Shown here: one piece after another, positions 1 through 64,000 of the stretch
Layout of the letters: each line of letters begins with the position of its first letter
Numbering within the stretch: position 1 is the stretch's first letter
DNA from: a virus
Taxonomy: Duplodnaviria; Heunggongvirae; Uroviricota; Caudoviricetes
Virus record (IMG/VR): IMGVR_UViG_3300033150_000619
Direction: 5' to 3' (one strand)
Length of the DNA stretch: 64,000 bases
Notes under the pieces: generated by a model
What the model was told of the DNA's origin: nothing
The model's database searches: none
The model's input: the letters and a program-made list of their open reading frames with translations, nothing else
Position numbers and translations under genes: made by a program

Positions 1-400
1 GCAGGTCTATATGTCCTTTCCATATTCTAGAGTTATTGAAGATACCATCGATATAGGACGTAGCTACCCGTATCTCTTCCTTAGTATCACTGTATCTTTT
101 CTCTAGATCTTCCCAGGTAATATCCTCATTATCGAGGATATCATCTACCATAATGGCAAAGTCCTTCAGGTCCCACTCGTTGACGGAAGACCGATTCCTC
201 CTAGCTTCTATTATCCTATTGATTATCTGCTTGATCCTGGCTACCCTATATGAAGAGTAAACAATCTTCATATCCTCTAATAGGTCTTCCATCTCTTTGC
301 GTTGAGATATAGTTAGCTGATCCCAATAGAAGTCTCCTTGTATATCCCATATACTCCTATCCTTGACCAAACCGACTTCCCTCTTAGTAATATAGAACAT
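1..400 (-). CDS. hypothetical protein, N-terminal part (gene runs past window start)
   Basis: Minus-strand ORF with ATG at 400..398 (MFYITKREVGLVKDRSIWDIQGDFYWDQ...) open through position 1; no recognisable motif. Confidence 0.4.
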   Translation of the reverse strand, partial: MFYITKREVGLVKDRSIWDIQGDFYWDQLTISQRKEMEDLLEDMKIVYSSYRVARIKQIINRIIEARRNRSSVNEWDLKDFAIMVDDILDNEDITWEDLEKRYSDTKEEIRVATSYIDGIFNNSRIWKGHIDL

Positions 401-432
401 ATCTAGATCAACGTTTTAAGCCTTCATAGTGA

Positions 433-672
433 TCAATTAGTTAGCTTTGATCTAAGTCTATCCTTAGCTTTCTTATGTTTAGCAATCTCCATACCATCCC
501 AGTCTAATTTCTCTAGTTTAGATTTTAGACAGAAGAAATCACAGAAGTGCCACTGGAATGGATTATAGGTTCCCCTGAACTTGTAGGTTCCGTGTAGCTC
601 AATCCATAGCATCATATCTGGGATCAGCTCACCGCAATAATCACACCTAGTAATACCATCTTTAGTATACAT
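433..672 (-). CDS. small Cys-rich protein
   Basis: 79 aa with CDYCGE...HFCDFFC cysteine pairs; contains a 12/14 variant of the dispersed palindrome at 444-457. Confidence 0.4.
   Translation of the reverse strand: MYTKDGITRCDYCGELIPDMMLWIELHGTYKFRGTYNPFQWHFCDFFCLKSKLEKLDWDGMEIAKHKKAKDRLRSKLTN
444..457. repeat. dispersed palindrome variant gCTTtGATCTAAGT (12/14)
   Basis: Inside 433..672 (codes RLRSK). Confidence 0.75.
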
Positions 673-933
673 AGATTACACCAACAATACAGTGATCGAG
701 TTAGATAATGATAATAGTCTACCCTTGCATTTAGTCTATTAAGGTCAGCTATCTGATGTAGCATGAGACGATGATAGTTATTGGCTGACCAGTCAAACCT
801 CAGTCTTACCATCTCATTACCAGTTGGAGCGTTAGCTAACTTATCTATTAACTCCATCTCATAGAGATATTCTATTAATCCTAGCTTAGACAAGTTCCTT
901 CCTCTTTGTGACTTTGGGCTGGTTCGTCCACCA

Positions 934-1200
934 TTAGTCAAGCAGGAGTCTCACCCCCACTATAAAACTTATGAAAGCCAAGAAGAATAGAAAAGGCGAT
1001 GCAAAGAAAAATAGAACTGCAAGCACTATCTCCAGCATCGGCTTATCAAGGAGCTCTATAAGCGGTACACTTAGAGTCGGGAAAACAAATAGAGAGAACC
1101 ACCTATATCCAATGTATATCAATACTCCGGGAAAAGCTACTAGAAAACCAATAAGCCATGCCCACTTTACCCAATCAATCTTCACGTTTATCACCTCCAA
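934..1200 (-). CDS. small membrane protein
   Basis: 88 aa, two long hydrophobic stretches (LIGFLVAFPGVLIYIGY, LAVLFFFASPFLFFLAFISFIVG). Confidence 0.45.
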   Translation of the reverse strand: MEVINVKIDWVKWAWLIGFLVAFPGVLIYIGYRWFSLFVFPTLSVPLIELLDKPMLEIVLAVLFFFASPFLFFLAFISFIVGVRLLLD

Positions 1201-1226
1201 CTATCGTAAACCTTAACCTGTATGTT

Positions 1227-1559
1227 TTACAGATCATTCTTTGTCTCCTTAGCAGGCATGGGTTCACGGTACCTACAGTTGAAAACATTTCTAATATCTA
1301 AACACTCTCCCTTGCAATAATTATCACATCTAGGTGTTCCAACAAAACTACACCTATATGTCGTAAATTGCTTTGAACCATCACTACTCTGTATGACTCC
1401 CAAGATATCACTTATGGGTTCTGGCAATGGGATACCCATCTCGAAAGCTGCAGCATAGTTGACGTTAATTATACGTTCAATTCTCTTTAGTTTTTCTTCC
1501 GGTGTCATTCTTTTCATTTCTCCATCTCCATAGTAAACTTTGACGGGTTCTCTGGACAA
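1227..1559 (-). CDS. hypothetical protein
   Basis: 110 aa compact minus ORF, Cys-rich C-terminal half; no motif recognised. Confidence 0.4.
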   Translation of the reverse strand: MSREPVKVYYGDGEMKRMTPEEKLKRIERIINVNYAAAFEMGIPLPEPISDILGVIQSSDGSKQFTTYRCSFVGTPRCDNYCKGECLDIRNVFNCRYREPMPAKETKNDL

Positions 1560-1587
1560 TACTTCGGCAGGTAATGTTTTATCTTAT

Positions 1588-1929
1588 TCAAAGTCCTAAC
1601 CTCCTAACCTCCGGTATGTCACTCTCGTCTATGCACTTCCGTCTTTGTCGATGAGGATTTATTAAAGTCCATCTATTTATCATAGAGGTCTTCATAGAGA
1701 GGAGTCTAATCAGTACAGCAAACATATCTAGATGATGGAGAGGTTTCGCTGTAACCCTCTCTAAATCTTTGATTGTGAGCCTCCCCTCAAGTACAGCTCT
1801 ATATGATTGGTATTTGTCCGTCTCGACTACAATGTAGGTTGTATATCTACCGTAATCGTACAGTCCATTGCACAGATCATTAGCTTCTTGTACGACTGCG
1901 TCCCATCTGCGTTTATTGACTACTCCCAT
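1588..1929 (-). CDS. hypothetical protein
   Basis: 113 aa minus ORF packed between neighbouring genes. Confidence 0.4.
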   Translation of the reverse strand: MGVVNKRRWDAVVQEANDLCNGLYDYGRYTTYIVVETDKYQSYRAVLEGRLTIKDLERVTAKPLHHLDMFAVLIRLLSMKTSMINRWTLINPHRQRRKCIDESDIPEVRRLGL

Positions 1930-1999
1930 ATCCGTAGCACTCCCTAGGAAGTTAGCGACCTTGCGAGAAGGACTGAGGTAATGAGTAATGAATAGAGAC

Positions 2000-2308
2000 T
2001 TAGCTAATCTCTAACTCATTCATTACGTATGCGGTTCGTACTTCCGGATGCTCTTCGAATATCTCTTTCCAGAGCTTCTCTCTACCTTCAGGGGAGCCTA
2101 ATGAAACTATAAGCTCGTCCTGCAGGTCTTTGGGAAGATCTGACACTTCTTTCACTGCACATTCCTTGCAGACTATGAAGGGATGAATCATCTTCACCTT
2201 AACAAGATACTCGACTTCATCGTCGTCTATCTCGTACTCTTCTCCGCATATCTTGCATATCTTCTTCATTCGTGTTTCCTCTCTGTCCGTTGGACTATGA
2301 TAAATCAT
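2000..2308 (-). CDS. zinc-ribbon protein
   Basis: 102 aa with CKICGEEY ... CKECAVKE (two CxxC pairs). Confidence 0.45.
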   Translation of the reverse strand: MIYHSPTDREETRMKKICKICGEEYEIDDDEVEYLVKVKMIHPFIVCKECAVKEVSDLPKDLQDELIVSLGSPEGREKLWKEIFEEHPEVRTAYVMNELEIS

Positions 2309-2357
2309 CCCGAATCCGTAGCATAGTTAGCAGTTTATACGACTTCTAATTGTGCAA

Positions 2358-2888
2358 CTATGCTGCGGAGTCTGGAATGTCGCTACCACCGCTATATCCA
2401 TCTTCCTTCACTTCTGATATAGCCTTCATGATTTCCTGTATGTCTACCGGTCTATAATCCCAGACGTCTACCCCAACATTGACACAGACTTTGTCATGGG
2501 ACTTCCAGACTTTCCAATGGTCGTGTACATGACCACATATATTATGCTTGAACTTGAGGACTGGTCTATGCTGAATCCACCAGTCTACACCACCATACTC
2601 CATGACTATAGACTCTATGTTGGTACGAACTCCATTATTGTTATCATGATTACCTCTCAATATTACCTTGGTACCGTTTAGCTGACCGATATAATACTGA
2701 TAGTTCTTATGACCGCGAAAGAAACCAAAGTCTCCGACATGGATAACTATGTCGTCTGCCTTAACCCGTTCATTCCATCTCTTTATCAGGACGTTATCCA
2801 TTACATCTACATTCCTAAACGGTCTACTACAGTACTTGATTATATTAGAGTGGTTGAAATGATCATCACCTGTAAACCAGTACTTCAC
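2358..2888 (-). CDS. calcineurin-like metallophosphoesterase
   Basis: 176 aa with the ordered phosphoesterase motifs GDDHFNH, GDFGFF, GNHDNN, GHVHDH. Confidence 0.7.
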   Translation of the reverse strand: MKYWFTGDDHFNHSNIIKYCSRPFRNVDVMDNVLIKRWNERVKADDIVIHVGDFGFFRGHKNYQYYIGQLNGTKVILRGNHDNNNGVRTNIESIVMEYGGVDWWIQHRPVLKFKHNICGHVHDHWKVWKSHDKVCVNVGVDVWDYRPVDIQEIMKAISEVKEDGYSGGSDIPDSAA

Positions 2889-2903
2889 TCCGCCCTCCTC
2901 CTA

Positions 2904-3176
2904 CTATTCACTCAATCCACTCCACATAGCTCTCCAGTCTTCCCCACTCATCCATCCTAGACGGTAGTAGTTATTGATTATCTCATCTATTGCAAATGGA
3001 TTGACCCTGAGTTCAGCTATGTATAGATTGTCAACCTTAAGTTCAGCTATGTATAGATTGTCGAACCCAGTAAAGAATATTCTATGATTAATGTTGGAAT
3101 TGCAGGCTTCTAAGAAGCATATTCTAAGGTCTGGCATCGTAATTCTCCATTCCTTACCTCTATTTCTGGTATCCAT
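2904..3176 (-). CDS. hypothetical protein with internal 10-aa tandem repeat
   Basis: 90 aa; DNLYIAELKV/DNLYIAELRV encoded by an exact tandem DNA repeat. Confidence 0.35.
   Translation of the reverse strand: MDTRNRGKEWRITMPDLRICFLEACNSNINHRIFFTGFDNLYIAELKVDNLYIAELRVNPFAIDEIINNYYRLGWMSGEDWRAMWSGLSE
3011..3062. repeat. tandem direct repeat, 22-nt exact core with 30-nt period
   Basis: gttcagctatgtatagattgtc at 3011-3032 and again at 3041-3062; in-frame inside the 2904..3176 ORF. Confidence 0.9.
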
Positions 3177-3393
3177 GATTGTCCCTTAGACTGTTCTTCT
3201 AGATGCTGTACAATATTGTGATCTTTGCTCCAAAGATAGTGCCATATGGTATGATTTGTAATATTACCGTATATCACCTTCTCCATGTGGTGCTGAGTAC
3301 CGGGTATTGTTGGAAGAACACACTCTAATTCGTAGATCCTAACTCCATTCTTTAGAGGTGGAATATAAATATGCCATATATGGCGACCTAGTC

Positions 3394-3795
3394 TCAAACC
3401 CATTGCATCGGCATCCCATAGTCTGGGGTATAGCACCATATCATCGGATATAATCTGTCAGGGGTAGCCTTGAACATATTATGTGTACGTGTAACTCCTT
3501 CTATTACATAGTTACGGGCAATATTATGCGCTGCGCTCGCAGACATATTGGAATGTCCGCTACAGGACTTAATCGTAAGGTCGTAGATCAGTGGAGGATC
3601 ATCTCTCCATGCTGCCTCATTCTCAAACTCCTTGAACTTGTTGAGTAAGTAGAGATGAGTTACTATATAGAGTGCTGTGTAGTGTATACTCTTCTCGTAG
3701 ATACAGAACTTACCGAAACCAGACATCTCTATGACTTCTCTAGCGTTAATCTCTAACTCCCATATCTTTAGAGGATTGTGTCGTATTGAACTCAT
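3394..3795 (-). CDS. hypothetical protein
   Basis: 133 aa minus ORF; its start may be internal because it overlaps the 3110..3439 ORF. Confidence 0.35.
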   Translation of the reverse strand: MSSIRHNPLKIWELEINAREVIEMSGFGKFCIYEKSIHYTALYIVTHLYLLNKFKEFENEAAWRDDPPLIYDLTIKSCSGHSNMSASAAHNIARNYVIEGVTRTHNMFKATPDRLYPMIWCYTPDYGMPMQWV

Positions 3796-3940
3796 TTCTA
3801 TTTTAACAAGACCGCCTACAGCTGGCTATGAATATCATAGTTTTCTCGCACCCATTACGCAGGAAACAAGCCCATACGTTATGTCAGCGAATCGTAATGG
3901 GTGTATCGAGACTAGCATGGATAGGTGTATGACAGATGTA

Positions 3941-4306
3941 TTAGCTCTCAGGGAGAGATGATGCATCTATTGGATCCATACGTAGTGGTGCCGTCAGCAT
4001 TACAACTATCTTCTCAGGTGCAAGCCATTCATTGTAGACGCAAGACACCTTACCGACTATAGGAGCACCTGTATATGGATCCTTGAACCTGTTGTTGAAG
4101 TATCCAATTAGTTTCTTGTTGTCTCCCAAGAATAGGATGCTTGGGAACTCCATCATCTGTACTTTATGGCATTTCTGCTCCATAACAGGATTCTCTGCTA
4201 TCAGCGGGTGAGGCCAGTAGACGTCCACCATGACAGAGATTCTATCCCTTGGGTTGTAGTCTATCTCCTCAATCTTTGAGGACAGTTCCTCAACACTTAT
4301 GCTCAT
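3941..4306 (-). CDS. hypothetical protein
   Basis: 121 aa minus ORF, 6 nt from the next gene. Confidence 0.4.
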   Translation of the reverse strand: MSISVEELSSKIEEIDYNPRDRISVMVDVYWPHPLIAENPVMEQKCHKVQMMEFPSILFLGDNKKLIGYFNNRFKDPYTGAPIVGKVSCVYNEWLAPEKIVVMLTAPLRMDPIDASSLPES

Positions 4307-4312
4307 TCATTC

Positions 4313-4948
4313 TCACTCCGTAGTGACCTTGGCTATCTTAAATCCAACATTCAGACCTGCACTTCCACGTACTTTCTTCTTCTTACCAGTCATTCGGTCA
4401 ACACCTGGTACCTTCTTAACAGGAGGTACTCCATCTCTATAGAAATACTTATTCCCTCTTATAATCGAAAGGGTATACAAAGTATCTATTAAGAGACTAA
4501 GGTTGTACTTAGAGTTGTACTTGGTTAATTTCATCCTCTGTTTACATTTGGCTATGATATCCTCAGAGAAATCCATTATCAGTAATATATTCTTATGCCC
4601 TGAGTTATATGGATATAGATTATCGTAGTCATGTACCCTAGTATCAACTATGTCAGGGCTGTATACATCAAAGAAGAATCCTATTGTCTTGGTAAAAGTC
4701 CTGCCCATTATGGTCTTAGTGACAGGTATCCTAAAACTTACGTTATAGCAGTATTTGTCTATCTCATCTTTGTCTACCTTACCACGAGGGGTAATCCCAT
4801 CTAACAGGAACTGATAGGTCTTGTACTCTATGTCGCTAATCCTATCTTTTAGATGCTTAATCTGCTCCTTCCTATCATTTAGCCTCTTAGCTTCTTCCAG
4901 AATATCTCTTAGGACCTGTTTGTACTCCTCATTAGTTAGTTCTGACAT
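4313..4948 (-). CDS. hypothetical protein
   Basis: 211 aa minus ORF immediately downstream of the radical SAM gene; no motif. Confidence 0.45.
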   Translation of the reverse strand: MSELTNEEYKQVLRDILEEAKRLNDRKEQIKHLKDRISDIEYKTYQFLLDGITPRGKVDKDEIDKYCYNVSFRIPVTKTIMGRTFTKTIGFFFDVYSPDIVDTRVHDYDNLYPYNSGHKNILLIMDFSEDIIAKCKQRMKLTKYNSKYNLSLLIDTLYTLSIIRGNKYFYRDGVPPVKKVPGVDRMTGKKKKVRGSAGLNVGFKIAKVTTE

Positions 4949-4950
4949 TG

Positions 4951-5907
4951 TTATCCTCCGTTATCTATGTGTGTCTGCGATTGTAGAGGGGCATATGGAC
5001 ATTTATCAATAGCTGGTATATTATCCCATAATTCCAGTAAAGTCTTCTCTGTTAAGTTGCCCGATGGCTCCCTGACAAAAGAGCAGGGATAGATATCTCC
5101 TGTAGGAGATACGTCTATGAATGAGTATCCACCCTCGCACCTATCGAAAGTAAATCCATCTACTCCGACTGGTATCTTCCTTGAAACTGAGTTACCCTTC
5201 TCCATTATTTCGTCGTTGGGGATTACCTGATCTATATCTCCTATCACCGGTTTGTAGGCCAGCAACAGTAACTCCATCTTACCGTGGTGATTGTGTGTTA
5301 CTGCATTCATAGAATGAATATGTCTAACTATATCAGGAAACTGGTACATCTCATCCTTGCGGCATAAGAAGTTAATGCCAACATTCGTATAGTTCCTGAC
5401 TATGACAGACTTCCATCTGATGAAGTCCCAGTTATCGTGGACTGATAGATTAATCTGGTCAAACCACTTAAGTCTATCATCTGGTCTAATCTTTATTCCA
5501 TTGGTGGTCATACCTAAGTTCATCTTAGCCTTGGTCTTGACATACTTAGCTAATTCATATAAGTCGTCTCTTAGAGTAGGTTCCCCACCACCGAAGGTAA
5601 CCTGTAGGACACCGGACTTAGATAAGTCCTTAATTACTCGTTTCCATGTTAGTGTGTCTAACTCTGACTTTGGGTCTCCAGACGCATAGCAGTAGTGACA
5701 TCGAGGATCCATGTTACAGCGACTGGTAAGTTCTAAGTGAACTATCTTAGGAGCCATAATTCCTTTCTTAGACTCGGGAAAGTCTTCACTATATCCCAAG
5801 GTCCTACGAGTTTCCTCTTTATCTAATTCTACAGTCGTAGCTGAATCCTGTAGATATATTATTGATCCAAATGGTTCTATCCTAATCTTTGCCTTCAAAT
5901 CTATCAC
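4951..5907 (-). CDS. radical SAM enzyme with Cys-rich C-terminal (twitch/SPASM-like) region
   Basis: 318 aa; cluster CNMDPRCHYC has unusual CX5CX2C spacing; GGGEPTL SAM-binding glycine motif; C-terminal CEGGYSF...GDIYPCSF...C cysteines. Confidence 0.75.
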   Translation of the reverse strand: MIDLKAKIRIEPFGSIIYLQDSATTVELDKEETRRTLGYSEDFPESKKGIMAPKIVHLELTSRCNMDPRCHYCYASGDPKSELDTLTWKRVIKDLSKSGVLQVTFGGGEPTLRDDLYELAKYVKTKAKMNLGMTTNGIKIRPDDRLKWFDQINLSVHDNWDFIRWKSVIVRNYTNVGINFLCRKDEMYQFPDIVRHIHSMNAVTHNHHGKMELLLLAYKPVIGDIDQVIPNDEIMEKGNSVSRKIPVGVDGFTFDRCEGGYSFIDVSPTGDIYPCSFVREPSGNLTEKTLLELWDNIPAIDKCPYAPLQSQTHIDNGG

Positions 5908-6130
5908 ATATCTTATTTAATGCCTCAGCTAGTTCTGCTGAACTAATTAGCTCAAAGCCATCTGCTACTATATGTAGAAAGGCTACATAGTCATCATACG
6001 CCTGGTTGTAGCGTTCACGAGTAGGATAGCTGGTCTTGAGAATCCAATTATAATTCTCTGGGTATAGAAGCTCCAAGTACTTAACTAGTAACTTAGTCAT
6101 TTGTACACCTACGGATAGCTTCCTACGCAA
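5882..6130 (-). CDS. hypothetical protein
   Basis: 82 aa minus ORF. Confidence 0.35.
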   Translation of the reverse strand: MRRKLSVGVQMTKLLVKYLELLYPENYNWILKTSYPTRERYNQAYDDYVAFLHIVADGFELISSAELAEALNKICDRFEGKD

Positions 6131-6145
6131 CTTGGGTGAAGGCTA

Positions 6146-6607
6146 TCACAGAAACTCGTCAGATACAAGTATGGGTGCGAACTGCGTAATCATTTGTTCT
6201 GCTTTCTCTCTAAGTTCCTCGAATTCCTTATCCTGTTGTTCTCGAGTTGTTGTATCTATGCCACACTTGATCATCTCTAAGAATTCAACAGGGTGTTCAA
6301 TCAAATAGGCTTGTATTCTATCTCTACGGTCACCCATGCCTGGCTCAAAGTAAATAGACCAAGAGTCAGGTGCCCACCTGGGCTTGTTAGATATCATTAT
6401 TGATGTCTTGAAGCCACTGCTGGGAAAGTACCATCTCTTAAAGTACTTACCGAACTGTTCTAGTATAGCCTCTTTCTCTATGGACTTAGACAGACTCTCC
6501 CTAGTGGAGGTTGCTTCTATAGCATCTACCTCTAACCACTTAGATCTAAGTCTTGTTAGATGCTCCAAGCACCACTCGAAGTCAGAAAGGTCTTCCAAAT
6601 CTACCAC
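6146..6607 (-). CDS. hypothetical protein
   Basis: 153 aa; contains palindrome copy at 6538-6551 encoding TRLRSKW. Confidence 0.4.
   Translation of the reverse strand: MVDLEDLSDFEWCLEHLTRLRSKWLEVDAIEATSTRESLSKSIEKEAILEQFGKYFKRWYFPSSGFKTSIMISNKPRWAPDSWSIYFEPGMGDRRDRIQAYLIEHPVEFLEMIKCGIDTTTREQQDKEFEELREKAEQMITQFAPILVSDEFL
6538..6551. repeat. dispersed palindrome ACTTAGATCTAAGT copy
   Basis: Exact 14-mer; inside 6146..6607 (codes LRSK). Confidence 0.95.
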
Positions 6608-7949
6608 GTTCCTTTGATGTATCTTCTAACCTCACCCATGTACCGAAGGGTGGGTCGCTGTTGTTTGCATTAGCACAGAGAATCCACAGTGTGTGGAAGT
6701 TATATCTGGACTTGTCGAGATAGTCTTGGTCCCCGTATAGGTCTGTCATGTATATCAGCAGCTTGCACTTAGGATAGTTTTCCTTGATGTGTTCGAAAAC
6801 TGGCTTAAACAGTGTACCACCGTATCCTCTACCTCTCATCTTACGAGGGTCGAATCCGTGATCAAAGTTATCCACCGTCTGTACTTCAGCATCACAGGTT
6901 ATTATTGTAAACTTGATCCTACCTTTGTATTGGTTGTCAAGCCCCACTATCTCAGAGATGAATTCCTTGTATTCATGGTCAGAAATAGAACCAGAGGTAT
7001 CTATGCCTACGAATACCTCTATCTCCTCTTTCTTTAGGTTCGGTATATAGAATCCTGCCTGTTGTGATCTCTTATTTGGCTTGAAGTATGTGTAGTCTTT
7101 AGGCAGAGTCGCCTGTACAAACTTCTTCACTATAGATTGCCATGGTACCTGTGACTCTGTCAATCCGTCAATAATCCTCTCCATACCGAGAGGAGCTTTG
7201 CCTTGTTGCTTGGCGTAGTTGTATGCTTCCTTTAGTACCTTATCCCAGTGAGGTTGTTGTTTTTCGTCTCCCTCTCCAAAGCCATATCCGTAGTTCTTTG
7301 AGCCATCGCCTTGCTGTGATGTCTTCTTACCTGTACCGTTGCACTGTTGGCATTTTTGCTGTGTCTTAGGATCTCTGCCGGTACCTTTACAGTTATCGCA
7401 CTGGTCGCTTTCTCCATCTCCCTGTTGGTTGTCAACGTCGATATAGATGTGCACATCTATCTGTCCCTCTCTCATTCCATCGAGCTGAGACTGTGATAGA
7501 GTTTGTAGATCTTCGTATACCTCTTCAGCGTACCAATCTCTGTACTTTGTATCATGAAGCCAGTTATTCGGTATATGGAAGTTGTTCTGCTTTAGAATCT
7601 CGTTGATAACCAAGTCAGCAGAGTAATTCCACATATCTTCATCCCTCGACATCTTACGATCAAGATGTAGAAGGACTGCATGATGTACTTCATGACATAT
7701 CACTGACAGTAATTCCTCTAAGCTCAATGAGTCTACGAAGTCAGGTGAGTAGAACAGTCTACCCCACTTATCCACGCCCATTGTTGGAACTAACTTCATC
7801 AGGAACTCGTTATCTGCCTCAATAAACCTGAGATGCAGAACAAGCGTCCCGAAGAAGGGTCTCTCCTTAAGAAGAATTACCCTAGCCTTCATCAGCTTCT
7901 CTAGAGGTGTTAGTTTCCTTAGTCTAAACTTCTTTATCTGTGACAACAC
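6582..7949 (-). CDS. VWA-domain protein with N-terminal HExxH metallopeptidase-like domain (partner of MoxR-type ATPase)
   Basis: 455 aa; CHEVHHAVLLH zinc-binding motif in N-terminal half; central Gln/Cys-rich linker; C-terminal VGIDTSGSISD MIDAS motif of a VWA domain. Confidence 0.7.
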   Translation of the reverse strand: MLSQIKKFRLRKLTPLEKLMKARVILLKERPFFGTLVLHLRFIEADNEFLMKLVPTMGVDKWGRLFYSPDFVDSLSLEELLSVICHEVHHAVLLHLDRKMSRDEDMWNYSADLVINEILKQNNFHIPNNWLHDTKYRDWYAEEVYEDLQTLSQSQLDGMREGQIDVHIYIDVDNQQGDGESDQCDNCKGTGRDPKTQQKCQQCNGTGKKTSQQGDGSKNYGYGFGEGDEKQQPHWDKVLKEAYNYAKQQGKAPLGMERIIDGLTESQVPWQSIVKKFVQATLPKDYTYFKPNKRSQQAGFYIPNLKKEEIEVFVGIDTSGSISDHEYKEFISEIVGLDNQYKGRIKFTIITCDAEVQTVDNFDHGFDPRKMRGRGYGGTLFKPVFEHIKENYPKCKLLIYMTDLYGDQDYLDKSRYNFHTLWILCANANNSDPPFGTWVRLEDTSKERGRFGRPF

Positions 7950-8233
7950 GTCACCCGCTCATTGTTTTTAGGGTCGGGTCTCCGGTAGTGAGCCGGAATA
8001 TAAAAGAAGTATGCTTACTCAGATAACCACTTTCGTACATTGGCAATTACAGCTATCAACTCATCTATCAGTTCTTCTGGATCATAATACTCGTCATTGA
8101 ACATTAAGTTCACTTTAACTTCTGACTTGTTGAATGGTTCGTTTTCATACTCATATGCTTGAACACTCATCATATGCGTCCGTGCAGCTACGTGTACTCT
8201 TACACCTTTCCGTTCCTCTATTTCCACTATCGT

Positions 8234-8545
8234 TTACTTCCTAAACAGTTCCCAGTAGACTGCATCCTCTGTCGAGTTTGCGTATAATAATAAATACACT
8301 ATAGTACCATGTCTCCAAGTCCGTATAGTATTAACATCAGATATACCTCCCCCAAGTGGATCCTTACCACCATCCTCGTTAATGATGGACTCAAGATTCT
8401 TAACCATCAGTCTTAGGTACGGATAGGCTGTCCATCGATGATTCGATACTACTATTATATGGTAAGTTGCTGTCCCATAGTAGCTCAGGAATCTTCTTAT
8501 TGATTCAACGGACTTATCGGGAATAAAGAAGGGATATTGTTCCAA
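8234..8545 (-). CDS. hypothetical protein
   Basis: 103 aa minus ORF between the AAA ATPase and VWA genes. Confidence 0.35.
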   Translation of the reverse strand: MEQYPFFIPDKSVESIRRFLSYYGTATYHIIVVSNHRWTAYPYLRLMVKNLESIINEDGGKDPLGGGISDVNTIRTWRHGTIVYLLLYANSTEDAVYWELFRK

Positions 8546-8551
8546 GGCAGG

Positions 8552-9979
8552 CTAACTAAACTCCTTCCCCACGAACAGGACCAGGTTATCAGATATCTGA
8601 TGGAATATCTTGTTCCTTGATATCCTATTCTTTAAGTTGGGATCTACTGCCCTGAGCATAGTCAAGAACACTACTGCCATCTCTGACCTAGCTGCCTCAT
8701 CCGTTGTTAATCTGAGACAGAACTGAAGGCAGGGATTTAGTATCTTATTGTCGTATTTGCTGGCTCTGTATCTCTCTGCTAGTGCAGAAAGGAGTGTCCA
8801 TACGATGCTGGTGTTTCTAAAGTCTATCCGCGTTCCCATTGGATCCTTGAGATAGCTTTCTATCGGTGGAAGCTGTTCTCTCATCTGTATGAAGTTGTGG
8901 AATTCGTTAGCTACTTCCAGTCCGACAGCCGTCGAAACCATCAGCCTAACCATGTTCAGATCGTCCGTACCTATCTCATTCAGTATATCAGATACAAACT
9001 CCCATGTCCTTGGAGTTGGTTGTGCGTCGACACCCATTGCATTTGGATCGAACTGATTCAGTGCTACAGCCTTAAAGTTTATGTAGCCAATAACCCATGG
9101 ATGAATACCAGCCGTTCCTGCCCATTCAGTCCATGCCTCTACTGATGGACTTCTTAGTGTCACCCACAGGAACCTAGATTTGAGAGGACTGGGCATAGGC
9201 GTCACACTTGCCATATCCTCCATCCTGTTACCGGCCGCAAAGATACTGTAGCCCTTTGGAACTCTGTACTCACCTAGACATCTTCTGAGTATTAGCTGGT
9301 ATGCAGCCTTTAGATTTAGCTCTGCAGCCAGATTCATTTCATCTAAGAAGATAATGCCACTTCCTGCAACTGGCAGGTCCGACGGTGGTGACCATCGCGT
9401 AACAAGCTCAATTATCTCTGCGTCTGGATACTGCTGTAGGACAGACACAGGAACTTTGAGTATCTTGTGCCTCTTTATCTGTTCTCCATCTTTGTCAGGG
9501 GGAAGTTTAGGAATGGTCTTAACCTCGTACTCCTTATGTTCTCCAGGTGTGTGGAGTTCTGGATTCTTTTCGACCTCGACACTTTCGAACTCGTCCTCGT
9601 CTATTGCAATAGGAACCTCCTCTATCAGACCGTCATTGGTCTTTATGAGTGCATACACCCATGGTATACCTCTCAGATCTGAAGGGTCTAATTGTGCTAG
9701 ACGTAGGTCAATGAGAACGAATTTGGTTGGGTCGTTGATGGCTGATGGATTGTCTTTGTACTCCACGTATTCCAGCCCAGCCTCTTCTGCAAGTTTCATT
9801 GCTACCTGCCTAACGAGGTCGGACTTTCCTATTGCTGGTGGTCCCTTGATAAACAAAGGTCTCTGTATCTGGTGGCAGACCCTTATTATCATAGAGCACT
9901 CTTCGTGGGAGACAGTCCTAGCCATATTCCCTAGGATACTTTGCTCGGAAGTACCACTACTTCTTCTTCTAGAAGACAT
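8552..9979 (-). CDS. AAA_5/MoxR-like ATPase
   Basis: 475 aa; Walker A GPPAIGKSD, Walker B IIFLDEMN followed by AAGN sensor, the typical AAA_5 arrangement; GGAG Shine-Dalgarno 7 nt upstream of ATG. Confidence 0.75.
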   Translation of the reverse strand: MSSRRRSSGTSEQSILGNMARTVSHEECSMIIRVCHQIQRPLFIKGPPAIGKSDLVRQVAMKLAEEAGLEYVEYKDNPSAINDPTKFVLIDLRLAQLDPSDLRGIPWVYALIKTNDGLIEEVPIAIDEDEFESVEVEKNPELHTPGEHKEYEVKTIPKLPPDKDGEQIKRHKILKVPVSVLQQYPDAEIIELVTRWSPPSDLPVAGSGIIFLDEMNLAAELNLKAAYQLILRRCLGEYRVPKGYSIFAAGNRMEDMASVTPMPSPLKSRFLWVTLRSPSVEAWTEWAGTAGIHPWVIGYINFKAVALNQFDPNAMGVDAQPTPRTWEFVSDILNEIGTDDLNMVRLMVSTAVGLEVANEFHNFIQMREQLPPIESYLKDPMGTRIDFRNTSIVWTLLSALAERYRASKYDNKILNPCLQFCLRLTTDEAARSEMAVVFLTMLRAVDPNLKNRISRNKIFHQISDNLVLFVGKEFS

Positions 9980-10076
9980 ATGTGTTCTCCTTCGTGTTTA
10001 CTCCCTTTCGGGGCTCAACGTTAGTTGAGTGTTCAAATATACAATCCATACTAAAGACCGTTATAGTCCTTTACCC

Positions 10077-10634
10077 TCATATACCTAGCCAATCCAGAAA
10101 TATATCTGAGTATTCTATAGTCAACCCATCTCTAATGATATACTCTTCTCTGTGTCTGGTGTTGACAAGTAAATACTCTTTCTTCTTGTAGCCGCGCCCA
10201 TCCTTAGTCCTACGGGAGATAACAGCCCAGTCTTCTGATAGAATGTTACTGAGCTGTAGCTTAGTAATCATCTCCTGCCAAGCAGATAGAGTAGACTTTG
10301 ATAATATACCATTAGAATCAAAGACTAACCCATTGAATACTGAGTTACTGCCCACAGTCTGATACTTAACAAGGAGGATAGGAGTCTGATGGAGAAATCC
10401 TATCTTGTAGGCTACGTCATTGTCTGTATCTTTACAATTCCATATTTCTATCTTATAGGCAGTAGGACCCCAGTTGTCGTACTTCTTAGGACATCCATCA
10501 ACTGGTTTACAGGGACATCTCATCCAACCAATCTGGACCTGATGTGGCTCAGATTGATATATTGGAGTTCCTTCGATTGTCTCATAAGAAAACTCCTCTG
10601 ATAGAGGAATGAAGTTCTCTATGTACTTAACCAA
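10077..10634 (-). CDS. hypothetical protein
   Basis: 185 aa minus ORF. Confidence 0.4.
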   Translation of the reverse strand: MVKYIENFIPLSEEFSYETIEGTPIYQSEPHQVQIGWMRCPCKPVDGCPKKYDNWGPTAYKIEIWNCKDTDNDVAYKIGFLHQTPILLVKYQTVGSNSVFNGLVFDSNGILSKSTLSAWQEMITKLQLSNILSEDWAVISRRTKDGRGYKKKEYLLVNTRHREEYIIRDGLTIEYSDIFLDWLGI

Positions 10635-10640
10635 TTATAT

Positions 10641-11201
10641 TCACCGATATAGATTCCTGTCTGCTATGTCTGGGTATTGGTTCTTATTACACCACTGTTC
10701 GAATGCATCACCATGACCCCCGTCAAATGGATGCCAATAATATCCACCTGCGCGCATAGCCTCGGCTATGATAGAGAACTTACTTGTATCATAGTCACCT
10801 ATCATGAGGCAGGCTTCCCCGTTATCATGTTGTGAAATAGATGCACCACCAGTGAGTATTCCCTTTAAGAAAAGGCTAACGTCAAACAGCCCAGGTTTCT
10901 CCAAGGATTCTACCTTGAGTGAACTTAGAGCACTATCTGGTACTTTCTTTGCCACGAAAGAATCTCCATCGATAACGAAGTCATCAATACCTAATTTAGG
11001 TAGTCTGACTATCGTATGTCTTTCCCAGTCAGGGAGCTTATAGTCAGCATCAAAGTTGTACTTGATCAATCCTATCTCTAATTTATCTGAAGTCTGTAGT
11101 AACGCCTTAAGCTCCTCCTTCAGATCTTCTTCATTCCATTCTACCCCGAGTCTAACTATTATCTCAGAGCAGTTAGGATTGATACCCTTGCTCACCTTCA
11201 T
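10641..11201 (-). CDS. hypothetical protein
   Basis: 186 aa minus ORF, overlaps next gene by 4 nt (coupled). Confidence 0.4.
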   Translation of the reverse strand: MKVSKGINPNCSEIIVRLGVEWNEEDLKEELKALLQTSDKLEIGLIKYNFDADYKLPDWERHTIVRLPKLGIDDFVIDGDSFVAKKVPDSALSSLKVESLEKPGLFDVSLFLKGILTGGASISQHDNGEACLMIGDYDTSKFSIIAEAMRAGGYYWHPFDGGHGDAFEQWCNKNQYPDIADRNLYR

Positions 11202-11584
11202 CTTTCTAGAACTTCCCTTACGAAGTTAATCCAGCAGTTATCTGTTAGTCCTACCATGTAGCTTACCAGTTCCCTCCACTTACTTTCATTAATAACTCTG
11301 CCAGCATAGCTAATACCTTGAGAATAATACCATACCACCAATGAGTATGGTGGAAGGAACCAGTATTCTGCCGTAGCAAGCTCTCTTACAGAGAGATACA
11401 TATGATGATCTCTAAAGAGAGATAGCTTAGGATTATTGATTTTAATGTAACTCCTATTCGGGAGGGTATAGGTTGGAGAGAAGTCTTTAGGATACCACTC
11501 AGGTTTCCAACTAGGTTCCCGAACTAACTGTTCATCAGGCAATGCTCTATCAATAACCCCTATTACCTTATAGATTGATGTCAT
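11198..11584 (-). CDS. hypothetical protein
   Basis: 128 aa; 4-nt overlaps on both sides. Confidence 0.35.
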   Translation of the reverse strand: MTSIYKVIGVIDRALPDEQLVREPSWKPEWYPKDFSPTYTLPNRSYIKINNPKLSLFRDHHMYLSVRELATAEYWFLPPYSLVVWYYSQGISYAGRVINESKWRELVSYMVGLTDNCWINFVREVLER

Positions 11585-12027
11585 ATCAAGTCCAGTCTCT
11601 CTAGCCTTTCCTTAGCTGACCTTCTGCTCAGAATCTTACTAGATAGTTTCTGGAACTCCTCCTTTAGTTCGGGAGTTATACCATCCTCCATGTCCCATAG
11701 GACAAATGTAAGTCTGGCTATGGTTTCATCTGTGGTATAGTCGTACATAGAATCTTCATTAAGGACTTTGTACCCTCTAAGTTCCTTTAGATTCTCTAGA
11801 ATATCGTGCTCTTCCCTAGGAACTTCTAGCTTCAGCTTCTCTATTTCCTCATCAGATAGTTCTAGTATAAGTTCTATCTGTCTTAGAAAGGACTCAGGGT
11901 TATGGCGTGATGGCTTTAGTTCACCAACGACTTTCCACTTTAGCGGATTGCCATTATGATCTCTGGTCATCTTATCCCAAAGGATGTCTCCTTCTTTTAA
12001 GGCTTGTACTTCTTCTCTACTCTTCAT
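11581..12027 (-). CDS. hypothetical protein
   Basis: 148 aa, charged and coiled-coil-like. Confidence 0.4.
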   Translation of the reverse strand: MKSREEVQALKEGDILWDKMTRDHNGNPLKWKVVGELKPSRHNPESFLRQIELILELSDEEIEKLKLEVPREEHDILENLKELRGYKVLNEDSMYDYTTDETIARLTFVLWDMEDGITPELKEEFQKLSSKILSRRSAKERLERLDLI

Positions 12028-12383
12028 CTTAAATCCACCTGGACAGAGAGCCTTTAACGAGGCTGCATCAACAACATCTTCCTCCTCACTGTAGTCTCGC
12101 AGTTAACGATTTGTTTGGACAGCTAGGGAATCCCCTATCCAATAAATTCACACCGTGGGGAACTTAGATAACTCTGGTGGATCGTAGAGTCCGACAGACA
12201 CCTTTCTCCATGTGCTTTAACCACACAGGTCTATACGGTTTCTTGTGAGACCTTGGTTTAGGCTGTGGTTTAGCCGCTACCAATGGATCTATGACAACCG
12301 TATGGTTGGTGCCTGCTTCTTCATCCACTACTCGCAGTTCTATTTTCATTTACCTTCCTCACTTGATAGTCTATCTCAGCAGG

Positions 12384-13034
12384 TTAGAGATTACAACTTG
12401 AGTCTGGTCCAACGTTGAGAGGCTCATCAACCTCAGGTACCTTCATCTTGGGCAATTGCTCAGCTATACTCAGTGTAGTGTCTATAGCCCACTCTAATGA
12501 GTGACCAAGGGGCATCGGTAGATCAACTTTGTGTACATCATCTTCTACCTCATCCTTTAGCCTCTTAGCCCTTACACTAACTGCAACATACCCAAGGAGC
12601 ATGGTCTTTATCGCATTGCAAAACTCGATAGTGATACTGCCATCATCATTATAGTGTTCTTCCGTATAGTACTGTGTAATTTTACTGAGCCACTTGCGAA
12701 TAAATCCTATGAGCTCTTCCTGAGACCATTCTTCAATGTCTATATTCCAAGGTTTTAATCCCATAGAGTCCACTTCTCTACGAGAGTAGCCTGAGTCAGA
12801 TAATATGTCATAGAACATATCTTCTCTAACCTTGTTCTCATCAAGAGGTCGATTGACCATCTGCCTCAGCTGGGCAAAGATATCTCCCTTCTCTTCTTCG
12901 CTTAGCTGGGAGAAAGCCTCCCTTGCTTTCTCTTCCTCAGTAGGTTCTTCATCAATGGTGAAGTCCCAAGGGTCTATATCATCTTCTGGACTGTTCATTT
13001 CTTTTAAACTCCTTAGCCTTCTCTTCACTTTCAA
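12384..13034 (-). CDS. acidic hypothetical protein
   Basis: 216 aa, Asp/Glu-rich N-terminus. Confidence 0.4.
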   Translation of the reverse strand: MKVKRRLRSLKEMNSPEDDIDPWDFTIDEEPTEEEKAREAFSQLSEEEKGDIFAQLRQMVNRPLDENKVREDMFYDILSDSGYSRREVDSMGLKPWNIDIEEWSQEELIGFIRKWLSKITQYYTEEHYNDDGSITIEFCNAIKTMLLGYVAVSVRAKRLKDEVEDDVHKVDLPMPLGHSLEWAIDTTLSIAEQLPKMKVPEVDEPLNVGPDSSCNL

Positions 13035-13422
13035 AGTACACGAATCTTCTATTATAGTCTACAGCCGACAGACTCTGTATTGTCCTGGCTTTATACTTAT
13101 TGATAAGGTCTATTGCACGACTTAGATCTAAGTGATTTAACTCATCTTTACCGAAGGGTAGTTGTACAATCACATAGTATGATGTATTGTACTTCTTCCA
13201 ATATCTGGACGTGCGTGTGAATCCAATGTCAGTGACCTTGGGGAGGTCCATATAGAATTCTATCTCGTCATCTTTATAGATCGGGGAAGCTTCATCCCAT
13301 ATGGATTCAATAGCTGTTGATGTACAGACCACTATAGGGCATAGCCAGTCCAGGTCTATTACATCACACACTACATACGGAAGCAGATTAATAGAGAAAA
13401 CTGGTTCATCATAGGGACTCAC
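12979..13422 (-). CDS. hypothetical protein
   Basis: 147 aa; contains palindrome copy 13120-13133 encoding HLDLSR. Confidence 0.4.
   Translation of the reverse strand: MSPYDEPVFSINLLPYVVCDVIDLDWLCPIVVCTSTAIESIWDEASPIYKDDEIEFYMDLPKVTDIGFTRTSRYWKKYNTSYYVIVQLPFGKDELNHLDLSRAIDLINKYKARTIQSLSAVDYNRRFVYFESEEKAKEFKRNEQSRR
13120..13133. repeat. dispersed palindrome ACTTAGATCTAAGT copy
   Basis: Exact 14-mer; inside 12979..13422 (codes LDLS). Confidence 0.95.
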
Positions 13423-13437
13423 AATAACACATCCTAA

Positions 13438-13866
13438 TCAGAACTTATCACCAGGTCCACTGTACCCACACTTAGGACATGTTGCAGTATAACCATACAC
13501 CGGCCTATTATCTATCCAGTCCACTTCCTCCTCCTCAAATGCAAGAGGAATGTATACCCATTTAAGACGTACTCCATTTCTTTCGAAGATATACTTACGT
13601 ATGAATTCACGATCTCGGGTTTGTATAGCTCTCTCTACTGAAGAAAGAATATATCCAGATGAATTCACGTGATTGACGAGTCTAGGTCTCAGTGAGAGAA
13701 TCCATTCTATATCTGAGATATTTAACGCACTCGCTTTCCAATGATCATCGGGCTGTTCTATCTTATTTCGTAACCAGCCCATCATGCCGGATGGCATGAG
13801 TCGACTATCCCTCATATCTTCTAGCTCAGACGTATATCCACATTTATCACACTTGAAGATGAGCAC
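13438..13866 (-). CDS. protein with zinc ribbons at both termini
   Basis: 142 aa; N-terminal CDKCGY and C-terminal CPKCGY CxxC pairs. Confidence 0.4.
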   Translation of the reverse strand: MLIFKCDKCGYTSELEDMRDSRLMPSGMMGWLRNKIEQPDDHWKASALNISDIEWILSLRPRLVNHVNSSGYILSSVERAIQTRDREFIRKYIFERNGVRLKWVYIPLAFEEEEVDWIDNRPVYGYTATCPKCGYSGPGDKF

Positions 13867-13907
13867 TTTAATACCTCAGACAGTGAATTATAGGCTATGT
13901 ATAGGTT

Positions 13908-15671
13908 TCACTTACTGACCTGCGCCTTGTACATATCCTTTATCTTGATTATGGTATCTATGTCCTGTACTTTCTTATCCCATCTAATCCTAACCAACCT
14001 AGGACTTCTAAGTGAGAAGCCACTGCTGTACTGGTTGCTCTGGATTATTTCATAGGTAATAACCTCTACAACCAACTCCGGCTTAACACGGACTCCTTCT
14101 TTATCTTTAGAAAGAACAGTCAGAGACCTAGCTATTACTTCTAGGTCTGACTCAGATAGATTAGAGAAGTCACCTATCTCATAGAGAGTCTTCTTGGAGG
14201 GATGCTTCACTGCCAACCTAAAACTGGAGTAAACACCGGACTTCCTGCCGTGACCGTACTTAGCTTTGACGATGACTGCATCTATTGTATCTGTATTCTT
14301 CTTGAGTTTCATCCATGAGTTACTTCTCTTAGAGGGATAATACTTACCGTCTAGGTCCTTTACCATTATTCCTTCTTTACCCTTCTCAACCATAGAGTCG
14401 TAGTAAGCCATAAGTTCCTGTGGAGAGTTGAAGTAGTCTCCTTCTACAACTATCTCAGCCGGGAATATTGTATTGAGCTTACGGAACCTAGATCTAAAGT
14501 CCCAGTTAAGCATAGGGTGACCATCACAATACAATAGGTCGAATACTCTGATCTCTAAGTTCTCAGCACCATTGGTCAGGGCACTATGTGTGTCTCCTAT
14601 TGGCAGCTTCTCCCCATCAGAACCTCGAGCCATGAACTCGAACTCTGCTATGAAGGAAGTGGCACCAGTTACCTGCTTGAAGACGTTAGTTACATAACCT
14701 GCATCTGTAAAGGGAATACCATTCTGTAGGTGTCCGGTCCTCGAGAAGAATGCTATATTGTCTCCTGACTTATGGACTTGGATTCTGGCACCGTCATACT
14801 TCACATCTGCACGGCATGGGTACCTAACTCTTCCCGAATCAAATAGTTGAGCCAACATACAATTGATGAATGTACCTGGGACTATCTTCACATTATTGAG
14901 GGCATTATCCCCCTGCTGGGCAATGAGTAAGCCCTCAATCGTACCACGGAGCAAACACACATTGCTGAGTGTGTCCGCATTTACCCCAGCATATTCTCCA
15001 ACAGCAGAGATTATAGTCTCTGTGTTCAGACCCAGGTACACTCTCTTTCTCAACAACCAGGCGATATACTTAGCTTCTTCTTTCGTAGCTACTTCGAACA
15101 GTGAAACGATAGCACTGATCTTCTTGTGTGTCCCACTGGTCTCAGCTATCAGGTTGATTGAGTGATATACTTCATCTGCCAGCAGAGTTTCTTTGTCTCT
15201 GTCTTTAGCTAGGAAATAGGCTATGTCACCAATATCCCCATAGTCCTCTATGAGACTGTTCATCTCATTCCTACTCTTGTTAGATAGGATACGTAGGGCA
15301 TCTATTATTCTCTCATATCCTACGCCTATGGGCTTGTTCGACAGCTCACCCATTAGGAATTGAATCTTCTCTTTGTACGGTAAGGGTACTTCCCTAAGAA
15401 ATCTAATAGATTCTGTCCTCTTCCCCTTCAGGCTCTTTCTATCAGTGATAGCCTTATAGTGATTGATTATCTCACTGAACAGATACTTAGATCTAAGTGC
15501 TCTGCCTGAGCCGTATATCATGACCCAATGAAGGGGTAGGTTATACTCCCTAGAGATTTCCATCTCTGAGTATCCATTCTTCTTGAGTTCTTCAATAGCT
15601 CCTCTTAGGCTACCCTTCATCTTTAAGTAGTCTTCCAGAGAGGGCTTCTCTACAATACTCATAAGCGTCAA
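13908..15671 (-). CDS. lig: ATP-dependent DNA ligase
   Basis: 587 aa; ligase motif I ADVKYDGARIQV, motif IV EGIMVK, motif V WMKLKK; the size and an N-terminal domain resemble archaeal/eukaryotic-type Lig. Confidence 0.85.
   Translation of the reverse strand: MTLMSIVEKPSLEDYLKMKGSLRGAIEELKKNGYSEMEISREYNLPLHWVMIYGSGRALRSKYLFSEIINHYKAITDRKSLKGKRTESIRFLREVPLPYKEKIQFLMGELSNKPIGVGYERIIDALRILSNKSRNEMNSLIEDYGDIGDIAYFLAKDRDKETLLADEVYHSINLIAETSGTHKKISAIVSLFEVATKEEAKYIAWLLRKRVYLGLNTETIISAVGEYAGVNADTLSNVCLLRGTIEGLLIAQQGDNALNNVKIVPGTFINCMLAQLFDSGRVRYPCRADVKYDGARIQVHKSGDNIAFFSRTGHLQNGIPFTDAGYVTNVFKQVTGATSFIAEFEFMARGSDGEKLPIGDTHSALTNGAENLEIRVFDLLYCDGHPMLNWDFRSRFRKLNTIFPAEIVVEGDYFNSPQELMAYYDSMVEKGKEGIMVKDLDGKYYPSKRSNSWMKLKKNTDTIDAVIVKAKYGHGRKSGVYSSFRLAVKHPSKKTLYEIGDFSNLSESDLEVIARSLTVLSKDKEGVRVKPELVVEVITYEIIQSNQYSSGFSLRSPRLVRIRWDKKVQDIDTIIKIKDMYKAQVSK
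15485..15498. repeat. dispersed palindrome ACTTAGATCTAAGT copy
   Basis: Exact 14-mer; inside the DNA ligase gene (codes ALRSKY). Confidence 0.95.
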
Positions 15672-15858
15672 CTTCTACTTCATGTATCCAGTAAAAAAGA
15701 CTATAGCCAGGATAGTAATGCCTTATCTTACTCCACCTATGGTGATCCCATAATTCCTTATCTATTAAGAAGGTTGCAGATGCGGGTATGTCAACTGGGA
15801 ACTCCGATAGTATTCCAGGTATATCAAATGTCTCAATCTCCCATACGTATTTGTACAA
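15610..15858 (-). CDS. hypothetical protein
   Basis: 82 aa; overlaps the ligase start by 62 nt. Confidence 0.3.
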   Translation of the reverse strand: MYKYVWEIETFDIPGILSEFPVDIPASATFLIDKELWDHHRWSKIRHYYPGYSLFYWIHEVEVDAYEYCREALSGRLLKDEG

Positions 15859-16216
15859 AGATAACCCCCTTATGAAATAGTTGGTATCCTATGAAATACT
15901 GGCTTAGGTCGCTCTAGACTCCCTTCAGATAACTTATAATCAACTTCAATATCTATTACCGTAATTCTTTCACTATAGTAGCGAAGCTTATTGAGAGACT
16001 GCATTACGAGATAGTTCCACCTCACTTCACGAGACCATCCGAGTGTCATACCCTTTCTCACGGTAGTAATCATCTACTGCGTCAACGTCATAAGTATTTG
16101 CAAAGTACTGGTATCTTTCACCTTCTCCATATGGGTAAATCTTCTCTAGGTGGCATACTCTAACTGATAGGAAAATGGAACTGGTCCAATGAGACATTAT
16201 CTTTCCGTAATTATCT

Positions 16217-16921
16217 CTATTTGAGGTACTTAACTGATTCATCTATTGGGTCATCTACGTAACCTTGCTTCCACAGGAGATATCTATACAACTCATCCTT
16301 GGTTGGTTCTCTGTTGGAGATAGATTGAGTCATATCATAGAGCATATTATACTCTGGTGCAGGTGTATGTATGAATCCAGCTCCCTCACCCTTCAACCAA
16401 GCGAATGTAGTATTAAACAATGCAGGCTTCTTCATCCTATCTAGTTCCATAGCAGACAGTAGCTTAATCTGTGTCTTACCAAGATATCCCTCTGTAAAGT
16501 TCTTATCAAACTTGTTTGTGGGTGCTGACCTAAACAATAGGAAATCAAAGTTGGTACGTATACTAGGGTCACAGCCATAGAACCTATGAAGTCCCAGTAA
16601 TGTAATAACTATACCATCTTTCCTGCCGGTAGCTTCTTCAATAACGTGCCTGATTCTAAAGTATCTGGATATATCAGCTTTCTTAGTATCCGACAGAGTT
16701 AAGTCATCTAAGAATAGGAAGTTTACTAATGTACCCCTAACACCTGATAATAGAGTTCCTAAGTCTGCACTGCAGGAAACTGCATTGACGTTCCTAGCTC
16801 CGTACTTCTCACATAGCCTATCTGCCATCCACCTAGCAACTAATGTCTTACCACTGCCTGGTCTTCCTAGGACTATACCCTGAAACTGCCTAATATGATT
16901 TAGATTGTACCCTACCTCCAA
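16217..16921 (-). CDS. P-loop NTPase
   Basis: 234 aa; Walker A GRPGSGKT, Walker B-like LFLDDL. Confidence 0.55.
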   Translation of the reverse strand: MEVGYNLNHIRQFQGIVLGRPGSGKTLVARWMADRLCEKYGARNVNAVSCSADLGTLLSGVRGTLVNFLFLDDLTLSDTKKADISRYFRIRHVIEEATGRKDGIVITLLGLHRFYGCDPSIRTNFDFLLFRSAPTNKFDKNFTEGYLGKTQIKLLSAMELDRMKKPALFNTTFAWLKGEGAGFIHTPAPEYNMLYDMTQSISNREPTKDELYRYLLWKQGYVDDPIDESVKYLK

Positions 16922-17079
16922 CGTAGGGACTAAATATTCAGGATCAAGAAATATAGTATCTATAAACTGCTTCTCTATATCTTTCGTATCTTATACCCCA
17001 TTATGTAATAGGGGATGGGCGTTGCTTCCTTTTAAATGATAGACTGACTGTAATTGCTTTACGTATATTCAAGGATATG

Positions 17080-17424
17080 TCAATCAACATATACTATCTC
17101 GATATCATCTGCTGTCATGCCTGCAGTTAGAAGGTTATTAACTATATATCTCCTGATGGCTGTATCGATATCCAGCTTCTCTAAGTACCTGAGAAGTGGA
17201 GAGTCTAATACATAGTTGGCTGTGTACGAGTCTATACCGGTCTTAGTTCGATATACCTTGGGATGATCATCTACTCTAAACTTAATGTCCCACTGCACAT
17301 CATTGGAATAGGTATCTCGGACATTAACTCGCTTAAAACCTACTATAGTTATCTTGACTTCAACCTTCTTATAATCCCTAGAGGGCTTAATGAGTCTGTC
17401 CCTTGAGCGCAGTATTTTCCACAT
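17080..17424 (-). CDS. hypothetical protein
   Basis: 114 aa minus ORF. Confidence 0.35.
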   Translation of the reverse strand: MWKILRSRDRLIKPSRDYKKVEVKITIVGFKRVNVRDTYSNDVQWDIKFRVDDHPKVYRTKTGIDSYTANYVLDSPLLRYLEKLDIDTAIRRYIVNNLLTAGMTADDIEIVYVD

Positions 17425-17723
17425 TACTGATCTTCTTCCTTTCTTCTATTCGATGAAGTCCCAGGTAACTGTGCTAGGCTGTCCATACTACGGAATCTTT
17501 CCCTATATTCGTTTAGAAGTATTGAATATGGTTCCCCGTCACACTGATTACATCCTAAGCATTTATCAGGATCGTCACTGAGACAGAACTCCTCTAATTT
17601 ATCAACAGATACTCGATGATAGGTCTCAATAAACCGACCGACCATATCCTTTCCTTTGAACATTGATAATAAAATAAACAGGTTATCCTAGGGGACACCT
17701 GCATTGGGGATACGATTGCTATT

Positions 17724-18695
17724 CTAATTCTCAAGTAATCTCAGGAATCCGTCACTGGTGATGTCTACTGGCTTTCTTTCTCTGTCAAAGTTACATAGAC
17801 GACAATCCATGATCTTGATCATGCGGACGTATGTCCCCCTCTTACCCAGTTCTTTTATCTGGTCAGAGTGGTATGTCCTACCATAATCTACTAGGATAGT
17901 GCCGTCTACAGCGTGTGCAATAGCATGACCACCAGCCATCTCATAGGCATCCCAAGTTTCCTTGGTACGCTGGTTCACCATGATAGCAGTTATTCCATGC
18001 TCCTGGTTGAACCTACATATTTCCATAACTCGGAACTTGAGGGCACCACGTGTGTCCTCAAGCATAGTTATAGAGTCTATGAGACTTAGCTTGATGCCAT
18101 ACTTCTGGCATACATACCTGTATGTTTCAGCAAAGTCCTTCCATTGACGGAGATCCGGATTGCTTACAGCATCCAACACAAACAGGTTGTCTTGAATAAC
18201 TGTCCAATCAAGTTCCAGTATGTCTGACTTAACCTTGAGGCGTGACTGTAGATCGAACCTCTCCGATTCAGTTTCAAATACATCCTCGGACGTAACCAGT
18301 AGTGTTGGGGTACCACCAGCAGCAGACTTCAATGCTATCTCTGATATTAGGATAGACTTACCTGAACCTGCCAGGCCGGTCATAGCCATCTGTGCTGTCT
18401 TAGGTACTCCGTTGATGCTGCTTCCCTTATGGTCGAGAAACATAGTATCTAAGAGAGTACCTGTAGGTATACCTTCAAGTTTCTTGAAGGAGAAGTCAAC
18501 GGCTTTGGGCTTAGATATCCTAGACTCGTAGTCTGCTAATCCTACTTCATCACCAAGTATGATATCGGATTGCATGGGTTCTTCGGCTAATTCCCACTCA
18601 TCAGTAGATGGTGTAGGTGGTTGTATCTGTCCTTGTTGTACCATTTGCATAGCCATAGCCATAGCTTTAGCCATGTCTTCAGGGTTCATACTCAT
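17724..18695 (-). CDS. KaiC/RadA-like RecA-superfamily ATPase
   Basis: 323 aa; Walker A GLAGSGKS, Walker B LIDSITML, GITAIMVNQ and C-terminal VRMIKIMDCR...F pattern typical of COG0467 KaiC-like ATPases. Confidence 0.65.
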   Translation of the reverse strand: MSMNPEDMAKAMAMAMQMVQQGQIQPPTPSTDEWELAEEPMQSDIILGDEVGLADYESRISKPKAVDFSFKKLEGIPTGTLLDTMFLDHKGSSINGVPKTAQMAMTGLAGSGKSILISEIALKSAAGGTPTLLVTSEDVFETESERFDLQSRLKVKSDILELDWTVIQDNLFVLDAVSNPDLRQWKDFAETYRYVCQKYGIKLSLIDSITMLEDTRGALKFRVMEICRFNQEHGITAIMVNQRTKETWDAYEMAGGHAIAHAVDGTILVDYGRTYHSDQIKELGKRGTYVRMIKIMDCRLCNFDRERKPVDITSDGFLRLLEN

Positions 18696-19307
18696 TGTTA
18701 TGATCTCCTTGGACTGTAATATATTATGAATAGAATCTACTTATAGAGGACAAAGGTCTCCCTAGTGTATCTCCCACAAATAACTCTTATCCCTGTAGGT
18801 CTTTCCTTCCCATCGAAAGGCATTGTCCCTTGGACACCAAGTTAGTATGAGATTGGACTTGCACCATAATACTGCCCATAACTGCTCCTCATCAGTAGGA
18901 GTATACTTCATCTCACAGTACCTTATGAGCTTAGGTATCTCAATCTTAGATTGTAACTTAAATGCTTCTACGCAGGACTCAAGTATCGATTGTTCATTCT
19001 GGTCCCTTAATTGACATATAGACATAGACATCTCCTAGAGTGGTATCTCCTGCAACCAGAGAGCTGTCCAGTCCCCTCCGTCGAGCAGAGGGATTTGTTC
19101 CACTCACACACCAAGGAGAGCTACCATTATCATATCCCACATAGCTACACAATATGGTTATACTGGACTTGTATGAGGTAGCCATACTCACTGTCTCATT
19201 ACATGGGTACAAGCCACATAAATCAGCAACAGATTGTATTTGTTGGTGCCCATTCGGTCCGGCTGTTTCAGGTACCACTCTTATCTATTAATCCCCTGTA
19301 TCTTCTC

Positions 19308-19646
19308 CTAATAAATGTTAAAGCTGTAGACTGTTTGCCATGAGAACTTATCTAAGATTGACTGAGGTGGATTCCATATAACATTGGGACTTAGATCTAA
19401 GTAATCCCAATGAGCTATTGTTTTCCTCCCCTCAATATACCTAATCTTTTCCTTTAGAGCGCGGATATCATAGGAATTTAGGCTAGCAATGCCAGCGATG
19501 TATAGTGATTCTATCTGCCATACTCGACAGAGTGTTAGATACTTGGGATGAAGGGGCAGACAGCCATCAGCCTTACTTATTTCCATTACCCTCAGGGTCA
19601 ACTTATCCATATATGGAAAGTGAACCTTACTCGAAGAATGACTCAT
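19308..19646 (-). CDS. hypothetical protein
   Basis: 112 aa; contains palindrome copy 19389-19402 encoding DYLDLSPN. Confidence 0.35.
   Translation of the reverse strand: MSHSSSKVHFPYMDKLTLRVMEISKADGCLPLHPKYLTLCRVWQIESLYIAGIASLNSYDIRALKEKIRYIEGRKTIAHWDYLDLSPNVIWNPPQSILDKFSWQTVYSFNIY
19389..19402. repeat. dispersed palindrome ACTTAGATCTAAGT copy
   Basis: Exact 14-mer; inside 19308..19646 (codes LDLS). Confidence 0.95.
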
Positions 19647-19854
19647 CTACAGCAATGTCCTGCGATCCACATACTATACAGACAGCCTCGAAGTCTCTGC
19701 CAGTATCTGCCCACTCTATGACCTGGGGAACCCTACCATCTCTATAACTTATTTCTAATCTAGACTCGTTAAAGAATACATCGAAATCCTTGGTATTACC
19801 ACATTCTAGACAGATAAGTGTCGGCTTATCCGCGTTCATGTTGTACTTGGTCAT
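19627..19854 (-). CDS. zinc-ribbon protein
   Basis: 75 aa; CLECGN ... CIVCGS. Confidence 0.4.
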   Translation of the reverse strand: MTKYNMNADKPTLICLECGNTKDFDVFFNESRLEISYRDGRVPQVIEWADTGRDFEAVCIVCGSQDIAVDESFFE

Positions 19855-19882
19855 TACAAAGAAAACCGGTGTACTGAGATAT

Positions 19883-20203
19883 TTAAGTTATCTCCTCTAT
19901 GGAGATAACCTTCTTATGAACTCCTGGTTCGTATATTATCTTATAGAGATGCCCCGGTAGGATCTCATGATGACCCTCAAACCAGAATATCGCATCTCCT
20001 CCAATATACAGAACAGTAGTGAAATCATTATTCCACCGTACGCACTTAGGTATTATGAACATTATCTCAGTCTCTTGGGTTGTCGTACTAGGAAACAACG
20101 ATGGTGTCCCTGCCATTGTTATTCCTGTCACCACAATAACAAGTATTATCACTGCGTAGTGTAGATAAGACCACCTAGGTCTCCTTAACTTCTTCAGTTT
20201 CAA
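19883..20203 (-). CDS. small membrane-anchored protein
   Basis: 106 aa; basic N-terminus followed by one TM helix (AVIILVIVVTGITMA). Confidence 0.4.
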   Translation of the reverse strand: MKLKKLRRPRWSYLHYAVIILVIVVTGITMAGTPSLFPSTTTQETEIMFIIPKCVRWNNDFTTVLYIGGDAIFWFEGHHEILPGHLYKIIYEPGVHKKVISIEEIT

Positions 20204-20609
20204 CTTCAGCCAATCCTACTAGATTTGTGCTTGAGCGCAAGCTGAAAAGGAACGACTGCGCCTGGTATATAATCCATACGAACTTAGTGTACAGTGTCGG
20301 AGATAATCCCATATAGTCATACCACCATATCTGAAGTACAACGTACTCATAAATCCAGTAGTATAATAGGAAGCCAGCAAATGGCACGTGACCTATATGA
20401 GCTAATGCAAACGCAACGTAAGGAAGTAATAGAACTGCTACTATTGATTTCAATGGATAGAAGAACAACCCGATCAATCCAAAGAACAGCTGGATCAATA
20501 CAAGTCCTATTGTCCGTCTGCGTCTGCTAGATAATCCCTCTATATATTCAGCTATCTCATCTTCTGACATCTTCTTCATCTTCAGGTAATTGAACGCTAT
20601 CTGACTCAT
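20175..20609 (-). CDS. multi-pass membrane protein
   Basis: 144 aa with three or four hydrophobic helices. Confidence 0.45.
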   Translation of the reverse strand: MSQIAFNYLKMKKMSEDEIAEYIEGLSSRRRRTIGLVLIQLFFGLIGLFFYPLKSIVAVLLLPYVAFALAHIGHVPFAGFLLYYWIYEYVVLQIWWYDYMGLSPTLYTKFVWIIYQAQSFLFSLRSSTNLVGLAEVETEEVKET

Positions 20610-20753
20610 CTGGAACTAGGTTTGATATTCCCATCAGATAATTAACTAAGGGCTTGAACTCAGGGAAATCCGCTAGAGTGGTCTGCTTCACCCTTTCTTC
20701 AGGTTCCATAGTCTACACTAACCTTAGAATACAGCAGTCTTGCTACTGCTATC

Positions 20754-21359
20754 CTACAACATATGCCAGTGATTAGGCATGTCCCATCCATAAAGGATAG
20801 TAACTACTGCCCATTTCCCGTTGTCGCGCTTGTAAGACTTACAGAGCAGAGTATAGTCATACTCATTATAATCCAGCTTACAGTTGAACTGCTCCTCAGT
20901 ATTGATGAACTCGGCACACTCATAGGCAATACCTCTCAAGATCTTATCATCCGAGTCAATTCGGAACGCAGACCCAGCTCTAAGAGCGAGCATGTTCTTC
21001 GCTACATTGAGGAACATTCCTCGCAGGTACTTATCAGATATTTCAGGGAAATCATAGCCAGACTTAAAGATACGACTTATCTCAAGTTCTGGGCATTCCG
21101 CGATGAAGTCCAATATCGGTTGCTTACCCTGACTTCTGACAACGGCTACGTGTGGGAACCTAGGTTTATCAAATGTCCATTGGATAGGACTTCCCTGTGG
21201 CATAGATACCTTTACAGGACGTACGTTCTGCACGTATATGTCATGTTGCCCTGCTCGATACATGAACATCTTGGGGTTCATGTTTGTAATGAGGAGCTTA
21301 GAAATGGTCCAGTCGTGTTCTATCTCCCACTGGATACCTTTGTCCTCTCCTTGCATCAT
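20754..21359 (-). CDS. hypothetical protein
   Basis: 201 aa minus ORF. Confidence 0.4.
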   Translation of the reverse strand: MMQGEDKGIQWEIEHDWTISKLLITNMNPKMFMYRAGQHDIYVQNVRPVKVSMPQGSPIQWTFDKPRFPHVAVVRSQGKQPILDFIAECPELEISRIFKSGYDFPEISDKYLRGMFLNVAKNMLALRAGSAFRIDSDDKILRGIAYECAEFINTEEQFNCKLDYNEYDYTLLCKSYKRDNGKWAVVTILYGWDMPNHWHML

Positions 21360-21365
21360 AATATA

Positions 21366-21953
21366 TTACCTCTCAATATACTCCTTCCATATTTGTTCTT
21401 CCTTATCTGTAAGAATAAATCCTAGCTCCTTTATCTTAGCAAGAGCTCTCCTAAATGAATCTATATGGCTGTCGTCATAATCATAGATTGACCAGAAAGG
21501 ATGTATGATCTCATATATATCGGACCTGGGAAGTATTTCCTTCCCCAATAATCCTTCCTTCTGTAAGATTAGACCTGCCGTCCAAATAGGATTTGATAGA
21601 TTCATGACCTTAATAGGTGCCTTGAATACGGTACTCGGACTTGAATATCCGTTACAGCTAACTATACTCCTAGTAAGGTAGTCTATCACTACGATACCAT
21701 ATTCGAAGGGGGCTAGATATGGGTAGTTGTACATCTCCCATGTAGATATTATTGTATTTCCTTGGGAACCCTTAGCAGATTCTGTATACCAGTGTTTGAC
21801 TAAGTCCATAACTTGTTTGTCAGAACCATACCTGATAAATTCTGGATCTTCAAATATGGAAGGGAGTATGTTAGTCCATCTCTGCATTCTGTGTTCTGTG
21901 CCGTCTGCTTCACGTACAGTAAAGCCAATTACTCCACCCATATCAATCATCAC
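21366..21953 (-). CDS. hypothetical protein
   Basis: 195 aa minus ORF. Confidence 0.4.
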   Translation of the reverse strand: MMIDMGGVIGFTVREADGTEHRMQRWTNILPSIFEDPEFIRYGSDKQVMDLVKHWYTESAKGSQGNTIISTWEMYNYPYLAPFEYGIVVIDYLTRSIVSCNGYSSPSTVFKAPIKVMNLSNPIWTAGLILQKEGLLGKEILPRSDIYEIIHPFWSIYDYDDSHIDSFRRALAKIKELGFILTDKEEQIWKEYIER

Positions 21954-21985
21954 CTACTCAATGTACATTTACTTCCCCATTGAAA

Positions 21986-22100
21986 TGGAGCCCCGGGCGG
22001 GAGCTTACCCCGCACCTACCCTACTGTACTACTCGCTCTCCGAACATAGTAGTGGTGAGGTTCCAAGTGGGTGTCCTGGCTACAATTAGACTACCGGGGC
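21986..22100 (-). ncRNA. GC-rich structured element with tRNA-like termini (not a canonical tRNA)
   Basis: On the minus strand a 7-bp perfect terminal helix GCCCCGG / CCGGGGC is followed by T-CCA; internal hairpins GCGGG-GTAAGCT-CCCGC and ACTACT-N14-AGTAGT; 115 nt; the D-arm and anticodon arm cannot be fitted. Confidence 0.3.
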
Positions 22101-22354
22101 ATAACTGCTATTCTACCATCTACTTCCCAATATGTAGGTTCTAGGTGTCTGACCAGTGATGGTACAGATGCTATAAACCCATCCTTGTTATAAATGGCTG
22201 TCATAATACAGGGCTTATGATTCCTAACAGACCTTATTATCTTAATAGCCCTAACTACCCTAAAGGGTGGGGTGGGAATAGATGCACTATATCCCTTGTA
22301 TAGCTTAATTTCCAATAATACCCTACCTAGAGGTTCCCATCTATAGTTATTCAT
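22091..22354 (-). CDS. hypothetical protein
   Basis: 87 aa. Confidence 0.35.
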   Translation of the reverse strand: MNNYRWEPLGRVLLEIKLYKGYSASIPTPPFRVVRAIKIIRSVRNHKPCIMTAIYNKDGFIASVPSLVRHLEPTYWEVDGRIAVMPR

Positions 22355-22628
22355 TTAATCGTAGCATATCATCCTCACTAGGACTAACAGGAGGAGTAAC
22401 AAAATACCTATCTAAAGGAAGGGGGAGTTTCCTTATCTGACTCTTGGGCAGCCATACTTCTTGTTCTTCTGTAACTCTAACCAGAATAGCCTTCTGTGTC
22501 TCTGCTACAAGATGACCCGATAAGTCCTCTGCTATGTTGTTCTTATCTGCTAACCAAGCAGGAACGCTAACACGTATAGGATCTAATTCAGATGTATCCT
22601 TTCTACGATGTTTCTTCTTACCAGACAT
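22347..22628 (-). CDS. hypothetical protein
   Basis: 93 aa, basic N-terminus. Confidence 0.35.
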   Translation of the reverse strand: MSGKKKHRRKDTSELDPIRVSVPAWLADKNNIAEDLSGHLVAETQKAILVRVTEEQEVWLPKSQIRKLPLPLDRYFVTPPVSPSEDDMLRLNE

Positions 22629-22711
22629 TTCTACAACTGATGAAGAAATACGAATATATAATCGTAACTAAGGTGGTAGGTAAGAGACATCTCCCCTCTC
22701 TATCCTGTAAA

Positions 22712-23464
22712 TCACTCTATGAAATCCCGCCGTTTTAACTTCCATATCACTCTCTCACCCTTCCTGTTGTATATCATAGGATTGCTCTTGCAGACCACTC
22801 CTTCCATAAGATAATCTGGATTCCCTCCATCCTCCTCAGCTACGATAGATGTAGGACTGGACTTTACGTATTCTATAATCTGGTCTATGGTCATCCTACC
22901 TATGAAAGGTGGAGTATCAACATCTAAATCCCTGGCTACAGCCTGTATTGCCTTACGAGACAACCACCACCCTGCAGCTGATTGACTCCCATCCTGTGAA
23001 TATGGGGCTGGTCCATTGAGGTCGAGTACAAATATATCGAATATCCGAGCAGATACACCTTTACGGTAGTTATGTCCACCTTGTATCTTCTCACCATATC
23101 CTTCCATATAGAGGATTACTCCCTGTGCCCCTCTAGCCTTCCTAACAGCATGAAGGACTTTATCTAAAGTATATGTCTCAGTAAGATACTCTTGAAGATG
23201 TTTAGGTATCTCCGATGTATCAGTCCTTCCCATAAACCACAGCTGTGGATCCATGTGATCCATGTCAGATATGGGAGGATCGTGAAGATCATGGAGAGGA
23301 CCTATCATAGCTCTGATATTAGTCCCGTCTATCTTCTCATATACGTCGTAGGCTCTGACATACGGAAAGGTAGCATCAGTATAGTCTCCCTCTATAATCC
23401 TGCCAGGCTTCTTCCCTTTCATCTGTCTCTTAAAGAGAGTCTGTATCTTAGGGTACTTTACCAT
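22712..23464 (-). CDS. RNA ligase-like covalent nucleotidyltransferase
   Basis: 250 aa; motif I YEKIDGTNIR, motif IV EGVVCK, motif V IWKLKRRDF in the ligase order and spacing. Confidence 0.6.
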   Translation of the reverse strand: MVKYPKIQTLFKRQMKGKKPGRIIEGDYTDATFPYVRAYDVYEKIDGTNIRAMIGPLHDLHDPPISDMDHMDPQLWFMGRTDTSEIPKHLQEYLTETYTLDKVLHAVRKARGAQGVILYMEGYGEKIQGGHNYRKGVSARIFDIFVLDLNGPAPYSQDGSQSAAGWWLSRKAIQAVARDLDVDTPPFIGRMTIDQIIEYVKSSPTSIVAEEDGGNPDYLMEGVVCKSNPMIYNRKGERVIWKLKRRDFIE

Positions 23465-23557
23465 TCTTAATCACCTTTGAATAGATGTTCAGGTGCTCAG
23501 TAGTGAACTAAGAAAAATGGATGTGCCTCAACTTCTACAGATAACTTGAGGCACCTC

Positions 23558-23776
23558 CTATCTGTCGAATCGAGGGTGCTTGTAATCGTAAGTATCGGGA
23601 TGTGGATCATAGTAGATTCTACCGAAGTCATCCAATATCTTGGTATGACATACGGGGCACTCAAGCTCGTCAGCATATTGAGCCCGGTGCTCATCTATCT
23701 TGATCTTGACTCCGTTTCTAATCCTCTCAAGCTCCCTGTTGCAGTTTAGACATATCGGATTAGGCATATTAGACAC
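23558..23776 (-). CDS. zinc-ribbon protein
   Basis: 72 aa; CLNC ... CPVC. Confidence 0.4.
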   Translation of the reverse strand: MSNMPNPICLNCNRELERIRNGVKIKIDEHRAQYADELECPVCHTKILDDFGRIYYDPHPDTYDYKHPRFDR

Positions 23777-23862
23777 CTATTTCTCTTCACCCGGACTCCA
23801 TCACGACTGTAATCCCTCTATCTTACGTTCCTGTATATTGGATTCACTCACTTAGGGCAGCC

Positions 23863-24420
23863 TCATAATGTATCGGGTGAGTAGGCTATGTAAATCTCGT
23901 GATAGAACTTATAGTAATCTCCTTTCTTCTCACAGGAGTGAGATATCTTATAGCAGCCTCGTACTTCTCCTCCATACTCGTCACTGCCAGAGAAGGATGC
24001 TATTATCTTCCCTTTAGAATCTAGGATAGTAACAAACCCATTAAAGTCATAGACGACAGCTATATTATCAATTGATTTACTGTACAGAAATACTCCTATA
24101 GTTCCACTAGCGGGGTTGATTGAAACACCTATATTCCTTGGGTCATATCCAGGTGGAATAGACCATACTACCTTACTTTCACCTACATCAGGGAAGCGTG
24201 GATGTTTAGGACACTGCCATTTAGGGAATGGTTCTCTCTTTCTACTCTCTCCCTGGATATTAGTCCACCTGAATATTTGACCAGCTTCACAGACCCACTC
24301 TTCAACAAAGAGAGTTCTTTCTGTAAGTGTCTTTTCATCCTGTTCGGTAGTCTTAGTTAATGTCCAGTTATTATGAGGACAGGTCTCACAGATACCAGTT
24401 CTATACTTAAAGTTACTCAA
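23863..24420 (-). CDS. hypothetical protein
   Basis: 185 aa, Cys/Trp-rich N-terminus. Confidence 0.4.
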   Translation of the reverse strand: MSNFKYRTGICETCPHNNWTLTKTTEQDEKTLTERTLFVEEWVCEAGQIFRWTNIQGESRKREPFPKWQCPKHPRFPDVGESKVVWSIPPGYDPRNIGVSINPASGTIGVFLYSKSIDNIAVVYDFNGFVTILDSKGKIIASFSGSDEYGGEVRGCYKISHSCEKKGDYYKFYHEIYIAYSPDTL

Positions 24421-24439
24421 TCTCTGCTACCGTCTTTCT

Positions 24440-24769
24440 CTATGCATTGTTTTCATCCCAGTCTCTTAGCTCCAGATACTTGACTTTACCGCTGTTAAGA
24501 GGTATAGCAAATAAGACCCGCTTCTTAACTGAATGAGCTAACCTACCAGAACGTACTAAATCTAGCCCTCCTAAGACTGGTCCACCTGTAATGATTTCAA
24601 CTAAATAATCTGAGTGGATAGAACTATCTCTATACAGAGCTAGGTGGAAGCCATACTGAGTAGCTGGAGTAACATGGAATCCACGCCTAATTAGATCTTG
24701 TCTAACACGGATGATAGACTCATCTTCACTCATCGCTAAGTCTCCACCACTAAGCTTCTTCATCTTCAT
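24440..24769 (-). CDS. hypothetical protein (possibly a degenerate PD-(D/E)xK-like fold)
   Basis: 109 aa; GFHV...SDYLVEIITGG loosely resembles Hjc-type nuclease core but lacks the Lys. Confidence 0.3.
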   Translation of the reverse strand: MKMKKLSGGDLAMSEDESIIRVRQDLIRRGFHVTPATQYGFHLALYRDSSIHSDYLVEIITGGPVLGGLDLVRSGRLAHSVKKRVLFAIPLNSGKVKYLELRDWDENNA

Positions 24770-25779
24770 AGATTATTGATGGCACCTACAAACAGTACGG
24801 TGTTGCTTAGTCTATCTCGGATGAAGAATACAAATGGGTGGTCTACCCTGACTTCAACCGGCGGTGGAGGAACGTACACACACGCCAGCCGAGTCATTAC
24901 TACACTAGTAGCTGCAGCAGCTTCAGTACCTTCTTCATCTACCTCTATGAAGGTCTTGTGTACAACACCACTTATCTTAAGGCGTTCCTCAGTACTGATT
25001 CCCGTGAAGTCAGCATAGTCACTAAAAGCCAGGGGCATCCCCATATCCCCCAGTACCTTATTGAGATTATACTCAACCTCTAGACGGAATTTGGGTAGGC
25101 GAAGTATAACAGGTACGCTTCGCCCTCCAAAGGCATTAGGTGGCTTAAGTAGAGTTCCCTGGGAAACACGACCTGATCGAGACTTAGGTAGCATGATAAC
25201 CATAGAGAGTCTACTAGAATTGTAGGGCAACTCTACTATCTGCAAATCCTCGGTTTCAGCATAAGACAAATCCTTCTGTAGATGCATTATATCAACCTTA
25301 TTGGTTGTCTCAGTACCATAGAAACTATCCTTGACAGTCAAGGTCTTAGAGAACTGGTGAAGCCATTTACCCTTAAAGTAGACAGCATTAGTTATGACCA
25401 TCAGTTCATCTTCTTCTAATCTCTTTATCAGATCCTTAATCTTCCCCTTTGTTTGGATGGAGACCCAGTTGTTGATAATATCTTCAGGACAAGGTAGTCC
25501 TGATATATCCATCGTTGTAGACCTGAATGTAGTCTTAACATACTCAGCCCAATTGGGGTTGATTGGGCACCTGGTCCACACAGCATTAGCTACATTGAGA
25601 GTATCTACTTCAATATGGGGCGGATTATCTATCCCCAGTACTGAAGACATCTCGTCCAGTGTCCGCCCTCTAGCACCGTGGCGTACCATACACAGTGCCA
25701 TCTCTATACTATATGGAGATACTAAGAAATTATCTCCAGTCTCAGAGAAGATGCTGTATAACCTATCTGTAAATGTCAT
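24766..25779 (-). CDS. serpin (serine protease inhibitor)
   Basis: 337 aa; N-terminal NFLVSPYSIEMALCMV...GARGRTLDEM, hinge/RCL EVDEEGTEAAAATSVVMTRLA (predicted P1 Leu, P2 Arg), C-terminal DHPFVFFIRD...VLFVG signature. Confidence 0.8.
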   Translation of the reverse strand: MTFTDRLYSIFSETGDNFLVSPYSIEMALCMVRHGARGRTLDEMSSVLGIDNPPHIEVDTLNVANAVWTRCPINPNWAEYVKTTFRSTTMDISGLPCPEDIINNWVSIQTKGKIKDLIKRLEEDELMVITNAVYFKGKWLHQFSKTLTVKDSFYGTETTNKVDIMHLQKDLSYAETEDLQIVELPYNSSRLSMVIMLPKSRSGRVSQGTLLKPPNAFGGRSVPVILRLPKFRLEVEYNLNKVLGDMGMPLAFSDYADFTGISTEERLKISGVVHKTFIEVDEEGTEAAAATSVVMTRLACVYVPPPPVEVRVDHPFVFFIRDRLSNTVLFVGAINNL

Positions 25780-25782
25780 CTC

Positions 25783-26055
25783 TTACTCCTTGATATTAAA
25801 TATCCCAGCAATAACAACCAGGTATATTACTAGACCTACGGTTCCAATACCAAAGGTTCCCGTATCTCCTACTCTCACTCCTATTTGCCACGAGTGTGTA
25901 GTAGCCCAGTATGGGACGAACCATTGAGTAAAGTAGATAGAACTAACTACCTTACCTGCTTTGACTATAAGACTGTAAAGCCTCTTCAGGTCTGGAAACT
26001 TGATGTTGGGTATCCTAATAACATTCCTTCTATTTCTCCCCTCTGATAGACTCAT
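25783..26055 (-). CDS. small membrane protein
   Basis: 90 aa; C-terminal TM helix GLVIYLVVIAGIF. Confidence 0.35.
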   Translation of the reverse strand: MSLSEGRNRRNVIRIPNIKFPDLKRLYSLIVKAGKVVSSIYFTQWFVPYWATTHSWQIGVRVGDTGTFGIGTVGLVIYLVVIAGIFNIKE

Positions 26056-27260
26056 AGTCTGCCGTACTTCCTTAGATACATTGTAAATGCGTTGTATGCA
26101 AGACTTGGTTTAACCCTGACTGCATCTATCCCCGCCAGAGTTCTCATAACCTCAGCCTTATTATCAATAGAGACTTCTATCTTATCCTCTAGCTTCTCCA
26201 ACTCTGACCATATCATAAGAGTGTCTATCGGGAACATTCTATTGATTACTCTCTCAATACGGGCCATAGAAACCTCTACGAGATTAGCAGGGAACTCTGA
26301 GTACAGTTCCTCTATAACCATACTATGAAGCTCTCCTACAGAGTCTATCATAGCTATGTTCTCTAGAACCTTTCTTACTGCCTTATCTATCTCTTTTGTG
26401 GGTAGGGCTCCACCAGCTCTTAATTGAGCAAGGCGTCTGACGGCATCACATTTGATCTTACCCATGAACTGGTCTTCATACAGCTCCGACCAGGTCTTAG
26501 CAATAAACCCTTCATACTTTCCCATAAGTGCTTCTAAGTCATGTTGTAGGTACCCTATGGCGTCGTCTGTAATAGTTCCACGCCAGTGAAGTGTCGGAAC
26601 GGGGATGCCTACATCACTAAATAGCTCTACCTTCTTCTCATAGGGCATGAAGGAATGTGTCCGCATATCTATGATGTCAATACCAGATATCTCAATGGGA
26701 ATGGTTGGGTAATCAATGTACTCACAGGCATTTAAATAGCCATACAGTTCAACGACTGGACAATACTCATCCCTGGTCAATTGATGTAAGGCATCCCTGC
26801 GACCTGTGTTACCCACTAGCTCATTCCATTGTCTACCCATATATCCACCTAGATCATACCTGGGCACAGCTCTGGTTTTTCCCATCATAGTGCCATCAGG
26901 CAGCGGGTAGAGAATGATATTTGTACCGTCTAACTTCTCCTCAACCACAGCTTCTTTCTTATAGACGGTACTGGATTCTACATAGTTTATCTTAGGATAA
27001 CCCCTGACAATTCTAGGGTTATCATTATCCCACTTATAGAATACTGTACCATACAGCTGTCCCTGTTCAGATGAAATATAGGGATTATAGATGTACCCCC
27101 TAAATGAATGACCATGGTACTGATAATTGAAGTAAGTGAATCTGCTCTCAGGCTTCTGTACGTATCTACATATTACTGAAAGCATCTCCTCCTTGCCTTT
27201 AACTCCCTCTAGAGCTTGTTGGCATATTCGGAGCTTCTCACTTATTATCTCCACTTTCAT
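26052..27260 (-). CDS. RNA ligase-like nucleotidyltransferase (Rnl2-like motif set)
   Basis: 402 aa; motif I EEKLDGTNI, motif IV EGFIAK, motif V GKIKCD. Confidence 0.6.
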   Translation of the reverse strand: MKVEIISEKLRICQQALEGVKGKEEMLSVICRYVQKPESRFTYFNYQYHGHSFRGYIYNPYISSEQGQLYGTVFYKWDNDNPRIVRGYPKINYVESSTVYKKEAVVEEKLDGTNIILYPLPDGTMMGKTRAVPRYDLGGYMGRQWNELVGNTGRRDALHQLTRDEYCPVVELYGYLNACEYIDYPTIPIEISGIDIIDMRTHSFMPYEKKVELFSDVGIPVPTLHWRGTITDDAIGYLQHDLEALMGKYEGFIAKTWSELYEDQFMGKIKCDAVRRLAQLRAGGALPTKEIDKAVRKVLENIAMIDSVGELHSMVIEELYSEFPANLVEVSMARIERVINRMFPIDTLMIWSELEKLEDKIEVSIDNKAEVMRTLAGIDAVRVKPSLAYNAFTMYLRKYGRL

Positions 27261-27528
27261 ACTGTATCATCTTATCTATGTACTTCAATAACATGGTTAA
27301 GATCATCGATGATAACAATACACCTACTCCTCCTAGAAAGGGCATCGTTAAATGAACATCATCAGGTCCTAGGGAACACATTGGAATGATCAGTAGAGAT
27401 AGCGTCATCATTCCATGTGAAGCTATCAGTATGTATTTAGAGTACAATGGCTTCCTATAAAAGAAGAATAAACCAACTATATCCAGTACAATCGCTATAG
27501 AGCCAGCGACATAAGACCAGATCATCAC
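27238..27528 (-). CDS. membrane protein
   Basis: 96 aa, three hydrophobic helices. Confidence 0.4.
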   Translation of the reverse strand: MMIWSYVAGSIAIVLDIVGLFFFYRKPLYSKYILIASHGMMTLSLLIIPMCSLGPDDVHLTMPFLGGVGVLLSSMILTMLLKYIDKMIQYESGDNK

Positions 27529-27725
27529 TACGTATCATCTTTCTCTTTCTTATACAAGTTCAACCAGTAATCTAAGCTATTGCGTATAATCTCTGCTTTC
27601 TTGCCCTTGGTCTTTAACCAAGCAATAAGCTCAGATACTGTAGTTGGACTAGGTTCTTCATCCATACATCTCACCACTGCTGTACCTTCCACCACAGATT
27701 ATAATAAGACTTAGACTTGTCACCA

Positions 27726-28217
27726 TTACGTCTTCTTGAGAAGATAGATACAGTAAGACAGAATCATTATAACCCTTATAATACCTCTGTAAGGTTGTGG
27801 AATAACTGATAGAGCTATAAACACCATTACAAATACCTTATTGCTGAACCACCTGTATATCTTCCTATCTCTCTTAGCTTCTCTCCTAGAAAGATAGAAG
27901 TAGAGTATGATATACGATAACACCGACAATAATAATAATAATATACTAAACTGTAGCCAGGGGTAGAACAGAGTCAGTAATACAACAAGTACTTCGAATA
28001 TATACCAGTTGCTCAATCTCTCTACTGTTAAGTTCTCCCACCACTTCTTAAGAGACTTAAGAGACAATTCTGGCATCTTCAGCCTAGGTAATCTAACCTT
28101 CAACATACCCCAGCTTCTTCTCTGCGTAATTCCAGAACTCGTGTACGTCCATTTGGTGAGAACAACAACCAGTTTCGTGTGAACAGCTTTGACAGTTAAT
28201 GGACGGTGATTGTTCAA
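27726..28217 (-). CDS. membrane protein
   Basis: 163 aa, multiple TM helices (LVVLLTLFYPWLQFSILLLLLSVLSYIILYFYL). Confidence 0.4.
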   Translation of the reverse strand: MNNHRPLTVKAVHTKLVVVLTKWTYTSSGITQRRSWGMLKVRLPRLKMPELSLKSLKKWWENLTVERLSNWYIFEVLVVLLTLFYPWLQFSILLLLLSVLSYIILYFYLSRREAKRDRKIYRWFSNKVFVMVFIALSVIPQPYRGIIRVIMILSYCIYLLKKT

Positions 28218-28473
28218 AGTATGTACAAGTACGTTCTATTTGAAAGACTAACTCAATGTTTCTAATAAAGAGCATATATGTTCTCCTCTAGCTATACAGT
28301 GAGTCAGTTATATCATACCATCGCGGTTCTAAATTGGACGGAGAGAGTGAGGCTTTCACCCCAGCTCTCCCTCGAGTGGTGCCCCCCATTGGGATTCAAA
28401 ACCACACATATCCGCCGCTTCAATATAATAGACTCCCATTTATCTTACGGGGGTACAATGCTTAGTAGTAAAG

Positions 28474-28487
28474 ACTTAGATCTAAGT
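28474..28487. repeat. dispersed palindrome ACTTAGATCTAAGT copy
   Basis: Exact 14-mer; intergenic, last base overlaps the stop of 28487..28840. Confidence 0.95.
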
Positions 28488-28840
28488 CATATGCCTAATA
28501 TATCTCTGGCTTCCTGAACAGCTCCCTCTAACTTAGACCACGTTTCCAAACTCCATCGAGATGTACCGTTCATGGACATCTTTATGTAATAAGGATCGCC
28601 AAAGTCCTCTGGATGCCACCTATTAGTTTCCTTAGTAGGATTCTTGAAAACAATGACCAGTAGGTTAACCCAAGGCTCTGTGCTACGTATCTCTATTCTC
28701 TCGTTCTTACCTGTGATGTGCTTAGCTCTCCATTTCAGCTGATCTGCACGGGACATATTAGGAACATAAGTCCCAGGAGCATGCTCCTCCGTAGGTATTA
28801 GCTTCTTAGGTCTATCGAATGACAGTACCCCTATCTTCAT
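28487..28840 (-). CDS. hypothetical protein
   Basis: 117 aa; its stop codon overlaps palindrome copy 28474-28487. Confidence 0.4.
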   Translation of the reverse strand: MKIGVLSFDRPKKLIPTEEHAPGTYVPNMSRADQLKWRAKHITGKNERIEIRSTEPWVNLLVIVFKNPTKETNRWHPEDFGDPYYIKMSMNGTSRWSLETWSKLEGAVQEARDILGI

Positions 28841-28862
28841 CTCCTCCTATCAGAGTTCAGAC

Positions 28863-29207
28863 TCACACACTGAACTTCTCGTATATTCTAGTCTTGTCCT
28901 CTATAATCTCTTCTAAATGTCCTATTGCTTCCTGTAGCTGAGAAGCAATGGCTGGATATACTAAGAACTGTTGGACATAGACCAATACGCGCCTATAGAA
29001 CTCCAGATATTCTTTATTACCTACGTGTGAGTGTCTTTCACAATCTTCTGCTCTAAGCCAGTAGTACCCGTCTGGTGGGTCAGGTCCAGACTTAGGCTTG
29101 CGGTGATCTGGTCTATAGTAGGGAGTGCAGACAAAGATACAGCCACAGTCTGCTGTTAACTCCTTGCCAGAGTCCGTAGCACTACCTTTGGTTGGTATTC
29201 GTACCAA
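28863..29207 (-). CDS. hypothetical protein (TTG start)
   Basis: 114 aa; the ORF begins at TTG (29207..29205); Cys/His-rich. Confidence 0.4.
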   Translation of the reverse strand: MVRIPTKGSATDSGKELTADCGCIFVCTPYYRPDHRKPKSGPDPPDGYYWLRAEDCERHSHVGNKEYLEFYRRVLVYVQQFLVYPAIASQLQEAIGHLEEIIEDKTRIYEKFSV

Positions 29208-29364
29208 TTAAGACCCTATCTCCTTAAAGTATTCACGTACTACTTCATTGAAGATAAATGTATTAACCCAGAGAGAATAACTCCGATTGAACGATAGACC
29301 TAATCCCTCTATCTCCCATATCCACCTAGCATATCTTTCCATAGCATTATTCCCTGTTTAGAGT

Positions 29365-29440
29365 TGGAGCCGGAGGGAGGACTCTAACCCCCGATCATTA
29401 GCTTACAAGGCTAACGCTTTGGACACTAAGCTACTCCGGC
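29365..29440 (-). tRNA. tRNA-Thr(UGU), CCA encoded
   Basis: Minus-strand 76-nt fold: 7-bp acceptor GCCGGAG/CTCCGGC, D-stem GCTT/AAGC, anticodon stem TTAGC/GCTAA with loop CTTGTAA (anticodon TGT), T-arm GGGGG-TTAGAGT-CCTCC, discriminator T + CCA. Confidence 0.8.
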
Positions 29441-29449
29441 TATCCTACT

Positions 29450-29740
29450 CTATCTCCCTGAACCACCAAAGAGCCTACTCCATATACCTGCAGCAGTCTC
29501 ATCCATATTTATCTCTGGCTTCATGGCTTGGACTTCTACAGAATCTGGCTCTTCCTCTTCTTTCTTCTCGAAGGTAATAGGTGGTAGAGGTTCTAGAGAT
29601 GCCCTTCTCTCAGAGAGACAGTTACTACCGCAATAGTAACCAGCCATTCTCTTGTCATTGCTTATCAATTGGAGATATATGGTATCAGCCCCACAGTGTC
29701 TACACTTCTGTATCTTCTTTGGAGTTGGTATTGTAATCAC
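29450..29740 (-). CDS. zinc-ribbon protein
   Basis: 96 aa; CRHCGAD ... CGSNC. Confidence 0.4.
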   Translation of the reverse strand: MITIPTPKKIQKCRHCGADTIYLQLISNDKRMAGYYCGSNCLSERRASLEPLPPITFEKKEEEEPDSVEVQAMKPEINMDETAAGIWSRLFGGSGR

Positions 29741-30136
29741 CTACAAGTTGATAATGTTCCATCCTGGGATGAAAGATAAACATCTCCCGTCTCCTAAGTG
29801 GAGCCAGATAGATTGATGTTTTATCTGGGATAGACATTGCTGGAGTTCCGTACTCTCAGTATCATAGATATATCCATCTGACGCTATCATCACCGAATCC
29901 TCAATCTCAAGAAGAGATTCTAGATGTTTAATTGTAGGCAATAGTATTGAACCTCCCCCTGCTTTATATGAATGAACGAAGTCCTTTATATCGTGAATCG
30001 TCTGGCCAGGGCGTGGACGAGTATCCCACGGAATGATGTGTATGGGAGTACCCATGACATCAATTGCCTTTGATACTATGTCATCCAACATCTTCTCTGG
30101 TATCCAACCAGAGACATCCAACAATAAGTAGTTCAT
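29741..30136 (-). CDS. hypothetical protein
   Basis: 131 aa; abuts the previous gene (stop/start adjacent). Confidence 0.4.
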   Translation of the reverse strand: MNYLLLDVSGWIPEKMLDDIVSKAIDVMGTPIHIIPWDTRPRPGQTIHDIKDFVHSYKAGGGSILLPTIKHLESLLEIEDSVMIASDGYIYDTESTELQQCLSQIKHQSIWLHLGDGRCLSFIPGWNIINL

Positions 30137-30153
30137 ACACTTTCACCTTGAGA

Positions 30154-39676: not shown

Positions 39677-39988
39677 CTAGAGTATTCCCTGCTTCATCAT
39701 ATCCCTTATACTATCAGCAAAGATGTCCTCTAGAAACATACGCAAGCCGTAGTAGTATGCAAGGTAACCTGAACGTTGTCCCTTAAAGTGGAGCCTAAAT
39801 TCCATTGGCTCTCGCTTGGGAATTATGAGCTGGAAGTCCGCCACACCTATTTCAGCTCCGTACTCGTTCAGTACATCGAAGGAGTTGTATGCACCGTAGT
39901 ACTTCCTTTTATCTTCGACATCCCACTGGTAATTGATACCAGAACCGTGAGGTAGTGCCTCCTTAATCTTATCTACCTTAGTAAACAT
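39677..39988 (-). CDS. hypothetical protein
   Basis: 103 aa. Confidence 0.35.
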   Translation of the reverse strand: MFTKVDKIKEALPHGSGINYQWDVEDKRKYYGAYNSFDVLNEYGAEIGVADFQLIIPKREPMEFRLHFKGQRSGYLAYYYGLRMFLEDIFADSIRDMMKQGIL

Positions 39989-42396
39989 CTCGTCTCTACC
40001 TCCACATTAACTTCTGTGTATCAGTGGTCATTAACCACTGCTGGAAGTCGAAGCTACTATCCTGTTTCATCATCTCTAAGATGTGAGTTACACTCGAGTA
40101 GTTCATAAGCTCACCTCAGTAACTCCACTGCTTTCTCTAGAGCAGATGCTGAAGCAGTAAGTTCAGACTCTAGTTCAGAACAGAGCTTAACATAAAGCTC
40201 CCCATAGGCTTCACCTTCTTTATCGGTACAAGCTGTATCTCTAAAGAAGAGTACTGCTCTTTTGAGCCTATCTATCTCAACAATATTAAGTTCCATAGCG
40301 TTTCACCTGAGATTACTGGGTAGGGGAACGGGGCGGGCATATTGCCTCTCTACTCTCCCCGGCGACTCAGCATCATCCCAAGCGTTCCTACGCTTGTCCA
40401 CGAAGTTGTGGTCTTATACATCTTGCCACTCACCTTGGGGACGGGCTCTATAGCTGGGTCTTATTCGAGTTATGGGGTAGCTAGCAGGTTTGCTACCGGT
40501 CTCCCTTTTTGCTCCCTCTACTCTCCAGTCTCCTATCAGCTCTCTAATTCATCTAATGACTTTCCAGACTCCATAGAGTATTTCAATACCTCTAAGTGCT
40601 GGATAGTTGATTGGACTATACCAGAGTACCTCCTTCTTAATACCATCCTTCTATACCTCTCTAAAAGAGATATAGCGGTCTTGATTTCCTCCAGGCTCAG
40701 TGGGTCTACTTTAAAGACCGAATCGCTAATATTCTCTGGCTTAGCTGTCTTGAGCAAATTGCTCAGGTTCAGCCTTACTACTTTCTCGCCCATCCTCTAA
40801 CACTTCTCTAGTGAATATATCTTTTCTCTCACAACTCTTCTCGAGGCAGTCCCATACTGAAATACTCTTATGGTTGGGATAAACAGCAGAGATTATTCTC
40901 GTTGCTTCTTCCTCTGATTCAGCTTTACAATATTTAACTCGCGGGTGAGCCTTATGCTTCTCACCAAACCAGATTAGTGCCCTATAACACCTATCTTCTC
41001 CCATCTTTCTCACAAGCTGTAATCGTTACCAACTGGAAATGAGTGATGTCTCCCTCTAGCTCAGCCTTAGCTAAGACTCTGAGTACCTTATTCCTAGCTT
41101 CTGCAAGAGTATCTCCCTCTACCCGCAATATCACAGAGAATGTTCTTTCCTCTCCCATAATAACCACCTGATAATCTTTAGGCTTGTTCTTAAGACTTAT
41201 CCCTAAGTGTGTGACTGGTAACAATAATGTTCTTAGTGATAAGTGCCTCTGGATTCTTCAGACCATTTAGCTGGTCCTGCCAGGACAGACGCAGAGGGTG
41301 TTTCTTACCAATTAAGCTATAGCCTAACCTCTTCCTGATGTACTCCATTAACTCTCGATATGAAGTGAATACAACTATCTGAGCTGGAGCCATACAGAGA
41401 GTACAGGTATAATCATTACCGAATGGTAATGAAGCTACATATAATCTCCTGTTGTTAGCTCCCCATATTTCCCAGCACTTAGCACAGTAATAAAATTGAA
41501 CCAGCTCTATTCCTCCTAACTCTCGTTCATCTAATACTTATCGAATATGTTGCTGGTCTTTCTCTCTATTCCATCTCCTCTAAGGGAAGGAGCCAATCCC
41601 TCCAGCTCTAGCAAGCCTTCCCTAATATCTCCATCCTGAGACTCTAAGAAAGAATCTCTCTCGAGATGAATAGTTAGACCATCTCTGTCTGGTTCATTGT
41701 GTCTGAAATGAATCCTTATCCCGACGGCAGTCTGTACCGTCTCAACATAGGTATAATCGCCTATGATACCCGACACATGACCAGACTTTATCCATATAGC
41801 AGACATTAGTTAAACCCTACATCATCCATTATCTCATCGACTAGCGTTGCAATATCATCGAATCTAACTTCAAGTACCTTGAGTAATCTATCATCTTCAT
41901 CGGTAATAACCGGCAATATTAGATTCTCTAAAACTACCTCTAGCGTTGCTAGAGTAGTGTGTATCTGCTGTCTATTCTCTAGAATGGAGAATATACGAGG
42001 AATCATATCTACGACTGCACCTGGATATATGCGCCTAATAGACTTCTTGTACTCTTCCATTTACTTCTCTCTCCTAAGTGTTACTCACACTTATCTTCTC
42101 GGGGATTCTCTAACCCACAGAACGGCTGGCGACTGCACCACCTGTCCTGATAATTGGGGTCGAATCCAATCTTGGTCATACATTCTGTACAACTCATTGG
42201 TTCCAACTCCTGTTGGAGAATAATAAGAGAAGAAACCAGCTCTCGGTCTATCTCTTGCCCTTCTCAGTCTTGGTCTTCTTCTCGAATATGAGGCGGATAG
42301 TAGGTGCTTCTTCTACACGCTTAACCAGTTCGCAGTACTCTATTACCGTCATGTTAGGCGGGTAATGTACTCTACCGCGCCATCCTCTCTTTCCCA

Positions 42397-42876
42397 TTAT
42401 TCTTCAATCTCCACCCGTATTGTGAACCTGGGTATCTTATCTGGTGTAATCTTTCTCGTGCTCTTTCTCTTTTCAGTCACCTGAGTGACTGTATGCTTTC
42501 TGTAGTACTCCTTAAGCTGTCTATTCCTCTCTACCAACATAGCAGATATATCTTGATTCAATAGCTTAAGACGAGCCTTTATTTCTTCCATATCAGCCCT
42601 GCGGTCAGCTATCGCCGCATTGTACTTTATTATCATATCCCTAGCCCTTCTACTACTAAAGACCGGACTAACTAGGGGACAATATGAAGGTAGCTTCTTG
42701 TCCTTGATATACTCTTTAAGATTGAAACCCTCATCGAGACACACCATGTTCTTACAGAGTGAACAGTTCCAATCCATCTTTTTAGGTCTGGGTTTAGGCT
42801 TGGAACCACTCACCCTTGGTCTCGGTGCTGGGGGCACTGGGACTTTAACAGCTACTATCTTTTCTTTACTACTCAT
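42397..42876 (-). CDS. basic protein, possible nucleic-acid binding
   Basis: 159 aa; Pro/Lys/Arg-rich N-terminus (PVPPAPRPRVSGSKPKPRPKK), CSLC motif, coiled coil. Confidence 0.4.
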   Translation of the reverse strand: MSSKEKIVAVKVPVPPAPRPRVSGSKPKPRPKKMDWNCSLCKNMVCLDEGFNLKEYIKDKKLPSYCPLVSPVFSSRRARDMIIKYNAAIADRRADMEEIKARLKLLNQDISAMLVERNRQLKEYYRKHTVTQVTEKRKSTRKITPDKIPRFTIRVEIEE

Positions 42877-43271
42877 GTAAGCACCTCTTTCAGTCTGTCA
42901 AGCAGGTTAATCACCTGCTTAGATAGTAGCTTATTGTCTAGGTGCTTACCTTTTACCAATTCCCATAGGAAATAAGATGTCTCTACCTTAACTCTAGGTG
43001 TATTAATTCTTTCACTTATAATCAGGGGGCTACCGTCAAATTGCCAGAACGTGCGTGTCTTGGTCTTGACTGGTTTAATCTTAATAGCTGTATAATCTTT
43101 ACCGTAGTGTAGGTTTAGGTCGTACCTACCTACCCTAACAATATCTCCCCGTAATAACCTACCTATCTTTCCTCTAGTAGACTTTATCGGGGTATATTTA
43201 GGTACAACTACATTAACAACCTTTAGGAGATTACCCTGCTCCTGCTCTATTAGCTCTTGTTCTCCTTCCAC
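42873..43271 (-). CDS. hypothetical protein
   Basis: 132 aa; its upstream region carries AGCTCTCG iterons. Confidence 0.4.
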   Translation of the reverse strand: MEGEQELIEQEQGNLLKVVNVVVPKYTPIKSTRGKIGRLLRGDIVRVGRYDLNLHYGKDYTAIKIKPVKTKTRTFWQFDGSPLIISERINTPRVKVETSYFLWELVKGKHLDNKLLSKQVINLLDRLKEVLT

Positions 43272-43284
43272 TGCCCAGCACCTT

Positions 43285-43380
43285 ACTTATTAGCTCTCGT
43301 TAATCGTGCTAAACCAGCTCTCGGAAATATATTAGCTCTCGTCGGTAATTGCCGATTAACTCCAGCTCTAGCTGATAAAA
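43285..43380. repeat. iteron-like array: four AGCTCT(C/A)G motifs spaced at about 18-30 nt
   Basis: tagctctcgt at 43291, cagctctcgg at 43316, tagctctcgt at 43334, cagctctagc at 43364; lies in the promoter region of 42873..43271. Confidence 0.8.
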
Positions 43381-43394
43381 TCGTTATGATAGAA

Positions 43395-43447
43395 TATAAA
43401 AAAGGGAATGGGTATCTCCACACTCGCCGGTTCCCCTATCCGAGTGT
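43395..43447 (-). terminator. hairpin plus oligo-T downstream of 43436..43696
   Basis: ACACTCG (43420-43426) pairs with CGAGTGT (43441-43447) and overlaps the stop; on the minus strand a T6 run (plus 43397-43402) lies 16 nt beyond. Confidence 0.35.
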
Positions 43448-43696
43448 AAAGATAACCTTTTCTTTGCCTTCGGACATGGCTTCACGGAATTTGTCTATCA
43501 CTTCGGGGAACCAGAATTCCGCTAACTCTTTAGCCACTGCAGTTCTTTCGTAGTTGGGGAAGGTGTTATTGAGGGCTATCTTATGTGAATCCTCCTCGAA
43601 GGTCACATAGATTTTGGCGGGAAGGTCACCGGTTCGTACCTGTGTGGGTATGCGAAGGCTAACATTCGTTTCCTTTTCGTTGGGTTTTGCCGACAT
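43436..43696 (-). CDS. hypothetical protein
   Basis: 86 aa; preceded by TTTATAAAT 32 nt upstream of the ATG. Confidence 0.4.
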   Translation of the reverse strand: MSAKPNEKETNVSLRIPTQVRTGDLPAKIYVTFEEDSHKIALNNTFPNYERTAVAKELAEFWFPEVIDKFREAMSEGKEKVIFTLG

Positions 43697-43728
43697 AACG
43701 CATCAGCGTTCTAATAGCGGTTCAATGG

Positions 43729-43737
43729 ATTTATAAA
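43729..43737 (-). promoter_or_regulatory. TATA-like box TTTATAAAT
   Basis: Minus-strand TTTATAAAT ends 32 nt upstream of ATG 43696. Confidence 0.4.
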
Positions 43738-43985
43738 CCTATCGCCGTCCATCGCCTTAACGCTACTACCACCATTCTTCTACGGTTAATCTGATTATTC
43801 TATCTTTAACATAATAATATACCCTATACATACATACCCTACACCCTACTTATGATAGCTATCGGTCAATCGGTGATTAATCTGTCGTCGTTGGTCAACC
43901 TTTCATAAATCAATCAGCTAAGTCGTAAACAGTTGACACAACTTTACAATTGATTGAGGCGGTTTCCTTTACTGATTTACTGATT

Positions 43986-44011
43986 GAAACGGTTTTACAC
44001 AAGACCGTTTC
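43986..44011. repeat. palindromic hairpin cassette copy A (GAAACGG-N12-CCGTTTC)
   Basis: GAAACGGTTTTACACAAGACCGTTTC; 7-8 bp arms; loop TTACACAAG in the ACACAA orientation. Confidence 0.9.
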
Positions 44012-44033
44012 TATAAGGAAATAAAAGGGGTAT

Positions 44034-44369
44034 TTAGGATATTCTCCTTATCCATTGTTGGGGATGTATTGGTTTGTTTATTCTACTCATGTCTATGATA
44101 CACGCTTTACAGTCTGATACAGATATGGTTACGCCCCTGTTGGTACAATACAGCTCGGTTGAATCACCAATTAACCATATCTCTATGTACGGGCATTGGA
44201 ACCGACCGCGTGTAAGACAACCGTTCATCTTCTCTAATTCCTTTATGCGGTTCTGTATATATTCTATCTCTCTGGTTCTGTCCCTATCTGTAAGTGTCTG
44301 TTGGTATTCTAATTCCATGTATAAACCATGTAGACTTAGACTGTCTATCATATCCTTAAACTCTAACAT
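44034..44369 (-). CDS. hypothetical Cys-containing protein (island)
   Basis: 111 aa; T-rich codon usage distinct from the rest of the window. Confidence 0.4.
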   Translation of the reverse strand: MLEFKDMIDSLSLHGLYMELEYQQTLTDRDRTREIEYIQNRIKELEKMNGCLTRGRFQCPYIEIWLIGDSTELYCTNRGVTISVSDCKACIIDMSRINKPIHPQQWIRRIS

Positions 44370-44881
44370 TATATCGCCTCTATTATGCTGTGTGTAGGTG
44401 TTAGCTCTTGTAGTGCCGAAGGTAGTGATTCATCTACCATCTTAGGCGGGTAAGATATAGGATATGCTAAGTGCATCCCTGTCCTCGTTAATTCATAATA
44501 CGTTAGTTTATCCCATCTTTTCTTTTTAGACTCACGGTTCCTAATCCTTAATACACTTCTTATTTCTATTATCCCTAACTCTAACAGTCTGAGGATAACT
44601 TTAGTAGCTGTAAACTCTGTTATGTCTCTTAGCTTATAGTGCTTACGCAGTCTCATCTCTAGTTCCTTTCGTTGGAATGGTTCACCGTAGATTAACCTAA
44701 GTAGCTTTCTATCTATGTTGATAGGCTGTTCTATATTCATTAACTCTCGCTGTATCCGTAAAGCATAGCCTACGCTTAGTTTACCGTGTTCTCTCATATG
44801 TTCTAGTTTTTGTTGTAGCTGTGGGGATATGCTACCTTTGGATACAGTCTTAGGGAGTTTCGGCATAGTGTTGACTGACAT
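44369..44881 (-). CDS. putative winged-helix DNA-binding protein (island)
   Basis: 170 aa; two wHTH-like segments (LSVGYALRIQRELMNIEQP; KVILRLLELGIIEIR...YYELTRTG); leaderless ATG 24 nt after a TTAAATA box. Confidence 0.45.
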   Translation of the reverse strand: MSVNTMPKLPKTVSKGSISPQLQQKLEHMREHGKLSVGYALRIQRELMNIEQPINIDRKLLRLIYGEPFQRKELEMRLRKHYKLRDITEFTATKVILRLLELGIIEIRSVLRIRNRESKKKRWDKLTYYELTRTGMHLAYPISYPPKMVDESLPSALQELTPTHSIIEAI

Positions 44882-44904
44882 AGTGGATAAACGACATCGG
44901 ATAG

Positions 44905-44916
44905 CTATTTAACACT
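44905..44916 (-). promoter_or_regulatory. TATA-like box GTGTTAAATAG, 24 nt upstream of leaderless ATG 44881
   Basis: Minus-strand aaagtgTTAAATAgctatccgatgtcgtttatccactATG; no Shine-Dalgarno; lies directly downstream of hairpin copy B. Confidence 0.5.
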
Positions 44917-44926
44917 TTGCATTAAT

Positions 44927-44952
44927 GAAACGGCTTTACACAAGACCGTATT
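44927..44952. repeat. palindromic hairpin cassette copy B
   Basis: GAAACGGCTTTACACAAGACCGTATT (3-prime arm slightly degenerate). Confidence 0.85.
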
Positions 44953-44961
44953 ATGTTGTCA

Positions 44962-45255
44962 TTAACATACTCTCTTACCATGTATAGGGTGGTATTCCCC
45001 TATGTTGATTATATGAGGGGGTAGAGTCCTTAATCCGTTTACAAATCCTATACGTTCCATCTCTCGATAAAGGTTCTGTATAGGCTTAGTAACTACAACA
45101 TTAAACGGCTTCGTGAGTGGGGCATTATCCTCATACAGATATGTGCCTCTGCTTAGACTCCTTAGATGAGTTAAGCTCTCGACTTTGATAAATCTCTGAG
45201 TGAATAAGGTTTGAGTGTATATTGGCGTCATCGTAAACTCTATTGTTGACGACAT
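44962..45255 (-). CDS. hypothetical protein (island)
   Basis: 97 aa; leaderless ATG 24 nt after a TTAAATAC box. Confidence 0.4.
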   Translation of the reverse strand: MSSTIEFTMTPIYTQTLFTQRFIKVESLTHLRSLSRGTYLYEDNAPLTKPFNVVVTKPIQNLYREMERIGFVNGLRTLPPHIINIGEYHPIHGKRVC

Positions 45256-45276
45256 TGGGTAAGAAGAAAGAGAATA

Positions 45277-45289
45277 GAGTATTTAACAC
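45277..45289 (-). promoter_or_regulatory. TATA-like box GTGTTAAATACTC, 24 nt upstream of ATG 45255
   Basis: Minus-strand ggaagtgTTAAATActctattctctttcttcttacccaATG; downstream of hairpin copy C. Confidence 0.5.
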
Positions 45290-45298
45290 TTCCTACAT

Positions 45299-45324
45299 GA
45301 AACGGCTTTGTGTAAGACCGTTTC
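45299..45324. repeat. palindromic hairpin cassette copy C
   Basis: GAAACGGCTTTGTGTAAGACCGTTTC; perfect 7-bp arms; loop is in the opposite orientation to copies A and B. Confidence 0.9.
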
Positions 45325-45435
45325 ATAAAGGAATAGATAGGTTAAGGGTTATGTCAGCGATTATATTGCCCTCAACCTATCCGAACATATAGCTTATGGA
45401 GTATATTTAAGATTATCGAAATAAAGGGGGAAGTG

Positions 45436-45708
45436 TTATCTATTGTATTTGTGTCTATACTTATTTCTCTTATGGACATAAGACCCCTTAGTATTTCCGT
45501 GGATAGTATAAGCTGTTTCAAACAACTTATTATCTATCTGTGTTTGGGTTTCAGCTAAACATGAGTTATACTCTGTCACTCTTACTTTACCCCTACACCG
45601 TGGACATCTTACAACAGTGCCCAATCTATCAACGGCGTGAGTAAAGATATATCCACATACCTTACCCCTCTTATTTCTGTTTAAACAGCGTATAAGGCGG
45701 TTAGGCAT
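45436..45708 (-). CDS. zinc-ribbon protein (island)
   Basis: 90 aa; CLNRNKRGKVCGY ... CPRCRGK; basic C-terminus. Confidence 0.4.
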   Translation of the reverse strand: MPNRLIRCLNRNKRGKVCGYIFTHAVDRLGTVVRCPRCRGKVRVTEYNSCLAETQTQIDNKLFETAYTIHGNTKGSYVHKRNKYRHKYNR

Positions 45709-46034
45709 TAGGGCTGTATCTCCGTTAAGTTATATCGTGGTTCTCTGTCGTTGAGTGCATCCATGTATCCCTCATAATATCCACTTAAGCGTCCGTTTTG
45801 ATATGATACATGATAAGCGTTCATCCATCCCTTCAATGACTGTTTAGTATTATTTAGTATCTCCGTTGTTAGTTGGTGAGTCTTTAGCAGTTTATTGTAT
45901 TCGTTAGTTAGTGCTTTATTCTCTGTCTCTAATTCTTCTATACATTCCCTTAATGGAGTTATCTGTGTCTGATATAGAAAGGAAAGAAATAGGAGATTAA
46001 AGGCTATGGGTATAGCGTAGTATTTCTTACGCAT
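45708..46034 (-). CDS. membrane-anchored coiled-coil protein (island)
   Basis: 108 aa; N-terminal TM/signal segment (AIPIAFNLLFLSFLY) then coiled coil. Confidence 0.4.
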   Translation of the reverse strand: MRKKYYAIPIAFNLLFLSFLYQTQITPLRECIEELETENKALTNEYNKLLKTHQLTTEILNNTKQSLKGWMNAYHVSYQNGRLSGYYEGYMDALNDREPRYNLTEIQP

Positions 46035-46407
46035 CTAACCACTCACCATAACCGTGACTCTGTAACCATTGAGTATAGGCTTTCACTGTGTCTTTATCGT
46101 GGTCTGTGTTTATCGTAAAACCATTCGACGTAAGATATTGGTGAACATTGATAAAGTCTAAGGCATAGGGTGTTCTCTTAATCATTGGAGCTAAACCCCA
46201 TAAATCGTAGTCGTTATCTTCCTCAACCACATGGATAGATAGGTAGCCGCCAACATAATGTATCATGGCTGTATGTTTGTGTTCATTATTGAACATTAAG
46301 TAGTAACCGCTTAGTGAAACGGATATGGGACGTAGGTAGTGATTAGAGAATAACATTAGCTTCTCTTTAGTGTCTGTTACCTCAGCATAAGTCATCATAT
46401 GACACAA
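46027..46407 (-). CDS. hypothetical protein (island)
   Basis: 126 aa. Confidence 0.4.
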   Translation of the reverse strand: MCHMMTYAEVTDTKEKLMLFSNHYLRPISVSLSGYYLMFNNEHKHTAMIHYVGGYLSIHVVEEDNDYDLWGLAPMIKRTPYALDFINVHQYLTSNGFTINTDHDKDTVKAYTQWLQSHGYGEWLDA

Positions 46408-46739
46408 CTCTGCTTAAGTCTATAATGAACGTCTATTAATGAGATAACAGCGTTTAACATAGCCTCTCTATTATAGTATTGAAGTTGCATACCTTCGTTA
46501 TGAGCGGTTGCCCACCGTGGTTCATGTTCATCGTAGGGGTGCACATATATTGTTAGTGTATGTTCTCTGTGTGGTATCTTAAAGCCTTCAAATCGGATAA
46601 CTGTATCATTGGGTTTTATGTGTATCATGGCTGTGTCCGACAAATCCATAGAAGGGATAAAGTCTATGGTTTCAGTGTAGAAGGGTATTCCCTCACGTAT
46701 TTTATTCTCATACTTTTCGGTTAGTATCATCTCTATCAT
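46395..46739 (-). CDS. hypothetical protein (island)
   Basis: 114 aa. Confidence 0.4.
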   Translation of the reverse strand: MIEMILTEKYENKIREGIPFYTETIDFIPSMDLSDTAMIHIKPNDTVIRFEGFKIPHREHTLTIYVHPYDEHEPRWATAHNEGMQLQYYNREAMLNAVISLIDVHYRLKQSCVI

Positions 46740-46933
46740 CTCTCGTATTTCCTAACTATGTAAGCATGATTCTCTGTTATGTCTCTAAAAGCTACACTGA
46801 ATAAGTGAATAAGAATATCTAACTCTGTATTTAGTTTTAGGTGTTGGAACATATCCCAATTTTGGATTAGGCGGATTAGTCTGTTGCGTAGGGTGTTGGG
46901 GTATTCATCTAACTGAATTACTATCGCTGACAT
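46736..46933 (-). CDS. hypothetical protein (island)
   Basis: 65 aa; leaderless ATG 25 nt after a TTAAATAC box. Confidence 0.35.
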   Translation of the reverse strand: MSAIVIQLDEYPNTLRNRLIRLIQNWDMFQHLKLNTELDILIHLFSVAFRDITENHAYIVRKYER

Positions 46934-46955
46934 AGTAATAATGAAAGAGGGGTAA

Positions 46956-46967
46956 GAGTATTTAACG
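46956..46967 (-). promoter_or_regulatory. TATA-like box CGTTAAATACTC, 25 nt upstream of ATG 46933
   Basis: Minus-strand aacgTTAAATActcttacccctctttcattattactATG. Confidence 0.45.
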
Positions 46968-47149
46968 TTTATGATTCATTGATTTGAGTTGATGATAAAA
47001 GCAGTTGAATATTAGACTAAAGTATCTTAGTCTTTCTGCCTTAGTCTTAGCGTTCTCAAACCTTATGAGCAGTGGATTTCTGTCACTCATGAATAAAAGG
47101 CTACAACATGGATAAAAAGAGATTATGGATTATGACTCTATGACTCTAT

Positions 47150-47175
47150 GAAACGGTGTTGTGTAAGACCGTTTC
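47150..47175. repeat. palindromic hairpin cassette copy D
   Basis: GAAACGGTGTTGTGTAAGACCGTTTC; perfect 7-bp arms; loop orientation matches copy C. Confidence 0.9.
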
Positions 47176-47233
47176 AATTGGGTATTGTTGGTGGCCAGAT
47201 TCATGACTTTGACGCCTCATAAAAAGAAAGGGA

Positions 47234-48133
47234 TTAGTTAATCTGGCCCATATGGGATAGGGTATTGGGTATCGCTACCCTTTCGCTTAATCTGCTTTGT
47301 TCTTTATACCACCGAATTAGTTTAGTATCGTCATATTCCCAATAACAACTTAGTATAGCTTCAAATAGCTGTGTAGCTGTATCAATGTCTAATTCCTTAA
47401 ACTTATCTATGATTGAATAGAAGCATTTACTGATATTACCAAATTGCATCTCAGCTGGTGAGTTGTATGGTATATCCCTACTTTTACCGTATACTATTGG
47501 TGTTATTCCTAATTTCTCTAACCCCTCAATAACTGCATTAACCTTTCTATCCATTCTTAGATATTGTATATTCTCACCGTTATCTATTGCTTTTTGTATG
47601 AGTTGGAGTATTCTAACTGTTGTTTCTGTCGGTTCATGGTATACGTGATAATACCTTTTCTGTGTCTTAAGGTTGACTAACATAAGTATCTTAATTATTG
47701 CTTTATCTTCATACCGTAGATATGTGCGTGCGTGCTTTCTTCTCTTTATTGAACCGTCATTTAATCCATATCCATCCATGGCGTGAGTAACCAAATCGGT
47801 AGATAGATTTGAATTATATGTTTGTTTAGATGTTTCATACCTTACGTTAAAGACTCTTTTAGGGATTATGTTTAAACTCTTTTTGAGTCTAAACAGACGG
47901 GTTTTATTAGTGTTTAATATGTGTGCTGAAACATCTAAGCCTAAACCTAATTCGTTATGTATTGTTAGTCTTTCTTCTATTTCCTTTTCCTTTTCCGCTG
48001 ACATGGCTATACCCCTAACCGTTTCACCATTATATAAATGGCTAAGGTTGTTTTGGGAGGTGTTGGGTGAAAGTGGTTGCCCCACTATATTCACCCTTTC
48101 TGTTTCTTTTTGAGGTTTCATCGTTCTCCTCAA
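47234..48133 (-). CDS. hypothetical protein (island boundary)
   Basis: 299 aa; GAGGAG Shine-Dalgarno 4 nt upstream of the ATG; no recombinase or transposase motif recognised. Confidence 0.45.
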   Translation of the reverse strand: MRRTMKPQKETERVNIVGQPLSPNTSQNNLSHLYNGETVRGIAMSAEKEKEIEERLTIHNELGLGLDVSAHILNTNKTRLFRLKKSLNIIPKRVFNVRYETSKQTYNSNLSTDLVTHAMDGYGLNDGSIKRRKHARTYLRYEDKAIIKILMLVNLKTQKRYYHVYHEPTETTVRILQLIQKAIDNGENIQYLRMDRKVNAVIEGLEKLGITPIVYGKSRDIPYNSPAEMQFGNISKCFYSIIDKFKELDIDTATQLFEAILSCYWEYDDTKLIRWYKEQSRLSERVAIPNTLSHMGQIN

Positions 48134-48304
48134 TAAATAAAATTCAACCTTAAGGGTGACTCTGCATATAGATACGCGTCGTCATATGTCAGTGTCTAAT
48201 CCAAATCCAGATCATAACTGTATCGTAGTTGTTGGTGTAGTATAAATCTAGATCCTAATTGTATAGGATCCCCGTGTCGGTTAACATCCATAAAGTCCCC
48301 TATA

Positions 48305-48320
48305 CAGTAGTAAATGTACT
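48305..48320 (-). terminator. oligo-T tract downstream of nrdD
   Basis: Minus-strand ccatatattttttggagc about 40 nt after the nrdD stop (plus-strand aaaaaa at 48308-48313). Confidence 0.3.
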
Positions 48321-48357
48321 AGCTCCAAAAAATATATGGATAGGGATATGGTACAGG

Positions 48358-51300
48358 CTATGCTACATTGATGTAAGTCCTATCATTAAACTCCTGGAGC
48401 TTGCCCTTGTTGTATTTGTTAGTTGACCTATAATATCCTACGACTCTGGAGAATACCTCAGTTGCACCACCACAACTGCTGCAGTCATAGTGTACACCAC
48501 GTTGGTAGCTACCACATTTGGGGCATATACTAAACGTAGCAGAGAAGTCAAAGTATGGTACCTTGGTGTTCTTAGCTATACTCTCCGTTAGCTTAGCTAG
48601 ACCTGCTGGGTGCGGGTCAGCTTCTCCTACATATATTCTATGGACTGTACCACCGGTAAAGGTAGTGAGATATGGCTCTTCAAAGAGCAGTCTCTCCTCC
48701 ATTCCCATTTCATAGGAAGGTGGAGTTATCATAGAAGTATAGTATGGGGAATCTGTCTCTCCCATCGTATATATATCTGGGTACTTCTTCCTGTCTTTGA
48801 TGGCTAAGTCAGTAGCAGAACCTTCAGCCGGTGTCATCTCAAAGTTCCACAGCAGACCCGTTTCCTGCTGTGTTGTCTTAGTCCAGTTCCTGATGTATTG
48901 AAGGACTCTAATTGCTAAGTCTCCAGCTTCTATAATATTACTTCCTGTATGGTTGATGCACATCTCATTAAGACCGACTATACCAATAGTACGGAAGAAT
49001 CTACTCAGGTCTACTTCGTAGATTCTTGCTATAGGCATAAGTCCACTATTAATAGACTTATTGACTATATCGCCCTTAATCTCTAGTGCTTCCCTAGCCA
49101 TAGAAAGAGTCATGTCTAGGTTATCAAATAACTCACTCTCTTCACGACTGATATACCCCAGACGACCTAAATTCAGTGTTATTACTCCTATTGAACCTGT
49201 GTTGCCTGATAAAGCCCACCTACCTCCTGCAGGTGGTAGCTGACTTAGATCTAAGTTTAATCTACAGCAGTTATGCGTTATTACACCATTAGCTAGTTGA
49301 TACAGATGCGGCTCTGGTAATTCAAGAGTATATACAGTGTCAGCGTGATACTTCTCCTTAATGTCTATGACCGATACCCACTGATAACCACCTTGATCAG
49401 TGTACTTACTGCTATTATCCTTACAGATACGTATTACCTGTGATGTCTTTAGTGTTCTAGTATATTTTATACCAAGGCTTCCTAATACATCACAGATATC
49501 ATCGGCTAACTCTGGATTGTTAATGTGTAGTTCATTGTCTCTATTGTAGCCGTCCCCCTGCCATAGACCATCTATCAGTCCTTGTCTGAAGTCTACAGAC
49601 CCTCTAAAGACAGCAGCTCTTAGTTTCTTCTCGGTGGATAACCTTCCACTCACGAAGCTTCTGACTAATCCTCTAACAGATTTATCATACGTTAATAGGG
49701 AAACAGCAGAGGATCTAGGATCAGGTACCTTAATCGACCTCGCTCCTAACGTGCGTTGCAGGAACTTAGTTATAAAATCTATATGTTCTGCTTCATCAGA
49801 ATGGAAGGTGAACTGTATCGCTTTACCAGTGTCTAGTCCTTCTGCAATGTATAGTCCAATTAGCCTACCTAGATCATAAGTTCCATATTCTGTATCATAT
49901 GGAGTAGATGCCATTGGGAGTCTCACTCCCGGTCGTAAGTCAACGGCTCTAATCACTCCATCATCTGTTAGGAATAGATGTGATTTCGTAACCTTTAGTA
50001 TGTTACCGTTGTCTAGATAAACATACAATAGATTGCTATCGTACTGATAGGCATCTACGTAGCAGGGAACAAACTCACCATTGACTAGTGCTTCTATGTT
50101 GTGTTTAGTGCTCGTTCTATAGAGATTCCTTAAGGTATCTCTAGAAACTCTACCATCAACGCGATAGATGACTTTGGTTTCTCCCTGGAAGCACATTGCT
50201 TGTACGCTGTCTTCATCAATACCAGAACCTACATAGTTCATGTAGTACCAGTTACCGAACTTAGCATCTGTACGCATTATCTCATAGAATAGATCTGAAC
50301 TAAAATCTGTAGACTTGATCAGATTTAGAGTTGGTATAGGGAACGTAAACACAGATCCTATTCCGTCCCCTTCATACAGAACATGATTAAAGGCTTTGAT
50401 TATAGTCTCTGCTTCATCTGCAAAGTCTTCATATGTATTACCATTGTCTAATACAGGTAACTCCCTGAGTTGTTTAGGACACTTAGAGTCAAATATTAAA
50501 TTAGTAAAGGGTGTATTACCAGTGAAGGCTATCTTACCATTTCTAAGAACTATCATGCTATTGTTGTCTGTATTAATACCGTACACTCTTCCATCGTAAG
50601 GAATAGTCTCAACCTCTGCATAAGTTCTATCTGTGAAGTCCCTAACTATAGATATATCATAAACTCCGTTGTCTCTTAATCTATTATTGGTTAAGTACCC
50701 AGCAATAACACATAATTCTTGGAATCTCAATAAGTCGGATTCGGAATTAGTATATAACCTAAATCTGGACTTAGATCCATCTCCCAACCTATATTCAGAT
50801 AAGAACAATCTGGCCTGGTTTCTTGACAACAAAGATGTCCACTTAGGTATGGATTTACTATATCCACTCTTATAGAAAGTAAATCTCTTGACTGGTGCAT
50901 TAGCACACCCGCCGGAATATTCAGACTCTGTCCATTCTATACCATTATCAGACAGAGTGGATCTTATGCACTCTATATTCTCTGGATTGAGTATAGATTG
51001 TCCTATTACTATTCTATCCTCTTTGGTTTTGTTAGGTGTTATATTACCCTCAGAGACTATCCATGCCCACAACCTTATTTCTTCATCCGTAATTGGATAA
51101 TCTTCCCTGTCAATAAGTCCCATAGCAGGAACTAAGACTCTAGATTTCCTATCGAATATGTCTTTAGCCATCTCAAATCTAGGAGTATCATCATAATAGG
51201 GAAATGTAATAACTCTGTGTTCTGGAACGACTAATTGATCAGTTCTCTCATTGTGTATGTGATACATTAATCCATTATAATTGTATCTAACTACCTTGTG

Positions 51301-52947
51301 GATGGGCAATACCTCTATTTCTCTAGTCTCCATATTGAAGGTTAAGGCTAAGTCGGACTCAGATATCTCATCTATTGATTTCCATCCATCTAGAGTTAGA
51401 GTAAGGGTATCTTCAGATACACACTGATAACCTGCTCTAGAAGGATAATTTAGATTGAATATAAGCCTCTGCATCTCCTGCTTAACTTCCTCATAGGATA
51501 GGTTGTCGTGGTAGACAAACGGGGCTAACAACCAGTTGACATTAGATATAGCTTGGGCACCAGCCCATTCCTGCTGTGATGTAGCCATAAAGTTCACTAT
51601 ATGGTCTACAGCTGTATTAAGGTGCTTAGCAGGCTTAGATCTAATTCTTGTAGTTATTAGTCCCATATTCAACAGTTTGAACAGATCAGCACCATAACAA
51701 TTATGTACTTTGAGTCCAACAGTAGAGAATATACCAGATTCTGTTGTTATATCATAGACCATCTTCCCCTTCCAAGGAATCCTCCATAGCTTCTTTACCC
51801 TAGGAGTTCTGTCGTAGTAATCTATATTGCCTGGCTTTCCAACTCTGTACCGAATATCATTCTTACTGGTAATCTTTAATGATTCAGAGAATAGAGTGAT
51901 ACATCTCTCTTCCATGAATATCTTAAGTTTGAATATATTCTCAGTGGTACTAAATCTCATTGCTACCGGAAGACGTATGATATCAAACAGTGTCTTTAGT
52001 TGGCTGACTAATTCATATGATGTAGTGTCTATCCCAATTATAGATGCTCCTTGTTTAGGGGTGATACACCAACCGTCTCCGTCTATTATACCTGCTATGA
52101 TATCAAAGAAGGTCTCTTGTGTGAAGTCAGTATATGGAATAGCTTTATTGTGGGATCCGTTCTCCGGAACAGAGAATAGACGTTTGACTAACAGATTATC
52201 TCCATTAATAACTATATCCTTCCCGTATATCGAGAAATCTATATTATAGTCTACTAATACCCTTAGTATCTTGTTCTTCTCTGGTGAATCGTATTCTATA
52301 CAGTAGTTCTTCCCTCTTTTGAATCCTTTGGCTATGTACATTCCTAACAACCAGGCAATATCAGACGCAATGTGTGTTCTTCCAAAGACAAATCGTCTAG
52401 ATGGAAGAGCTGTAGTTAACTTATCTCCTACATTCAGTTCTGAAGCAGGCACAGTAGTTTCTGCAAGTCCTACAAAGATAGGGTGATCCTCTGTTACAAT
52501 TAGTATCCTTCCATTGTCTGTTTCAATTCCAATTAGATCACAGTGTGAGGGATGTGACTGTGTATCAATTATATTAACCCAGGTAGCATTGTCCTGTAAA
52601 GTCTCTAGATTGCTCTTACCTTGTACGTCTTTAAGAGACGTAAAGAAAGGTCTCTTGATGTTAGCATCTCGAACTAGGATTGATGTAGAGCCTATATACG
52701 AATAGGGAACTATACCATCGCTGAGATTATGTATATGGAAGTACCCATCTAAGTAAGCCTTCCTAATCATATCGGGATACTGGCTTAGTGAGTATCTCTT
52801 AATGTTCTTCTTAGTCATATATGCCTGTAGACCTGAGTATGATATATCTGAGTTAGCGTTCTCCTTAATCTGCCAGTCACTCTTCTGTATGTAACTCTCA
52901 ATATCATTGCTCCACGAATCGTCAGTAGTCCTTAATAGCTCGTCCAT
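48358..52947 (-). CDS. nrdD: anaerobic ribonucleoside-triphosphate reductase (class III RNR) interrupted by three inteins
   Basis: 1529 aa; N-terminal YLDGYFHIHNLSDG; conserved CCRLNLD just after intein 3; C-terminal Zn ribbon CPKCGSY...CSSCGG and glycyl-radical motif SRVVGYYRS; the extein sums to about 637 aa; GGAG Shine-Dalgarno 8 nt upstream. Confidence 0.85.
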   Translation of the reverse strand: MDELLRTTDDSWSNDIESYIQKSDWQIKENANSDISYSGLQAYMTKKNIKRYSLSQYPDMIRKAYLDGYFHIHNLSDGIVPYSYIGSTSILVRDANIKRPFFTSLKDVQGKSNLETLQDNATWVNIIDTQSHPSHCDLIGIETDNGRILIVTEDHPIFVGLAETTVPASELNVGDKLTTALPSRRFVFGRTHIASDIAWLLGMYIAKGFKRGKNYCIEYDSPEKNKILRVLVDYNIDFSIYGKDIVINGDNLLVKRLFSVPENGSHNKAIPYTDFTQETFFDIIAGIIDGDGWCITPKQGASIIGIDTTSYELVSQLKTLFDIIRLPVAMRFSTTENIFKLKIFMEERCITLFSESLKITSKNDIRYRVGKPGNIDYYDRTPRVKKLWRIPWKGKMVYDITTESGIFSTVGLKVHNCYGADLFKLLNMGLITTRIRSKPAKHLNTAVDHIVNFMATSQQEWAGAQAISNVNWLLAPFVYHDNLSYEEVKQEMQRLIFNLNYPSRAGYQCVSEDTLTLTLDGWKSIDEISESDLALTFNMETREIEVLPIHKVVRYNYNGLMYHIHNERTDQLVVPEHRVITFPYYDDTPRFEMAKDIFDRKSRVLVPAMGLIDREDYPITDEEIRLWAWIVSEGNITPNKTKEDRIVIGQSILNPENIECIRSTLSDNGIEWTESEYSGGCANAPVKRFTFYKSGYSKSIPKWTSLLSRNQARLFLSEYRLGDGSKSRFRLYTNSESDLLRFQELCVIAGYLTNNRLRDNGVYDISIVRDFTDRTYAEVETIPYDGRVYGINTDNNSMIVLRNGKIAFTGNTPFTNLIFDSKCPKQLRELPVLDNGNTYEDFADEAETIIKAFNHVLYEGDGIGSVFTFPIPTLNLIKSTDFSSDLFYEIMRTDAKFGNWYYMNYVGSGIDEDSVQAMCFQGETKVIYRVDGRVSRDTLRNLYRTSTKHNIEALVNGEFVPCYVDAYQYDSNLLYVYLDNGNILKVTKSHLFLTDDGVIRAVDLRPGVRLPMASTPYDTEYGTYDLGRLIGLYIAEGLDTGKAIQFTFHSDEAEHIDFITKFLQRTLGARSIKVPDPRSSAVSLLTYDKSVRGLVRSFVSGRLSTEKKLRAAVFRGSVDFRQGLIDGLWQGDGYNRDNELHINNPELADDICDVLGSLGIKYTRTLKTSQVIRICKDNSSKYTDQGGYQWVSVIDIKEKYHADTVYTLELPEPHLYQLANGVITHNCCRLNLDLSQLPPAGGRWALSGNTGSIGVITLNLGRLGYISREESELFDNLDMTLSMAREALEIKGDIVNKSINSGLMPIARIYEVDLSRFFRTIGIVGLNEMCINHTGSNIIEAGDLAIRVLQYIRNWTKTTQQETGLLWNFEMTPAEGSATDLAIKDRKKYPDIYTMGETDSPYYTSMITPPSYEMGMEERLLFEEPYLTTFTGGTVHRIYVGEADPHPAGLAKLTESIAKNTKVPYFDFSATFSICPKCGSYQRGVHYDCSSCGGATEVFSRVVGYYRSTNKYNKGKLQEFNDRTYINVA
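49243..49256. repeat. dispersed palindrome ACTTAGATCTAAGT copy
   Basis: Exact 14-mer inside the nrdD extein right after CCRL (codes NLDLSQ). Confidence 0.95.
49270..50193 (-). mobile_element. intein 3 in nrdD
   Basis: aa 919-1226; starts CFQGETKVIYRVDG, ends VYTLELPEPHLYQLANGVITHN followed by CCRL; internal GLYIAEG / LIDGLWQGDG LAGLIDADG-like motifs. Confidence 0.7.
50515..51423 (-). mobile_element. intein 2 in nrdD
   Basis: aa 509-811; starts CVSEDTLTLTLDGW, ends RVYGINTDNNSMIVLRNGKIAFTGN followed by Thr. Confidence 0.65.
51634..51645. repeat. dispersed palindrome variant CTTAGATCTAAT (11/12)
   Basis: Inside the nrdD extein (codes RIRSK). Confidence 0.8.
51700..52542 (-). mobile_element. 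intein 1 in nrdD with LAGLIDADG homing-endonuclease domain
   Basis: aa 136-416; starts with Cys after SHPSH, ends MVYDITTESGIFSTVGLKVHN followed by Cys; two LAGLIDADG-like motifs (LLGMYIAKGF, IAGIIDGDGW). Confidence 0.75.
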
Positions 52948-53145
52948 CGGATTAATCTCCTTGTGGATGATTGTATTCTATTCCTTATCTTAAAAGTATA
53001 TCCTTGATCCCTATGAATCTCAGTTGTCAATGAAATCACGTAGCTATAACTCGCTCTTGGAGCATTATAAGTCTGCTTTCACGTAATCATAACGATAGTT
53101 AGACTTAATTCTATACAGACTGTAAAGATAGTAGGAGAGACACAG

Positions 53146-55242
53146 ATGCCCTATAAGTCTATCTCTGAGTTACCTGCCAGTGTCAGAAATACACTACCAG
53201 TGTCTGCATTAAGGATATGGATGAATGCATATAATTATGCCATAGCCAATCCAGATAAAGTCGAAGGTGAGCCAGCCCAGTATGCTTGGGGAGCTGTTAA
53301 GAAAGTCTATGAGAAAAGGGACGGTAAGTGGGTTAAGAAGAACAACTTAGATCTAAGTGTGCAGGAGATAGAAGACCTGCAGCTTACTACTGCTGACATT
53401 GTAGACATACTTCCTAAGAGGTTCTGGGAAGTTCCTGTTAGATATGGGTACAGAGTTGCATCTGACATGGGTAGATTGCTATGGAATGGGTTGAAGAGTA
53501 CGTTTACTTCTAGTGTCAGCCTTGATGACTACGTAGGACAGCCTATCCACCTAATAGAAGATGTAGTATCCTACGGTACCTTCATCCTTAAGAAATCAGT
53601 AAGTAAGAGGAAGGATGAGGACGAAGAAGATGAGTTTGACTTCTATGTATATGAAGTAGACTGGCTTAGGAAGTTCCCTGGTCCTTTGCCTGTTAGGGTT
53701 AGGAAGAAAGAGTATGGTCTACTCAATAGGAAAGACTATTCCTTTAAGATGTTAAGTGGACTTAGTAATAGAGACCTACTCTATATACACTCTTACTGCC
53801 ATAGTGGTCACCATCTCGGGATAAAGGAGTTTCATGACCTTGTGGCTAAGGAAATGGAGAGAAGAGGTATAATACATCCAGTCTATGCACCAATGGATAA
53901 GGACACACCTGAAATACCTGCTCCTGACATTGGGGATACACCTCAATTAGATATAGAGGATAAAGTTACATTAGAGCAGTTCCTGTCTATGCTACCAGAT
54001 CAGTTTTCTCTAGACGCTCCTCCACCTAAGATGTGGGTTACAGGGGATATAGTTAACAAAGGGATAACTACAATATCTGATGGCATAGACATAGTGGTAG
54101 GGCAGGATGAAGTAGATCCCCGCATAATCAGTAAGATAGCCAGCTTAATAGGAGATGACAGAGTTAAGAAGAGTATCAGGGTCATATTCTCTACAGAGGG
54201 TCCTCCCTTTGGATATAGTATTCCCCTTTACAGGGATGCATTCCAGAAACTAAGCTATAGAAGCACATTTAATCCTACAGACTACCTTAGATATACGCGT
54301 CCATCAGACAATACATATACTAATCTACAGACTTTATGGGATGAGTGGGGCAGCGTTAGAATAGATGACGGTTTATTCGTAGAGAAGAGATATGATGGTA
54401 TACCTGTATCTGTACATCATTTCCCTGGCAGTCGTACAATAATCCGCAAGAACAAGGTACCACTTAAGTTAGATTCGATAGAGTTAGAACTTAGTAAAAT
54501 TGATAGACAGTTTGTAGGTATGGGTACAATAGTCCAGTATGACTGCAACAACATCAAAGTGAATAAGATAGAGGAGCTCTGTAAGCCTATCCCCGCTGGT
54601 GCTGAAAAGTTAAGGAAGAAGCCATTTGGATACACACACGCATCTGACTGTACAGTCCTCCACTTACACGAAATAGTATTCTTAGATAATACACCAATAC
54701 ATAACGGATCATATAAAGAAAGGGTAGAGTTAATGGACTCCCTCATCCCGGATGATTTAATCCATGTGAGGAAAGTACCCTATTCATTGGTTAAGTCCAA
54801 AGCAGAATTAGAGAGTGCAGTATCTCAGTTATTGAGTATCGGATCAGACGGTGTCAACATTAAGGAAGCTACCTCAACATTCAACTTCAGTGGTAAGAGT
54901 AAACAGATGGTAGACTTAGACAAAGACAGTGATGTTATTGTAATAAAGCTAAAGGACTGTACTCTGTTTCATGATGAGAATATATGTCCTCTCTACACCT
55001 TAACACATCATTCATTAACTAAAGTAGCTATTGAAGAATTACAGTACCCAGTGAAGTGTCAATTAGCATCATTAGTAAAGTGTCCCTTGGTGAAGGACTA
55101 CTACTATCAGTTATCTAAGCCTGTAGAAATTAAGAACTGGTTTATACCCTTGACAGAACCAGATCCTTCAGATACTCATACTCCTCTAAATCAATCAGAC
55201 CAGCCTTATAGGACTTATACAGAAACCGGAGGGCTTTCCTAG
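53146..55242 (+). CDS. ChaB-domain protein fused to a large C-terminal domain with degenerate ligase-like motifs
   Basis: 698 aa; N-terminal 70 aa (MPYKSISELPASVRNTLPVSALRIWMNAYNYA...AWGAVKKVYEKRDGKWVKK) closely match the ChaB N-terminus as recalled from memory; C-terminal FVEKRYDGIP, VLHLHEIVF, DGVNIKE and IVIKLKD resemble ligase motifs I, III, IV, V with the catalytic positions altered; AGGAGAG Shine-Dalgarno 6 nt upstream. Confidence 0.6.
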   Translation: MPYKSISELPASVRNTLPVSALRIWMNAYNYAIANPDKVEGEPAQYAWGAVKKVYEKRDGKWVKKNNLDLSVQEIEDLQLTTADIVDILPKRFWEVPVRYGYRVASDMGRLLWNGLKSTFTSSVSLDDYVGQPIHLIEDVVSYGTFILKKSVSKRKDEDEEDEFDFYVYEVDWLRKFPGPLPVRVRKKEYGLLNRKDYSFKMLSGLSNRDLLYIHSYCHSGHHLGIKEFHDLVAKEMERRGIIHPVYAPMDKDTPEIPAPDIGDTPQLDIEDKVTLEQFLSMLPDQFSLDAPPPKMWVTGDIVNKGITTISDGIDIVVGQDEVDPRIISKIASLIGDDRVKKSIRVIFSTEGPPFGYSIPLYRDAFQKLSYRSTFNPTDYLRYTRPSDNTYTNLQTLWDEWGSVRIDDGLFVEKRYDGIPVSVHHFPGSRTIIRKNKVPLKLDSIELELSKIDRQFVGMGTIVQYDCNNIKVNKIEELCKPIPAGAEKLRKKPFGYTHASDCTVLHLHEIVFLDNTPIHNGSYKERVELMDSLIPDDLIHVRKVPYSLVKSKAELESAVSQLLSIGSDGVNIKEATSTFNFSGKSKQMVDLDKDSDVIVIKLKDCTLFHDENICPLYTLTHHSLTKVAIEELQYPVKCQLASLVKCPLVKDYYYQLSKPVEIKNWFIPLTEPDPSDTHTPLNQSDQPYRTYTETGGLS
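53345..53358. repeat. dispersed palindrome ACTTAGATCTAAGT copy
   Basis: Exact 14-mer inside the plus-strand ChaB-fusion gene (codes NNLDLSV). Confidence 0.95.
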
Positions 55243-55347
55243 TGTCCCACTTCAGTATTATATCTGGATCTATCTTAGTAGGTCTATACATCGTCTCTCC
55301 AAATATAAATACACCTACAGGCTATATACACATTAGGGAGGAATATC

Positions 55348-55668
55348 ATGGCTAGACTGGAATTAGTAAGGAATGACTACGGTTACCCATTAACATTTAC
55401 TATAAAGGATTCCCAGGAGAACTTAGTAGATTTAACCAATGCTACGGTTACGCTCAAGGTAAAGAAGTCTGGTCAAACCTGTTTGACCATAGACGCCGAA
55501 TGCACAGTAGACCCAGATCCAACAACAGGAGTTTGTACATATATTGTTCAAGACGAAGACTTTGATACTGTTGGTAGATATGTAGGAGAGTTAGAGATAG
55601 AGTGGACTGGTGGGAAGGTTATGACAGCTACAGACCTTAACATCGATATAGTCCCAGATCTCTCTTAG
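55348..55668 (+). CDS. hypothetical protein, possible Ig-like/beta-sandwich
   Basis: 106 aa, Thr/Val-rich with alternating beta-strand pattern; second gene of the only plus-strand block. Confidence 0.4.
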   Translation: MARLELVRNDYGYPLTFTIKDSQENLVDLTNATVTLKVKKSGQTCLTIDAECTVDPDPTTGVCTYIVQDEDFDTVGRYVGELEIEWTGGKVMTATDLNIDIVPDLS

Positions 55669-55702
55669 CCTATATGTGATCCATATTTGGTCTAATGGTG
55701 AT

Positions 55703-56080
55703 CTAAGATTCCTTCTTGAATATTGCAGACTTTGGTATTACACAACTGTCGTCTTTGTACATCTTCCATATGCCTTGGAGCTTCTCCCCTCCGAAGATCA
55801 TAGTTGTACCTTCTTCACTATCTATGATATTAATTAAGCCAGAGTCTATATTGACGATATTACTCTCAATACCCTTGGGAACGGGTCTCAGCTTCCTTTC
55901 TATAACTATGGTAGATTCGGTTGTAGTAGGATCATCTACTAAACTCCATTCAGAGTTCCTACCCTCAACACGTATGTCCCAGTGTGTCTTAACTTCACCG
56001 TCTACAACAATATCATGCTGATTAAGTGTAAAGTCCCTGGGTTTTATATCCTTGAGCATATCCTTAGTTATCTTCACCAT
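55703..56080 (-). CDS. hypothetical protein
   Basis: 125 aa; first gene of the distal structural-like module. Confidence 0.4.
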   Translation of the reverse strand: MVKITKDMLKDIKPRDFTLNQHDIVVDGEVKTHWDIRVEGRNSEWSLVDDPTTTESTIVIERKLRPVPKGIESNIVNIDSGLINIIDSEEGTTMIFGGEKLQGIWKMYKDDSCVIPKSAIFKKES

Positions 56081-56883
56081 CTGTACCTCTGTTTGAACTT
56101 AGCCTCTAAGGTAGTACTAGTCTTCTTGATGTATGTTAAGGCTTCTATATCCTGAAGTGATAGGGTAGCTGCCTGTGGTCTGAAGTAGATATCAGAGGTT
56201 GTATCCATTAGGTAGAGAATATATGGTGTCCTGTTGAGTGGAGAACCTATATCATACAAAGATGTACTCTCTGTTAGATTTACTGTATAGTCCTCCCCTG
56301 GTTCTGGCTCGGTAATGTTCCATGTAACCTCAAGTTGAGGAGAAACACCTGAACTGTGCTCAAAGGAGCAGCCCCTCCTTAAATGGGTACCATCATCACT
56401 TCTACCGTCATGATCATCCCAAAAAATGACTAGATCATTTCCCGCAACCCAGTTTGGTCTATCAACAATTTCTTGGATGATTGTCTTAATATTGGGGCTA
56501 GTATAAACAACTCCTGCTGTCCATGGGGGAATGTCATCCCAATAAACAACGGCTGAGGTTCTTGGTCTCGTTGAGTAGTTGTCGTAGTTTGTGAAGGTTA
56601 CTGCATTATCAGAGTCTTCCCCTCTAAGTTTGCTTCTTACACCTGTAGAACTATCTGACCTTCTTGCTCTGATATTAAAATATGCACTTTCTATCGTTGC
56701 ACCTTGAGGAATATCAACTCCCACAAACCGCCCCCCACCACCTGCTTTTACCTCACTTGTACCCCAATTACCGACATGCCACCTTTCATTTATAAGTTGA
56801 CAAACCCAATCAGTTCCATTGTAACTGACGAAGACATCATCGGTATTACCTTCAATATTCCATGTGTTGGTTGTCATTCTCAA
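56074..56883 (-). CDS. hypothetical structural-like protein
   Basis: 269 aa, Trp/Asn/Asp-rich, Gly run GGGGRFVGVD. Confidence 0.4.
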   Translation of the reverse strand: MRMTTNTWNIEGNTDDVFVSYNGTDWVCQLINERWHVGNWGTSEVKAGGGGRFVGVDIPQGATIESAYFNIRARRSDSSTGVRSKLRGEDSDNAVTFTNYDNYSTRPRTSAVVYWDDIPPWTAGVVYTSPNIKTIIQEIVDRPNWVAGNDLVIFWDDHDGRSDDGTHLRRGCSFEHSSGVSPQLEVTWNITEPEPGEDYTVNLTESTSLYDIGSPLNRTPYILYLMDTTSDIYFRPQAATLSLQDIEALTYIKKTSTTLEAKFKQRYRW

Positions 56884-57987
56884 TCACCCCCTTATCTTAG
56901 TGTATATGTCTGTAACTGTATCCTTGATGGTTAATGCTACCGATATGGCTGCAGTATAGAGACCTGTACTAGTCTCTTTAGTTAACATATCTGTAGCTAA
57001 ATCTTTTAGGTACACAGTCACATACCTACTGAGTACTGTCCACCATGTATAGAACTCTGATATGATGGGAGCCTCGCTCCACGTTCTATACCATTGAGAC
57101 ACCCTACTAAAGTAATCACTTAGATCTAAGCCCTGTAATCTAACCGATTGATATTCCTTAACTATGAAGTCCTGTGCTGAGATACCTTGGGTCCTTAGCA
57201 TGAAATATGTCCTGTAGAGGATATGGTATAGATTGATAGGGGTATACGGACTCCTGTACCAACTTAATGTCCTGTTATAGGCATCCTGTATTCTAATATC
57301 CGTAATCCTGCGATGGTTGTATCTATTGGAGATATTGTCAATGACGGACATACCTGTCTCTGATACCCACCCATACACTTTGGAGAGATAACCTGCCATT
57401 AGAGTACTGTCATACATATTACGGTAATATTCTACCTCCCTGAAGAAGATGGAGTATAGACTTAGGTACTCATTGAATACGAATAACATATATTGCTTAA
57501 AGATAAAGTATCCATCTACAACTACAGAGTCTACTAGAGTCCTACTGTATCCCCACACTCTCTGTGATGTAGCCGAGAGAGATGTAGAATGAGTCAGCTC
57601 CTTACGTACATCCCATATTCTGTTATATAGACTATACATGGACCATGATTGGATCAAAGATGGTCTAAAGTCTGCCTGGCGAATAGCAGATGCAATTAGA
57701 AGTAATGTGTCCTCACATACCTGCCTAAAACCATACGTTGTTATTATGTAATCTAAGAGATATATGGACTCTACAAATCCTTGAGATACAAGTGGCTTTA
57801 GATAACTAAAGTAATCTGCTATAGAGATACCCTGGATTAATGACCACTGTAACTGAGATACTGCGCTGTAGTAGTGTGATAGTATTAAAGATTGTAATAG
57901 ACTTAGATACTCGCCAACAATACCATAACCTCGGGTTACGAGCTGTTGGTGCTCGCCGAGTCCTCTGGTTATGATGGTATGTGGCAT
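56884..57987 (-). CDS. Tyr/Ser-rich structural-like protein (baseplate or fibre-associated?)
   Basis: 367 aa, low-complexity Y/S/L-rich; abuts the previous gene; contains palindrome copy 57118-57131 encoding QGLDLSDY. Confidence 0.4.
   Translation of the reverse strand: MPHTIITRGLGEHQQLVTRGYGIVGEYLSLLQSLILSHYYSAVSQLQWSLIQGISIADYFSYLKPLVSQGFVESIYLLDYIITTYGFRQVCEDTLLLIASAIRQADFRPSLIQSWSMYSLYNRIWDVRKELTHSTSLSATSQRVWGYSRTLVDSVVVDGYFIFKQYMLFVFNEYLSLYSIFFREVEYYRNMYDSTLMAGYLSKVYGWVSETGMSVIDNISNRYNHRRITDIRIQDAYNRTLSWYRSPYTPINLYHILYRTYFMLRTQGISAQDFIVKEYQSVRLQGLDLSDYFSRVSQWYRTWSEAPIISEFYTWWTVLSRYVTVYLKDLATDMLTKETSTGLYTAAISVALTIKDTVTDIYTKIRG
57118..57131. repeat. dispersed palindrome copy (exact 12-mer, 13/14 of the 14-mer)
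   Basis: ACTTAGATCTAAGc inside 56884..57987 (codes GLDLSD). Confidence 0.95.
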
Positions 57988-57989
57988 TA

Positions 57990-58871
57990 TTACTCAGGTA
58001 CTCTTTCGTATACCTTAGTACTTGAAGGTAGTCCTGCATCATCCTTAAGATTGAAGGTTATTAGTGGAGTAGTACCATCAGTATCATAGAATGTCATCTT
58101 ATTGGTGGACGTATCTATCTTCCACCTGCCCATTTCCATTTGATATATAGAAGACACCTGTGCTAACATAGTCTGTTCGTCTATGATGATTCCTTGTGAT
58201 GTTACCTGGAACTCCATTCCTACATATCCCTGATCTGGTATAACCCACCTAGGAGAGCCGTCATCTGTGATTAGAGTTCCACTTACAAACGATTCATAAT
58301 CATCACTCGCTACTGTCTGTCCCGCTGTTAAAGTAACTATGGTATTACCTAGGCTATCTTTAATGATTATATCACCAGCGGTGGCTGCAGATAGTAGGAC
58401 GTAATATATACCACTGTTATACCCTCTGGCAGTGAAATCTATTGGTGATCCACTCTTAGTGATATCAACTGGATTCGTTCCATTAAGTGTGATAGCATCC
58501 GATACATCTGGATCTCCTGTATCATCATAGCCGTAGACTGTAATGGTTTGTGTAGTGTCACCAGAATCTGTGGATTCTGCTGTTATTTTAGTAGAGTCAC
58601 TGTCAATTGCATTGAAGCTATGTCCTGAAGTAGCCCATGGCTTAATCTTCCAGTTGTTGACTAAACTGTACACAGAGTCAGTGTACGCTCCTCCACCCAG
58701 CGGGGCTTTACCGGTAGATGACATAGGAACGTCGTATCCCATATTTTGTACTTCATCACACCAGTCCATTGATTCATCATATAATTCCTGACCGCTGTAG
58801 ACAATGTGTGGTTCATTAACTAATATGCACTTAGTAGCAGGATCGAAGGTAAACTTAGATGTCAACGGCAC
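57990..58871 (-). CDS. tail-fibre-like protein
   Basis: 293 aa, Thr/Gly/Asp/Ser-rich, typical of phage fibre or adhesin composition. Confidence 0.4.
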   Translation of the reverse strand: MPLTSKFTFDPATKCILVNEPHIVYSGQELYDESMDWCDEVQNMGYDVPMSSTGKAPLGGGAYTDSVYSLVNNWKIKPWATSGHSFNAIDSDSTKITAESTDSGDTTQTITVYGYDDTGDPDVSDAITLNGTNPVDITKSGSPIDFTARGYNSGIYYVLLSAATAGDIIIKDSLGNTIVTLTAGQTVASDDYESFVSGTLITDDGSPRWVIPDQGYVGMEFQVTSQGIIIDEQTMLAQVSSIYQMEMGRWKIDTSTNKMTFYDTDGTTPLITFNLKDDAGLPSSTKVYERVPE

Positions 58872-59100
58872 TCCCTATATAGGAATGATCACACTGTGCT
58901 TTATTGTTTATTCTCATTCCTTTCTATAAGAGAAATATAGAAACTGTACTCGGTTATAGTCTGCTTTTCCTTAGCAATGGCTTCTTCGTACATCTTGATA
59001 TTATCTTCTGCCCTGGCTATATTCCTTTTCAGAGCTTCTTTGTCATAGTTGAGGATGGTTTTTAGCTGTCTTTCTGTATATCCCACAGTCATTACACCTT

Positions 59101-62100
59101 CTATGATACTATCGAGTCTGTTGTTCTGGTTGCTGGAATACTTACTCCATCGCTGTCGAAGTCTGATTCTATCTCAAACGGAATGATGCCTTTCTTCCTA
59201 ACCCTGGCTAAGATGTCTCTATCTGTGGTGTATATTACCGTAACTGTTTCTGTTGATCCAGTAGCCTGCTTGTCTATGAACGGAATATATGCTGTGTCTG
59301 ATCCAGTTAGTGTCTCTGGGATGGTATGGAAACTGTATGTGTCTCCGCTGTCCCATGTATTTCCAGATCCACCGGACAGTGCTGTAGTTGTTACTTGTCC
59401 AGCTGCAACTGTAACAGCGTAGGCATAGCTACCATCTGTTTCATTACATACTATATCTCCATAGATGATACCATTGTTAACAAAGTCACCGTCTGCATCA
59501 TATAGTATTGTTGCACCACCGTTCTGGTCTGTCGTCGAAGTCACCTTGGTTCTTAGCGTAACTGTGTCGCTACTCCACGATGCATACCTAATCCTGTACT
59601 CTAAGGACTCTGAGTCATCAACTATTCTGAGTACACCGGTCGTTGGAGTGTCGTCATCTAGTGAAGCTGTCATTACTACTGAGCTACCATACTGTGAACC
59701 ACTGGATACTGTGTATATGTCCTTATCTATTTCTCCACCATTACCGGTCAGTCTAAATACAGTTACTCTATCTCCTGACTCCAGACCTGTGATAGTTATT
59801 GGCTGCTTGTTTGGAGGATTGCGTACTGATCCATCTGAGTCGATAAGGGAATATGCCTGCTCGTCAGAAGTAGCCATGTTCTCAATCCATACACCCTGTG
59901 CACCGAAGAATACACCTCCGGCAAAGGTACCGAATGGACTTGCTGCCTTTTCTGCATAACCATAGTATGCTGTGGTATACTCTTCTCCAACTTCTGGATT
60001 ATAGATTTCCCACATGTATCCCTGCCCTATTACTGGGTCAGTTGTAGTTGATGAGAACGATGAGACTCTGGCTCTTACCCAATAATAGTCTTGTTCAACT
60101 GTACCGTCACCATCACCTGCTGCCCAGTTTGTGGGCATATCCCACCAAACGGCATACCATCCAGTTCCTGAGCCATCGAAATCACCAGCACCTGTTTGAC
60201 TCTCTCCTTCACCGGCGTCTCCATTGTGTGTTACAGCAGTCCATGTAGAACCATTGTAATATTCCCACGTGATGGTGTTAGCATGGTCTCCTTCTGTAGT
60301 CAGATTATACCATACCTTATTGAATTTCTCAGTTGATCCAAAGTACAATGCATCTTCTTGTTCAGTCATATCAAAGAGTACGTCATCCGCTGTGTCACTA
60401 ATCCAATCGGACGTCTCATCTGTATAGGACGTTCCAGTCTCGTTATAGAAGTAGACCTTACCCCACGGTCTCTGTACTTTGTATATACTTGTACTACTAT
60501 CCCATCTATTTACAAACTTAAGGTATTCATATAACTCTGCAACGGTATGTGGAGCCATGTGGTAGCTCTGTGTACCTGCAATATCGTAGTAGTTCATATC
60601 TATGATTACGTCATAGTTGTATGAGCTGCCTAACTCGTAATTCTTTGTTGTTGTGTGTATTATTTCACCTGTACCATCAGCAACTGCGTGGGTTGTGAAC
60701 CCCCCGCCAGTGGCATCTTCGACCTGTAAGTTTTCATCGTCTTGGAATGGACCAGTTACATTCCCTAAAGTTAGAGTACCGCTAGTTCCCTGATCATTGT
60801 CTGCTATAACTATACCGAATGAACCAGAAGTAGCTCCTTTAACTATATCTCCCACACTGAAGTTTACTGTCTGTCCATCATATGCTAAGTCCAAGTTTAC
60901 ATTCTGTATTTTGATATCACTATAGCCAGATACACAGTGTACGGAGTAGCCTGCTATAGTCTGACCCATCGCAGACCCTGATGTCATGTTGACATCTGCG
61001 GTATTTGTACCATCAGATATAGTCTCATCATCTACATACTTGTGATAGTGGTACTGTTCGTCCTGTAAGTTTGTTTCAGATGAAGGAGAAGCTCTTAGTA
61101 CTAATGCGGAGTTAGTTGAGTCTTTACCAACCAGTAACCTGCGTGCTGTTGAACCTGACGTAGCGTAGTATATTGTATTGGTTGTAAGTGTACCCGATTC
61201 ATTATCAAAGTACATGAATGTATCTCCAACACAACCAGCAGTACTGTCACCGTTTGCGACCCCTCTAGTTGCTCCTGATACCTGTAGGTTTTCATTATCT
61301 GTAAAGTCACCAGAAACACCGATAAGCCTTAGTACGCCTTCTGTTCCCCAATCTGTAACTGCCAGTATTTCAGCTTCAGAACCTGATGATGCCCCTACAA
61401 TAATGTCCCCTGCAGCAAATCCACCGCCAGTTTCTCCATCGTATAGTAGGAAGTAATCTCCTGTGTCGTCTTGATCTAGGTCAGTAGATGTAGCCAACGG
61501 TACCGCGTTACGACCGCCTGCACTCAAGTCAATTTCGAAGTGGTTGTATAAGTCTCCTCCTTGCCTAGCGAACACAGTAACAACTGCACCATCAATCTCT
61601 ACTCCCATCTCTTTGACTTGTATAACAATGTCTATATGTCCTCTATCCCAGTTTGTTAAACTTGACCACTCTGCAATAGCCTCTTTGTTCTGGAAGACAT
61701 ATATTTGGGGATATGGATTTGTTGCAATGGTACCTAGAGTATAGATGTTAGCAAACAACTCATCTCCAGACAATGTACCATTAACGTCTTTTATACTACC
61801 ATAGCTTACTCCACCAACGTCAATGGTATTGGTTGTATCTGAGAATACGTCACCTGTGTCATCCTGTCTAACCCATAGATAGTGGTTTGTATTGTTATAT
61901 CCTATCAAAACACCAGTTGAGCCATCTCCACCTGAATTATAGTCAACGACATCTCCAATATCTCCAGAAGTGAGGGTGCCACCAGTCCATGCTTCAAGTT
62001 TTAATAATCTAATGACATTCGTTTGACCACTTGTTGCGATCGCTCCGCCTCTTAGGTATTTGTGGGCATTGGAATCGTCTCCTATATCAAGCCACCAACC

Positions 62101-62286
62101 ATTCACCATCGTATACTCAGTTGGCGTTTGAGCTGTCATAGGAACTTCGTCATCCATCTGGACTAGTTCGTCAAACGTATCCTGTAACCATGAGTATAAG
62201 GCATTAACAGTATAGACAGTTGTACCACTTGTATGATGTATCCTCTTGTAGTTGTAGTCTATACTGAAGTCATCACCTATAGCCAT
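59101..62286 (-). CDS. large fibre/adhesin-like protein (putative receptor binding)
   Basis: 1061 aa, very rich in Thr/Gly/Ser/Asp/Tyr/Asn, no enzymatic motif; largest gene of the distal module. Confidence 0.45.
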   Translation of the reverse strand: MAIGDDFSIDYNYKRIHHTSGTTVYTVNALYSWLQDTFDELVQMDDEVPMTAQTPTEYTMVNGWWLDIGDDSNAHKYLRGGAIATSGQTNVIRLLKLEAWTGGTLTSGDIGDVVDYNSGGDGSTGVLIGYNNTNHYLWVRQDDTGDVFSDTTNTIDVGGVSYGSIKDVNGTLSGDELFANIYTLGTIATNPYPQIYVFQNKEAIAEWSSLTNWDRGHIDIVIQVKEMGVEIDGAVVTVFARQGGDLYNHFEIDLSAGGRNAVPLATSTDLDQDDTGDYFLLYDGETGGGFAAGDIIVGASSGSEAEILAVTDWGTEGVLRLIGVSGDFTDNENLQVSGATRGVANGDSTAGCVGDTFMYFDNESGTLTTNTIYYATSGSTARRLLVGKDSTNSALVLRASPSSETNLQDEQYHYHKYVDDETISDGTNTADVNMTSGSAMGQTIAGYSVHCVSGYSDIKIQNVNLDLAYDGQTVNFSVGDIVKGATSGSFGIVIADNDQGTSGTLTLGNVTGPFQDDENLQVEDATGGGFTTHAVADGTGEIIHTTTKNYELGSSYNYDVIIDMNYYDIAGTQSYHMAPHTVAELYEYLKFVNRWDSSTSIYKVQRPWGKVYFYNETGTSYTDETSDWISDTADDVLFDMTEQEDALYFGSTEKFNKVWYNLTTEGDHANTITWEYYNGSTWTAVTHNGDAGEGESQTGAGDFDGSGTGWYAVWWDMPTNWAAGDGDGTVEQDYYWVRARVSSFSSTTTDPVIGQGYMWEIYNPEVGEEYTTAYYGYAEKAASPFGTFAGGVFFGAQGVWIENMATSDEQAYSLIDSDGSVRNPPNKQPITITGLESGDRVTVFRLTGNGGEIDKDIYTVSSGSQYGSSVVMTASLDDDTPTTGVLRIVDDSESLEYRIRYASWSSDTVTLRTKVTSTTDQNGGATILYDADGDFVNNGIIYGDIVCNETDGSYAYAVTVAAGQVTTTALSGGSGNTWDSGDTYSFHTIPETLTGSDTAYIPFIDKQATGSTETVTVIYTTDRDILARVRKKGIIPFEIESDFDSDGVSIPATRTTDSIVS

Positions 62287-62332
62287 TGCTTTCTCTCCCT
62301 AACAACATATACCATGGAGACAATATTAAATA

Positions 62333-64000
62333 TTATCCACCAATGGTATCTTCGACCAGTGTAATAGTTATACTGTAACTTCCAGTGAATGATGCTGATA
62401 CATTGGCTGGGAGGTATCGTGTGCCGGAGTCTGGCGAATGTCTTACTCTAATTATGGCATTTACCGTACCACCTGGATGGTTATATGATAGGGAAACATT
62501 ACCATCGCTATCTGTATTGCTGTTGATTAAGGGTACAGTAAATGTGTCTGATCCATCATATGACTGCGCAAGGCTGCAAATACTATATGTATCGCCGGTA
62601 TCCCAATGATTATCGGTGCCATCGATTAGTGGAGAATGAGCAATATGATCAGCGTCAATAATCTTAGTTACTTGTGCCCATGAACCATCCGTTTCATTGA
62701 CAATCATATCTCCCTCTTCAATATCAGATGTTAAGAAGTTAACACCACTATCATAAAGGACTGTTGGAGAATCATCAGTGTTATCTGCCTGGGCAGTAGT
62801 TTCGGGTGGGAACGTAAATACAGTACTAGACCTTGAAGCATATCTATACCAGTGCCATTCCTTTTCGTCAACTGCTCTAACAGTTATCCATCCACTAGAT
62901 GGCGTATCAGAATCTACTGAGGCTGATGCCTCAAATGTAGTGTCTCCTTGGCTGTTGTTAGTTGCATGGCTATAATAAGTAGTTGGGTTAGTCTTTTGCA
63001 TATATACCTGTGCCCCTTCGACACTATTCCCATCACCATTTTCAATATGGATATCTATCGATACTGTAGTCTCAAAGGATACTGTTGAACCCGCCGGGTT
63101 GTATGAACTTGCATTGCTATCAGTATTAGTTACTGTTATTGCACTGCCTGATGAGTTATAAACATCATAGGTATTGTTTGTAAATGTTAGATTGTTGAAT
63201 CCAATTGCAGATGCCACACTGATCTCAATAGCATCTGGATTACTGATAAAGCTACAGTAGGTAATATTGTGTGATGCAGATTCTATCAACACCGTGCCGT
63301 TACCAGCCGTTGGACCGGAGATGAAGTTACAGTTCGTTACATCCATTGTGTTTGGTTGGAACTGTCCCTGTCCATTAACAAAGTTACAGTTAAGAACTTC
63401 TAGATTTGTACCATCTGGCTGTAGGTCTATAGTTCCATAAGTATCAAAAGTTGAACCATATAATCCAAAATCATCTACATCTGTGTCTGTGGCAGTAAAC
63501 TCAAAGGCAAGGGTTGTAGCATTACATCTTATCGTACATCCGTTTATTCCCGCCGTGCCTGACTTTTCACCTAGCTCAAACCTCTGTGTTGCTCCGGTTG
63601 AGTTGCCCACTACTGTAATGGAGTATAGTGATGAAGATATGTAATCACTCTTATCTTCGAATATTACTACCTGGTTCTTGGCTACAAAGTCACTGCTGGA
63701 CGTACCAGTATCTCCTATGGTGAGGCTACCTGATGCGTAGTATATTCCTCCAAACTTCTTTAATACACCCCATCCACCGGTTGTTGCACTATCAGCTAGG
63801 TAGATGTCTTCAAAGTCAAATGAACTTCCACCATCGTCTCCATAGGCTGTCAATCCATCACAGTATATTAGGTTGTCCCACCAGAAGTTGTCTGTGTTCT
63901 TTGCAGTACTGGTTAAGTTTATTCTGATTATGATATCTGTTATAGCATTCATACTTGTTGGTTTTGTACCAGAGTCTACAGCCGTTGAAATATCTATAAT
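62333..64000 (-). CDS. parallel beta-helix repeat protein (tailspike/depolymerase-like or adhesin); N-terminus probably beyond window end
   Basis: More than 539 aa; repeated NCNF / ITYCSF / NLTFTNN rungs typical of right-handed beta-helix; the reading frame stays open upstream of the annotated Met to position 64000. Confidence 0.5.
   Translation of the reverse strand: MIDISTAVDSGTKPTSMNAITDIIIRINLTSTAKNTDNFWWDNLIYCDGLTAYGDDGGSSFDFEDIYLADSATTGGWGVLKKFGGIYYASGSLTIGDTGTSSSDFVAKNQVVIFEDKSDYISSSLYSITVVGNSTGATQRFELGEKSGTAGINGCTIRCNATTLAFEFTATDTDVDDFGLYGSTFDTYGTIDLQPDGTNLEVLNCNFVNGQGQFQPNTMDVTNCNFISGPTAGNGTVLIESASHNITYCSFISNPDAIEISVASAIGFNNLTFTNNTYDVYNSSGSAITVTNTDSNASSYNPAGSTVSFETTVSIDIHIENGDGNSVEGAQVYMQKTNPTTYYSHATNNSQGDTTFEASASVDSDTPSSGWITVRAVDEKEWHWYRYASRSSTVFTFPPETTAQADNTDDSPTVLYDSGVNFLTSDIEEGDMIVNETDGSWAQVTKIIDADHIAHSPLIDGTDNHWDTGDTYSICSLAQSYDGSDTFTVPLINSNTDSDGNVSLSYNHPGGTVNAIIRVRHSPDSGTRYLPANVSASFTGSYSITITLVEDTIGG

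Follow-up and report, generated by a model that had tools for sequence, protein, structure and literature searches.

A dispersed 14-bp palindrome in an uncultured archaeal tailed virus as a candidate site for a predicted DNA-binding dimer

Dispersed recognition sites in described systems

Bacterial ParB-parS, Noc-NBS, SlmA-SBS, and MatP-matS arrays consist of tens of 12-16-bp palindromes, often intragenic, that are bound by dimeric helix-turn-helix proteins and serve to organise or position DNA; the operators of P1 C1 form a further dispersed array of one site. Scattered palindromes with a restriction-site-like core are also found in the baculovirus hr/IE1 and papillomavirus E2 systems, where a viral dimer acts in transcription, replication, and maintenance. 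To our knowledge, no dispersed exact-site array has been described for the sequence reported here or in any archaeal virus, and we are aware of almost nothing on the control or organisation of large archaeal tailed virus genomes.

In RK2, the KorB operator OB is TTTAGCGGCTAAA and the KorA operator OA is the 14-bp palindrome TGTTTAGCTAAACA; some of these operators are remote from every promoter, and the bound protein exerts its effect over a distance (PMC11790492). Cluster A mycobacteriophages carry more than 20 copies of one 13-mer, at which a single repressor blocks elongating RNA polymerase; these stoperators, which occupy short intergenic spaces, are asymmetric sites for a repressor monomer and point in the direction of transcription (PMC9283540). 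Among these phages, stoperator specificity is reported to evolve (PMC6550527).

The palindrome and its sites

The window analysed here (the whole stretch of 64,000 nt) carries the exact 14-bp palindrome ACTTAGATCTAAGT, a perfect dyad with no spacer and an invariant central GATC. A sequence-only reading had placed its inner 12-mer, CTTAGATCTAAG, at 6539, 13121, 15486, 19390, 28475, 32701, 37129, 49244, 53346, and 57119; all ten copies were confirmed, eight of them as the full 14-mer. The expected number is 0.02, and dinucleotide shuffles of the window averaged 0.02 copies and never exceeded 1. The enrichment is approximately 1000-fold, and no other 10- to 14-mer in the window is as strongly over-represented. 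Codon-preserving nulls (1000 synonymous-codon shuffles and 1000 codon-order shuffles) returned a mean of 2.1-2.5 copies and a maximum of 5, compared with the 10 observed; the approximately two copies that survived were those located outside the shuffled genes.

The window was extended through a 99%-identical IMG/VR contig to a 130.7-kb composite, which reaches as far as that contig and covers all but about 6 kb of it. The excess in this composite is limited to copies with 0-1 mismatch: 15 copies have none, 5 have one, and 4 have two, where 0, 0.07, and 1.3 are expected. Window copies with a single change are altered at the outermost base pair. The flanks of the copies are unrelated to one another, and no consensus longer than 14 bp was found, except that the adjoining base mildly favours G or C. 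In the literature, the 14-mer occurred in no paper, and the sole match to the 12-mer was an unrelated plant-virus paper.

As had been claimed, the palindrome is read in two frames, x-AC TTA GAT CTA AGT giving LDLS and A CTT AGA TCT AAG T giving LRSK, and overlaps stop codons; the third frame gives TAG, whichever the orientation. Exact 14-mers encode LRSK at 6538..6551 in ORF 6146..6607(-), where the IMG/VR contig is the same, and at 15485..15498 in an ATP-dependent DNA ligase, 13908..15671(-). The LDLS frame is used by exact 14-mers at 13120..13133 in ORF 12979..13422(-), at 19389..19402 in ORF 19308..19646(-), where the copy is within a longer imperfect inverted repeat, at 49243..49256 in the NrdD extein (CCRL-NLDLS-QLPP), and at 53345..53358 in the ChaB-DNA-ligase fusion gene 53146..55242(+). 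It is also used by two exact 12-mers with an outer base changed, GCTTAGATCTAAGT at 37128..37141 in ORF 37041..37400(-) and ACTTAGATCTAAGC at 57118..57131 in ORF 56884..57987(-). The exact 14-mer at 28474..28487 shares its last base with the TGA stop of ORF 28487..28840(-) and is otherwise intergenic, while that at 32700..32713 provides the TAG stop of ORF 32708..32998(-), with an SPFH gene 190 bp downstream. Two near-copies reported earlier are degenerate, with 2 mismatches each: GCTTTGATCTAAGT at 444..457, which encodes LRSK where ORF 433..672(-) ends, and GCTTAGATCTAATT at 51633..51646 in an NrdD extein segment, in which the 10-bp core is exact. The others proved to be half-sites (50766 and 55686) and a 12-mer with 2 mismatches (14488).

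The composite holds 19 copies of the 12-mer. In its 95-kb non-structural minus-strand block, these are spaced by approximately 5-5.5 kb, more evenly than random (CV 0.62, with a P of only ~0.02), and the capsid/tail structural block is depleted (1/19 copies, again with a P of only ~0.02). Sixteen of 21 copies lie within called genes, the genes that carry copies run in both orientations, and the next start codon is 6 to 3500 bp away. Because most sites are intragenic and without a consistent relation to promoters or gene ends, they do not spell out a specific regulatory logic. The motif-free interval at 37.1-49.2 kb, previously taken as the single long gap, does overlap a stretch with no GATC at all (38745-48210), but genome-wide it is not the only long gap.

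The viral lineage and its relatives

Two TFB homologs, an EndA nuclease, and a RecA-like ATPase most similar to those of Bathyarchaeia are encoded in the genome, which identifies this uncultured tailed virus as archaeal. Its archaeal nature was missed in the sequence-only reading. We know of no cultured Bathyarchaeia or cultured viruses of this group. The ATPases found by Pfam are of the KaiC/RecA-like, AAA, and MoxR-like types. LAGLIDADG domains are unusually abundant, with several inteins and a free-standing LAGLIDADG protein with an HTH, the gene of which itself bears one motif site. No cultured phage in INPHARED matched the 8 kb of the window that were compared by megablast, and the large proteins were almost without matches in PHROGs.

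Compared with the virus of the window (G1), two further motif-bearing lineages, G2 and G3, stand at 55-70% protein identity. G2 has 2 exact 14-mers in 17.7 kb, and a second contig of 6.6 kb from the G2 sample has 2 copies of the 12-mer, one of them a full 14-mer; G3 has 3 exact 14-mers in 13.8 kb. Motif density in these contigs is similar to that of the window, and chance would give ~1e-4 copies per locus. Conservation in relatives, which the sequence-only reading had raised, holds for the identical 14-mer and much less for its positions: only the ligase site (15485..15498) is orthologous, in G1 and G3, and the remaining sites turned over by point substitutions with no indels. In the ligase of G4, a sister lineage, the LRSK residues are kept through other codons and the motif is absent. 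The position of the NrdD site reads GCT CTA GAT CTT AAC in G2, with no indel, and the ChaB-ligase site is missing from the G2 ortholog in an alignment likewise free of indels. Taken together, the failure of codon-preserving shuffles to reproduce the counts, the recurrence of the 14-mer in G2 and G3, the ligase comparison with G4, and the indel-free origin of the NrdD site strongly support the earlier suggestion that selection acts on the DNA sequence itself, with codons accommodating it, and not on protein.

Symmetric motif variants, CTTGGATCCAAG and CTCGGATCCGAG, occur in related viruses. The motif is missing from a nested sister lineage and from relatives further removed. It is also absent from 73 GTDB loci of wider relatives (1.24 Mb) with homologs of the 1061-aa protein, and no palindrome of at least 10 bp recurs at least 3 times in any of these loci; the system is thus particular to this lineage and does not reflect a broad effect of composition. 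A motif scan of IMG/VR returned, among the matches listed, the near-identical contig and otherwise single copies in loci unlike the window. In JGI metagenomes, ligase-based scans recovered a single G1-identical contig and four more from relatives at 43-49%; in GTDB they recovered none.

Pfam scans of essentially all ORFs of at least 60 aa in the 130.7 kb revealed no ParB/KorB (ParBc), ParA/IncC, or CbiA-family protein and no stoperator-type repressor; for ParBc, very divergent proteins could escape such a scan. The only DNA-binding-domain matches were the two TFBs, a weak wHTH, the LAGLIDADG with HTH, and a weak AbrB/MazE-like match, and neither a cognate protein nor another annotated regulator explaining the motif was recognised in these scans. 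By eye, none of the ORFs of 35-59 aa in the gaps was RHH-like. A small wHTH protein (HTH_45) was rejected as the binder, being common to G2, G3, and partly G4b with no homolog in G1; Pfam matches to Serglycin were artefacts of GS linkers.

Candidate functions and comparison with known arrays

The perfect dyad, the absence of a spacer, and the invariant GATC favour two-fold recognition of duplex DNA by a protein; a hairpin needs none of these features. We propose, with about even confidence, that the palindrome forms a dispersed array of high-specificity recognition sites for a predicted homodimeric DNA-binding protein; among the roles listed in the sequence-only reading, a site for a dimeric protein would fit best. 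A dimer, virus-encoded or host-derived, would bind each site, and sites at intervals of roughly 5 kb would be maintained across the 95-kb non-structural block. The bound dimer could be a roadblock that blocks or silences transcription over the whole block. Alternatively, the sites may load a protein that spreads, slides, or bridges, and that would organise, protect, or segregate the genome. A bolder version, which we hold tentatively and regard as doubtful, is that a lineage probably infecting Bathyarchaeia has a new genome-wide marking system, in which the even array loads a new, non-ParB protein with co-evolving specificity; this protein would coat the viral chromosome, silence it, protect it, or segregate it.

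Homodimeric nucleases also recognise sites such as this one, a 14-bp palindrome whose 4-bp centre is self-complementary and whose mismatch spectrum is all-or-none, and the copies could be cut or nicked by a viral homodimeric LAGLIDADG or HNH endonuclease in recombination-dependent replication, concatemer processing, or programmed nicking. The LAGLIDADG-rich genome and the free-standing LAGLIDADG/HTH gene with its own site agree with this reading, as does an HNH-like CxxC...HH...CxxC pattern seen by eye in ORF 35651..36118(-), on which Pfam made no call. We nevertheless consider it unlikely. No encoded nuclease can be linked to the motif, a virus with its own cleavage site enriched ~1000-fold would have its genome left in 5-kb pieces, and enrichment is the opposite of site avoidance and of single-copy use, as for restriction or homing targets. 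Known homing endonucleases act on a single target in each genome, through sites that are longer and degenerate. The known programmed nicks, as in T5-like phages, fall on one particular strand, but a palindrome would be open to attack on both.

Alternatively, an enzyme of long specificity, such as a beta-class N6/N4 methyltransferase, could modify the DNA at these copies, leaving epigenetic self-marks or modulating binding at the AGATCT/GATC centre. Twelve of the 23 AGATCT hexamers in the window are inside the motif, and the virus encodes, 24 kb to the left of the window, an intein-containing beta-class N6_N4 DNA methylase (E = 2e-45) that has an SPPY motif. However, nothing ties this enzyme to the motif, we know of no methyltransferase of 14-bp specificity, and one mark per 5 kb cannot shield a genome from restriction. 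Modification alone, moreover, does not explain why positive selection should generate sites, and we give this reading a low probability.

Nearly all copies are in transcribed sense DNA, and an element working in RNA could be a hairpin, an inter-copy duplex, or a site for an RNase or RNA-binding protein in long co-directional transcripts; the virus encodes RNA ligases next to its EndA-type RNA endonuclease, and copy 19389 lies in a longer inverted repeat. This appears highly improbable when the 14-mer folds at just -0.9 kcal/mol (z = -1.1), most 34-nt contexts are not more stable than shuffles, and there is no stem covariation, stem and "loop" GATC both being invariant. Copies are also intergenic and in genes of both orientations, and a perfect duplex of two copies would be without the bulge-helix-bulge that EndA requires. 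An intrinsic terminator or REP-like hairpin was rejected for the weak fold, the lack of covariation, and the mostly coding location. An archaeal BRE/TATA core promoter for the viral TFBs was rejected as well, for the varying distance to start codons and the lack of a conserved flanking element.

We give a negligible probability to the motif having arisen from protein motifs combined with biased codon use, as the scar of a mobile element, or as an artefact of assembly or adapters. The peptides LDL and LRSK are common, and half-sites exceed Markov-1 expectation ~2-fold, but codon-preserving shuffles fall short, both stop-free frames, stop codons, and intergenic DNA are used, and G4 has LRSK without the site. 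A MITE or other mobile repeat was rejected on the unrelated flanks and on the NrdD, ligase, and ChaB-ligase orthologs, which align without indels. An assembly, adapter, or vector artefact, named earlier as a possible refutation, is excluded by the presence of the motif in assemblies from several projects (IMG/VR, ENA, JGI, Logan, NCBI), in frame in conserved genes.

For the proposed dimer site, the synthesised 14-mer could serve as bait for a binding protein among expressed viral or host ORFs, and as a signature for spotting this virus group in metagenomes. The motif would also allow a test for an independent archaeal-virus counterpart of bacterial operator/centromere arrays, and its symmetric variants, if they also prove enriched, would offer a natural series for protein-site co-evolution.

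The earlier statement that no described system matches was too strong, since KorB/KorA, ParB-parS, Noc, SlmA, stoperators, and P1 C1 are known. Chi sites and DNA uptake sequences resemble the motif as over-represented short words in coding sequence under DNA-level selection. In contrast to it, they lack symmetry, measure 5-12 nt, and favour one strand or orientation, and Chi needs RecBCD/AddAB, which we know from no archaeon; the Chi-like recombination or protection signal proposed in the sequence-only reading is a poor fit for a palindrome and an archaeal host. Baculovirus hr elements, which are clustered, imperfect, 30-bp intergenic repeats, and papillomavirus E2 sites, which contain a variable spacer of 4 bp and are found mostly in the control region, are both unlike the viral 14-mer and share no homology. 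The ParB-parS, Noc-NBS, SlmA-SBS, and MatP-matS arrays differ in belonging to bacterial chromosomes, in their sequences, and in being region-confined, and none of their protein families was found here. Stoperators are similar in that many copies of a single site are spread over a viral genome; unlike those of the L5 gp71 type, the motif is palindromic, orientation-free, intragenic in 16/21 copies, and rare in the structural block. Compared with RK2, the virus has no detected ParBc or ParA/IncC (130.7 kb), its sites are mostly in coding sequence, and its host is archaeal. The RK2 palindromes and the viral motif all carry TTAG/CTAA arms, at different spacing. Like KorB/KorA in RK2, the virus has one exact short palindrome dispersed over a replicon of tens of kb, and, where ParB/KorB sites are dispersed palindromes of 13-16 bp, the viral element is 14 bp long with 19 copies of its 12-mer.

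Motif enrichment and selection on the DNA sequence

The enrichment of the palindrome is confirmed and strengthened. Exact CTTAGATCTAAG, the inner 12-mer, occurs 10 times in the window, whereas dinucleotide-preserving shuffles average 0.02, with a maximum of 1; the sequence-only reading had given exactly this number, at the same positions. Eight of the 10 copies are the full 14-bp palindrome ACTTAGATCTAAGT (the 14-mer), those at 37128 and 57118 each carry a single change at an outermost base, and two additional copies with two mismatches lie at 444 and 51633. The motif tops over-representation among all 10- to 14-mers of the window, while comparison of 40 bp on each side of the window copies disclosed no flank similarity. 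The copy at 19389 sits within a longer imperfect inverted repeat (window 19379-19412, CATTGGGA ... TCCCAATG; fold z = -3.6), an embedding absent for the other nine window copies tested.

Depending on the frame, the palindrome is read as x-LDLS, as LRSK, or, in either orientation, as a TAG stop; one copy supplies the stop codon of a gene and another adjoins a stop. Against the 10 copies observed, both null models, 1000 within-gene synonymous-codon shuffles and 1000 codon-order shuffles, left a mean of 2.1-2.5 (maximum 5), and approximately 2 of these are simply copies that no shuffled gene contains. A by-product of protein or codon usage is thus ruled out, as the shuffles fall short and two frames and a stop codon are in use. 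This outcome supports the earlier proposal that selection acts on the DNA itself, for which codon-preserving shuffles had been named as the check.

The rebuilt genome and the placement of copies

IMG/VR contig IMGVR_UViG_3300033149_001352 (136,445 bp) matches the window at 99% identity, and a composite genome of 130,698 bp was rebuilt from the window and the flanks of this contig (contig positions retrieved: 2054-55628, 77515-78928, 88310-132184). Small minus-strand genes make up approximately 95 kb of the composite; a plus-strand block at ~107-127 kb encodes the HK97-type capsid, tail tube, and very large proteins, with glycosyltransferase genes on both sides of the capsid/tail block. Encoded by the virus are an EndA-type tRNA-intron endonuclease domain, a Lig1-type ATP-dependent ligase, and NrdD, with inteins in NrdD and at least five other genes. 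Outside the window, the minus strand carries two TFIIB/TFB homologs (composite 7436..8503 and 24167..25054; E = 9e-39 and 2e-25) and an N6/N4 DNA methyltransferase that has an SPPY motif and contains an intein (composite 15764..17581); inteins also occur there in a radical-SAM protein, a 618-aa protein, and two glycosyltransferases. The host lineage is best indicated by a KaiC/RadA-like ATPase (window 17724-18695, minus strand) with 50-56% identity to many Candidatus Bathyarchaeia proteins. Because of the TFBs, EndA, and this ATPase, the genome is, on its gene content, that of an archaeal tailed virus, one unusually rich in inteins, and gene similarity suggests that its host probably belongs to the Bathyarchaeia. 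The sample label DOMB18-1 presumably refers to Guaymas Basin sediment.

Several loci of the window stand out in their own right. NrdD (48358-52947, minus strand) spans 1529 aa, compared with 588 aa in G2, a related lineage; its similarity blocks imply three inteins (~52695-51700, 51423-50515, and 50190-49270), and the motif copy at 49243 occupies nucleotides 13-26 past the junction of the third. A minus-strand cluster at 22712-27260 encodes an RNA ligase, the EndA-type domain protein, a full-length serpin (E = 3e-86), which is unusual for a virus of prokaryotes, and a second RNA ligase; it may represent an RNA repair or splicing module. The sole large opposite-strand gene inside the minus-strand block (53146-55242, plus strand) fuses a ChaB domain to an ATP-dependent ligase domain, and its G2 ortholog has 1032 aa.

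Across the composite, the 12-mer occurs 19 times, the full 14-mer 15 times, and the 10-bp core 21 times. Grouped by 0, 1, and 2 mismatches, there are 15, 5, and 4 copies where 0, 0.07, and 1.3 are expected, and the excess lies almost wholly at 0-1 mismatch. Lone half-sites reach only ~2-fold over a crude Markov expectation, which codon bias may simply explain. All but one of the 19 12-mers fall at 1.7-95.5 kb, with gaps of 0.8-12.2 kb (mean 5.5 kb) and a spacing evener than expected by chance (CV 0.62, P about 0.02); the last 35 kb hold a single 12-mer (P about 0.02). Sixteen of 21 copies are within called genes, leaning mildly to gene ends, and the next downstream start codon is 6 to 3500 bp away.

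The 12-kb gap between copies noted from the sequence does coincide with a distinct stretch. Window positions 38745-48210 (9.5 kb) contain 0 GATC where 31 are expected, compared with about one GATC per 400 bp in the remainder of the window, and the motif is absent there because it contains GATC. The GC content of this stretch is slightly lower, and it was probably acquired recently from a GATC-avoiding genome. Over the entire window, GGCC sites show strong avoidance (13 vs. 78 expected) and GATC occurs at approximately half of expectation, a scarcity that suggests pressure from host GGCC- and GATC-specific restriction. GATC use varies widely in relatives, from 2 in 23 kb (L127) to 104 in 17.7 kb (L122).

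Conservation and turnover in relatives

The motif recurs in two lineages related to that of the window (G1). In G2, contig L122 (17.7 kb), syntenic with the window and ~55% identical in a 1061-aa protein, has two exact 14-mers; L222, from the same sample, and its counterpart L221, from another, each have two 12-mers in 6.6-7.9 kb, and L222 may belong to the same genome as L122. In G3, contig L134 (13.8 kb, an NCBI assembly), whose ligase is 65% identical to that of G1, has three exact 14-mers. The expectation is ~1e-4 per locus. L134 also contains a non-palindromic 14-mer, ACCCAGATAAATAT, three times, for which G1 yielded no more than one partial match of 11 nt.

G1 and G3 share the ligase site at the orthologous position (YGSG-x-A-LRSK, encoded by GCA CTT AGA TCT AAG T), whereas the ligase of G4, the sister lineage of G3, retains LRSK with the codons CTC AGA TCA AAG. 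In NrdD, AAC TTA GAT CTA AGT of G1 compares with GCT CTA GAT CTT AAC of G2; the sequences differ at two amino acids and by synonymous substitutions, with zero indels. Neither the ChaB-ligase site nor the other ortholog-comparable sites of G2 and G3 are conserved in position. Since sites recur in both lineages but mostly not at orthologous positions, density is kept while most positions turn over; conservation among relatives, on which the sequence-only reading had made its proposal depend, thus holds for density and for the ligase site and not for most positions.

In the ATPase tree, the motif-bearing G1, G2, and G3 surround G4 and G4b, which have no copy in about 15 kb. None was found in the outgroup G5 (about 20 kb), nor in the more distant L125-L127, L143, and 73 GTDB-assembly loci (1.24 Mb); none of these 73 loci has any palindrome of at least 10 bp repeated three times. 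The most economical scenario has the motif gained in the G1-G4 ancestor and then lost or changed in G4. Two symmetric variants of CTTAGATCTAAG occur: one CTTGGATCCAAG at L143 position 4052 (also in L142 and L145) and one CTCGGATCCGAG in G4, at L135 position 2323, both in carriers without the main motif, and none elsewhere in 2.2 Mb of other viral loci. With one copy each, they are only suggestive of a shifting specificity.

Possible roles and known site arrays

The perfect unspaced 14-bp palindrome, its invariant centre, and its near-absolute specificity point to a homodimeric sequence-specific DNA-binding protein as the recogniser. Selection maintains site density in several lineages regardless of the gene hit and, given this density and the features of the palindrome, the copies would form an array of putative sites where one protein may bind or load and from which it may act across the whole non-structural block. 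Such an array is the most likely mechanism, its binding step being deduced from the form of the site. The protein could be a silencer or roadblock; alternatively, it could spread, slide, or bridge and thereby organise, protect, or segregate the genome. Sites spaced this evenly would fit both possibilities. Pfam searches of essentially all ORFs of at least 60 aa revealed no ParB/KorB, ParA, or known repressor, and no binder was found; a small wHTH common to G2 and G3 is missing from G1. The binder could be a host protein.

It is less likely that the motif is cut by a nuclease or nickase, a role to which the richness of the genome in LAGLIDADG domains would lend itself, or that it is a DNA modification target, as the encoded N6/N4 methyltransferase, of the beta class, might suggest; an RNA element is also less likely. 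A stable hairpin is ruled out, as the folding energy of the 14-mer is -0.9 kcal/mol, most contexts gain no stability over shuffled sequences, and stem and loop are both invariant. Neither a core promoter (spacing not fixed, no flanking element) nor a mobile repeat (no common flanks, no indels) fits, and an artefact is excluded, as five sources of independently made assemblies contain the motif, which keeps the frame of the conserved genes it lies in. The Chi-like signal proposed earlier is dismissed, since the motif is symmetric and long and the host archaeal.

No paper in the literature searched contains the 14-mer. The earlier statement that no described system matches was overstated, as dispersed operator- or centromere-like site arrays are known. 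In function, two systems come closest: the KorB/KorA operators of RK2, which are palindromes of 13-14 bp bearing TTAG/CTAA arms (PMC11790492), and the cluster A mycobacteriophage stoperators, which are asymmetric, oriented, and intergenic (PMC9283540). The motif shares the palindromic form and length of the former, but a ParB-family protein was not found here; in contrast to the latter, it is symmetric and mostly within genes. On these features it belongs to neither family. We rate the array as kin of dispersed operator- or centromere-like site arrays, here in a new setting, as no such array has been described before in archaeal viruses.

What the first reader, a model, noticed from the sequence alone, without database searches (positions are those of the whole stretch)
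24766..25779. Virus-encoded serpin
The 337-aa protein has the serpin N-terminal (NFLVSPYSIEMALCMV), the hinge EEGTEAAAAT and the C-terminal DHPFVFFIRD signatures. That predicts an inhibitory serpin with a reactive-centre loop ...SVVMTRLA (P1 Leu, P2 Arg). It is shorter than typical 380-420-aa serpins, so N-terminal helices may be missing. Serpins are rare in prokaryotic viruses. It could protect virion or host proteins from host proteases, or modulate a protease-based defence. It sits between two RNA-ligase genes.
Basis: partly seen in the sequence, partly recalled or inferred. Interest (0 to 1): 0.7.

Follow-up and report, generated by a model that had tools for sequence, protein, structure and literature searches.

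The report
Minimal serpin in a prokaryotic virus
A large tailed virus of an uncultured, probably archaeal, microbe carries a real but unusually small serpin-type protease inhibitor that appears built to work inside the infected cell; serpins are almost unknown in viruses of bacteria and archaea.

Summary
A 337-aa ORF at 24766-25779, on the minus strand, matches the Pfam serpin family end to end (E 7e-88). It keeps the inhibitory hinge EEGTEAAAAT and 42 of 49 hallmark serpin residues. The predicted structure is a confident serpin fold (pLDDT 92). Leu298 aligns with the alpha-1-antitrypsin P1 residue, with Arg297 at P2 and Ala299 at P1'.

The protein is short for three reasons: it has no signal peptide, helix A is short, and helix D is cleanly deleted. 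The helix D gap falls in the same place as in poxvirus CrmA.

The element is viral. A 99%-identical 136-kb IMG/VR contig encodes an HK97-type major head protein. The host is unknown, but several hints point to an anaerobic archaeon.

Eight further helix-D-less relatives (about 45-48% identical where measured) form a small clade. Where their contigs were examined, these look viral. No cellular genome searched holds a serpin more than about 40% identical.

Serpins were found in only 2 of 50,697 GenBank phage records, and no PHROG family matches this one.

The most likely function is a cytoplasmic suicide inhibitor of a host serine protease. Its biological role, counter-defence or protection of viral proteins, is inferred and not shown.

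The parts
24766..25779 (-). Serpin coding sequence, 337 aa, no signal peptide
   Evidence: ORF list. Pfam PF00079 E=7.4e-88. PDB serpins down to E=5.6e-52. AF2 model pLDDT 92.4.
24880..24936 (-). Hinge and reactive-centre loop, residues E282 (P17) to C300 (P2'). P1 is Leu298 (codon 24886-24888), P2 is Arg297, P1' is Ala299.
   Evidence: Alignment to verified alpha-1-antitrypsin places L298 on M358 and G284 on G344. Codons were read.
25621..25632 (-). Site of the helix D deletion (residues ~50-53, GI-DNPP). Alpha-1-antitrypsin residues 84-104 have no counterpart here.
   Evidence: Gap runs computed on alignment A3; CrmA has the same 84-104 gap. All compact relatives share it.
25786..25791 (-). 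AAGGAG Shine-Dalgarno-like site 6 nt upstream of the serpin ATG
   Evidence: Sequence read; upstream survey.
24440..24769 (-). Downstream gene whose start overlaps the serpin stop (ATGA). 109-aa archaeal/eukaryal-type tRNA-splicing endonuclease catalytic domain with the Tyr/His/Lys positions aligned.
   Evidence: Pfam PF01974 E=3.5e-16. Best PDB match is the tRNA-splicing endonuclease 3p1z_B, E=1.2e-8. Overlap seen.
25783..26055 (-). Upstream 90-aa ORF with a hydrophobic C-terminal stretch, ending 4 nt before the serpin start. No family match.
   Evidence: Called as a gene on related contigs.
26052..27260 (-). RNA-ligase-family gene (402 aa), upstream end of the co-oriented gene string
   Evidence: Pfam PF09414 E=4.4e-6, 27.4 bits, just above the cut-off of 27.
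22712..23464 (-). RNA-ligase-family gene (250 aa), downstream end of the gene string
   Evidence: Pfam PF09414 E=4e-11; phrog_548 RNA ligase E=1.3e-12.
23863..24420 (-). 185-aa ORF of unknown function between the EndA-like gene and the second RNA ligase
   Evidence: No Pfam, PHROG or PADLOC match. Conserved on near-identical contigs.

Best explanation
The ORF is a genuine serpin that looks competent to inhibit, encoded by a large tailed dsDNA virus of an uncultured prokaryote, probably an anaerobic archaeon. It lacks a signal peptide, so it is made and acts in the cytoplasm of the infected cell. It is co-oriented and translationally coupled with an RNA-cleaving and RNA-ligating gene set. Like other inhibitory serpins, it should act as a suicide substrate. 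A target protease cleaves the exposed loop at Leu298-Ala299. The loop, anchored by the Ala-rich hinge G284-T291, then snaps into beta-sheet A and traps the protease as a covalent acyl-enzyme. In the compact clade P1 is aliphatic (Leu, Val or Ala), P4 is mostly Met and P1' is small. This suggests a chymotrypsin-, elastase- or subtilisin-like serine protease of the host as target. The likeliest purpose is to neutralise a host protease that would otherwise harm the infection, either a protease-dependent defence or cell-suicide pathway or a degradative protease. Shown here: serpin identity, hinge and loop anatomy, helix D deletion, viral context, rarity. Inferred: inhibition itself, the target class, and the biological role.
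For: Family and fold:
- Pfam serpin E=7.4e-88 over the whole model, and 199 PDB serpins matched.
- The AF2 model has pLDDT 92.4 and pTM 0.84. It matches solved serpins at TM 0.78-0.83.

Inhibitory anatomy:
- The hinge EEGTEAAAAT is invariant or nearly so across relatives.
- 42 of 49 hallmark residues are kept, including those aligned to alpha-1-antitrypsin S53, S56, N186, H334, W194, K290 and E342.
- L298 aligns with alpha-1-antitrypsin M358, the P1 residue.
- The model places residues 284-297 as a strand in sheet A, so the loop sequence is compatible with insertion.
- CrmA, a known functional inhibitor (my knowledge), has the same helix D gap in the alignment, so that loss need not inactivate a serpin.

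Loop pattern in the compact clade: across the nine sequences P1 is Leu in 6, Val in 2 and Ala in 1, with Met at P4 in 6 and Arg at P3 in 6.

Cytoplasmic location: there is no N-terminal hydrophobic segment, whereas most cellular relatives carry leader or lipoprotein-like extensions.

Viral context:
- A 99%-identical IMG/VR contig has an HK97-type major head protein matching 10 PHROG major-head-protein families plus further virion-structural families, best E=8e-14.
- The window has dense same-strand ORFs, mostly without family matches, and 2 tRNAs.
- The window matches PHROG families for NrdD, DNA ligase, ATPase and RNA ligase.

No protease in the window: no serine-protease family was found in any window ORF of 60 aa or more, so the target is probably not encoded nearby.

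Context in other serpin-bearing viral contigs: an RNA ligase lies two genes from the serpin in L002. An AcrVA2-like gene lies about 4 kb from the serpin in L010 and L013.
Against: - No biochemical data exist. Inhibition, the target and the timing of expression are all inferred.
- AF2 gave the loop-inserted (latent or cleaved-like) state, not the metastable native state. It therefore says nothing about whether the native protein is metastable.
- The helix G/H region (residues ~200-220) is poorly predicted and rich in Pro and Gly.
- The host is not identified, so no candidate target protease can be named.
- The serpin and its neighbours match no PADLOC defence-system model, and nothing ties the serpin to a specific defence system.
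- Gene neighbours are not conserved between the window and the two other compact-clade contigs examined. Only the serpin is shared, plus a weak DUF2201 match.
Confidence: 0.7

Rival explanations
1. Cross-class inhibitor of a cysteine protease of the caspase, metacaspase or CHAT type, using Arg297 rather than Leu298 as P1, in the manner of poxvirus CrmA.
For: In the alignment, CrmA's P1 Asp303 falls on the window's Arg297, because the CrmA loop is one residue shorter. From my own knowledge: prokaryotic metacaspases and orthocaspases cleave after Arg or Lys, and caspase-like proteases drive several prokaryotic cell-suicide defences. The shared helix D loss with CrmA is striking.
Against: Within the compact clade the Arg is not fixed in position. 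It sits at P2 in the window and at P3 in six relatives, whereas the aliphatic residue at canonical P1 is conserved in register. The resemblance to CrmA is only 29% identity and shows no specific relationship.
Confidence: 0.12
2. The serpin controls the virus's own protease, for example a capsid maturation protease, and prevents premature proteolysis.
For: Tailed viruses commonly encode a serine-type prohead protease (my knowledge). Only part of the genome was inspected: about 85 kb of a contig of at least 136 kb.
Against: No protease family was found in any window ORF. None was found in the large ORFs scanned in the extra ~20 kb next to the head gene. The serpin sits among nucleic-acid enzymes about 50 kb from the head gene, not in the structural module. 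No such regulation is known in tailed phages (my knowledge).
Confidence: 0.08
3. The serpin is released at lysis, or packaged, and protects virions from extracellular host or community proteases.
For: Many cellular prokaryotic serpins are secreted, and secreted subtilases are common in anaerobic communities (my knowledge). The P4 Met / P1 Leu pattern would suit subtilisin-like enzymes.
Against: There is no signal peptide. Stoichiometric one-shot inhibition is a poor strategy when diluted outside the cell. The gene is coupled to intracellular RNA enzymes.
Confidence: 0.07
4. A non-inhibitory serpin scaffold with a binding, chaperone or other role, like ovalbumin or maspin.
For: The architecture is reduced: no helix D, and an uncertain helix G/H region. 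No activity data exist.
Against: Non-inhibitory serpins typically have bulky, charged or Pro residues in the hinge (my knowledge). Here P14 is Thr and P12-P9 is Ala-Ala-Ala-Ala, and these positions are invariant or nearly so in relatives. The shutter and breach residues are kept.
Confidence: 0.08
5. Not viral: a cellular serpin on a misassembled or misclassified contig.
For: The window itself holds no capsid or terminase gene.
Against: The same gene order recurs at 99-99.6% nucleotide identity on independent assemblies from JGI, ENA and Logan. The 136-kb contig carries a major head protein. The best serpin in 185,579 species genomes is only 39-40% identical.
Confidence: 0.03

Closest known systems
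Poxvirus CrmA / SPI-2 (cowpox virus, 341 aa; PDB 1F0C, 1C8O, 1M93)
   Same: Both are virus-encoded, intracellular and lack a signal peptide. Both are about 340 aa, among the smallest serpins. Helix A is shortened, and helix D is deleted at the same alignment position (alpha-1-antitrypsin 84-104). Both have the hinge TEAAAAT.
   Different: They share only 29% identity, with no specific relationship. CrmA has P1 Asp and targets caspases and granzyme B in animal cells (my knowledge). The window protein has Leu at canonical P1, Gly instead of Tyr at P15, and six extra residues on the primed side. It belongs to a tailed virus of a prokaryote. The parallel is best read as convergent reduction.
Cellular prokaryotic serpins (e.g. 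8gxv 'proteinase inhibitor I4 serpin', miropin 5ncs/5nct/5ncu, tengpin 2pee/2vh4)
   Same: These are the closest sequences and structures. 8gxv_A scores E=5.6e-52. Cleaved miropin matches the model at TM 0.78-0.82. The hinge is the same and the primed-side loop is similarly long and Pro-rich.
   Different: The cellular proteins are 370-430 aa with helix D, and most have signal or lipoprotein leaders. The window protein lacks all of these, and no genome serpin found exceeds about 40% identity to it.
Second group of leaderless serpins on large virus-like contigs (P0009, P0048, P0080, P0095; 360-377 aa)
   Same: They have no signal peptide and sit on virus-like contigs. These include an IMG/VR contig with an RNA ligase two genes away, and a 262-kb contig with DUF2201_N, AcrVA2-like, ribonucleotide reductase and CTP synthase genes.
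   Different: They are 36-40% identical to the window protein, retain helix D, and have a different loop (GMMRCTSVRMP).
Serpins of eukaryotic giant viruses, baculoviruses and iridoviruses (BFVD hits)
   Same: Same fold. 35 BFVD structures match at E<=1e-3.
   Different: Every named hit is from a virus of eukaryotes; none is from a phage or archaeal virus.

Membership tests
Serpin superfamily (Pfam PF00079 / MEROPS I4) | Full-length sequence match to the family profile above the curated threshold | tested here: met
   295.7 bits against a cut-off of 27, E=7.4e-88, model positions 5-369 of 370.
Serpin superfamily (Pfam PF00079 / MEROPS I4) | Serpin fold: three beta-sheets with a central sheet A, plus helices | tested here: met
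   Prediction only. AF2 pLDDT 92.4. Foldseek TM 0.75-0.83 to solved serpins, E down to 2.6e-31. Helix D is absent and helices G/H are uncertain.
Serpin superfamily (Pfam PF00079 / MEROPS I4) | Conserved core residues (shutter, breach, gate) | tested here: met
   42 of 49 positions are identical to alpha-1-antitrypsin, including S53, S56, N186, H334, W194, K290 and E342. The list of 49 positions was recalled from Irving et al. 2000, not checked against the paper.
Inhibitory serpins | Hinge P15-P9 made of small uncharged residues (G-T-E-A-A-A-A) that can insert as strand 4A | tested here: met
   G284-T-E-A-A-A-A290. Invariant or nearly so in relatives.
Inhibitory serpins | Canonical loop length, with P1 sixteen residues after P17 Glu | tested here: met
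   E282 to L298; L298 aligns with alpha-1-antitrypsin M358.
Inhibitory serpins | Metastable native state, stressed-to-relaxed transition, and an SDS-stable acyl-enzyme complex with a protease | not testable with these tools
   AF2 returned the loop-inserted state, which does not bear on metastability.
Poxvirus CrmA/SPI-2-type caspase inhibitors | P1 Asp in the motif LVAD, and a loop one residue shorter | tested here: not met
   The window has MTRL at P4-P1 with canonical length. The helix D deletion is shared, but identity is only 29%.
Secreted or lipoprotein prokaryotic serpins | N-terminal signal peptide or lipobox | tested here: not met
   The protein starts MTFTDRLYSIF..., directly in helix A. 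Cellular relatives carry 20-90-aa hydrophobic leaders. This was judged by eye; no predictor was run.
Virus of prokaryotes (tailed, HK97-type capsid) | Major capsid protein on the same molecule as the serpin | tested here: met
   L099:541-1650 on the 99%-identical 136-kb contig matches 10 PHROG major-head-protein families plus further virion-structural families, best E=8e-14. The window itself does not include it.
Phage or archaeal-virus anti-defence proteins | Demonstrated inhibition of a host defence system | not testable with these tools
   No PADLOC match for the serpin or its neighbours. Only loose contextual hints exist.

The most novel reading that the evidence does not exclude
This is the founding example of a virus-specific lineage of minimal, helix-D-less cytoplasmic serpins that tailed viruses of archaea (or bacteria) use as anti-defence weapons. 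Each molecule would covalently trap a host protease that triggers or executes abortive infection, such as a gasdermin-activating, subtilase-, trypsin- or caspase-like effector. That would make it a prokaryotic counterpart of poxvirus CrmA that arose independently.
Probability: 0.2. Interest if true: 0.85.

Novelty: new member of a known kind. Interest (0 to 1): 0.6.

Why it matters
Virus-encoded serpins are known from poxviruses and other viruses of eukaryotes, where the well-studied poxvirus examples disarm host cell-death and immune proteases. No natural serpin of a bacterial or archaeal virus turned up in the searchable literature, the PHROG families or the named BFVD structures.

Protease-driven suicide and defence pathways are now recognised in prokaryotes. 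A cytoplasmic, virus-borne covalent protease trap would therefore be both an obvious candidate counter-measure and a ready-made bait for finding its target protease.

The independent loss of helix D here and in CrmA also bears on how small a working serpin can be.

Tried and rejected
- **Exact-sequence look-ups failed.** Look-ups of window proteins to reach the source contig found nothing. The window is 99-99.6% identical, not identical, to the recorded contigs.
- **Host identification did not succeed.**
  - The DNA-ligase homologue search gave only hits of 30% identity or less to mixed archaea and actinomycetes.
  - The EndA-like protein has no relatives by word search.
  - Capsid tblastn gave only short weak matches to Methanobacterium virus PhiF1 and to Streptomyces and Thermobifida phages.
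  - The KaiC-like ATPase had no phage match.
  - Sample accessions are not in the paper library.
- **The metagenome scan added little.** With the compact-clade profile it was swamped by ordinary serpins through the hinge motif and added only one short compact-clade contig, L100.
- **No conserved neighbours in the compact clade.** The window shares only the serpin with L004 and L007, plus a weak DUF2201 match in L007.
- **No defence-system match.** PADLOC found none for the serpin or its neighbours.
- **No RNA families.** Rfam found only the two tRNAs.
- **Literature searches found no natural example.** Searches combining serpin with phage, archaeal-virus, anti-phage and related terms returned only engineered T4 phage delivering serpin B1a, or irrelevant mentions.
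- **Misassembly rejected.** See the last rival explanation.

Full report
**1. The observation**

The interval 24766-25779 holds a 337-aa ORF on the minus strand; the plus-strand reading is broken by stops. The protein matches Pfam Serpin (PF00079) with E=7.4e-88 across positions 5-369 of the 370-position model. It matches 199 distinct PDB serpin sequences, the best being 8gxv_A at E=5.6e-52.

The ATG is preceded by AAGGAG. The stop codon overlaps the ATG of the next gene (ATGA). The stop codon of the preceding 90-aa ORF lies between the ribosome-binding site and the serpin start. The serpin is therefore an internal gene of a tightly packed, co-oriented gene string.

**2. Anatomy of the protein**

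Alpha-1-antitrypsin was identical to 2qug_A over 394 residues. CrmA was identical to 1f0c_A over residues 1-305 except for one residue, which I corrected; its C-terminal 37 residues remain unchecked. I then aligned both with the window protein and its relatives.

Residue mapping gave these results:
- 42 of 49 hallmark serpin positions are identical to alpha-1-antitrypsin. The list of positions was recalled from Irving et al. 2000. The conserved positions include shutter residues S53, S56, N186 and H334, breach W194, K290 and E342.
- G284-T-E-A-A-A-A-T291 aligns with P15-P8.
- Leu298 aligns with Met358 (P1), Arg297 with P2 and Ala299 with P1'.
- The primed side is six residues longer than in alpha-1-antitrypsin (VYVPPP), as in other prokaryotic serpins.
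- Alpha-1-antitrypsin residues 84-104 (helix D) have no counterpart, and CrmA shows exactly the same gap.
- Residues 1-30 of mature alpha-1-antitrypsin are also absent, so helix A starts at the residue equivalent to F33.
- There is no hydrophobic leader, whereas most cellular relatives have one.

The main loss is internal.

**3. Predicted structure**

AlphaFold2 with a 27-sequence alignment gave pLDDT 92.4 and pTM 0.84. The order of secondary-structure elements is that of a serpin without helix D. Residues ~200-220, the helix G/H region, are of low confidence and mostly coil.

Residues 284-297 are modelled as a long strand next to strand 5A. The best PDB matches are accordingly cleaved or latent serpins: cleaved miropin, protein C inhibitor, antichymotrypsin and latent conserpin, with TM 0.77-0.83. 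This shows that the loop sequence is compatible with insertion. It does not show that the native protein is metastable.

**4. Relatives**

Among 5.8 billion proteins, near-identical copies (99%) occur on contigs of 136 kb and 176 kb from JGI and on shorter contigs from ENA, NCBI and Logan.

Five relatives at 45-48% identity (P0002-P0006, 335-363 aa) share the missing leader, the short helix A and the helix D deletion. The exhaustive representative search added three more (P0249, P0257, P0271). All other hits are 41% identical or less and retain helix D. Of 52,511 serpin-like representative clusters, only about eight single-domain proteins stand out at the top of the profile search.

Across the nine compact sequences, canonical P1 is Leu in 6, Val in 2 and Ala in 1. 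P4 is Met in 6, P3 is Arg in 6 and P1' is small. One of the four differences between the window protein and its 99% variant P0001 lies in the loop (Thr296Ala, P3).

In one genome per species for 185,579 species, the best serpin was 39-40% identical. The top hits were a Bacteroidales MAG, several Methanomicrobiales, Woesearchaeota and Desulfobacterales, and all full-length matches were at least 19 residues longer than the aligned part of the query. That scan depends on shared peptide patterns, so it could miss divergent members.

**5. Is it viral, and whose virus?**

Evidence that the element is viral:
- The window has 92 of 103 chosen ORFs on one strand, most without any family match, plus tRNA-Thr and tRNA-Gln.
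- It encodes an anaerobic ribonucleotide reductase interrupted by inteins, two ATP-dependent DNA ligases (one fused to ChaB), a MoxR-like ATPase with a DUF2201/VWA partner, a KaiC/RecA-like ATPase and a radical-SAM protein. Several of these match PHROG families.
- It has no nucleotide match to 50,697 GenBank phage records.
- It is 99% identical to IMG/VR contig UViG_3300033149_001352 (136,445 bp).
- Walking along that contig found large tail-like ORFs, a glycosyltransferase/methyltransferase cluster with inteins, and an HK97-type major head protein matching 10 PHROG major-head-protein families plus further virion-structural families, best E=8e-14.

The element is therefore a tailed dsDNA virus with a genome of at least 136 kb.

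The host is not established. Several hints point to an archaeon:
- The gene after the serpin is a 109-aa tRNA-splicing endonuclease catalytic domain. All its PDB matches are archaeal or eukaryal enzymes, and the Tyr/His/Lys positions align.
- Five ATG genes lacking a ribosome-binding site carry a TATA-like box starting exactly 31-33 nt upstream of the ATG and nowhere else in the 70 nt upstream. This is the geometry of archaeal leaderless transcripts.
- Sigma-70-type promoters and intrinsic terminators are not enriched over shuffled sequence.
- An HTH_45 domain protein is present.
- The capsid has a weak match to a Methanothermobacter virus.
- The anaerobic reductase and the radical-SAM protein suggest an anoxic habitat.

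None of these hints is decisive.

**6. How rare are serpins in prokaryotic viruses?**

- tblastn found serpins in only 2 of 50,697 phage records, both unannotated human-gut 'Bacteriophage sp.' scaffolds at about 30% identity.
- No PHROG family matched the serpin.
- All named BFVD structures with the fold are from viruses of eukaryotes.
- Literature searches found only engineered T4 phage carrying mammalian serpin B1a.

Metagenomic contigs do show a second, leader-less but helix-D-containing group (P0009, P0048, P0080, P0095) on virus-like contigs. One is an IMG/VR contig with a helicase, a phosphatase and an RNA ligase two genes from the serpin. Two others are a 262-kb and a 38-kb contig that share the gene order DUF2201_N, histone-deacetylase-like, AcrVA2-like, then (about 4 kb on) the serpin, followed on the other strand by PDDEXK, a glutamine amidotransferase and CTP synthase.

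Serpins are thus rare but recurrent cargo of large uncultured prokaryotic viruses.

**7. Mechanism and role**

Given the canonical hinge, the loop length and the conserved core, the best reading is a working suicide-substrate inhibitor that acts in the cytoplasm. The conserved aliphatic P1 and hydrophobic P4 suggest a chymotrypsin-, elastase- or subtilisin-like target.

No protease family was detected in any window ORF. None was found in the large ORFs scanned in the further ~20 kb examined. A host target is therefore more likely than a viral one.

The gene string around the serpin runs as follows: RNA ligase, small hydrophobic-tailed ORF, serpin, splicing-type endonuclease, two unknown ORFs, RNA ligase. 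In phages, RNA-ligase genes are classically linked to repair of host-inflicted tRNA damage (my knowledge). Together with the AcrVA2-like neighbour in the other serpin group, this makes a counter-defence role attractive. It is still an inference. The neighbours are not conserved among the compact-clade contigs, and PADLOC gave nothing.

A cross-class variant, with Arg297 as P1 against a caspase- or metacaspase-like enzyme as in CrmA, cannot be excluded. It is disfavoured because the position of the Arg drifts within the clade while the aliphatic P1 does not.

**8. Verdict**

The finding is real and correctly identified. It is a new member of the serpin family, and its anatomy predicts the standard serpin mechanism. 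Three things make it interesting:
- its carrier, a large tailed virus of an uncultured and possibly archaeal host;
- its membership of a small clade that lacks helix D and has no close match in the cellular genomes searched;
- its convergence on the CrmA-like minimal architecture.

The functional role is unproven.

Noticed in passing
window 445, 6539, 13121, 15486, 19390, 28475, 32701, 37129, 49244, 51634, 53346, 57119: The palindromic 12-mer CTTAGATCTAAG occurs 10 times exactly, plus 2 times with one mismatch, in 64 kb against 0.43 expected. In 9 of the 10 exact copies it is followed by T. The flanks are not conserved and several copies lie inside coding regions. It might be a protein-binding, nicking or modification site.
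   Followed up: partly
window 44913, 45287, 46966 (minus strand); also upstream of ORFs 19627-19854 and 22347-22628: TATA-like boxes (RAAGTGTTAAATA and similar) start exactly 31-33 nt upstream of ATG codons that lack a ribosome-binding site. This resembles archaeal BRE/TATA promoters driving leaderless mRNAs. Many of the other genes use GGAG or GGTGA sites.
   Followed up: partly
window 24440-24769 (-): An orphan 109-aa protein consists only of the catalytic domain of an archaeal/eukaryal tRNA-splicing endonuclease, with the Tyr/His/Lys positions aligned to 3p1z_B. It is translationally coupled to the serpin and flanked at a distance by two RNA-ligase-family genes. It has no relatives by word search apart from identical copies.
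   Followed up: partly
window 48358-52947 (-): A 1529-aa anaerobic ribonucleotide reductase (NrdD) is interrupted by intein sequences: Intein_splicing, LAGLIDADG, and a second Hint-like hit near residue 150. A separate LAGLIDADG-like ORF lies at 47234-48133. The 44-48 kb stretch has lower GC (0.36-0.38) and little or reversed GC skew.
   Followed up: no
window 53146-55242 (+) and 13908-15671 (-): There are two ATP-dependent DNA ligases in one viral genome. One is a full three-domain enzyme (587 aa). The other is a 698-aa ChaB-ligase fusion on the opposite strand.
   Followed up: no
L099:3769-11452 and L009:23-1474 (IMG/VR contig, beyond the window): A cluster of glycosyltransferase and methyltransferase genes lies next to the head gene, and at least two of them contain intein or Hint-LAGLIDADG insertions.
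   Followed up: no
L010:3827-11134, L013:2229-11125: A second, helix-D-containing, leader-less serpin group sits in a conserved block of large virus-like contigs (38 kb and 262 kb). The block also holds DUF2201_N, a histone-deacetylase-like gene and an AcrVA2-like gene. Its loop reads GMMRCTSVRMP.
   Followed up: partly
window 6582-9979 (-): A MoxR-like ATPase (phrog_1297) is paired with a DUF2201 putative metallopeptidase/VWA protein (phrog_1314). The DUF2201 family recurs on other serpin-bearing viral contigs: L007, L010 and L013.
   Followed up: no
window 24766-25779 (model m63285c5953c0): AlphaFold2 modelled the serpin in the loop-inserted (latent or cleaved-like) state rather than the native state. 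Foldseek therefore ranks cleaved and latent PDB serpins first.
   Followed up: yes

Follow-up and report, generated by a model that had tools for sequence, protein, structure and literature searches.

The locus examined here, an island of small genes in a 64,000-nt stretch of viral DNA (the window), raised the question of whether the hairpins in its intergenic gaps and the TATA-like boxes before its genes form a single promoter cassette. The comparison of k-mer composition showed that, within the window, 44001-48000 deviated most in trinucleotide usage (z = 3.0), with a GC content of 0.37 and a GC skew of about 0 versus about -0.15 elsewhere. The compositional shift placed at 43.7-47.2 kb in the earlier note was thus real, but its bounds were too narrow, as the 295-aa gene at 47234-48121, left outside, belongs to the island and heads it. 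The nine small genes made up about four transcription units (Table 1), so that the description of each gene as lying behind a cassette of its own was overstated. Recent acquisition of the island also fitted poorly, as a relative at about 70% identity carried this island too, complete with the four palindrome positions, and the integrase-like 295-aa gene adjoined NrdD in three lineages. The lack of a 14-bp palindrome, ACTTAGATCTAAGT, in the island had been taken as a sign of such acquisition, but is uninformative at about 10 sites per 64 kb, the chance of zero sites in 4.2 kb being about 0.5. Orthologs of the small genes in 44034..46933 were present in the related contigs L010 and L105.

Table 1. 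Positions of the features in the island, in window coordinates
Feature	Position	Strand	Remarks
TATA box TTTATAAA	43730..43737	-	33 nt before ATG 43696
Palindrome A	43977..44020	.	core 43986-44011; covariance model 54.6 bits
Small genes, function unassigned	44034..46933	-	three transcription units; no matches in Pfam/PHROG-type family search
Transcription unit 1	46736-46933, 46395-46739, 46027-46407, 45708-46034, 45436-45708	-	
Transcription unit 2	44962-45255	-	
Transcription unit 3	44369-44881, 44034-44369	-	
170-aa probable winged-helix (wHTH) protein	44369..44881	-	first gene behind palindrome B
TATA box TTAAATA	44906..44912	-	BRE-like GCAAAGTG; 24 nt before ATG 44881 (wHTH gene)
Palindrome B	44918..44961	.	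core 44927-44952; covariance model 45 bits
TATA box TTAAATA	45280..45286	-	BRE-like GGAAGTG; 24 nt before ATG 45255
Palindrome C	45290..45333	.	core 45299-45324; covariance model 58.6 bits
90-aa zinc-ribbon protein	45436..45708	-	cysteine pattern; last gene of operon ending before palindrome C
TATA box TTAAATA	46959..46965	-	A-rich ATCATAAACG upstream; 25 nt before ATG 46933
Palindrome D	47141..47184	.	core 47150-47175, GAAACGGTCTTACACAACACCGTTTC on coding (-) strand; covariance model 50 bits
T-rich tract CCCTTTCTTTTTATG	47219..47232	-	directly 3' of DDE gene stop; resembles archaeal oligo-T terminator
Further, similar T-rich tracts	45418-45430; 44017-44030		
DDE protein, 295 aa, retroviral-integrase fold	47234..48121	-	predicted from AlphaFold, Foldseek and invariant D, D, E

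The motif GAAACGG-N12-CCGTTTC occurred exactly at 43986, 45299 and 47150 (0 expected from 100 shuffles), and a degenerate fourth copy with the right arm CCGTATT was found at 44927. In the 64-kb window, a covariance model derived from the 19 known copies detected these four and no others, all within 43.98-47.18 kb. The four hairpins reported in the island gaps were thus confirmed, as was the use of the loop core in both orientations, with plus-strand ACAC for the pair A/B and GTGT for C/D. The hairpin core was as reported, but the real palindrome was longer, with arms of 20-22 nt around a 4-nt centre; those of A spanned 22 nt with 82% complementarity and 4 nt between them. Palindrome A was separated by 23 nt from the preceding stop at 44034, with a T-rich tract immediately before it, and was followed by two copies of AATCAGTAA and a 337-bp repeat-rich spacer. 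Palindrome B, degenerate in its coding-strand upstream arm (AATACGG), was located 11 nt past the stop at 44962, with 14 nt between it and the downstream TATA box of the wHTH gene. For palindrome C, whose stem is extended by the outer arms TTCCT/AGGAA, the corresponding distances were 112 nt from the stop at 45436 and 12 nt to a TATA box. The proposed order of hairpin and box therefore held for B and C, but not for D, which the DDE gene's stop preceded by 59 nt and whose box lay about 175 nt downstream, nor for A, which had no box.

The search of related genomes that the earlier note had suggested recovered 19 copies on 10 contigs from at least nine distinct lineages. Their alignment defined a quasi-palindrome of roughly 44 bp, of which the hairpin is the core, with the coding-strand consensus TGACTTAGT-GAAACGG-TCTT-(ACAC or GTGT)-AAAG-CCGTTTC-ATTNAGTCA. 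ACGG, TT, AA and CCGT were invariant in all 19 copies; the 12-nt 'loop', with its centre used both ways round, was the most conserved part, a mismatch at columns 18/27 was conserved, and the ends of the 44-bp unit tended to 5'-TG...CA-3'. Arm pairing was found in 77.9% of cells, compared with 71.6 +/- 1.4 in shuffles (reached by 0/500) and about 40% in slid controls, and 30 cells were changed on both sides against 16.7 +/- 3 in shuffles. G-U-compatible and C-A cells were balanced between the strands (25 versus 20), so neither strand was favoured as RNA. The compensatory changes would nevertheless fit an RNA or cruciform hairpin as well as they fit a double-stranded DNA site.

Close relatives retained the copies in place. 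Palindrome D was perfectly conserved in L001 and L108 inside a diverged, indel-rich stretch, and L004/L105 also retained it at about 70% identity. The orthologs of A (in L105) and C (in L010/L105) had flipped centres, and that of B in L105 was degenerate in the same arm, with the box spacing and BRE kept. In a 136-kb IMG/VR relative, exact copies were limited to the three positions where the window has them. Relatives at 96-98% identity showed the same centres and no rearrangement at the copies, so any recombination there must be rare.

The lineages bearing the palindrome had in common only the DDE integrase-like gene, and the first copy stood 3' of this gene in the window/L108, L105, L109, L110/L111, L112, L114, L115, L116, L117 and L118. 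The 211 nt available for L113 contained no copy. A zinc-ribbon ORF lay between the gene and the first copy in some loci (L105, L110 and L112 among them) and was absent in others. The palindrome core persisted even where the DDE proteins shared only about 25-45% identity. By these comparisons, the palindrome is a conserved companion of the DDE gene. Each locus held 1-4 copies, which occupied convergent junctions (L109, L112a, L117a), divergent regions (L112b, L117b) and tandem junctions. With hairpin-to-box spacing ranging from 12 to more than 200 nt, these positions do not agree with hairpin and box as one cassette; the locus is best explained as two separate things side by side, namely archaeal promoters and an integrase-linked 44-bp palindrome. 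Terminator-like T-rich tracts preceded many copies, as also in L105, L109, L115 and L117. The blocks bounded by copies differed between relatives in gene content or orientation: the interval from C to B held one gene in the window versus four in L105, that from the DDE gene to D none versus two, and a gene block on the other strand was flanked in L112 and L117 by a pair of copies whose centres were opposite.

The protein encoded at 47234-48121 had no Pfam or PHROG match but, as judged from its structural model, adopts a retroviral-integrase fold and is a DDE enzyme that had escaped annotation. The AlphaFold model had a mean pLDDT of 53, and only its core, residues 100-215 (pLDDT 74-88, order beta-beta-beta-alpha-beta-alpha-beta), was reliable. 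Foldseek matched it to the integrase cores of HIV, BIV and ASV and to IstA (E 2e-6, probability 1.0), and D116, D191 and E224 did not vary among 22 sequences, the most distant at about 23% identity. The protein probably carries an N-terminal HTH, and its true start is likely the ATG at 48121 (MKPQKETE), preceded by a GAGGAG Shine-Dalgarno sequence. The layout differed from that of a classical DDE transposon, as neither a palindrome copy nor a half-site was present upstream of the DDE gene, target-site duplications were absent at the copies, and the gene kept its place beside NrdD in the three lineages. Conservative inversion between sites is not a known activity of DDE enzymes.

Tentatively, and at somewhat less than even confidence, we favour the view that the integrase-like protein recognises the palindrome as double-stranded DNA, which would serve as a module boundary or recombination site. 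Located in spacers between transcription units, typically just past T-rich terminators, it would act as a two-fold symmetric, bipartite site for a dimeric protein; we infer that this is most likely the DDE protein itself. The copies would then mark the borders of small-gene modules, which may be exchanged, lost, gained or inverted there. At B and C, a protein bound 12-14 nt upstream of BRE/TATA could also modulate the promoter.

A role of the palindrome as operator or upstream activating site, bound by a dimeric transcription factor of the virus (such as the 170-aa protein acting on its own promoter, with the island as a co-switched regulon of small genes), appears unlikely although several observations agree with it. 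The site symmetry suits a dimer, and B ends 14 nt and C 12 nt short of TATA, just upstream of BRE, where an activator or repressor site would be expected; the hairpin-to-box spacing and BRE of B are kept in L105, where B again precedes the wHTH gene. The assignment of the 170-aa protein as wHTH was upheld at low confidence: its model was a winged helix (mean pLDDT 55) resembling the PadR/MarR type, its fold matches were all wHTH proteins with weak E-values of 0.01-0.2, and its match to Pfam DUF2250 was weak (E 0.087). However, this protein had only two relatives among 5.8 billion proteins, whereas the palindrome occurred in at least nine lineages with no detectable homolog nearby. In addition, the copies between convergent genes have no promoter to control, copy A has none nearby, and the next TATA box can lie 12 to more than 200 nt away. 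Neither the wHTH protein nor the zinc-ribbon protein, which has an ortholog in L010, is thus the best candidate for the binder proposed earlier, as the palindrome tracks the DDE gene instead.

We regard as more doubtful a bidirectional terminator or 3'-end RNA hairpin insulating neighbouring transcription units. All window copies follow a stop codon by 11-112 nt, several copies elsewhere lie between convergent genes, the arms covary, and the symmetry would permit action both ways. Three of the four window copies also folded well as RNA (z between -3.2 and -6.6; C, -21.1 kcal/mol, z = -6.6), but B folded at shuffle level (z = -0.06) and is nevertheless retained in two lineages. Archaeal termination works via oligo-T tracts, and here such tracts stand before the palindrome rather than after it; no U-tract follows the stem, a coding-strand terminator scan found nothing here, and the outer arms in L116 (TTT...AAA) are the reverse of what a terminator needs. 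Copies were also present in divergent promoter regions, and a most conserved 'loop' whose centre occurs in both orientations is hard to reconcile with a loop-dependent RNA.

There is little probability that the palindromes are selfish or neutral repeats (REP- or MITE-like, or relics of abutted transposon ends) without function for the virus, persisting by gene conversion and hairpin-templated repair. The 5'-TG...CA-3' ends and the adjacent DDE gene would suit such repeats, and centre flips and arm symmetrisation are the products expected of template switching within quasi-palindromes. In contrast, the four positions are orthologous in the window and the relative at about 70% identity, the core outlasts strong divergence of the DDE protein, target-site duplications are missing, no copy lies elsewhere in the 64 kb, and the conserved mismatch at columns 18/27 resists symmetrisation.

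The TTAAATA boxes, in turn, are very probably ordinary archaeal TATA promoters of leaderless first genes. As the earlier note had stated, they preceded the ATGs at 44881, 45255 and 46933 by 24, 24 and 25 nt, respectively, and no GGAG-type motif, present in many other window genes, was found between box and ATG at these three. In the published archaeal layout, TATA lies at about -27, BRE at about -33 and an A/T-rich element at -10, and leaderless mRNAs use ATG and occur mainly on first genes (PMC5316973); the window promoters matched this layout. TATA was centred about 28 nt upstream of ATG, adjoined on its upstream side by an A- and purine-rich BRE, and a T-rich element lay near -10. The predicted start of transcription is the A of ATG or a neighbouring base, and the first gene of each small operon would therefore be read from a leaderless mRNA, ATG 46933 being the predicted leaderless start of the operon 46933-45436; internal genes keep weak GGAG-type sites.

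This geometry is expected, and no phage oddity, since the window most likely derives from an uncultivated tailed archaeal virus, an assignment made from protein affinities and not from a host match. It follows from an archaeal-type DNA ligase (E 6e-59 to those of Thermococcus, Pyrococcus, Archaeoglobus and Sulfolobus, only about 1e-7 to any phage ligase), a protein matching TIGR03878 thermo_KaiC_2 at 2e-32 and a match to the Pab1020-type RNA ligase family TIGR01209. It is highly improbable that the window is a bacteriophage in which TTAAATA is either the promoter for an RNA polymerase that is modified or encoded by the phage, or an extended -10, before a pyrimidine-rich leader lacking Shine-Dalgarno: GTGTTAAATA is readable as TGn plus a weak -10 element and C and T predominate in the 24-26 nt that separate box and ATG, but the sigma-70-like scan of the window gave 15 sites, below the 20.3 expected from shuffles, no RNA polymerase was found among the scanned ORFs, the protein affinities are archaeal, and swaps among TTAAATA, TTATATA and TTATAAA are tolerated as in TATA boxes. 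The phage-specific promoter considered earlier is thus unnecessary and finds no support in the data.

The boxes were also conserved among relatives: that at 46959..46965 was kept in L001, L108 and L004/L105 inside a diverged spacer, and that at 44906..44912 corresponded to GAAAAGTG-TTATATA in L105, 25 nt before its own ATG. The same geometry recurred in L105 (4143, 6081, 6784), L112 (3570) and L117 (7566, 8966), with TTAAATA, TTATATA, TTATAAA or TTTAAATA differing by A/T swaps only and 24-26 nt to ATG kept. The box TTTATAAA reported upstream of gene 43436..43696 was found at 33 nt, which would yield a short leader of about 8 nt. A coding-strand scan of the window (GTTAAATA or TTAAATA[CGT]) detected seven box-like sites, four of them 24-25 nt upstream of an ORF whose ATG lacks a Shine-Dalgarno, and a TTATATA box stood 26 nt before ATG 22628, elsewhere in the window.

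The exact pattern GAAACGG-N12-CCGTTTC was found three times in the window, with none expected from 100 dinucleotide shuffles, and a fourth copy carried one damaged arm (Table). A covariance model built from 19 copies detected only these four in the 64 kb. The earlier note had taken the hairpin and a TATA box to be one cassette. Only copies B and C are followed directly by a box, at 14 and 12 nt, respectively; the third box is about 175 nt away from copy D, and copy A has none. The compositional shift described in the same place was real, as trinucleotide usage in the 44-48 kb island deviated more strongly than in any other part of the window (z = 3.0, GC 0.37, GC skew near 0), but its extent had to be revised, since the gene of a 295-aa protein that had been left outside belongs inside.

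Related loci were collected through pattern scans and protein searches. They included close relatives at 96-98% identity (contigs L001-3, L005, L014 and L033), a relative at 80% protein identity (L108), a whole-island relative at approximately 70% nucleotide identity (L004, L010 and L105), and distant relatives reached via the 295-aa protein (L109-L118). The IMG/VR searches provided only one contig, 97% identical. The pattern scan gave 43 metagenome loci, 36 of which were unrelated, most of them representing one gut-bacterial site. The alignment of 19 copies from 10 contigs revealed a quasi-palindrome of about 44 bp with the coding-strand consensus TGACTTAGT-GAAACGG-TCTT-(ACAC or GTGT)-AAAG-CCGTTTC-ATTNAGTCA, in which ACGG, TT, AA and CCGT were invariant. 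Columns i and 45-i paired in 77.9% of cells, when compared to 71.6 +/- 1.4 in column shuffles (0/500 reached the observed value) and about 40% in slid controls. Cells changed on both sides numbered 30 against 16.7 +/- 3 expected, and the arm variants included GAA/TTC, GTA/TAC, ATA/TAT, TTT/AAA and TTC/GA as well as, in the outer arms, TGAC/GTCA, TGTC/GACA and TTCC/GGAA. As columns 18 and 27 were mismatched in 15 of the 19 copies, the imperfection itself was conserved. The central tetranucleotide was ACAC in 10 copies, GTGT in eight and CGGT in one, with no intermediate; of the four orthologous positions, two had different centres in the window and in L105. The slight asymmetry of the arms kept its orientation in 18 of the 19 copies.

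Coordinates of features in the window and in relative contigs; palindrome centres are read on the coding strand
Feature	Contig	Position	Motif or product	Remark
Palindrome D, core	window	47150-47175	centre ACAC	exact arms; after stop at 47234
Palindrome C, core	window	45299-45324	centre ACAC	exact arms; after stop at 45436
Palindrome B, core	window	44927-44952	centre GTGT	one arm damaged; after stop at 44962
Palindrome A, core	window	43986-44011	centre GTGT	exact arms; after stop at 44034
Box, promoter B	window	44906..44912 (-)	TTAAATA	24 nt before ATG 44881
Box, promoter C	window	45280..45286 (-)	TTAAATA	24 nt before ATG 45255
Box, promoter E	window	46959..46965 (-)	TTAAATA	25 nt before ATG 46933
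Box outside island	window		TTAAATA	25 nt before ATG 19854
Box outside island	window		TTATATA	26 nt before ATG 22628
Box in relative	L105	6081	TTAAATA	25 nt to ATG
Box in relative	L112		TTATAAG	24 nt to ATG
First box in relative	L117		TTTAAATA	25 nt to ATG
Second box in relative	L117		TTATAAA	26 nt to ATG
Hairpin and box before ATG 19854	window	19880-19915 (-)	GGTTATCTCC-ATA-GAGGAGATAAC	9-bp stem
Predicted DDE gene	window	47234-48121 (-)	295-aa protein	
Motif upstream of DDE gene	window	48122-48160	AAGGTTGAATTTTATT	
Motif upstream of DDE gene	L105	~2525-2545	AAGGTTGAATTTTATT	
Motif upstream of DDE gene	L110	~5575-5600	AAGGTTGAATTTTATT	
Motif upstream of DDE gene	L115	~610-630	AAGGTTGAATTTTATT	
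14-mer palindrome	window	6538, 13120, 15485, 19389, 28474, 32700, 49243, 53345	ACTTAGATCTAAGT	
12-mer core	window	37129, 57119	core of ACTTAGATCTAAGT	
14-mer palindrome	L114	~1340	ACTTAGATCTAAGT	inside DDE gene
Spaced repeat	window	43248-43342	TATTAGCTCT(C/T)GT	three, at 40-42 nt spacing; spacer upstream of gene 42873-43271
Related motifs	window	~42270, 36990, 40730	GAGAGCTGG	other spacers
Repeat-rich spacer	window	43697-44033	337 bp	downstream of palindrome A
Inverted block	window	53146-55692	ligase-like and BppU_N-like genes	inverted vs L004/L105
wHTH gene	window	44369..44881	170-aa protein	
NrdD gene	window	48358-52947 (-)	1529 aa	
DNA ligase gene	window	13908-15671	ATP-dependent	
thermo_KaiC_2 gene	window	17724-18695	323 aa	TIGR03878
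Serpin gene	window	24766-25779 (-)	full-length	PF00079
tRNA genes	window	29365-29440 and 30154-30226 (-)	Thr-TGT and Gln-TTG	

The copies in the window lie 11-112 nt downstream of stop codons on the coding strand. Copies were located at tandem-gene junctions in the window and L105, at convergent-gene junctions in L109 and in the first copies of L112 and L117 (L112a and L117a), and in divergent promoter regions in the second copies of the latter two contigs (L112b and L117b), with hairpin-to-promoter distances ranging from 12 to >200 nt. An operator for a regulator of the island would account for copies B and C, but the copies at convergent junctions do not fit, and neither does the narrow distribution of the wHTH protein. 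The earlier note had suggested this protein as a possible binder of the palindromes, an assignment that we do not favour as it has only two relatives, unlike the DDE gene. A bidirectional terminator or an RNA hairpin would agree with the 3' positions and the covariation, and a T-rich tract of the CCCCTTTTATT type directly precedes many copies; archaeal transcription ends at oligo-T signals. Against such a role stand the missing U-tract, the copies in divergent regions, and a centre that is conserved yet reversible. An intrinsic terminator consisting of a hairpin and a U-tract was rejected, as the stem is not followed by a T run (the tails read CATAGAG, CATGTAG, CATTAAT and CAATCAG) and the terminator scan found none on the coding (-) strand; the outer arms in L116, TTT...AAA, are the reverse of what a terminator needs. 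The counts of G-U-compatible and C-A cells were balanced (25 vs 20), favouring neither strand as RNA, and were thus uninformative on an RNA strand preference. Rfam 15 gave no match in 43200-48400 at E up to 1, and only the two tRNAs in the whole window. The positions of the copies together with their strand symmetry argue for an element acting as double-stranded DNA rather than as a terminator or RNA.

The best-supported reading is a two-fold symmetric, bipartite DNA site for a dimeric protein, with TGAC and ACGG boxes placed 12 bp apart in each half. Selfish palindromic repeats are a further rival. A CRISPR repeat or a provirus was dismissed, as the 58 loci found in 185,579 species genomes were all unrelated and almost all bacterial, each having one or two isolated sites with neither an array nor an ACAC/GTGT centre.

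The spacer downstream of palindrome A was rich in repeats, harboring AATCAGTAA twice, GTATGTATGTAT and a solo arm-like AACCGCCTCAATCA, and showed tandem-repeat indels when compared with the 97% relative. The matching spacer of L105 contained ATCAATCGGTAAAATA twice. The spacer downstream of palindrome A may represent an origin or serve in regulation. Another spacer of the window carried three regularly spaced copies of a different motif, with related motifs in other spacers (Table).

The only gene common to all palindrome loci was that of the 295-aa protein, for which neither Pfam nor PHROG gave a match. Its AlphaFold model was poor overall (mean pLDDT 53), and residues 100-215 were modelled at pLDDT 74-88 as a core with the order beta-beta-beta-alpha-beta-alpha-beta. 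Foldseek matched the model to the integrase catalytic cores of HIV-1, BIV and ASV and to IstA of IS21 (E 2e-6, probability 1.0). D116, D191 and E224, with spacings of 75 and 33, were invariant in 22 members down to approximately 23% identity. The gene is thus predicted from the modelled fold to encode a previously unannotated DDE protein of the retroviral-integrase type. Among 1.8 billion proteins, 38 representatives of this small family were found. The gene was single on each contig and adjoined NrdD in the window, L110 and L117. A palindrome followed the gene, separated from it by about 0-60 nt or by one or two small ORFs that mostly encoded zinc-ribbon proteins. All lineages with sufficient sequence downstream showed this linkage, the exception being L113 with only 211 nt available. 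In L105 and L112, the stop codon of the DDE gene falls within the left arm of the palindrome. Upstream of the gene, neither a palindrome copy nor a half-site was found. A second transposon end was absent there, and four lineages instead share a conserved motif just upstream of the gene (Table), at a distance from the ATG that is too short for a TATA box serving this start.

The intervals bounded by the palindromes differed in gene content among the relatives. The C-to-B interval contained one gene in the window and four in L105, and the interval from the DDE gene to D contained none in the window, when compared to two zinc-ribbon ORFs in L105. Immediately after C, L105 has a gene unrelated to that of the window, and the gene at this place in L010 is also a different one. 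L112 and L117 each carry a block of five to seven opposite-strand genes between two copies with opposite centres (ACAC in copy a and GTGT in copy b). The block with ligase-like and BppU_N-like genes was inverted relative to the DDE gene in the window when compared with L004/L105, in which an unrelated 277-aa gene on the other strand replaces NrdD. The four palindrome positions were, on the other hand, orthologous between the window and its relative at about 70% identity, and no rearrangement at the copies was detected among the close relatives. These two observations, along with the synteny of the DDE gene and NrdD in three lineages, indicated that the island is old and stable in this virus group, contrary to the recent acquisition proposed in the earlier note. 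The lack of a 14-bp palindrome in the island, put forward there as a sign of acquisition, was statistically not meaningful. This perfect palindrome (ACTTAGATCTAAGT) recurs at intervals of about 6 kb, both within genes and in spacers. It may serve as a packaging signal or as a site of restriction-modification or protein binding.

If a dimeric protein binds the 44-bp site, the binder would most plausibly be the adjacent DDE enzyme with its probable N-terminal HTH, and the palindrome would mark the module borders and the point at which modules recombine. A more far-reaching proposal, which we regard as improbable, is that the 44-bp palindromes are the recombination sites of an unrecognised DDE-integrase system of tailed archaeal viruses that captures, deletes and inverts small-gene modules, a functional analogue of integrons and invertible segments with a different class of enzyme, in which the asymmetric 4-bp centre sets the polarity of the site. 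Simple site-specific inversion did not yield the pattern of centre flips; gene conversion between palindromic copies in inverted register and template switching within a hairpin are both possibilities for their origin. The palindrome is of more value than the promoters of the island, being a strongly conserved, covarying 44-bp DNA element tied to an unannotated integrase-fold family, and its copies coincide precisely with the borders of blocks of genes showing differences or inversion from one relative to another. The DDE family has neither a Pfam nor a PHROG model and belongs to viruses about which almost nothing is known. If the DDE protein acts on the site, archaeal viruses would have a new way of shuffling their genomes in modules, and protein and site would make up a compact pair accessible to in vitro tests.

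In architecture, the nearest analogue of the palindrome is the PeSL cassette, the promoter-early stem-loop of T4-type phages, which occurs in their hyperplastic regions (Arbiol et al. 2010, PMC2839356; PMC4122927). In both cases a short conserved stem-loop and promoter motifs recur between small ORFans in a compositionally plastic region, the gene content between the motifs varies among relatives, and copies flank insertions, deletions and replacements of ORFans. The defining features of PeSLs are nevertheless missing. A PeSL joins a sigma-70 promoter and a functional terminator at constant spacing (PMC2839356), whereas the promoter here is archaeal, the spacing is variable and the palindrome has no terminator features; it is also tied to the DDE gene, while no recombinase gene is described in connection with PeSLs.

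In mechanism, the nearest analogues are the abutted-end junctions and palindromic target sites of the DDE transposases of IS30, IS3 and IS21 and the short asymmetric sites of invertases and integrons, each of which fails in at least one defining feature. The insertion sequences share a DDE enzyme with an N-terminal HTH beside a site in which two inverted arms, each about 20 bp long, enclose a few central bp; the ends of the palindrome tend to read TG...CA, and IstA was among the fold matches. Unlike in these elements, there was no second end upstream and there were no target duplications, the gene was single-copy and syntenic with NrdD, and the central 4 bp were conserved, where the spacer of an IS junction would be arbitrary. 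The classical tests for a transposon therefore failed, given the lack of a second end and target duplications and the single copy. A MITE with target duplications was likewise rejected, as there were no flanking direct repeats and the single ACTCAG pair in L115 was probably due to chance. The hix/gix sites of Hin/Gin and the attC sites of integrons resemble the palindrome in its 26-bp core with imperfect inverted arms and an asymmetric centre occurring in both orientations. The opposite-strand gene blocks of L112 and L117, flanked by copies with opposite centres, recall invertible segments, and the separation of small gene cassettes by repeats of the site recalls integrons. Unlike in these systems, the adjacent enzyme is of the DDE type and rearrangement is not seen among the close relatives; the scan of the island ORFs and about 40 other ORFs revealed neither a serine nor a tyrosine recombinase. 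Conservative inversion is not known for DDE enzymes. An integron attC itself was rejected, as GTTAAAT fits GTTRRRY but there was neither an inverse core nor IntI.

The island had no Megablast match among 50,697 phage records, most large ORFs had no Pfam or PHROG family, and the large structural proteins had almost no phage relatives. The ATP-dependent DNA ligase, in contrast, matched ligases of Thermococcus, Pyrococcus, Archaeoglobus and Sulfolobus with E-values of 6e-59 to 1e-32, when its best phage-ligase match reached only about 1e-7. The 323-aa protein matched thermo_KaiC_2 (E 2e-32), and one RNA ligase matched the Pab1020 family (TIGR01209). Other encoded products were tail-like proteins, a serpin and an anaerobic ribonucleotide reductase with putative inteins. 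These gene affinities suggest that the window derives from an uncultivated tailed archaeal virus of an anoxic habitat. The scan of the 185,579 species genomes gave no match to a host, which may be absent from that collection. The NrdD of the window is far longer than its homologs of about 580-590 aa in L110 and L117 and appears to hold several inteins with LAGLIDADG-like inserts. The serpin matched its Pfam family with an E-value of 7e-88.

All genes in 1-53 kb of the window are carried on the minus strand. In archaea, the TATA box lies at about -27, an A-rich BRE at about -33 and an A/T-rich element at about -10, and leaderless mRNAs start with ATG and are found mainly on the first genes of operons (PMC5316973). 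The earlier note had recognised archaeal promoter geometry in the island, and the comparison bore this out, as all of these sequence features were present and recurred outside the island and in the relatives. The island boxes were preceded by BRE-like stretches (GCAAAGTG at promoter B, GGAAGTG and CATAAACG), and TTTAT-like runs were located 7-12 nt before the ATGs. A GGAG-type motif, which many other genes of the window have, was absent between the boxes and the ATGs; none of GGAG, GAGG, AGGA or GGTG occurred 4-16 nt before the promoter-proximal starts, all of which were ATG, and weak GAGG/GGAG sites were kept at operon-internal genes. In the relatives, the box-to-ATG distance was 24-26 nt, before unrelated genes. 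At orthologous promoters the boxes changed by A/T swaps only, as in promoter B, for which the window has GCAAAGTG-TTAAATA and L105 has GAAAAGTG-TTATATA, and promoter E was kept within an otherwise diverged, indel-rich spacer. The island boxes are thus rightly read as archaeal BRE/TATA promoters, and their first genes are predicted to be leaderless. A promoter specific to a bacteriophage is the rival for the box only; sigma-70-like promoters were not enriched, and none was found on the coding strand at the hairpins.

Given the archaeal setting, the box geometry is textbook and ordinary for such a virus. The leaderless promoters of Thermococcus, Sulfolobus, Haloferax and their viruses share the A/T heptamer, whose centre lies about 28 nt upstream of the start, the A- and purine-rich stretch just upstream, the T-rich element near -10, and a first gene starting with ATG without a Shine-Dalgarno sequence, with GGAG-type sites at internal genes. 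There was no difference of substance from these promoters, the start sites here being predicted and the host inferred. The promoter part is an already known kind of element, and it offers a model for annotating this uncultivated virus group, consisting of a BRE, then TTAWATA, then 24-26 nt to the ATG. An unrelated hairpin stands directly ahead of the TTAAATA box of ATG 19854 (Table), giving a second hairpin-then-TATA arrangement with a sequence different from that of the palindromes.

Follow-up and report, generated by a model that had tools for sequence, protein, structure and literature searches.

A 64,000-nucleotide stretch of an uncultivated tailed virus, hereafter the window, carries an anaerobic ribonucleotide reductase gene, nrdD, whose reading frame codes for 1529 residues, as compared to 558-590 for intein-free NrdD proteins. 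What is the additional sequence, and could such a gene still yield an active enzyme? From the sequence, the original prediction had proposed a class III reductase interrupted by three inteins. The open reading frame itself was confirmed at the place given for it (Table 1): it lies on the minus strand, starts with ATG and runs as a single uninterrupted frame over 1529 aa. An identical protein, P0001, is present in the JGI collection. The unspliced protein matched Pfam NRDD (E = 9.2e-125), as well as Intein_splicing and LAGLIDADG_3, and scored 381.8 bits against TIGR02487 (cut-off 326.35). A Shine-Dalgarno-like AAGGAG, nine nucleotides before the ATG, may act as a ribosome-binding signal, and promoter and terminator scans around nrdD gave nothing exceeding chance. 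Using the whole gene, no match was found in a nucleotide search of 50,697 phage records. IMG/VR does not contain the exact 45-mer taken at the 5′ end of nrdD, because a related strain differs there.

In order to delimit the insertions, the protein was aligned to NrdD references. Intein-free NrdDs are 63-72% identical to the window's extein across 95-100% of its length, and eleven intein-free homologs, up to 72% identical, have zero residues in the three insertion intervals (aa 83-416, 509-811 and 919-1226), and removal of these intervals restores the sequences PY/C, YQ/TPF and AM/CCR. Moreover, allelic inteins of other NrdDs align from first to last residue with each of the three insertions. 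The predicted boundaries of inteins 2 and 3 are therefore exact. Together the three elements make up 945 aa, 61.8% of the gene, where roughly 60% had been proposed. The remaining extein is 584 aa long (66 kDa) and not about 637 aa as first estimated, since intein 1 starts at Ser83. It matches Pfam NRDD (PF13597) as a single segment from profile position 1 to 560 of 562, far beyond chance (E = 1e-142); the score is 477 bits (cut-off 26.2), as compared to 418 bits in four fragments for the unspliced protein.

The three segments might instead be native, lineage-specific NrdD domains, a reading which has only their in-frame position in its favor. It is already refuted, with next to no probability left: the segments are missing from the 63-72% identical homologs, related elements are also present in subunits of RNA polymerase (P0062, P0064), and HINT plus LAGLIDADG fold or profile matches are accompanied by canonical terminal residues. 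Native insertions devoid of intein blocks, named beforehand as the observation that would contradict the inteins, did not appear; empty sites and intein residues did.

Table 1. Features assigned at the nrdD locus, in window coordinates
Feature	Coordinates	Strand	Basis
nrdD precursor ORF, 1529 aa, 173.8 kDa	48358..52947 (including stop codon)	-	ORF list, Pfam
Shine-Dalgarno-like AAGGAG, 9 nt before ATG	52957..52962	-	read from sequence
Extein segment 1, aa 1-82	52702..52947	-	junction alignment with 11 intein-free NrdDs, 4coi alignment
Intein 1, aa 83-416, 334 aa, 37.8 kDa	51700..52701	-	empty site in homologs; end-to-end alleles P0003, P0004, P0005
Codon AAA, Lys207 of intein 1	52327..52329	-	alignment; codon identical in the two strains
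Extein segment 2, aa 417-508	51424..51699	-	homolog junctions, 4coi alignment, residue roles from PMC4493059
Intein 2, aa 509-811, 303 aa, 35.0 kDa	50515..51423	-	empty site; nine end-to-end alleles
Extein segment 3, aa 812-918	50194..50514	-	homolog junctions, 4coi alignment
Intein 3, aa 919-1226, 308 aa, 34.8 kDa	49270..50193	-	empty site; end-to-end alleles P0003, P0007, P0022
Extein segment 4, aa 1227-1529	48361..49269	-	homolog junctions, 4coi alignment, residue roles from PMC4493059
Zinc-ribbon cysteines C1475, C1478, C1489, C1492	48472..48525	-	sequence; alignment with TmNrdD C-terminal domain
Glycyl-radical motif RVVGYY, aa 1501-1506	48430..48447	-	sequence; aligns with TmNrdD RIVGY

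As judged from its sequence, the extein can be assigned to the class III glycyl-radical ribonucleoside-triphosphate reductases, NrdD, without an ATP-cone. The motifs put forward in the original prediction were all located in it: HIHNLSDG (aa 71-78 of the precursor), CCRLNLD, a C-terminal zinc ribbon of the pattern CxxC-x10-CxxC (aa 1475-1492) and RVVGYY. Its best solved relative is Thermotoga maritima NrdD (TmNrdD; 4coi, NrdDh in RNRdb), with E = 1.6e-31 and collinearity over residues 59-573; the radical site of this enzyme is Gly621 (PMC4493059). Both proteins have the Tyr-Cys pair, xCCR, loop 2, the zinc ribbon and the glycyl-radical loop. They differ by MCCR in the extein, a variant reported for NrdDh4 (PMC4493059), in place of SCCR, and by Phe instead of Tyr at the base-stacking position. 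The extein has two motifs named for subclass NrdDh in PMC4493059, xCCR (as MCCR) and the Tyr preceding the reductive Cys (PYC), and by these motifs it is a candidate NrdDh.

The same alignment was used to place the insertions with respect to the active site, with residue roles taken from PMC4493059. Extein segment 1 ends with HIHNLSDGIVPY, and its last residue, Tyr82, aligns with Tyr124 of TmNrdD. Cys417, the first residue of segment 2, corresponds to TmNrdD Cys125, T4 Cys79 and E. coli Cys175. Segment 2 ends with SRAGYQ, in which Arg504 and Gln508 match two residues of specificity loop 2 in TmNrdD, Arg221 and Gln224. Segment 3 runs from TPFTN to EDSVQAM; its Phe814 aligns with TmNrdD Tyr227 and T4 Phe194, the residue stacking on the substrate base. 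Finally, CCRLNLD opens segment 4, and its joining to Met918 restores the MCCR motif. CCR (aa 1227-1229) aligns with SCCR of TmNrdD and MGCR of T4, and Cys1228 with the radical Cys290 of T4. Intein 1 thus parts Tyr82 from Cys417, the cysteine of the reductive half-reaction. Intein 2 lies within specificity loop 2, between Gln508 and Thr812-Pro-Phe814, and intein 3 parts Met918 from Cys1227-Cys1228-Arg, the motif aligned with the T4 radical cysteine. By alignment, all three inteins interrupt active-site elements of NrdD, in agreement with the insertion at conserved catalytic sites anticipated for them.

The residues expected to carry out splicing were then considered. The first, last and +1 residues are Ser83, Asn416 and Cys417 for intein 1, Cys509, Asn811 and Thr812 for intein 2, and Cys919, Asn1226 and Cys1227 for intein 3; the accepted class 1 nucleophiles are Cys or Ser at position 1, a terminal Asn, and Cys, Ser or Thr at +1 (PMC4031507). 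The block B His is retained in all three. Inteins 1 and 3 have both the block B Thr-x-x-His and the penultimate His, and intein 2 has only the block B His; the block B Thr and the penultimate His are assisting, not obligatory, splicing residues. The junctions had been described as Cys...(H)N followed by C or T. Cys1 stands for inteins 2 and 3, not for intein 1, which has Ser1, and intein 2 ends with Gly-Asn. A class 3 assignment was rejected, residue 1 being Ser or Cys and block F position 4 being Asp, Gly or Thr.

Single-sequence searches of the PDB gave nothing significant for any of the three inteins; matches to solved inteins and homing endonucleases came with family profiles. No further intein was found when a six-frame translation of the window was searched with the three family profiles. 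Overall, the NRDD match of the spliced protein, the empty sites, the end-to-end alleles and the family profiles support the prediction that nrdD carries three inteins with LAGLIDADG endonuclease domains.

Intein 2 was the best characterized structurally. It starts with Cys1, has VPEH as block B, ends with TGN and is followed by Thr812. Its LAGLIDADG motifs are WAWIVSEG and EYRLGDG, and C1, H69, E125/G126, D215/G216 and T301-G302-N303 are invariant in its family; the catalytic carboxylates E633 and D723 (intein numbering E125/D215) are among these. Gly replaces the penultimate His, with TGN invariant in 8/8 members of the family, and Val replaces Thr at block B position 7. According to PMC4031507 (its reference 74), splicing without a penultimate His is documented. 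The family profile matched PI-PkoII (2.7e-9) and the AceL NrdHF intein (2.8e-5). An AlphaFold model (pLDDT 88.7, pTM 0.87) agreed with the profiles: the top Foldseek matches were TliVMA and PhoVMA (7qsu, 7qst), PI-PkoII (2cw7), PI-PfuI (1dq3) and PI-SceI (1vde), with E-values of 9e-14 to 5e-9, TM-scores of 0.6-0.7 and 9-15% identity. In these archaeal and yeast inteins, as here, a LAGLIDADG endonuclease is inserted in a HINT domain. However, they are 360-540 aa long and reside in other host proteins, whereas the window's inteins have 303-334 aa and intein 2 ends with Gly-Asn. The model thus predicts a HINT fold for intein 2.

The HINT assignment of inteins 1 and 3 rests on profiles. Intein 3 starts with Cys1, has TKSH as block B, ends with THN and is followed by Cys1227; its LAGLIDADG motifs are LIGLYIAEG and DGLWQGDG. 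It matched Intein_splicing above the cut-off (4.7e-9, 36.7 bits) and LAGLIDADG_3 at 1.5e-4, and its family profile retrieved PI-PkoII (8e-9), the Pho CDC21 intein (6e-5) and the gp41-1 intein (1e-4). The catalytic carboxylates E1036 and D1132 (intein numbering E118/D214) are family-invariant. Position 4 of block F is Thr, where Asp is usual. As a side observation, some relatives of intein 3 (P0025, P0013) have Pro1, and in these position 4 of block F is Cys.

Sequence-level support is weakest for intein 1. This element starts with Ser1, has TEDH as block B (aa 152-155), ends with VHN and is followed by Cys417; its LAGLIDADG motifs are LLGMYIAKG (aa 200-208) and IAGIIDGDG. Its Intein_splicing match (7.6e-6, 26.3 bits) is below the cut-off of 35.8 bits and LAGLIDADG_3 was found at 0.006. 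Its family profile matched solely inteins and LAGLIDADG enzymes in the PDB, at 1e-3 to 1e-2, including I-Tsp061I (1.3e-3), the Pab PolC intein (3.6e-3) and I-DmoI (5e-3). An AlphaFold model from a four-sequence alignment was unusable (pLDDT 53.5).

Intein 1 had initially been proposed to span Cys136 to Asn416, 281 aa instead of 334, which would leave aa 83-135 as native NrdD. Cys136 is indeed a cysteine followed by a hydrophobic stretch. Nevertheless, the 11 intein-free homologs read GIVPY/C at this place with no counterpart of aa 83-135, Cys136 is replaced by Thr in P0003 and P0004, and only 16 residues would precede block B TEDH, in place of about 70. Excision from Ser83, in contrast, gives PY/C and a full-length NRDD match. 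The shorter intein is therefore already refuted, and we attach virtually no probability to it.

With the start at Ser83, this residue would be the splicing nucleophile of intein 1, and the pairing of Ser1 with Cys+1 is the main oddity of the gene. Close alleles of intein 1 all begin with Ser immediately following PY, and residue 1 is Ser or Thr in 22/23 inteins (counted as clusters) at this NrdD site. Ligation in this lineage would always be onto the catalytic Cys. In the literature, Ser1 with Cys+1 is treated as nearly unique to the GOS TerL intein (PMC10189870), which is also of environmental virus origin. GOS TerL is, however, a split mini-intein in a terminase, whereas intein 1 lies in NrdD as one contiguous maxi-intein that includes an endonuclease domain. 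A conserved His, His132, is also retained in intein 1 some 20 residues ahead of block B, and GOS TerL is said not to have this His (PMC10189870). The lineage at the NrdD Tyr/Cys site is large and apparently undescribed.

Intein 1 shows a second deviation. In the first LAGLIDADG motif, Lys207 stands where P0003, P0004 and P0005 have the catalytic Glu (YIAEG), and the second motif (IIDGDG) is intact. Because Lys replaces the catalytic Glu, the endonuclease of intein 1 is probably inactive and the intein now immobile.

Taken together, the locus is very probably a working nrdD of an uncultivated tailed virus, invaded by three separate mobile inteins that are spliced from the precursor. One 174-kDa precursor would be translated and each intein would excise itself by the class 1 pathway, beginning with an acyl shift at Ser83, Cys509 and Cys919. 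Transesterification onto Cys417, Thr812 and Cys1227 and cyclization of the terminal Asn416, Asn811 and Asn1226 would follow, and a shift back to a peptide bond would give the 584-aa, 66-kDa NrdD. With an active-site element split by each intein, the precursor should have no activity before the last of the three is excised. As DNA, the inteins would be maintained and spread through homing, their endonucleases driving them into empty alleles when viruses co-infect; both catalytic carboxylates are kept in inteins 2 and 3. Gene anatomy, intein boundaries, selective constraint and membership in the families are demonstrated here, and splicing itself, the activity of the endonucleases and the role of Ser83 as nucleophile are inferred.

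The distribution of the inteins was examined in related viruses. Syntenic relatives L002 and L003 have nrdD at the same locus with no inteins, and other viral contigs show partial occupancy: P0002 has intein 2 only, P0004 intein 1 only, and P0003 inteins 1 and 3 plus another. In the intein-free relatives, DNA at the insertion sites is 74-81% identical, as compared to 63-66% for the whole gene. The list of homologs retrieved with the extein only omits P0001, P0003 and P0004 and is thus biased against long intein-bearing proteins; because of this bias, the frequency of inteins among NrdDs is not derivable from it. Strain L001 (an IMG/VR UViG), 97.5-98% identical and from the same metagenome as P0004, has the same 1529-aa ORF with all three inteins. 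We looked for unusual conservation of nrdD between the two strains, as recent homing or gene conversion could leave, and found none (0.46% against a background of 0.2-1%).

The comparison with L001 also bears on whether the gene is decaying, with no active NrdD made and the frame persisting by chance because one or more inteins no longer splice, the likeliest being intein 1, with its Ser1/Cys+1 pairing, or intein 2, with Val at block B position 7 and no penultimate His. Such decay could be read from Lys207, a catalytic residue already lost from the endonuclease of intein 1, from the non-consensus assisting residues of inteins 2 and 3, and from the lack of an NrdG in view. However, two independent assemblies both have the 4.6-kb frame unbroken, and every direct nucleophile is in place. 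In nrdD the two strains differ by only 21 substitutions, 12 synonymous and 4 nonsynonymous in the inteins (dN/dS 0.095; binomial P = 1e-5) and 5 synonymous and 0 nonsynonymous in the exteins. On this small number, the inteins are under purifying selection. Furthermore, the deviations are fixed in whole allelic families within otherwise conserved NrdDs, as seen for TGN in 8/8 and for Ser1 in all close alleles. Decay is thus very unlikely as compared to a working, spliced gene.

NrdG activase was searched for in the surroundings. The prediction that none lies adjacent to nrdD held: the 64-kb window, out of a contig of about 176 kb, has no ORF of at least 60 aa with CxxxCxxC and no NrdG among the ORFs scanned by HMM, and none was found within 10 kb around nrdD in five relatives. 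The only radical-SAM gene of the window, of the radical-SAM/SPASM type (4951-5907), might have been an atypical NrdG; its family scores spoke against this (NrdG2 33.7 bits against a cut-off of 131). Therefore, NrdD activation would rely on an NrdG from the host or encoded elsewhere. As to the host, the anaerobic lifestyle first proposed fits in a weaker form, an anoxic or facultative setting. Just downstream of nrdD, a 299-aa ORF at 47234-48133 gave a weak WhiA-LAGLIDADG match (E = 0.006), which suggested a free-standing homing endonuclease. This reading was rejected, as the ORF has no PHROG or NCBIfam match and is a conserved syntenic gene present in intein-free relatives too.

Compatible with a working, spliced gene is the idea that the inteins have been retained because they gate the enzyme after translation, their splicing needing reducing, anoxic conditions. 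A Cys919-Cys1227 disulfide in intein 3, for example, would let the oxygen-labile NrdD mature only when usable. In other inteins, disulfides formed between catalytic cysteines have been reported to place splicing under redox control. The location of all three inteins at active-site elements, in two cases immediately next to a catalytic cysteine, the presence of Cys1, Cys+1 and Cys+2 in intein 3, and the purifying selection on the inteins would all agree with a gate. Nevertheless, according to PMC2814812, placement at conserved sites and splicing residues under purifying selection are also expected of purely selfish inteins, and close syntenic relatives thrive without any intein; a gate is therefore improbable. 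It is likewise unlikely that the inteins are more than passengers in that the Ser/Thr1 lineage of intein 1 plus the intein 3 cysteines tie NrdD maturation to reducing, anoxic conditions. The oxyester-to-thioester chemistry on which such an oxygen gate would be built, if true, has to date been documented for the GOS TerL intein alone.

How does the gene compare with known systems? Inteins are known to favor ribonucleotide reductases, multi-intein NrdDs are present in databases, and the gene belongs in this respect to ordinary biology. The view that triple-intein reductases are unusual was overstated, as about 10 other public NrdD clusters have three or four insertions, two of them at the same three sites plus a fourth. 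These are P0010 (2136 aa, Desulfobacterales bacterium HSG2, annotated "anaerobic ribonucleoside-triphosphate reductase") and P0006 (2104 aa), with insertions at the same extein positions of about 82, 174 and 282. At site 174, their inteins are homologous to intein 2 from end to end (E = 1e-37 and 4e-30). They differ by the fourth insertion near position 127, an N-terminal ATP-cone and exteins only about 31-32% identical, and their site-82 inteins begin with Thr whereas intein 1 begins with Ser. P0010 is, in addition, attributed to a bacterium, whereas the window's nrdD is viral. In viruses, the same target gene is hit in Clostridium phage c-st (PMC3653736) and in the Jug jumbo phages (PMC12880540), and nrdD is the reductase gene most often split in sequenced phages, by insertions with Intein_splicing or endonuclease domains (PMC3653736, PMC12880540). 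Those cases are single inteins, or fragments split by introns or free-standing endonucleases, whereas the window has three inteins in one frame. Among phage NrdDs, the best match to that of the window reaches only 38% identity.

Overall, the locus offers a natural case in which one enzyme would have to undergo splicing three times, independently and always at an active-site element, to become functional. Empty, single and double alleles in related viruses open the order of invasion and the interference between neighboring inteins to study. Intein 1 and its alleles provide contiguous natural Ser1/Cys+1 inteins, with Thr1 forms too, and this lineage is material for studies of oxyester-to-thioester transfer and for new splicing tools. 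Lastly, the Glu-to-Lys change of intein 1, beside two apparently intact endonucleases, would bring different stages of the homing cycle together in one gene.

The nrdD precursor is encoded by a single uninterrupted ORF with AAGGAG located 9 nt 5′ of its ATG. Against Pfam, it matched NRDD with E = 9e-125, split over four stretches, Intein_splicing in three stretches, and LAGLIDADG_3. Against NCBIfam, TIGR02487 (NrdD) exceeded its cut-off and the intein N- and C-terminal models also matched. Inspection of the sequence placed the quoted NrdD motifs at the positions of the original prediction: HIHNLSDG at aa 71-78, CCRLNLD from aa 1227, CPKCG and CSSCG within aa 1475-1493, and RVVGYY at aa 1501-1506. 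Once spliced, the extein gave one Pfam NRDD match covering profile positions 1-560 of 562 (477 bits, E = 1e-142) and was collinear with Thermotoga maritima NrdD (TmNrdD, structure 4coi; E = 1.6e-31). An ATP-cone is absent from the extein, as in its nearest relatives. The triple-intein NrdD is a real observation, far beyond chance.

A search with the extein alone retrieved many NrdDs that lack inteins; these are 558-590 aa long and share 63-72% identity across 95-100% of the extein. When the precursor was aligned with eleven intein-free NrdDs, no homolog residue fell in aa 83-416, 509-811 or 919-1226, and the flanks joined as GIVPY/CYGADL, SRxxYQ/TPFTNL and SVQAM/CCRLNL (slash, junction). Therefore, intein 1 starts at Ser83 and not, as first proposed, at Cys136, whereas the limits predicted for intein 2 (509-811) and intein 3 (919-1226) are exact. 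The allelic inteins also place the start at Ser83. In the homologous clusters P0003, P0004 and P0005, residues 1-334 of intein 1 are aligned, with Ser first and immediately after Pro-Tyr in all, and Cys136 is replaced by Thr in two of these three close alleles. Block B of intein 1 is TEDH (aa 152-155), which a start at Cys136 would put just 16 residues from the N-terminus. With the corrected boundaries, the extein measures 584 aa instead of about 637 aa; the inteins together account for 945 aa, or 61.8% of nrdD, close to the 60% anticipated.

All three inteins carry splicing residues: the first residue is Ser or Cys, block B contains a His, the last residue is Asn, and the +1 residues of inteins 1, 2 and 3 are Cys, Thr and Cys. 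Ser/Cys at 1 and Cys/Thr at +1 are among the accepted splicing nucleophiles (PMC4031507). Intein 3 scored 36.7 bits with Pfam Intein_splicing, above cut-off, and its family profile matched PI-PkoII (8e-9), the Pho CDC21 intein (6e-5) and the gp41-1 intein (1e-4). For intein 2, the Pfam match was weak (17.7 bits); its family profile (8 members) matched PI-PkoII (2.7e-9) and the AceL NrdHF intein (2.8e-5). The AlphaFold model of intein 2 was confident (pLDDT 88.7, pTM 0.87), and its top Foldseek matches in the PDB were all endonuclease-bearing inteins (TliVMA, PhoVMA, PI-PkoII, PI-PfuI and PI-SceI; E 9e-14 to 5e-9); I-DmoI came next, matching the central domain. Intein 1 has the weakest support of the three: Intein_splicing stayed under cut-off (26.3 bits), profile matches were limited to I-Tsp061I, the Pab PolC intein and I-DmoI (1e-3 to 1e-2), and the AlphaFold model was of low confidence (pLDDT 53.5). 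Despite these scores, there is little doubt that it is a true intein, because its excision is clean, its TEDH and VHN/C blocks are canonical and it has two LAGLIDADG motifs. Overall, empty sites, splicing residues and family-profile matches bear out three LAGLIDADG-bearing inteins inside NrdD. Inteins 1 and 3 are distantly related (cross-matches 2e-7 and 2e-9) and intein 2 is a lineage apart. Searching the six-frame translation with the profiles of the three families revealed no further intein elsewhere in the window. Outside NrdD, the closest relatives of intein 1, clusters P0062 and P0064 (E = 6e-17 and 6e-15), sit in host proteins of ~2450 aa combining RNA polymerase Rpb1 and Rpb2 domains, which suggests that this lineage moves among different host genes.

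Alignment of the extein to TmNrdD, read together with the residue functions described for its structure (PMC4493059), places all three insertion points at conserved catalytic sites, as expected. Intein 1 separates Tyr82 from Cys417. Tyr82 aligns with Tm Tyr124, poised close to the ribose O2′ and O3′, and Cys417 with Tm Cys125, phage T4 Cys79 and E. coli Cys175, the conserved reductive half-reaction cysteine (PMC4493059). Intein 2 lies within specificity loop 2 (Tm 217-228), between Gln508 and Thr812-Pro-Phe814; Gln508 aligns with Tm Gln224, which hydrogen-bonds the substrate base, and Phe814 with Tm Tyr227/T4 Phe194, which stacks on the base (PMC4493059). Intein 3 separates Met918 from Cys1227-Cys1228-Arg, and the resulting MCCR aligns with Tm 328-SCCR-331 and T4 288-MGCR-291, the radical cysteine of T4 NrdD being Cys290 (PMC4493059). 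From this mapping, we infer that the precursor would be without an assembled active site until the three inteins are gone.

Some splicing-block residues are non-consensus. The Thr-Gly-Asn that ends intein 2 is invariant in 8/8 family members, and block B position 7 of this intein is Val; inteins lacking the penultimate His are known to splice (Chen, Benner and Perler 2000, as cited in PMC4031507). In intein 3, block F position 4 is Thr. Among the relatives of intein 3 (P0003, P0013, P0022, P0023 and P0025), the class-defining residues vary: P0025 and P0013 look class 3-like, with an apparent Pro start after SMC and Cys at block F position 4, and P0023 has Ala at the start and His-Gln at the end. 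The site itself is offset by one residue, M/CC in the window as against MC/C in P0003 and P0022.

Intein 1 pairs Ser1 with Cys+1, a pairing for which GOS TerL is the sole example named in the literature covered. Insertions at this Tyr/Cys site occur in 23 NrdD clusters of the homolog set (P0003-P0058 plus the window). Residue 1 is Thr in 14, Ser in 8 (seven counted by script, P0004 by alignment) and Cys in 1, and the catalytic Cys follows in 23/23. The Ser1 inteins have in common a His ~20 residues ahead of block B, usually preceded by Arg/Lys; in the window the counterpart is His132, preceded by Ser. Thr1 inteins have Lys where Ser1 members have His. By sequence position, this His resembles the ‘NX’ histidine specific to Ser1 inteins (PMC10189870). 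We regard the Ser/Thr1 lineage, for which novelty is not claimed, as the by-product of greatest interest, and the Ser1/Cys+1 detail may interest intein specialists.

In two more distant viral contigs (L002 and L003), nrdD is intein-free and 68% identical. Both loci share further genes with the window: proteins of 1061 aa and 293 aa are 55% and 58% identical, a BppU_N baseplate-like protein reaches 67%, and the divergent ChaB-ligase gene and the 299-aa gene downstream are also present. Partial alleles come from other viral contigs, in which genes for capsid, portal or PolB lie close by: intein 2 is alone in P0002, intein 1 is alone in P0004 (same metagenome as the sister strain L001), and P0003 combines inteins 1 and 3 with another near extein position 300. 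Identity to intein-free relatives is 74-81% in the 42-nt sequence around each site, versus 63-66% over the whole gene. Homing would be expected to leave such a patchwork of empty and partial alleles. Inteins 2 and 3 retain both catalytic carboxylates of their two LAGLIDADG helices, invariant within each family. In intein 1, YIAKG replaces the YIAEG of the three closest alleles (P0003, P0004, P0005); the Lys codon is AAA in both strains, a single transition from GAA. The I-DmoI and PI-SceI endonucleases use a catalytic Glu/Asp pair. By analogy, the endonuclease of intein 1 is probably inactive, as would be expected late in the homing cycle.

It had been stated that no NrdG activase adjoins nrdD. 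This holds within the 64-kb window of a roughly 176-kb genome: across stop-to-stop ORFs of at least 60 aa on both strands, the motif CxxxCxxC was found only in one spurious 67-aa frame. The sole radical-SAM gene of the window, 43 kb from nrdD, has a non-canonical Cx5Cx2C cluster motif (CNMDPRCHYC); its best scores, ~63 bits with AhbD, NirJ and MoaA-type models, are all far under cut-offs, and it was rejected as NrdG (NrdG2 33.7 bits versus a cut-off of 131). At five related viral loci, no radical-SAM gene lies within 10 kb of nrdD (0/5). As for the proposed anaerobic host lifestyle, NrdD does imply anoxic or micro-oxic replication; the host is not necessarily a strict anaerobe, because phages of facultative hosts also have nrdD. 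In the extein search, the nearest named relatives were Bathyarchaeia, Patescibacteria and DPANN-type metagenome bins (41-46% identity).

Features of the window, with supporting evidence
Feature	Coordinates	Strand	Evidence or remark
nrdD precursor, uninterrupted, ATG start, 1529 aa	48358..52947	-	ORF listing
Intein 1	51700-52701		Tyr/Cys site
Intein 3	49270-50193		M/CC site
299-aa ORF just 3′ of nrdD	47234-48133	-	34% identity in intein-free relatives; no family match
Two ORFs of second strain-variable patch	56074-56883, 56884-57987	-	
Radical-SAM protein, 318 aa	4951-5907	-	SPASM domain
Serpin, full length	24766-25779	-	Pfam Serpin E = 7e-88, profile 5-369 of 370; viral contig
Four nucleotidyl-transferase ligase genes	13908-15671, 22712-23464, 26052-27260; 53146-55242	-; +	complete ATP-dependent DNA ligase (N, M, C domains), two RNA_ligase-domain proteins, ChaB-domain/ligase adenylation-domain fusion
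DUF2201 metallopeptidase with VWA-like domain near MoxR-like ATPase	6582-7949, 8552-9979	-	PHROG 1297 (MoxR-like)
KaiC/RecA-like ATPase	17724-18695		
SPFH/Band 7 protein	31484-32509		
tRNA-Thr (TGT), tRNA-Gln (TTG)	29365-29440, 30154-30226	-	

The ChaB-ligase fusion gene, divergent from nrdD, encodes 698 aa in the window and 1032 aa in L002. In a related viral contig (L004/L005), a small eRF1-like/acVLRF1-domain protein (13559-14065) lies near the intein-free nrdD.

Few proteins are as rich in inteins as ribonucleotide reductase, in which one survey counted 211 in bacteria and 43 in archaea (PMC4760082). nrdD is the RNR gene most often split in sequenced phages, among them Clostridium phage c-st with a putative intein (PMC3653736), and is fragmented in 95/104 Jug phage genomes (PMC12880540). 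Among 63 homologs from the full-precursor search, about ten clusters had at least three insertions and two had four. P0006 and P0010 have the same three sites occupied as the window gene, differing by a fourth insertion near position 127. Because this search is skewed towards NrdDs with inteins and the extein-only one against them, no frequency of multi-intein NrdDs is given. Overall, the original identification is correct bar one boundary and well supported, and this kind of gene is already known.

The sister strain, viral contig L001 (IMGVR_UViG_3300033149_001352, 136 kb), matches window 38408-61031 at 97.5-98% identity. A hotspot of strain divergence lies at window 46500-48000, around the 299-aa gene (8-25% at the nucleotide level versus a 0.2-1% background); a second variable patch, 56000-57000, aligns partially with L001, the aligned part being 12-32% divergent. 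In the nrdD of L001 (7568-12157), G724A replaces by Ala the family-invariant Gly of LGDGS, directly after the catalytic Asp of the second LAGLIDADG motif of intein 2, so that the L001 endonuclease may be starting to decay. The L001 gene has an identical ORF layout (1529 aa) and 21 nucleotide differences from the window gene: 5 synonymous and 0 nonsynonymous in the exteins, 12 synonymous and 4 nonsynonymous (A162T, P372T, N556S, G724A) in the inteins. On these small counts, the inteins have a dN/dS of 0.095, and neutral evolution would leave so few nonsynonymous changes with a binomial probability of 1e-5. G+C is similar in inteins (36.5-40.8%) and exteins (36.8-42.7%). From this substitution pattern and the matching G+C, we read nrdD as functional and its inteins, small counts notwithstanding, as long-resident and apparently constrained to retain splicing.
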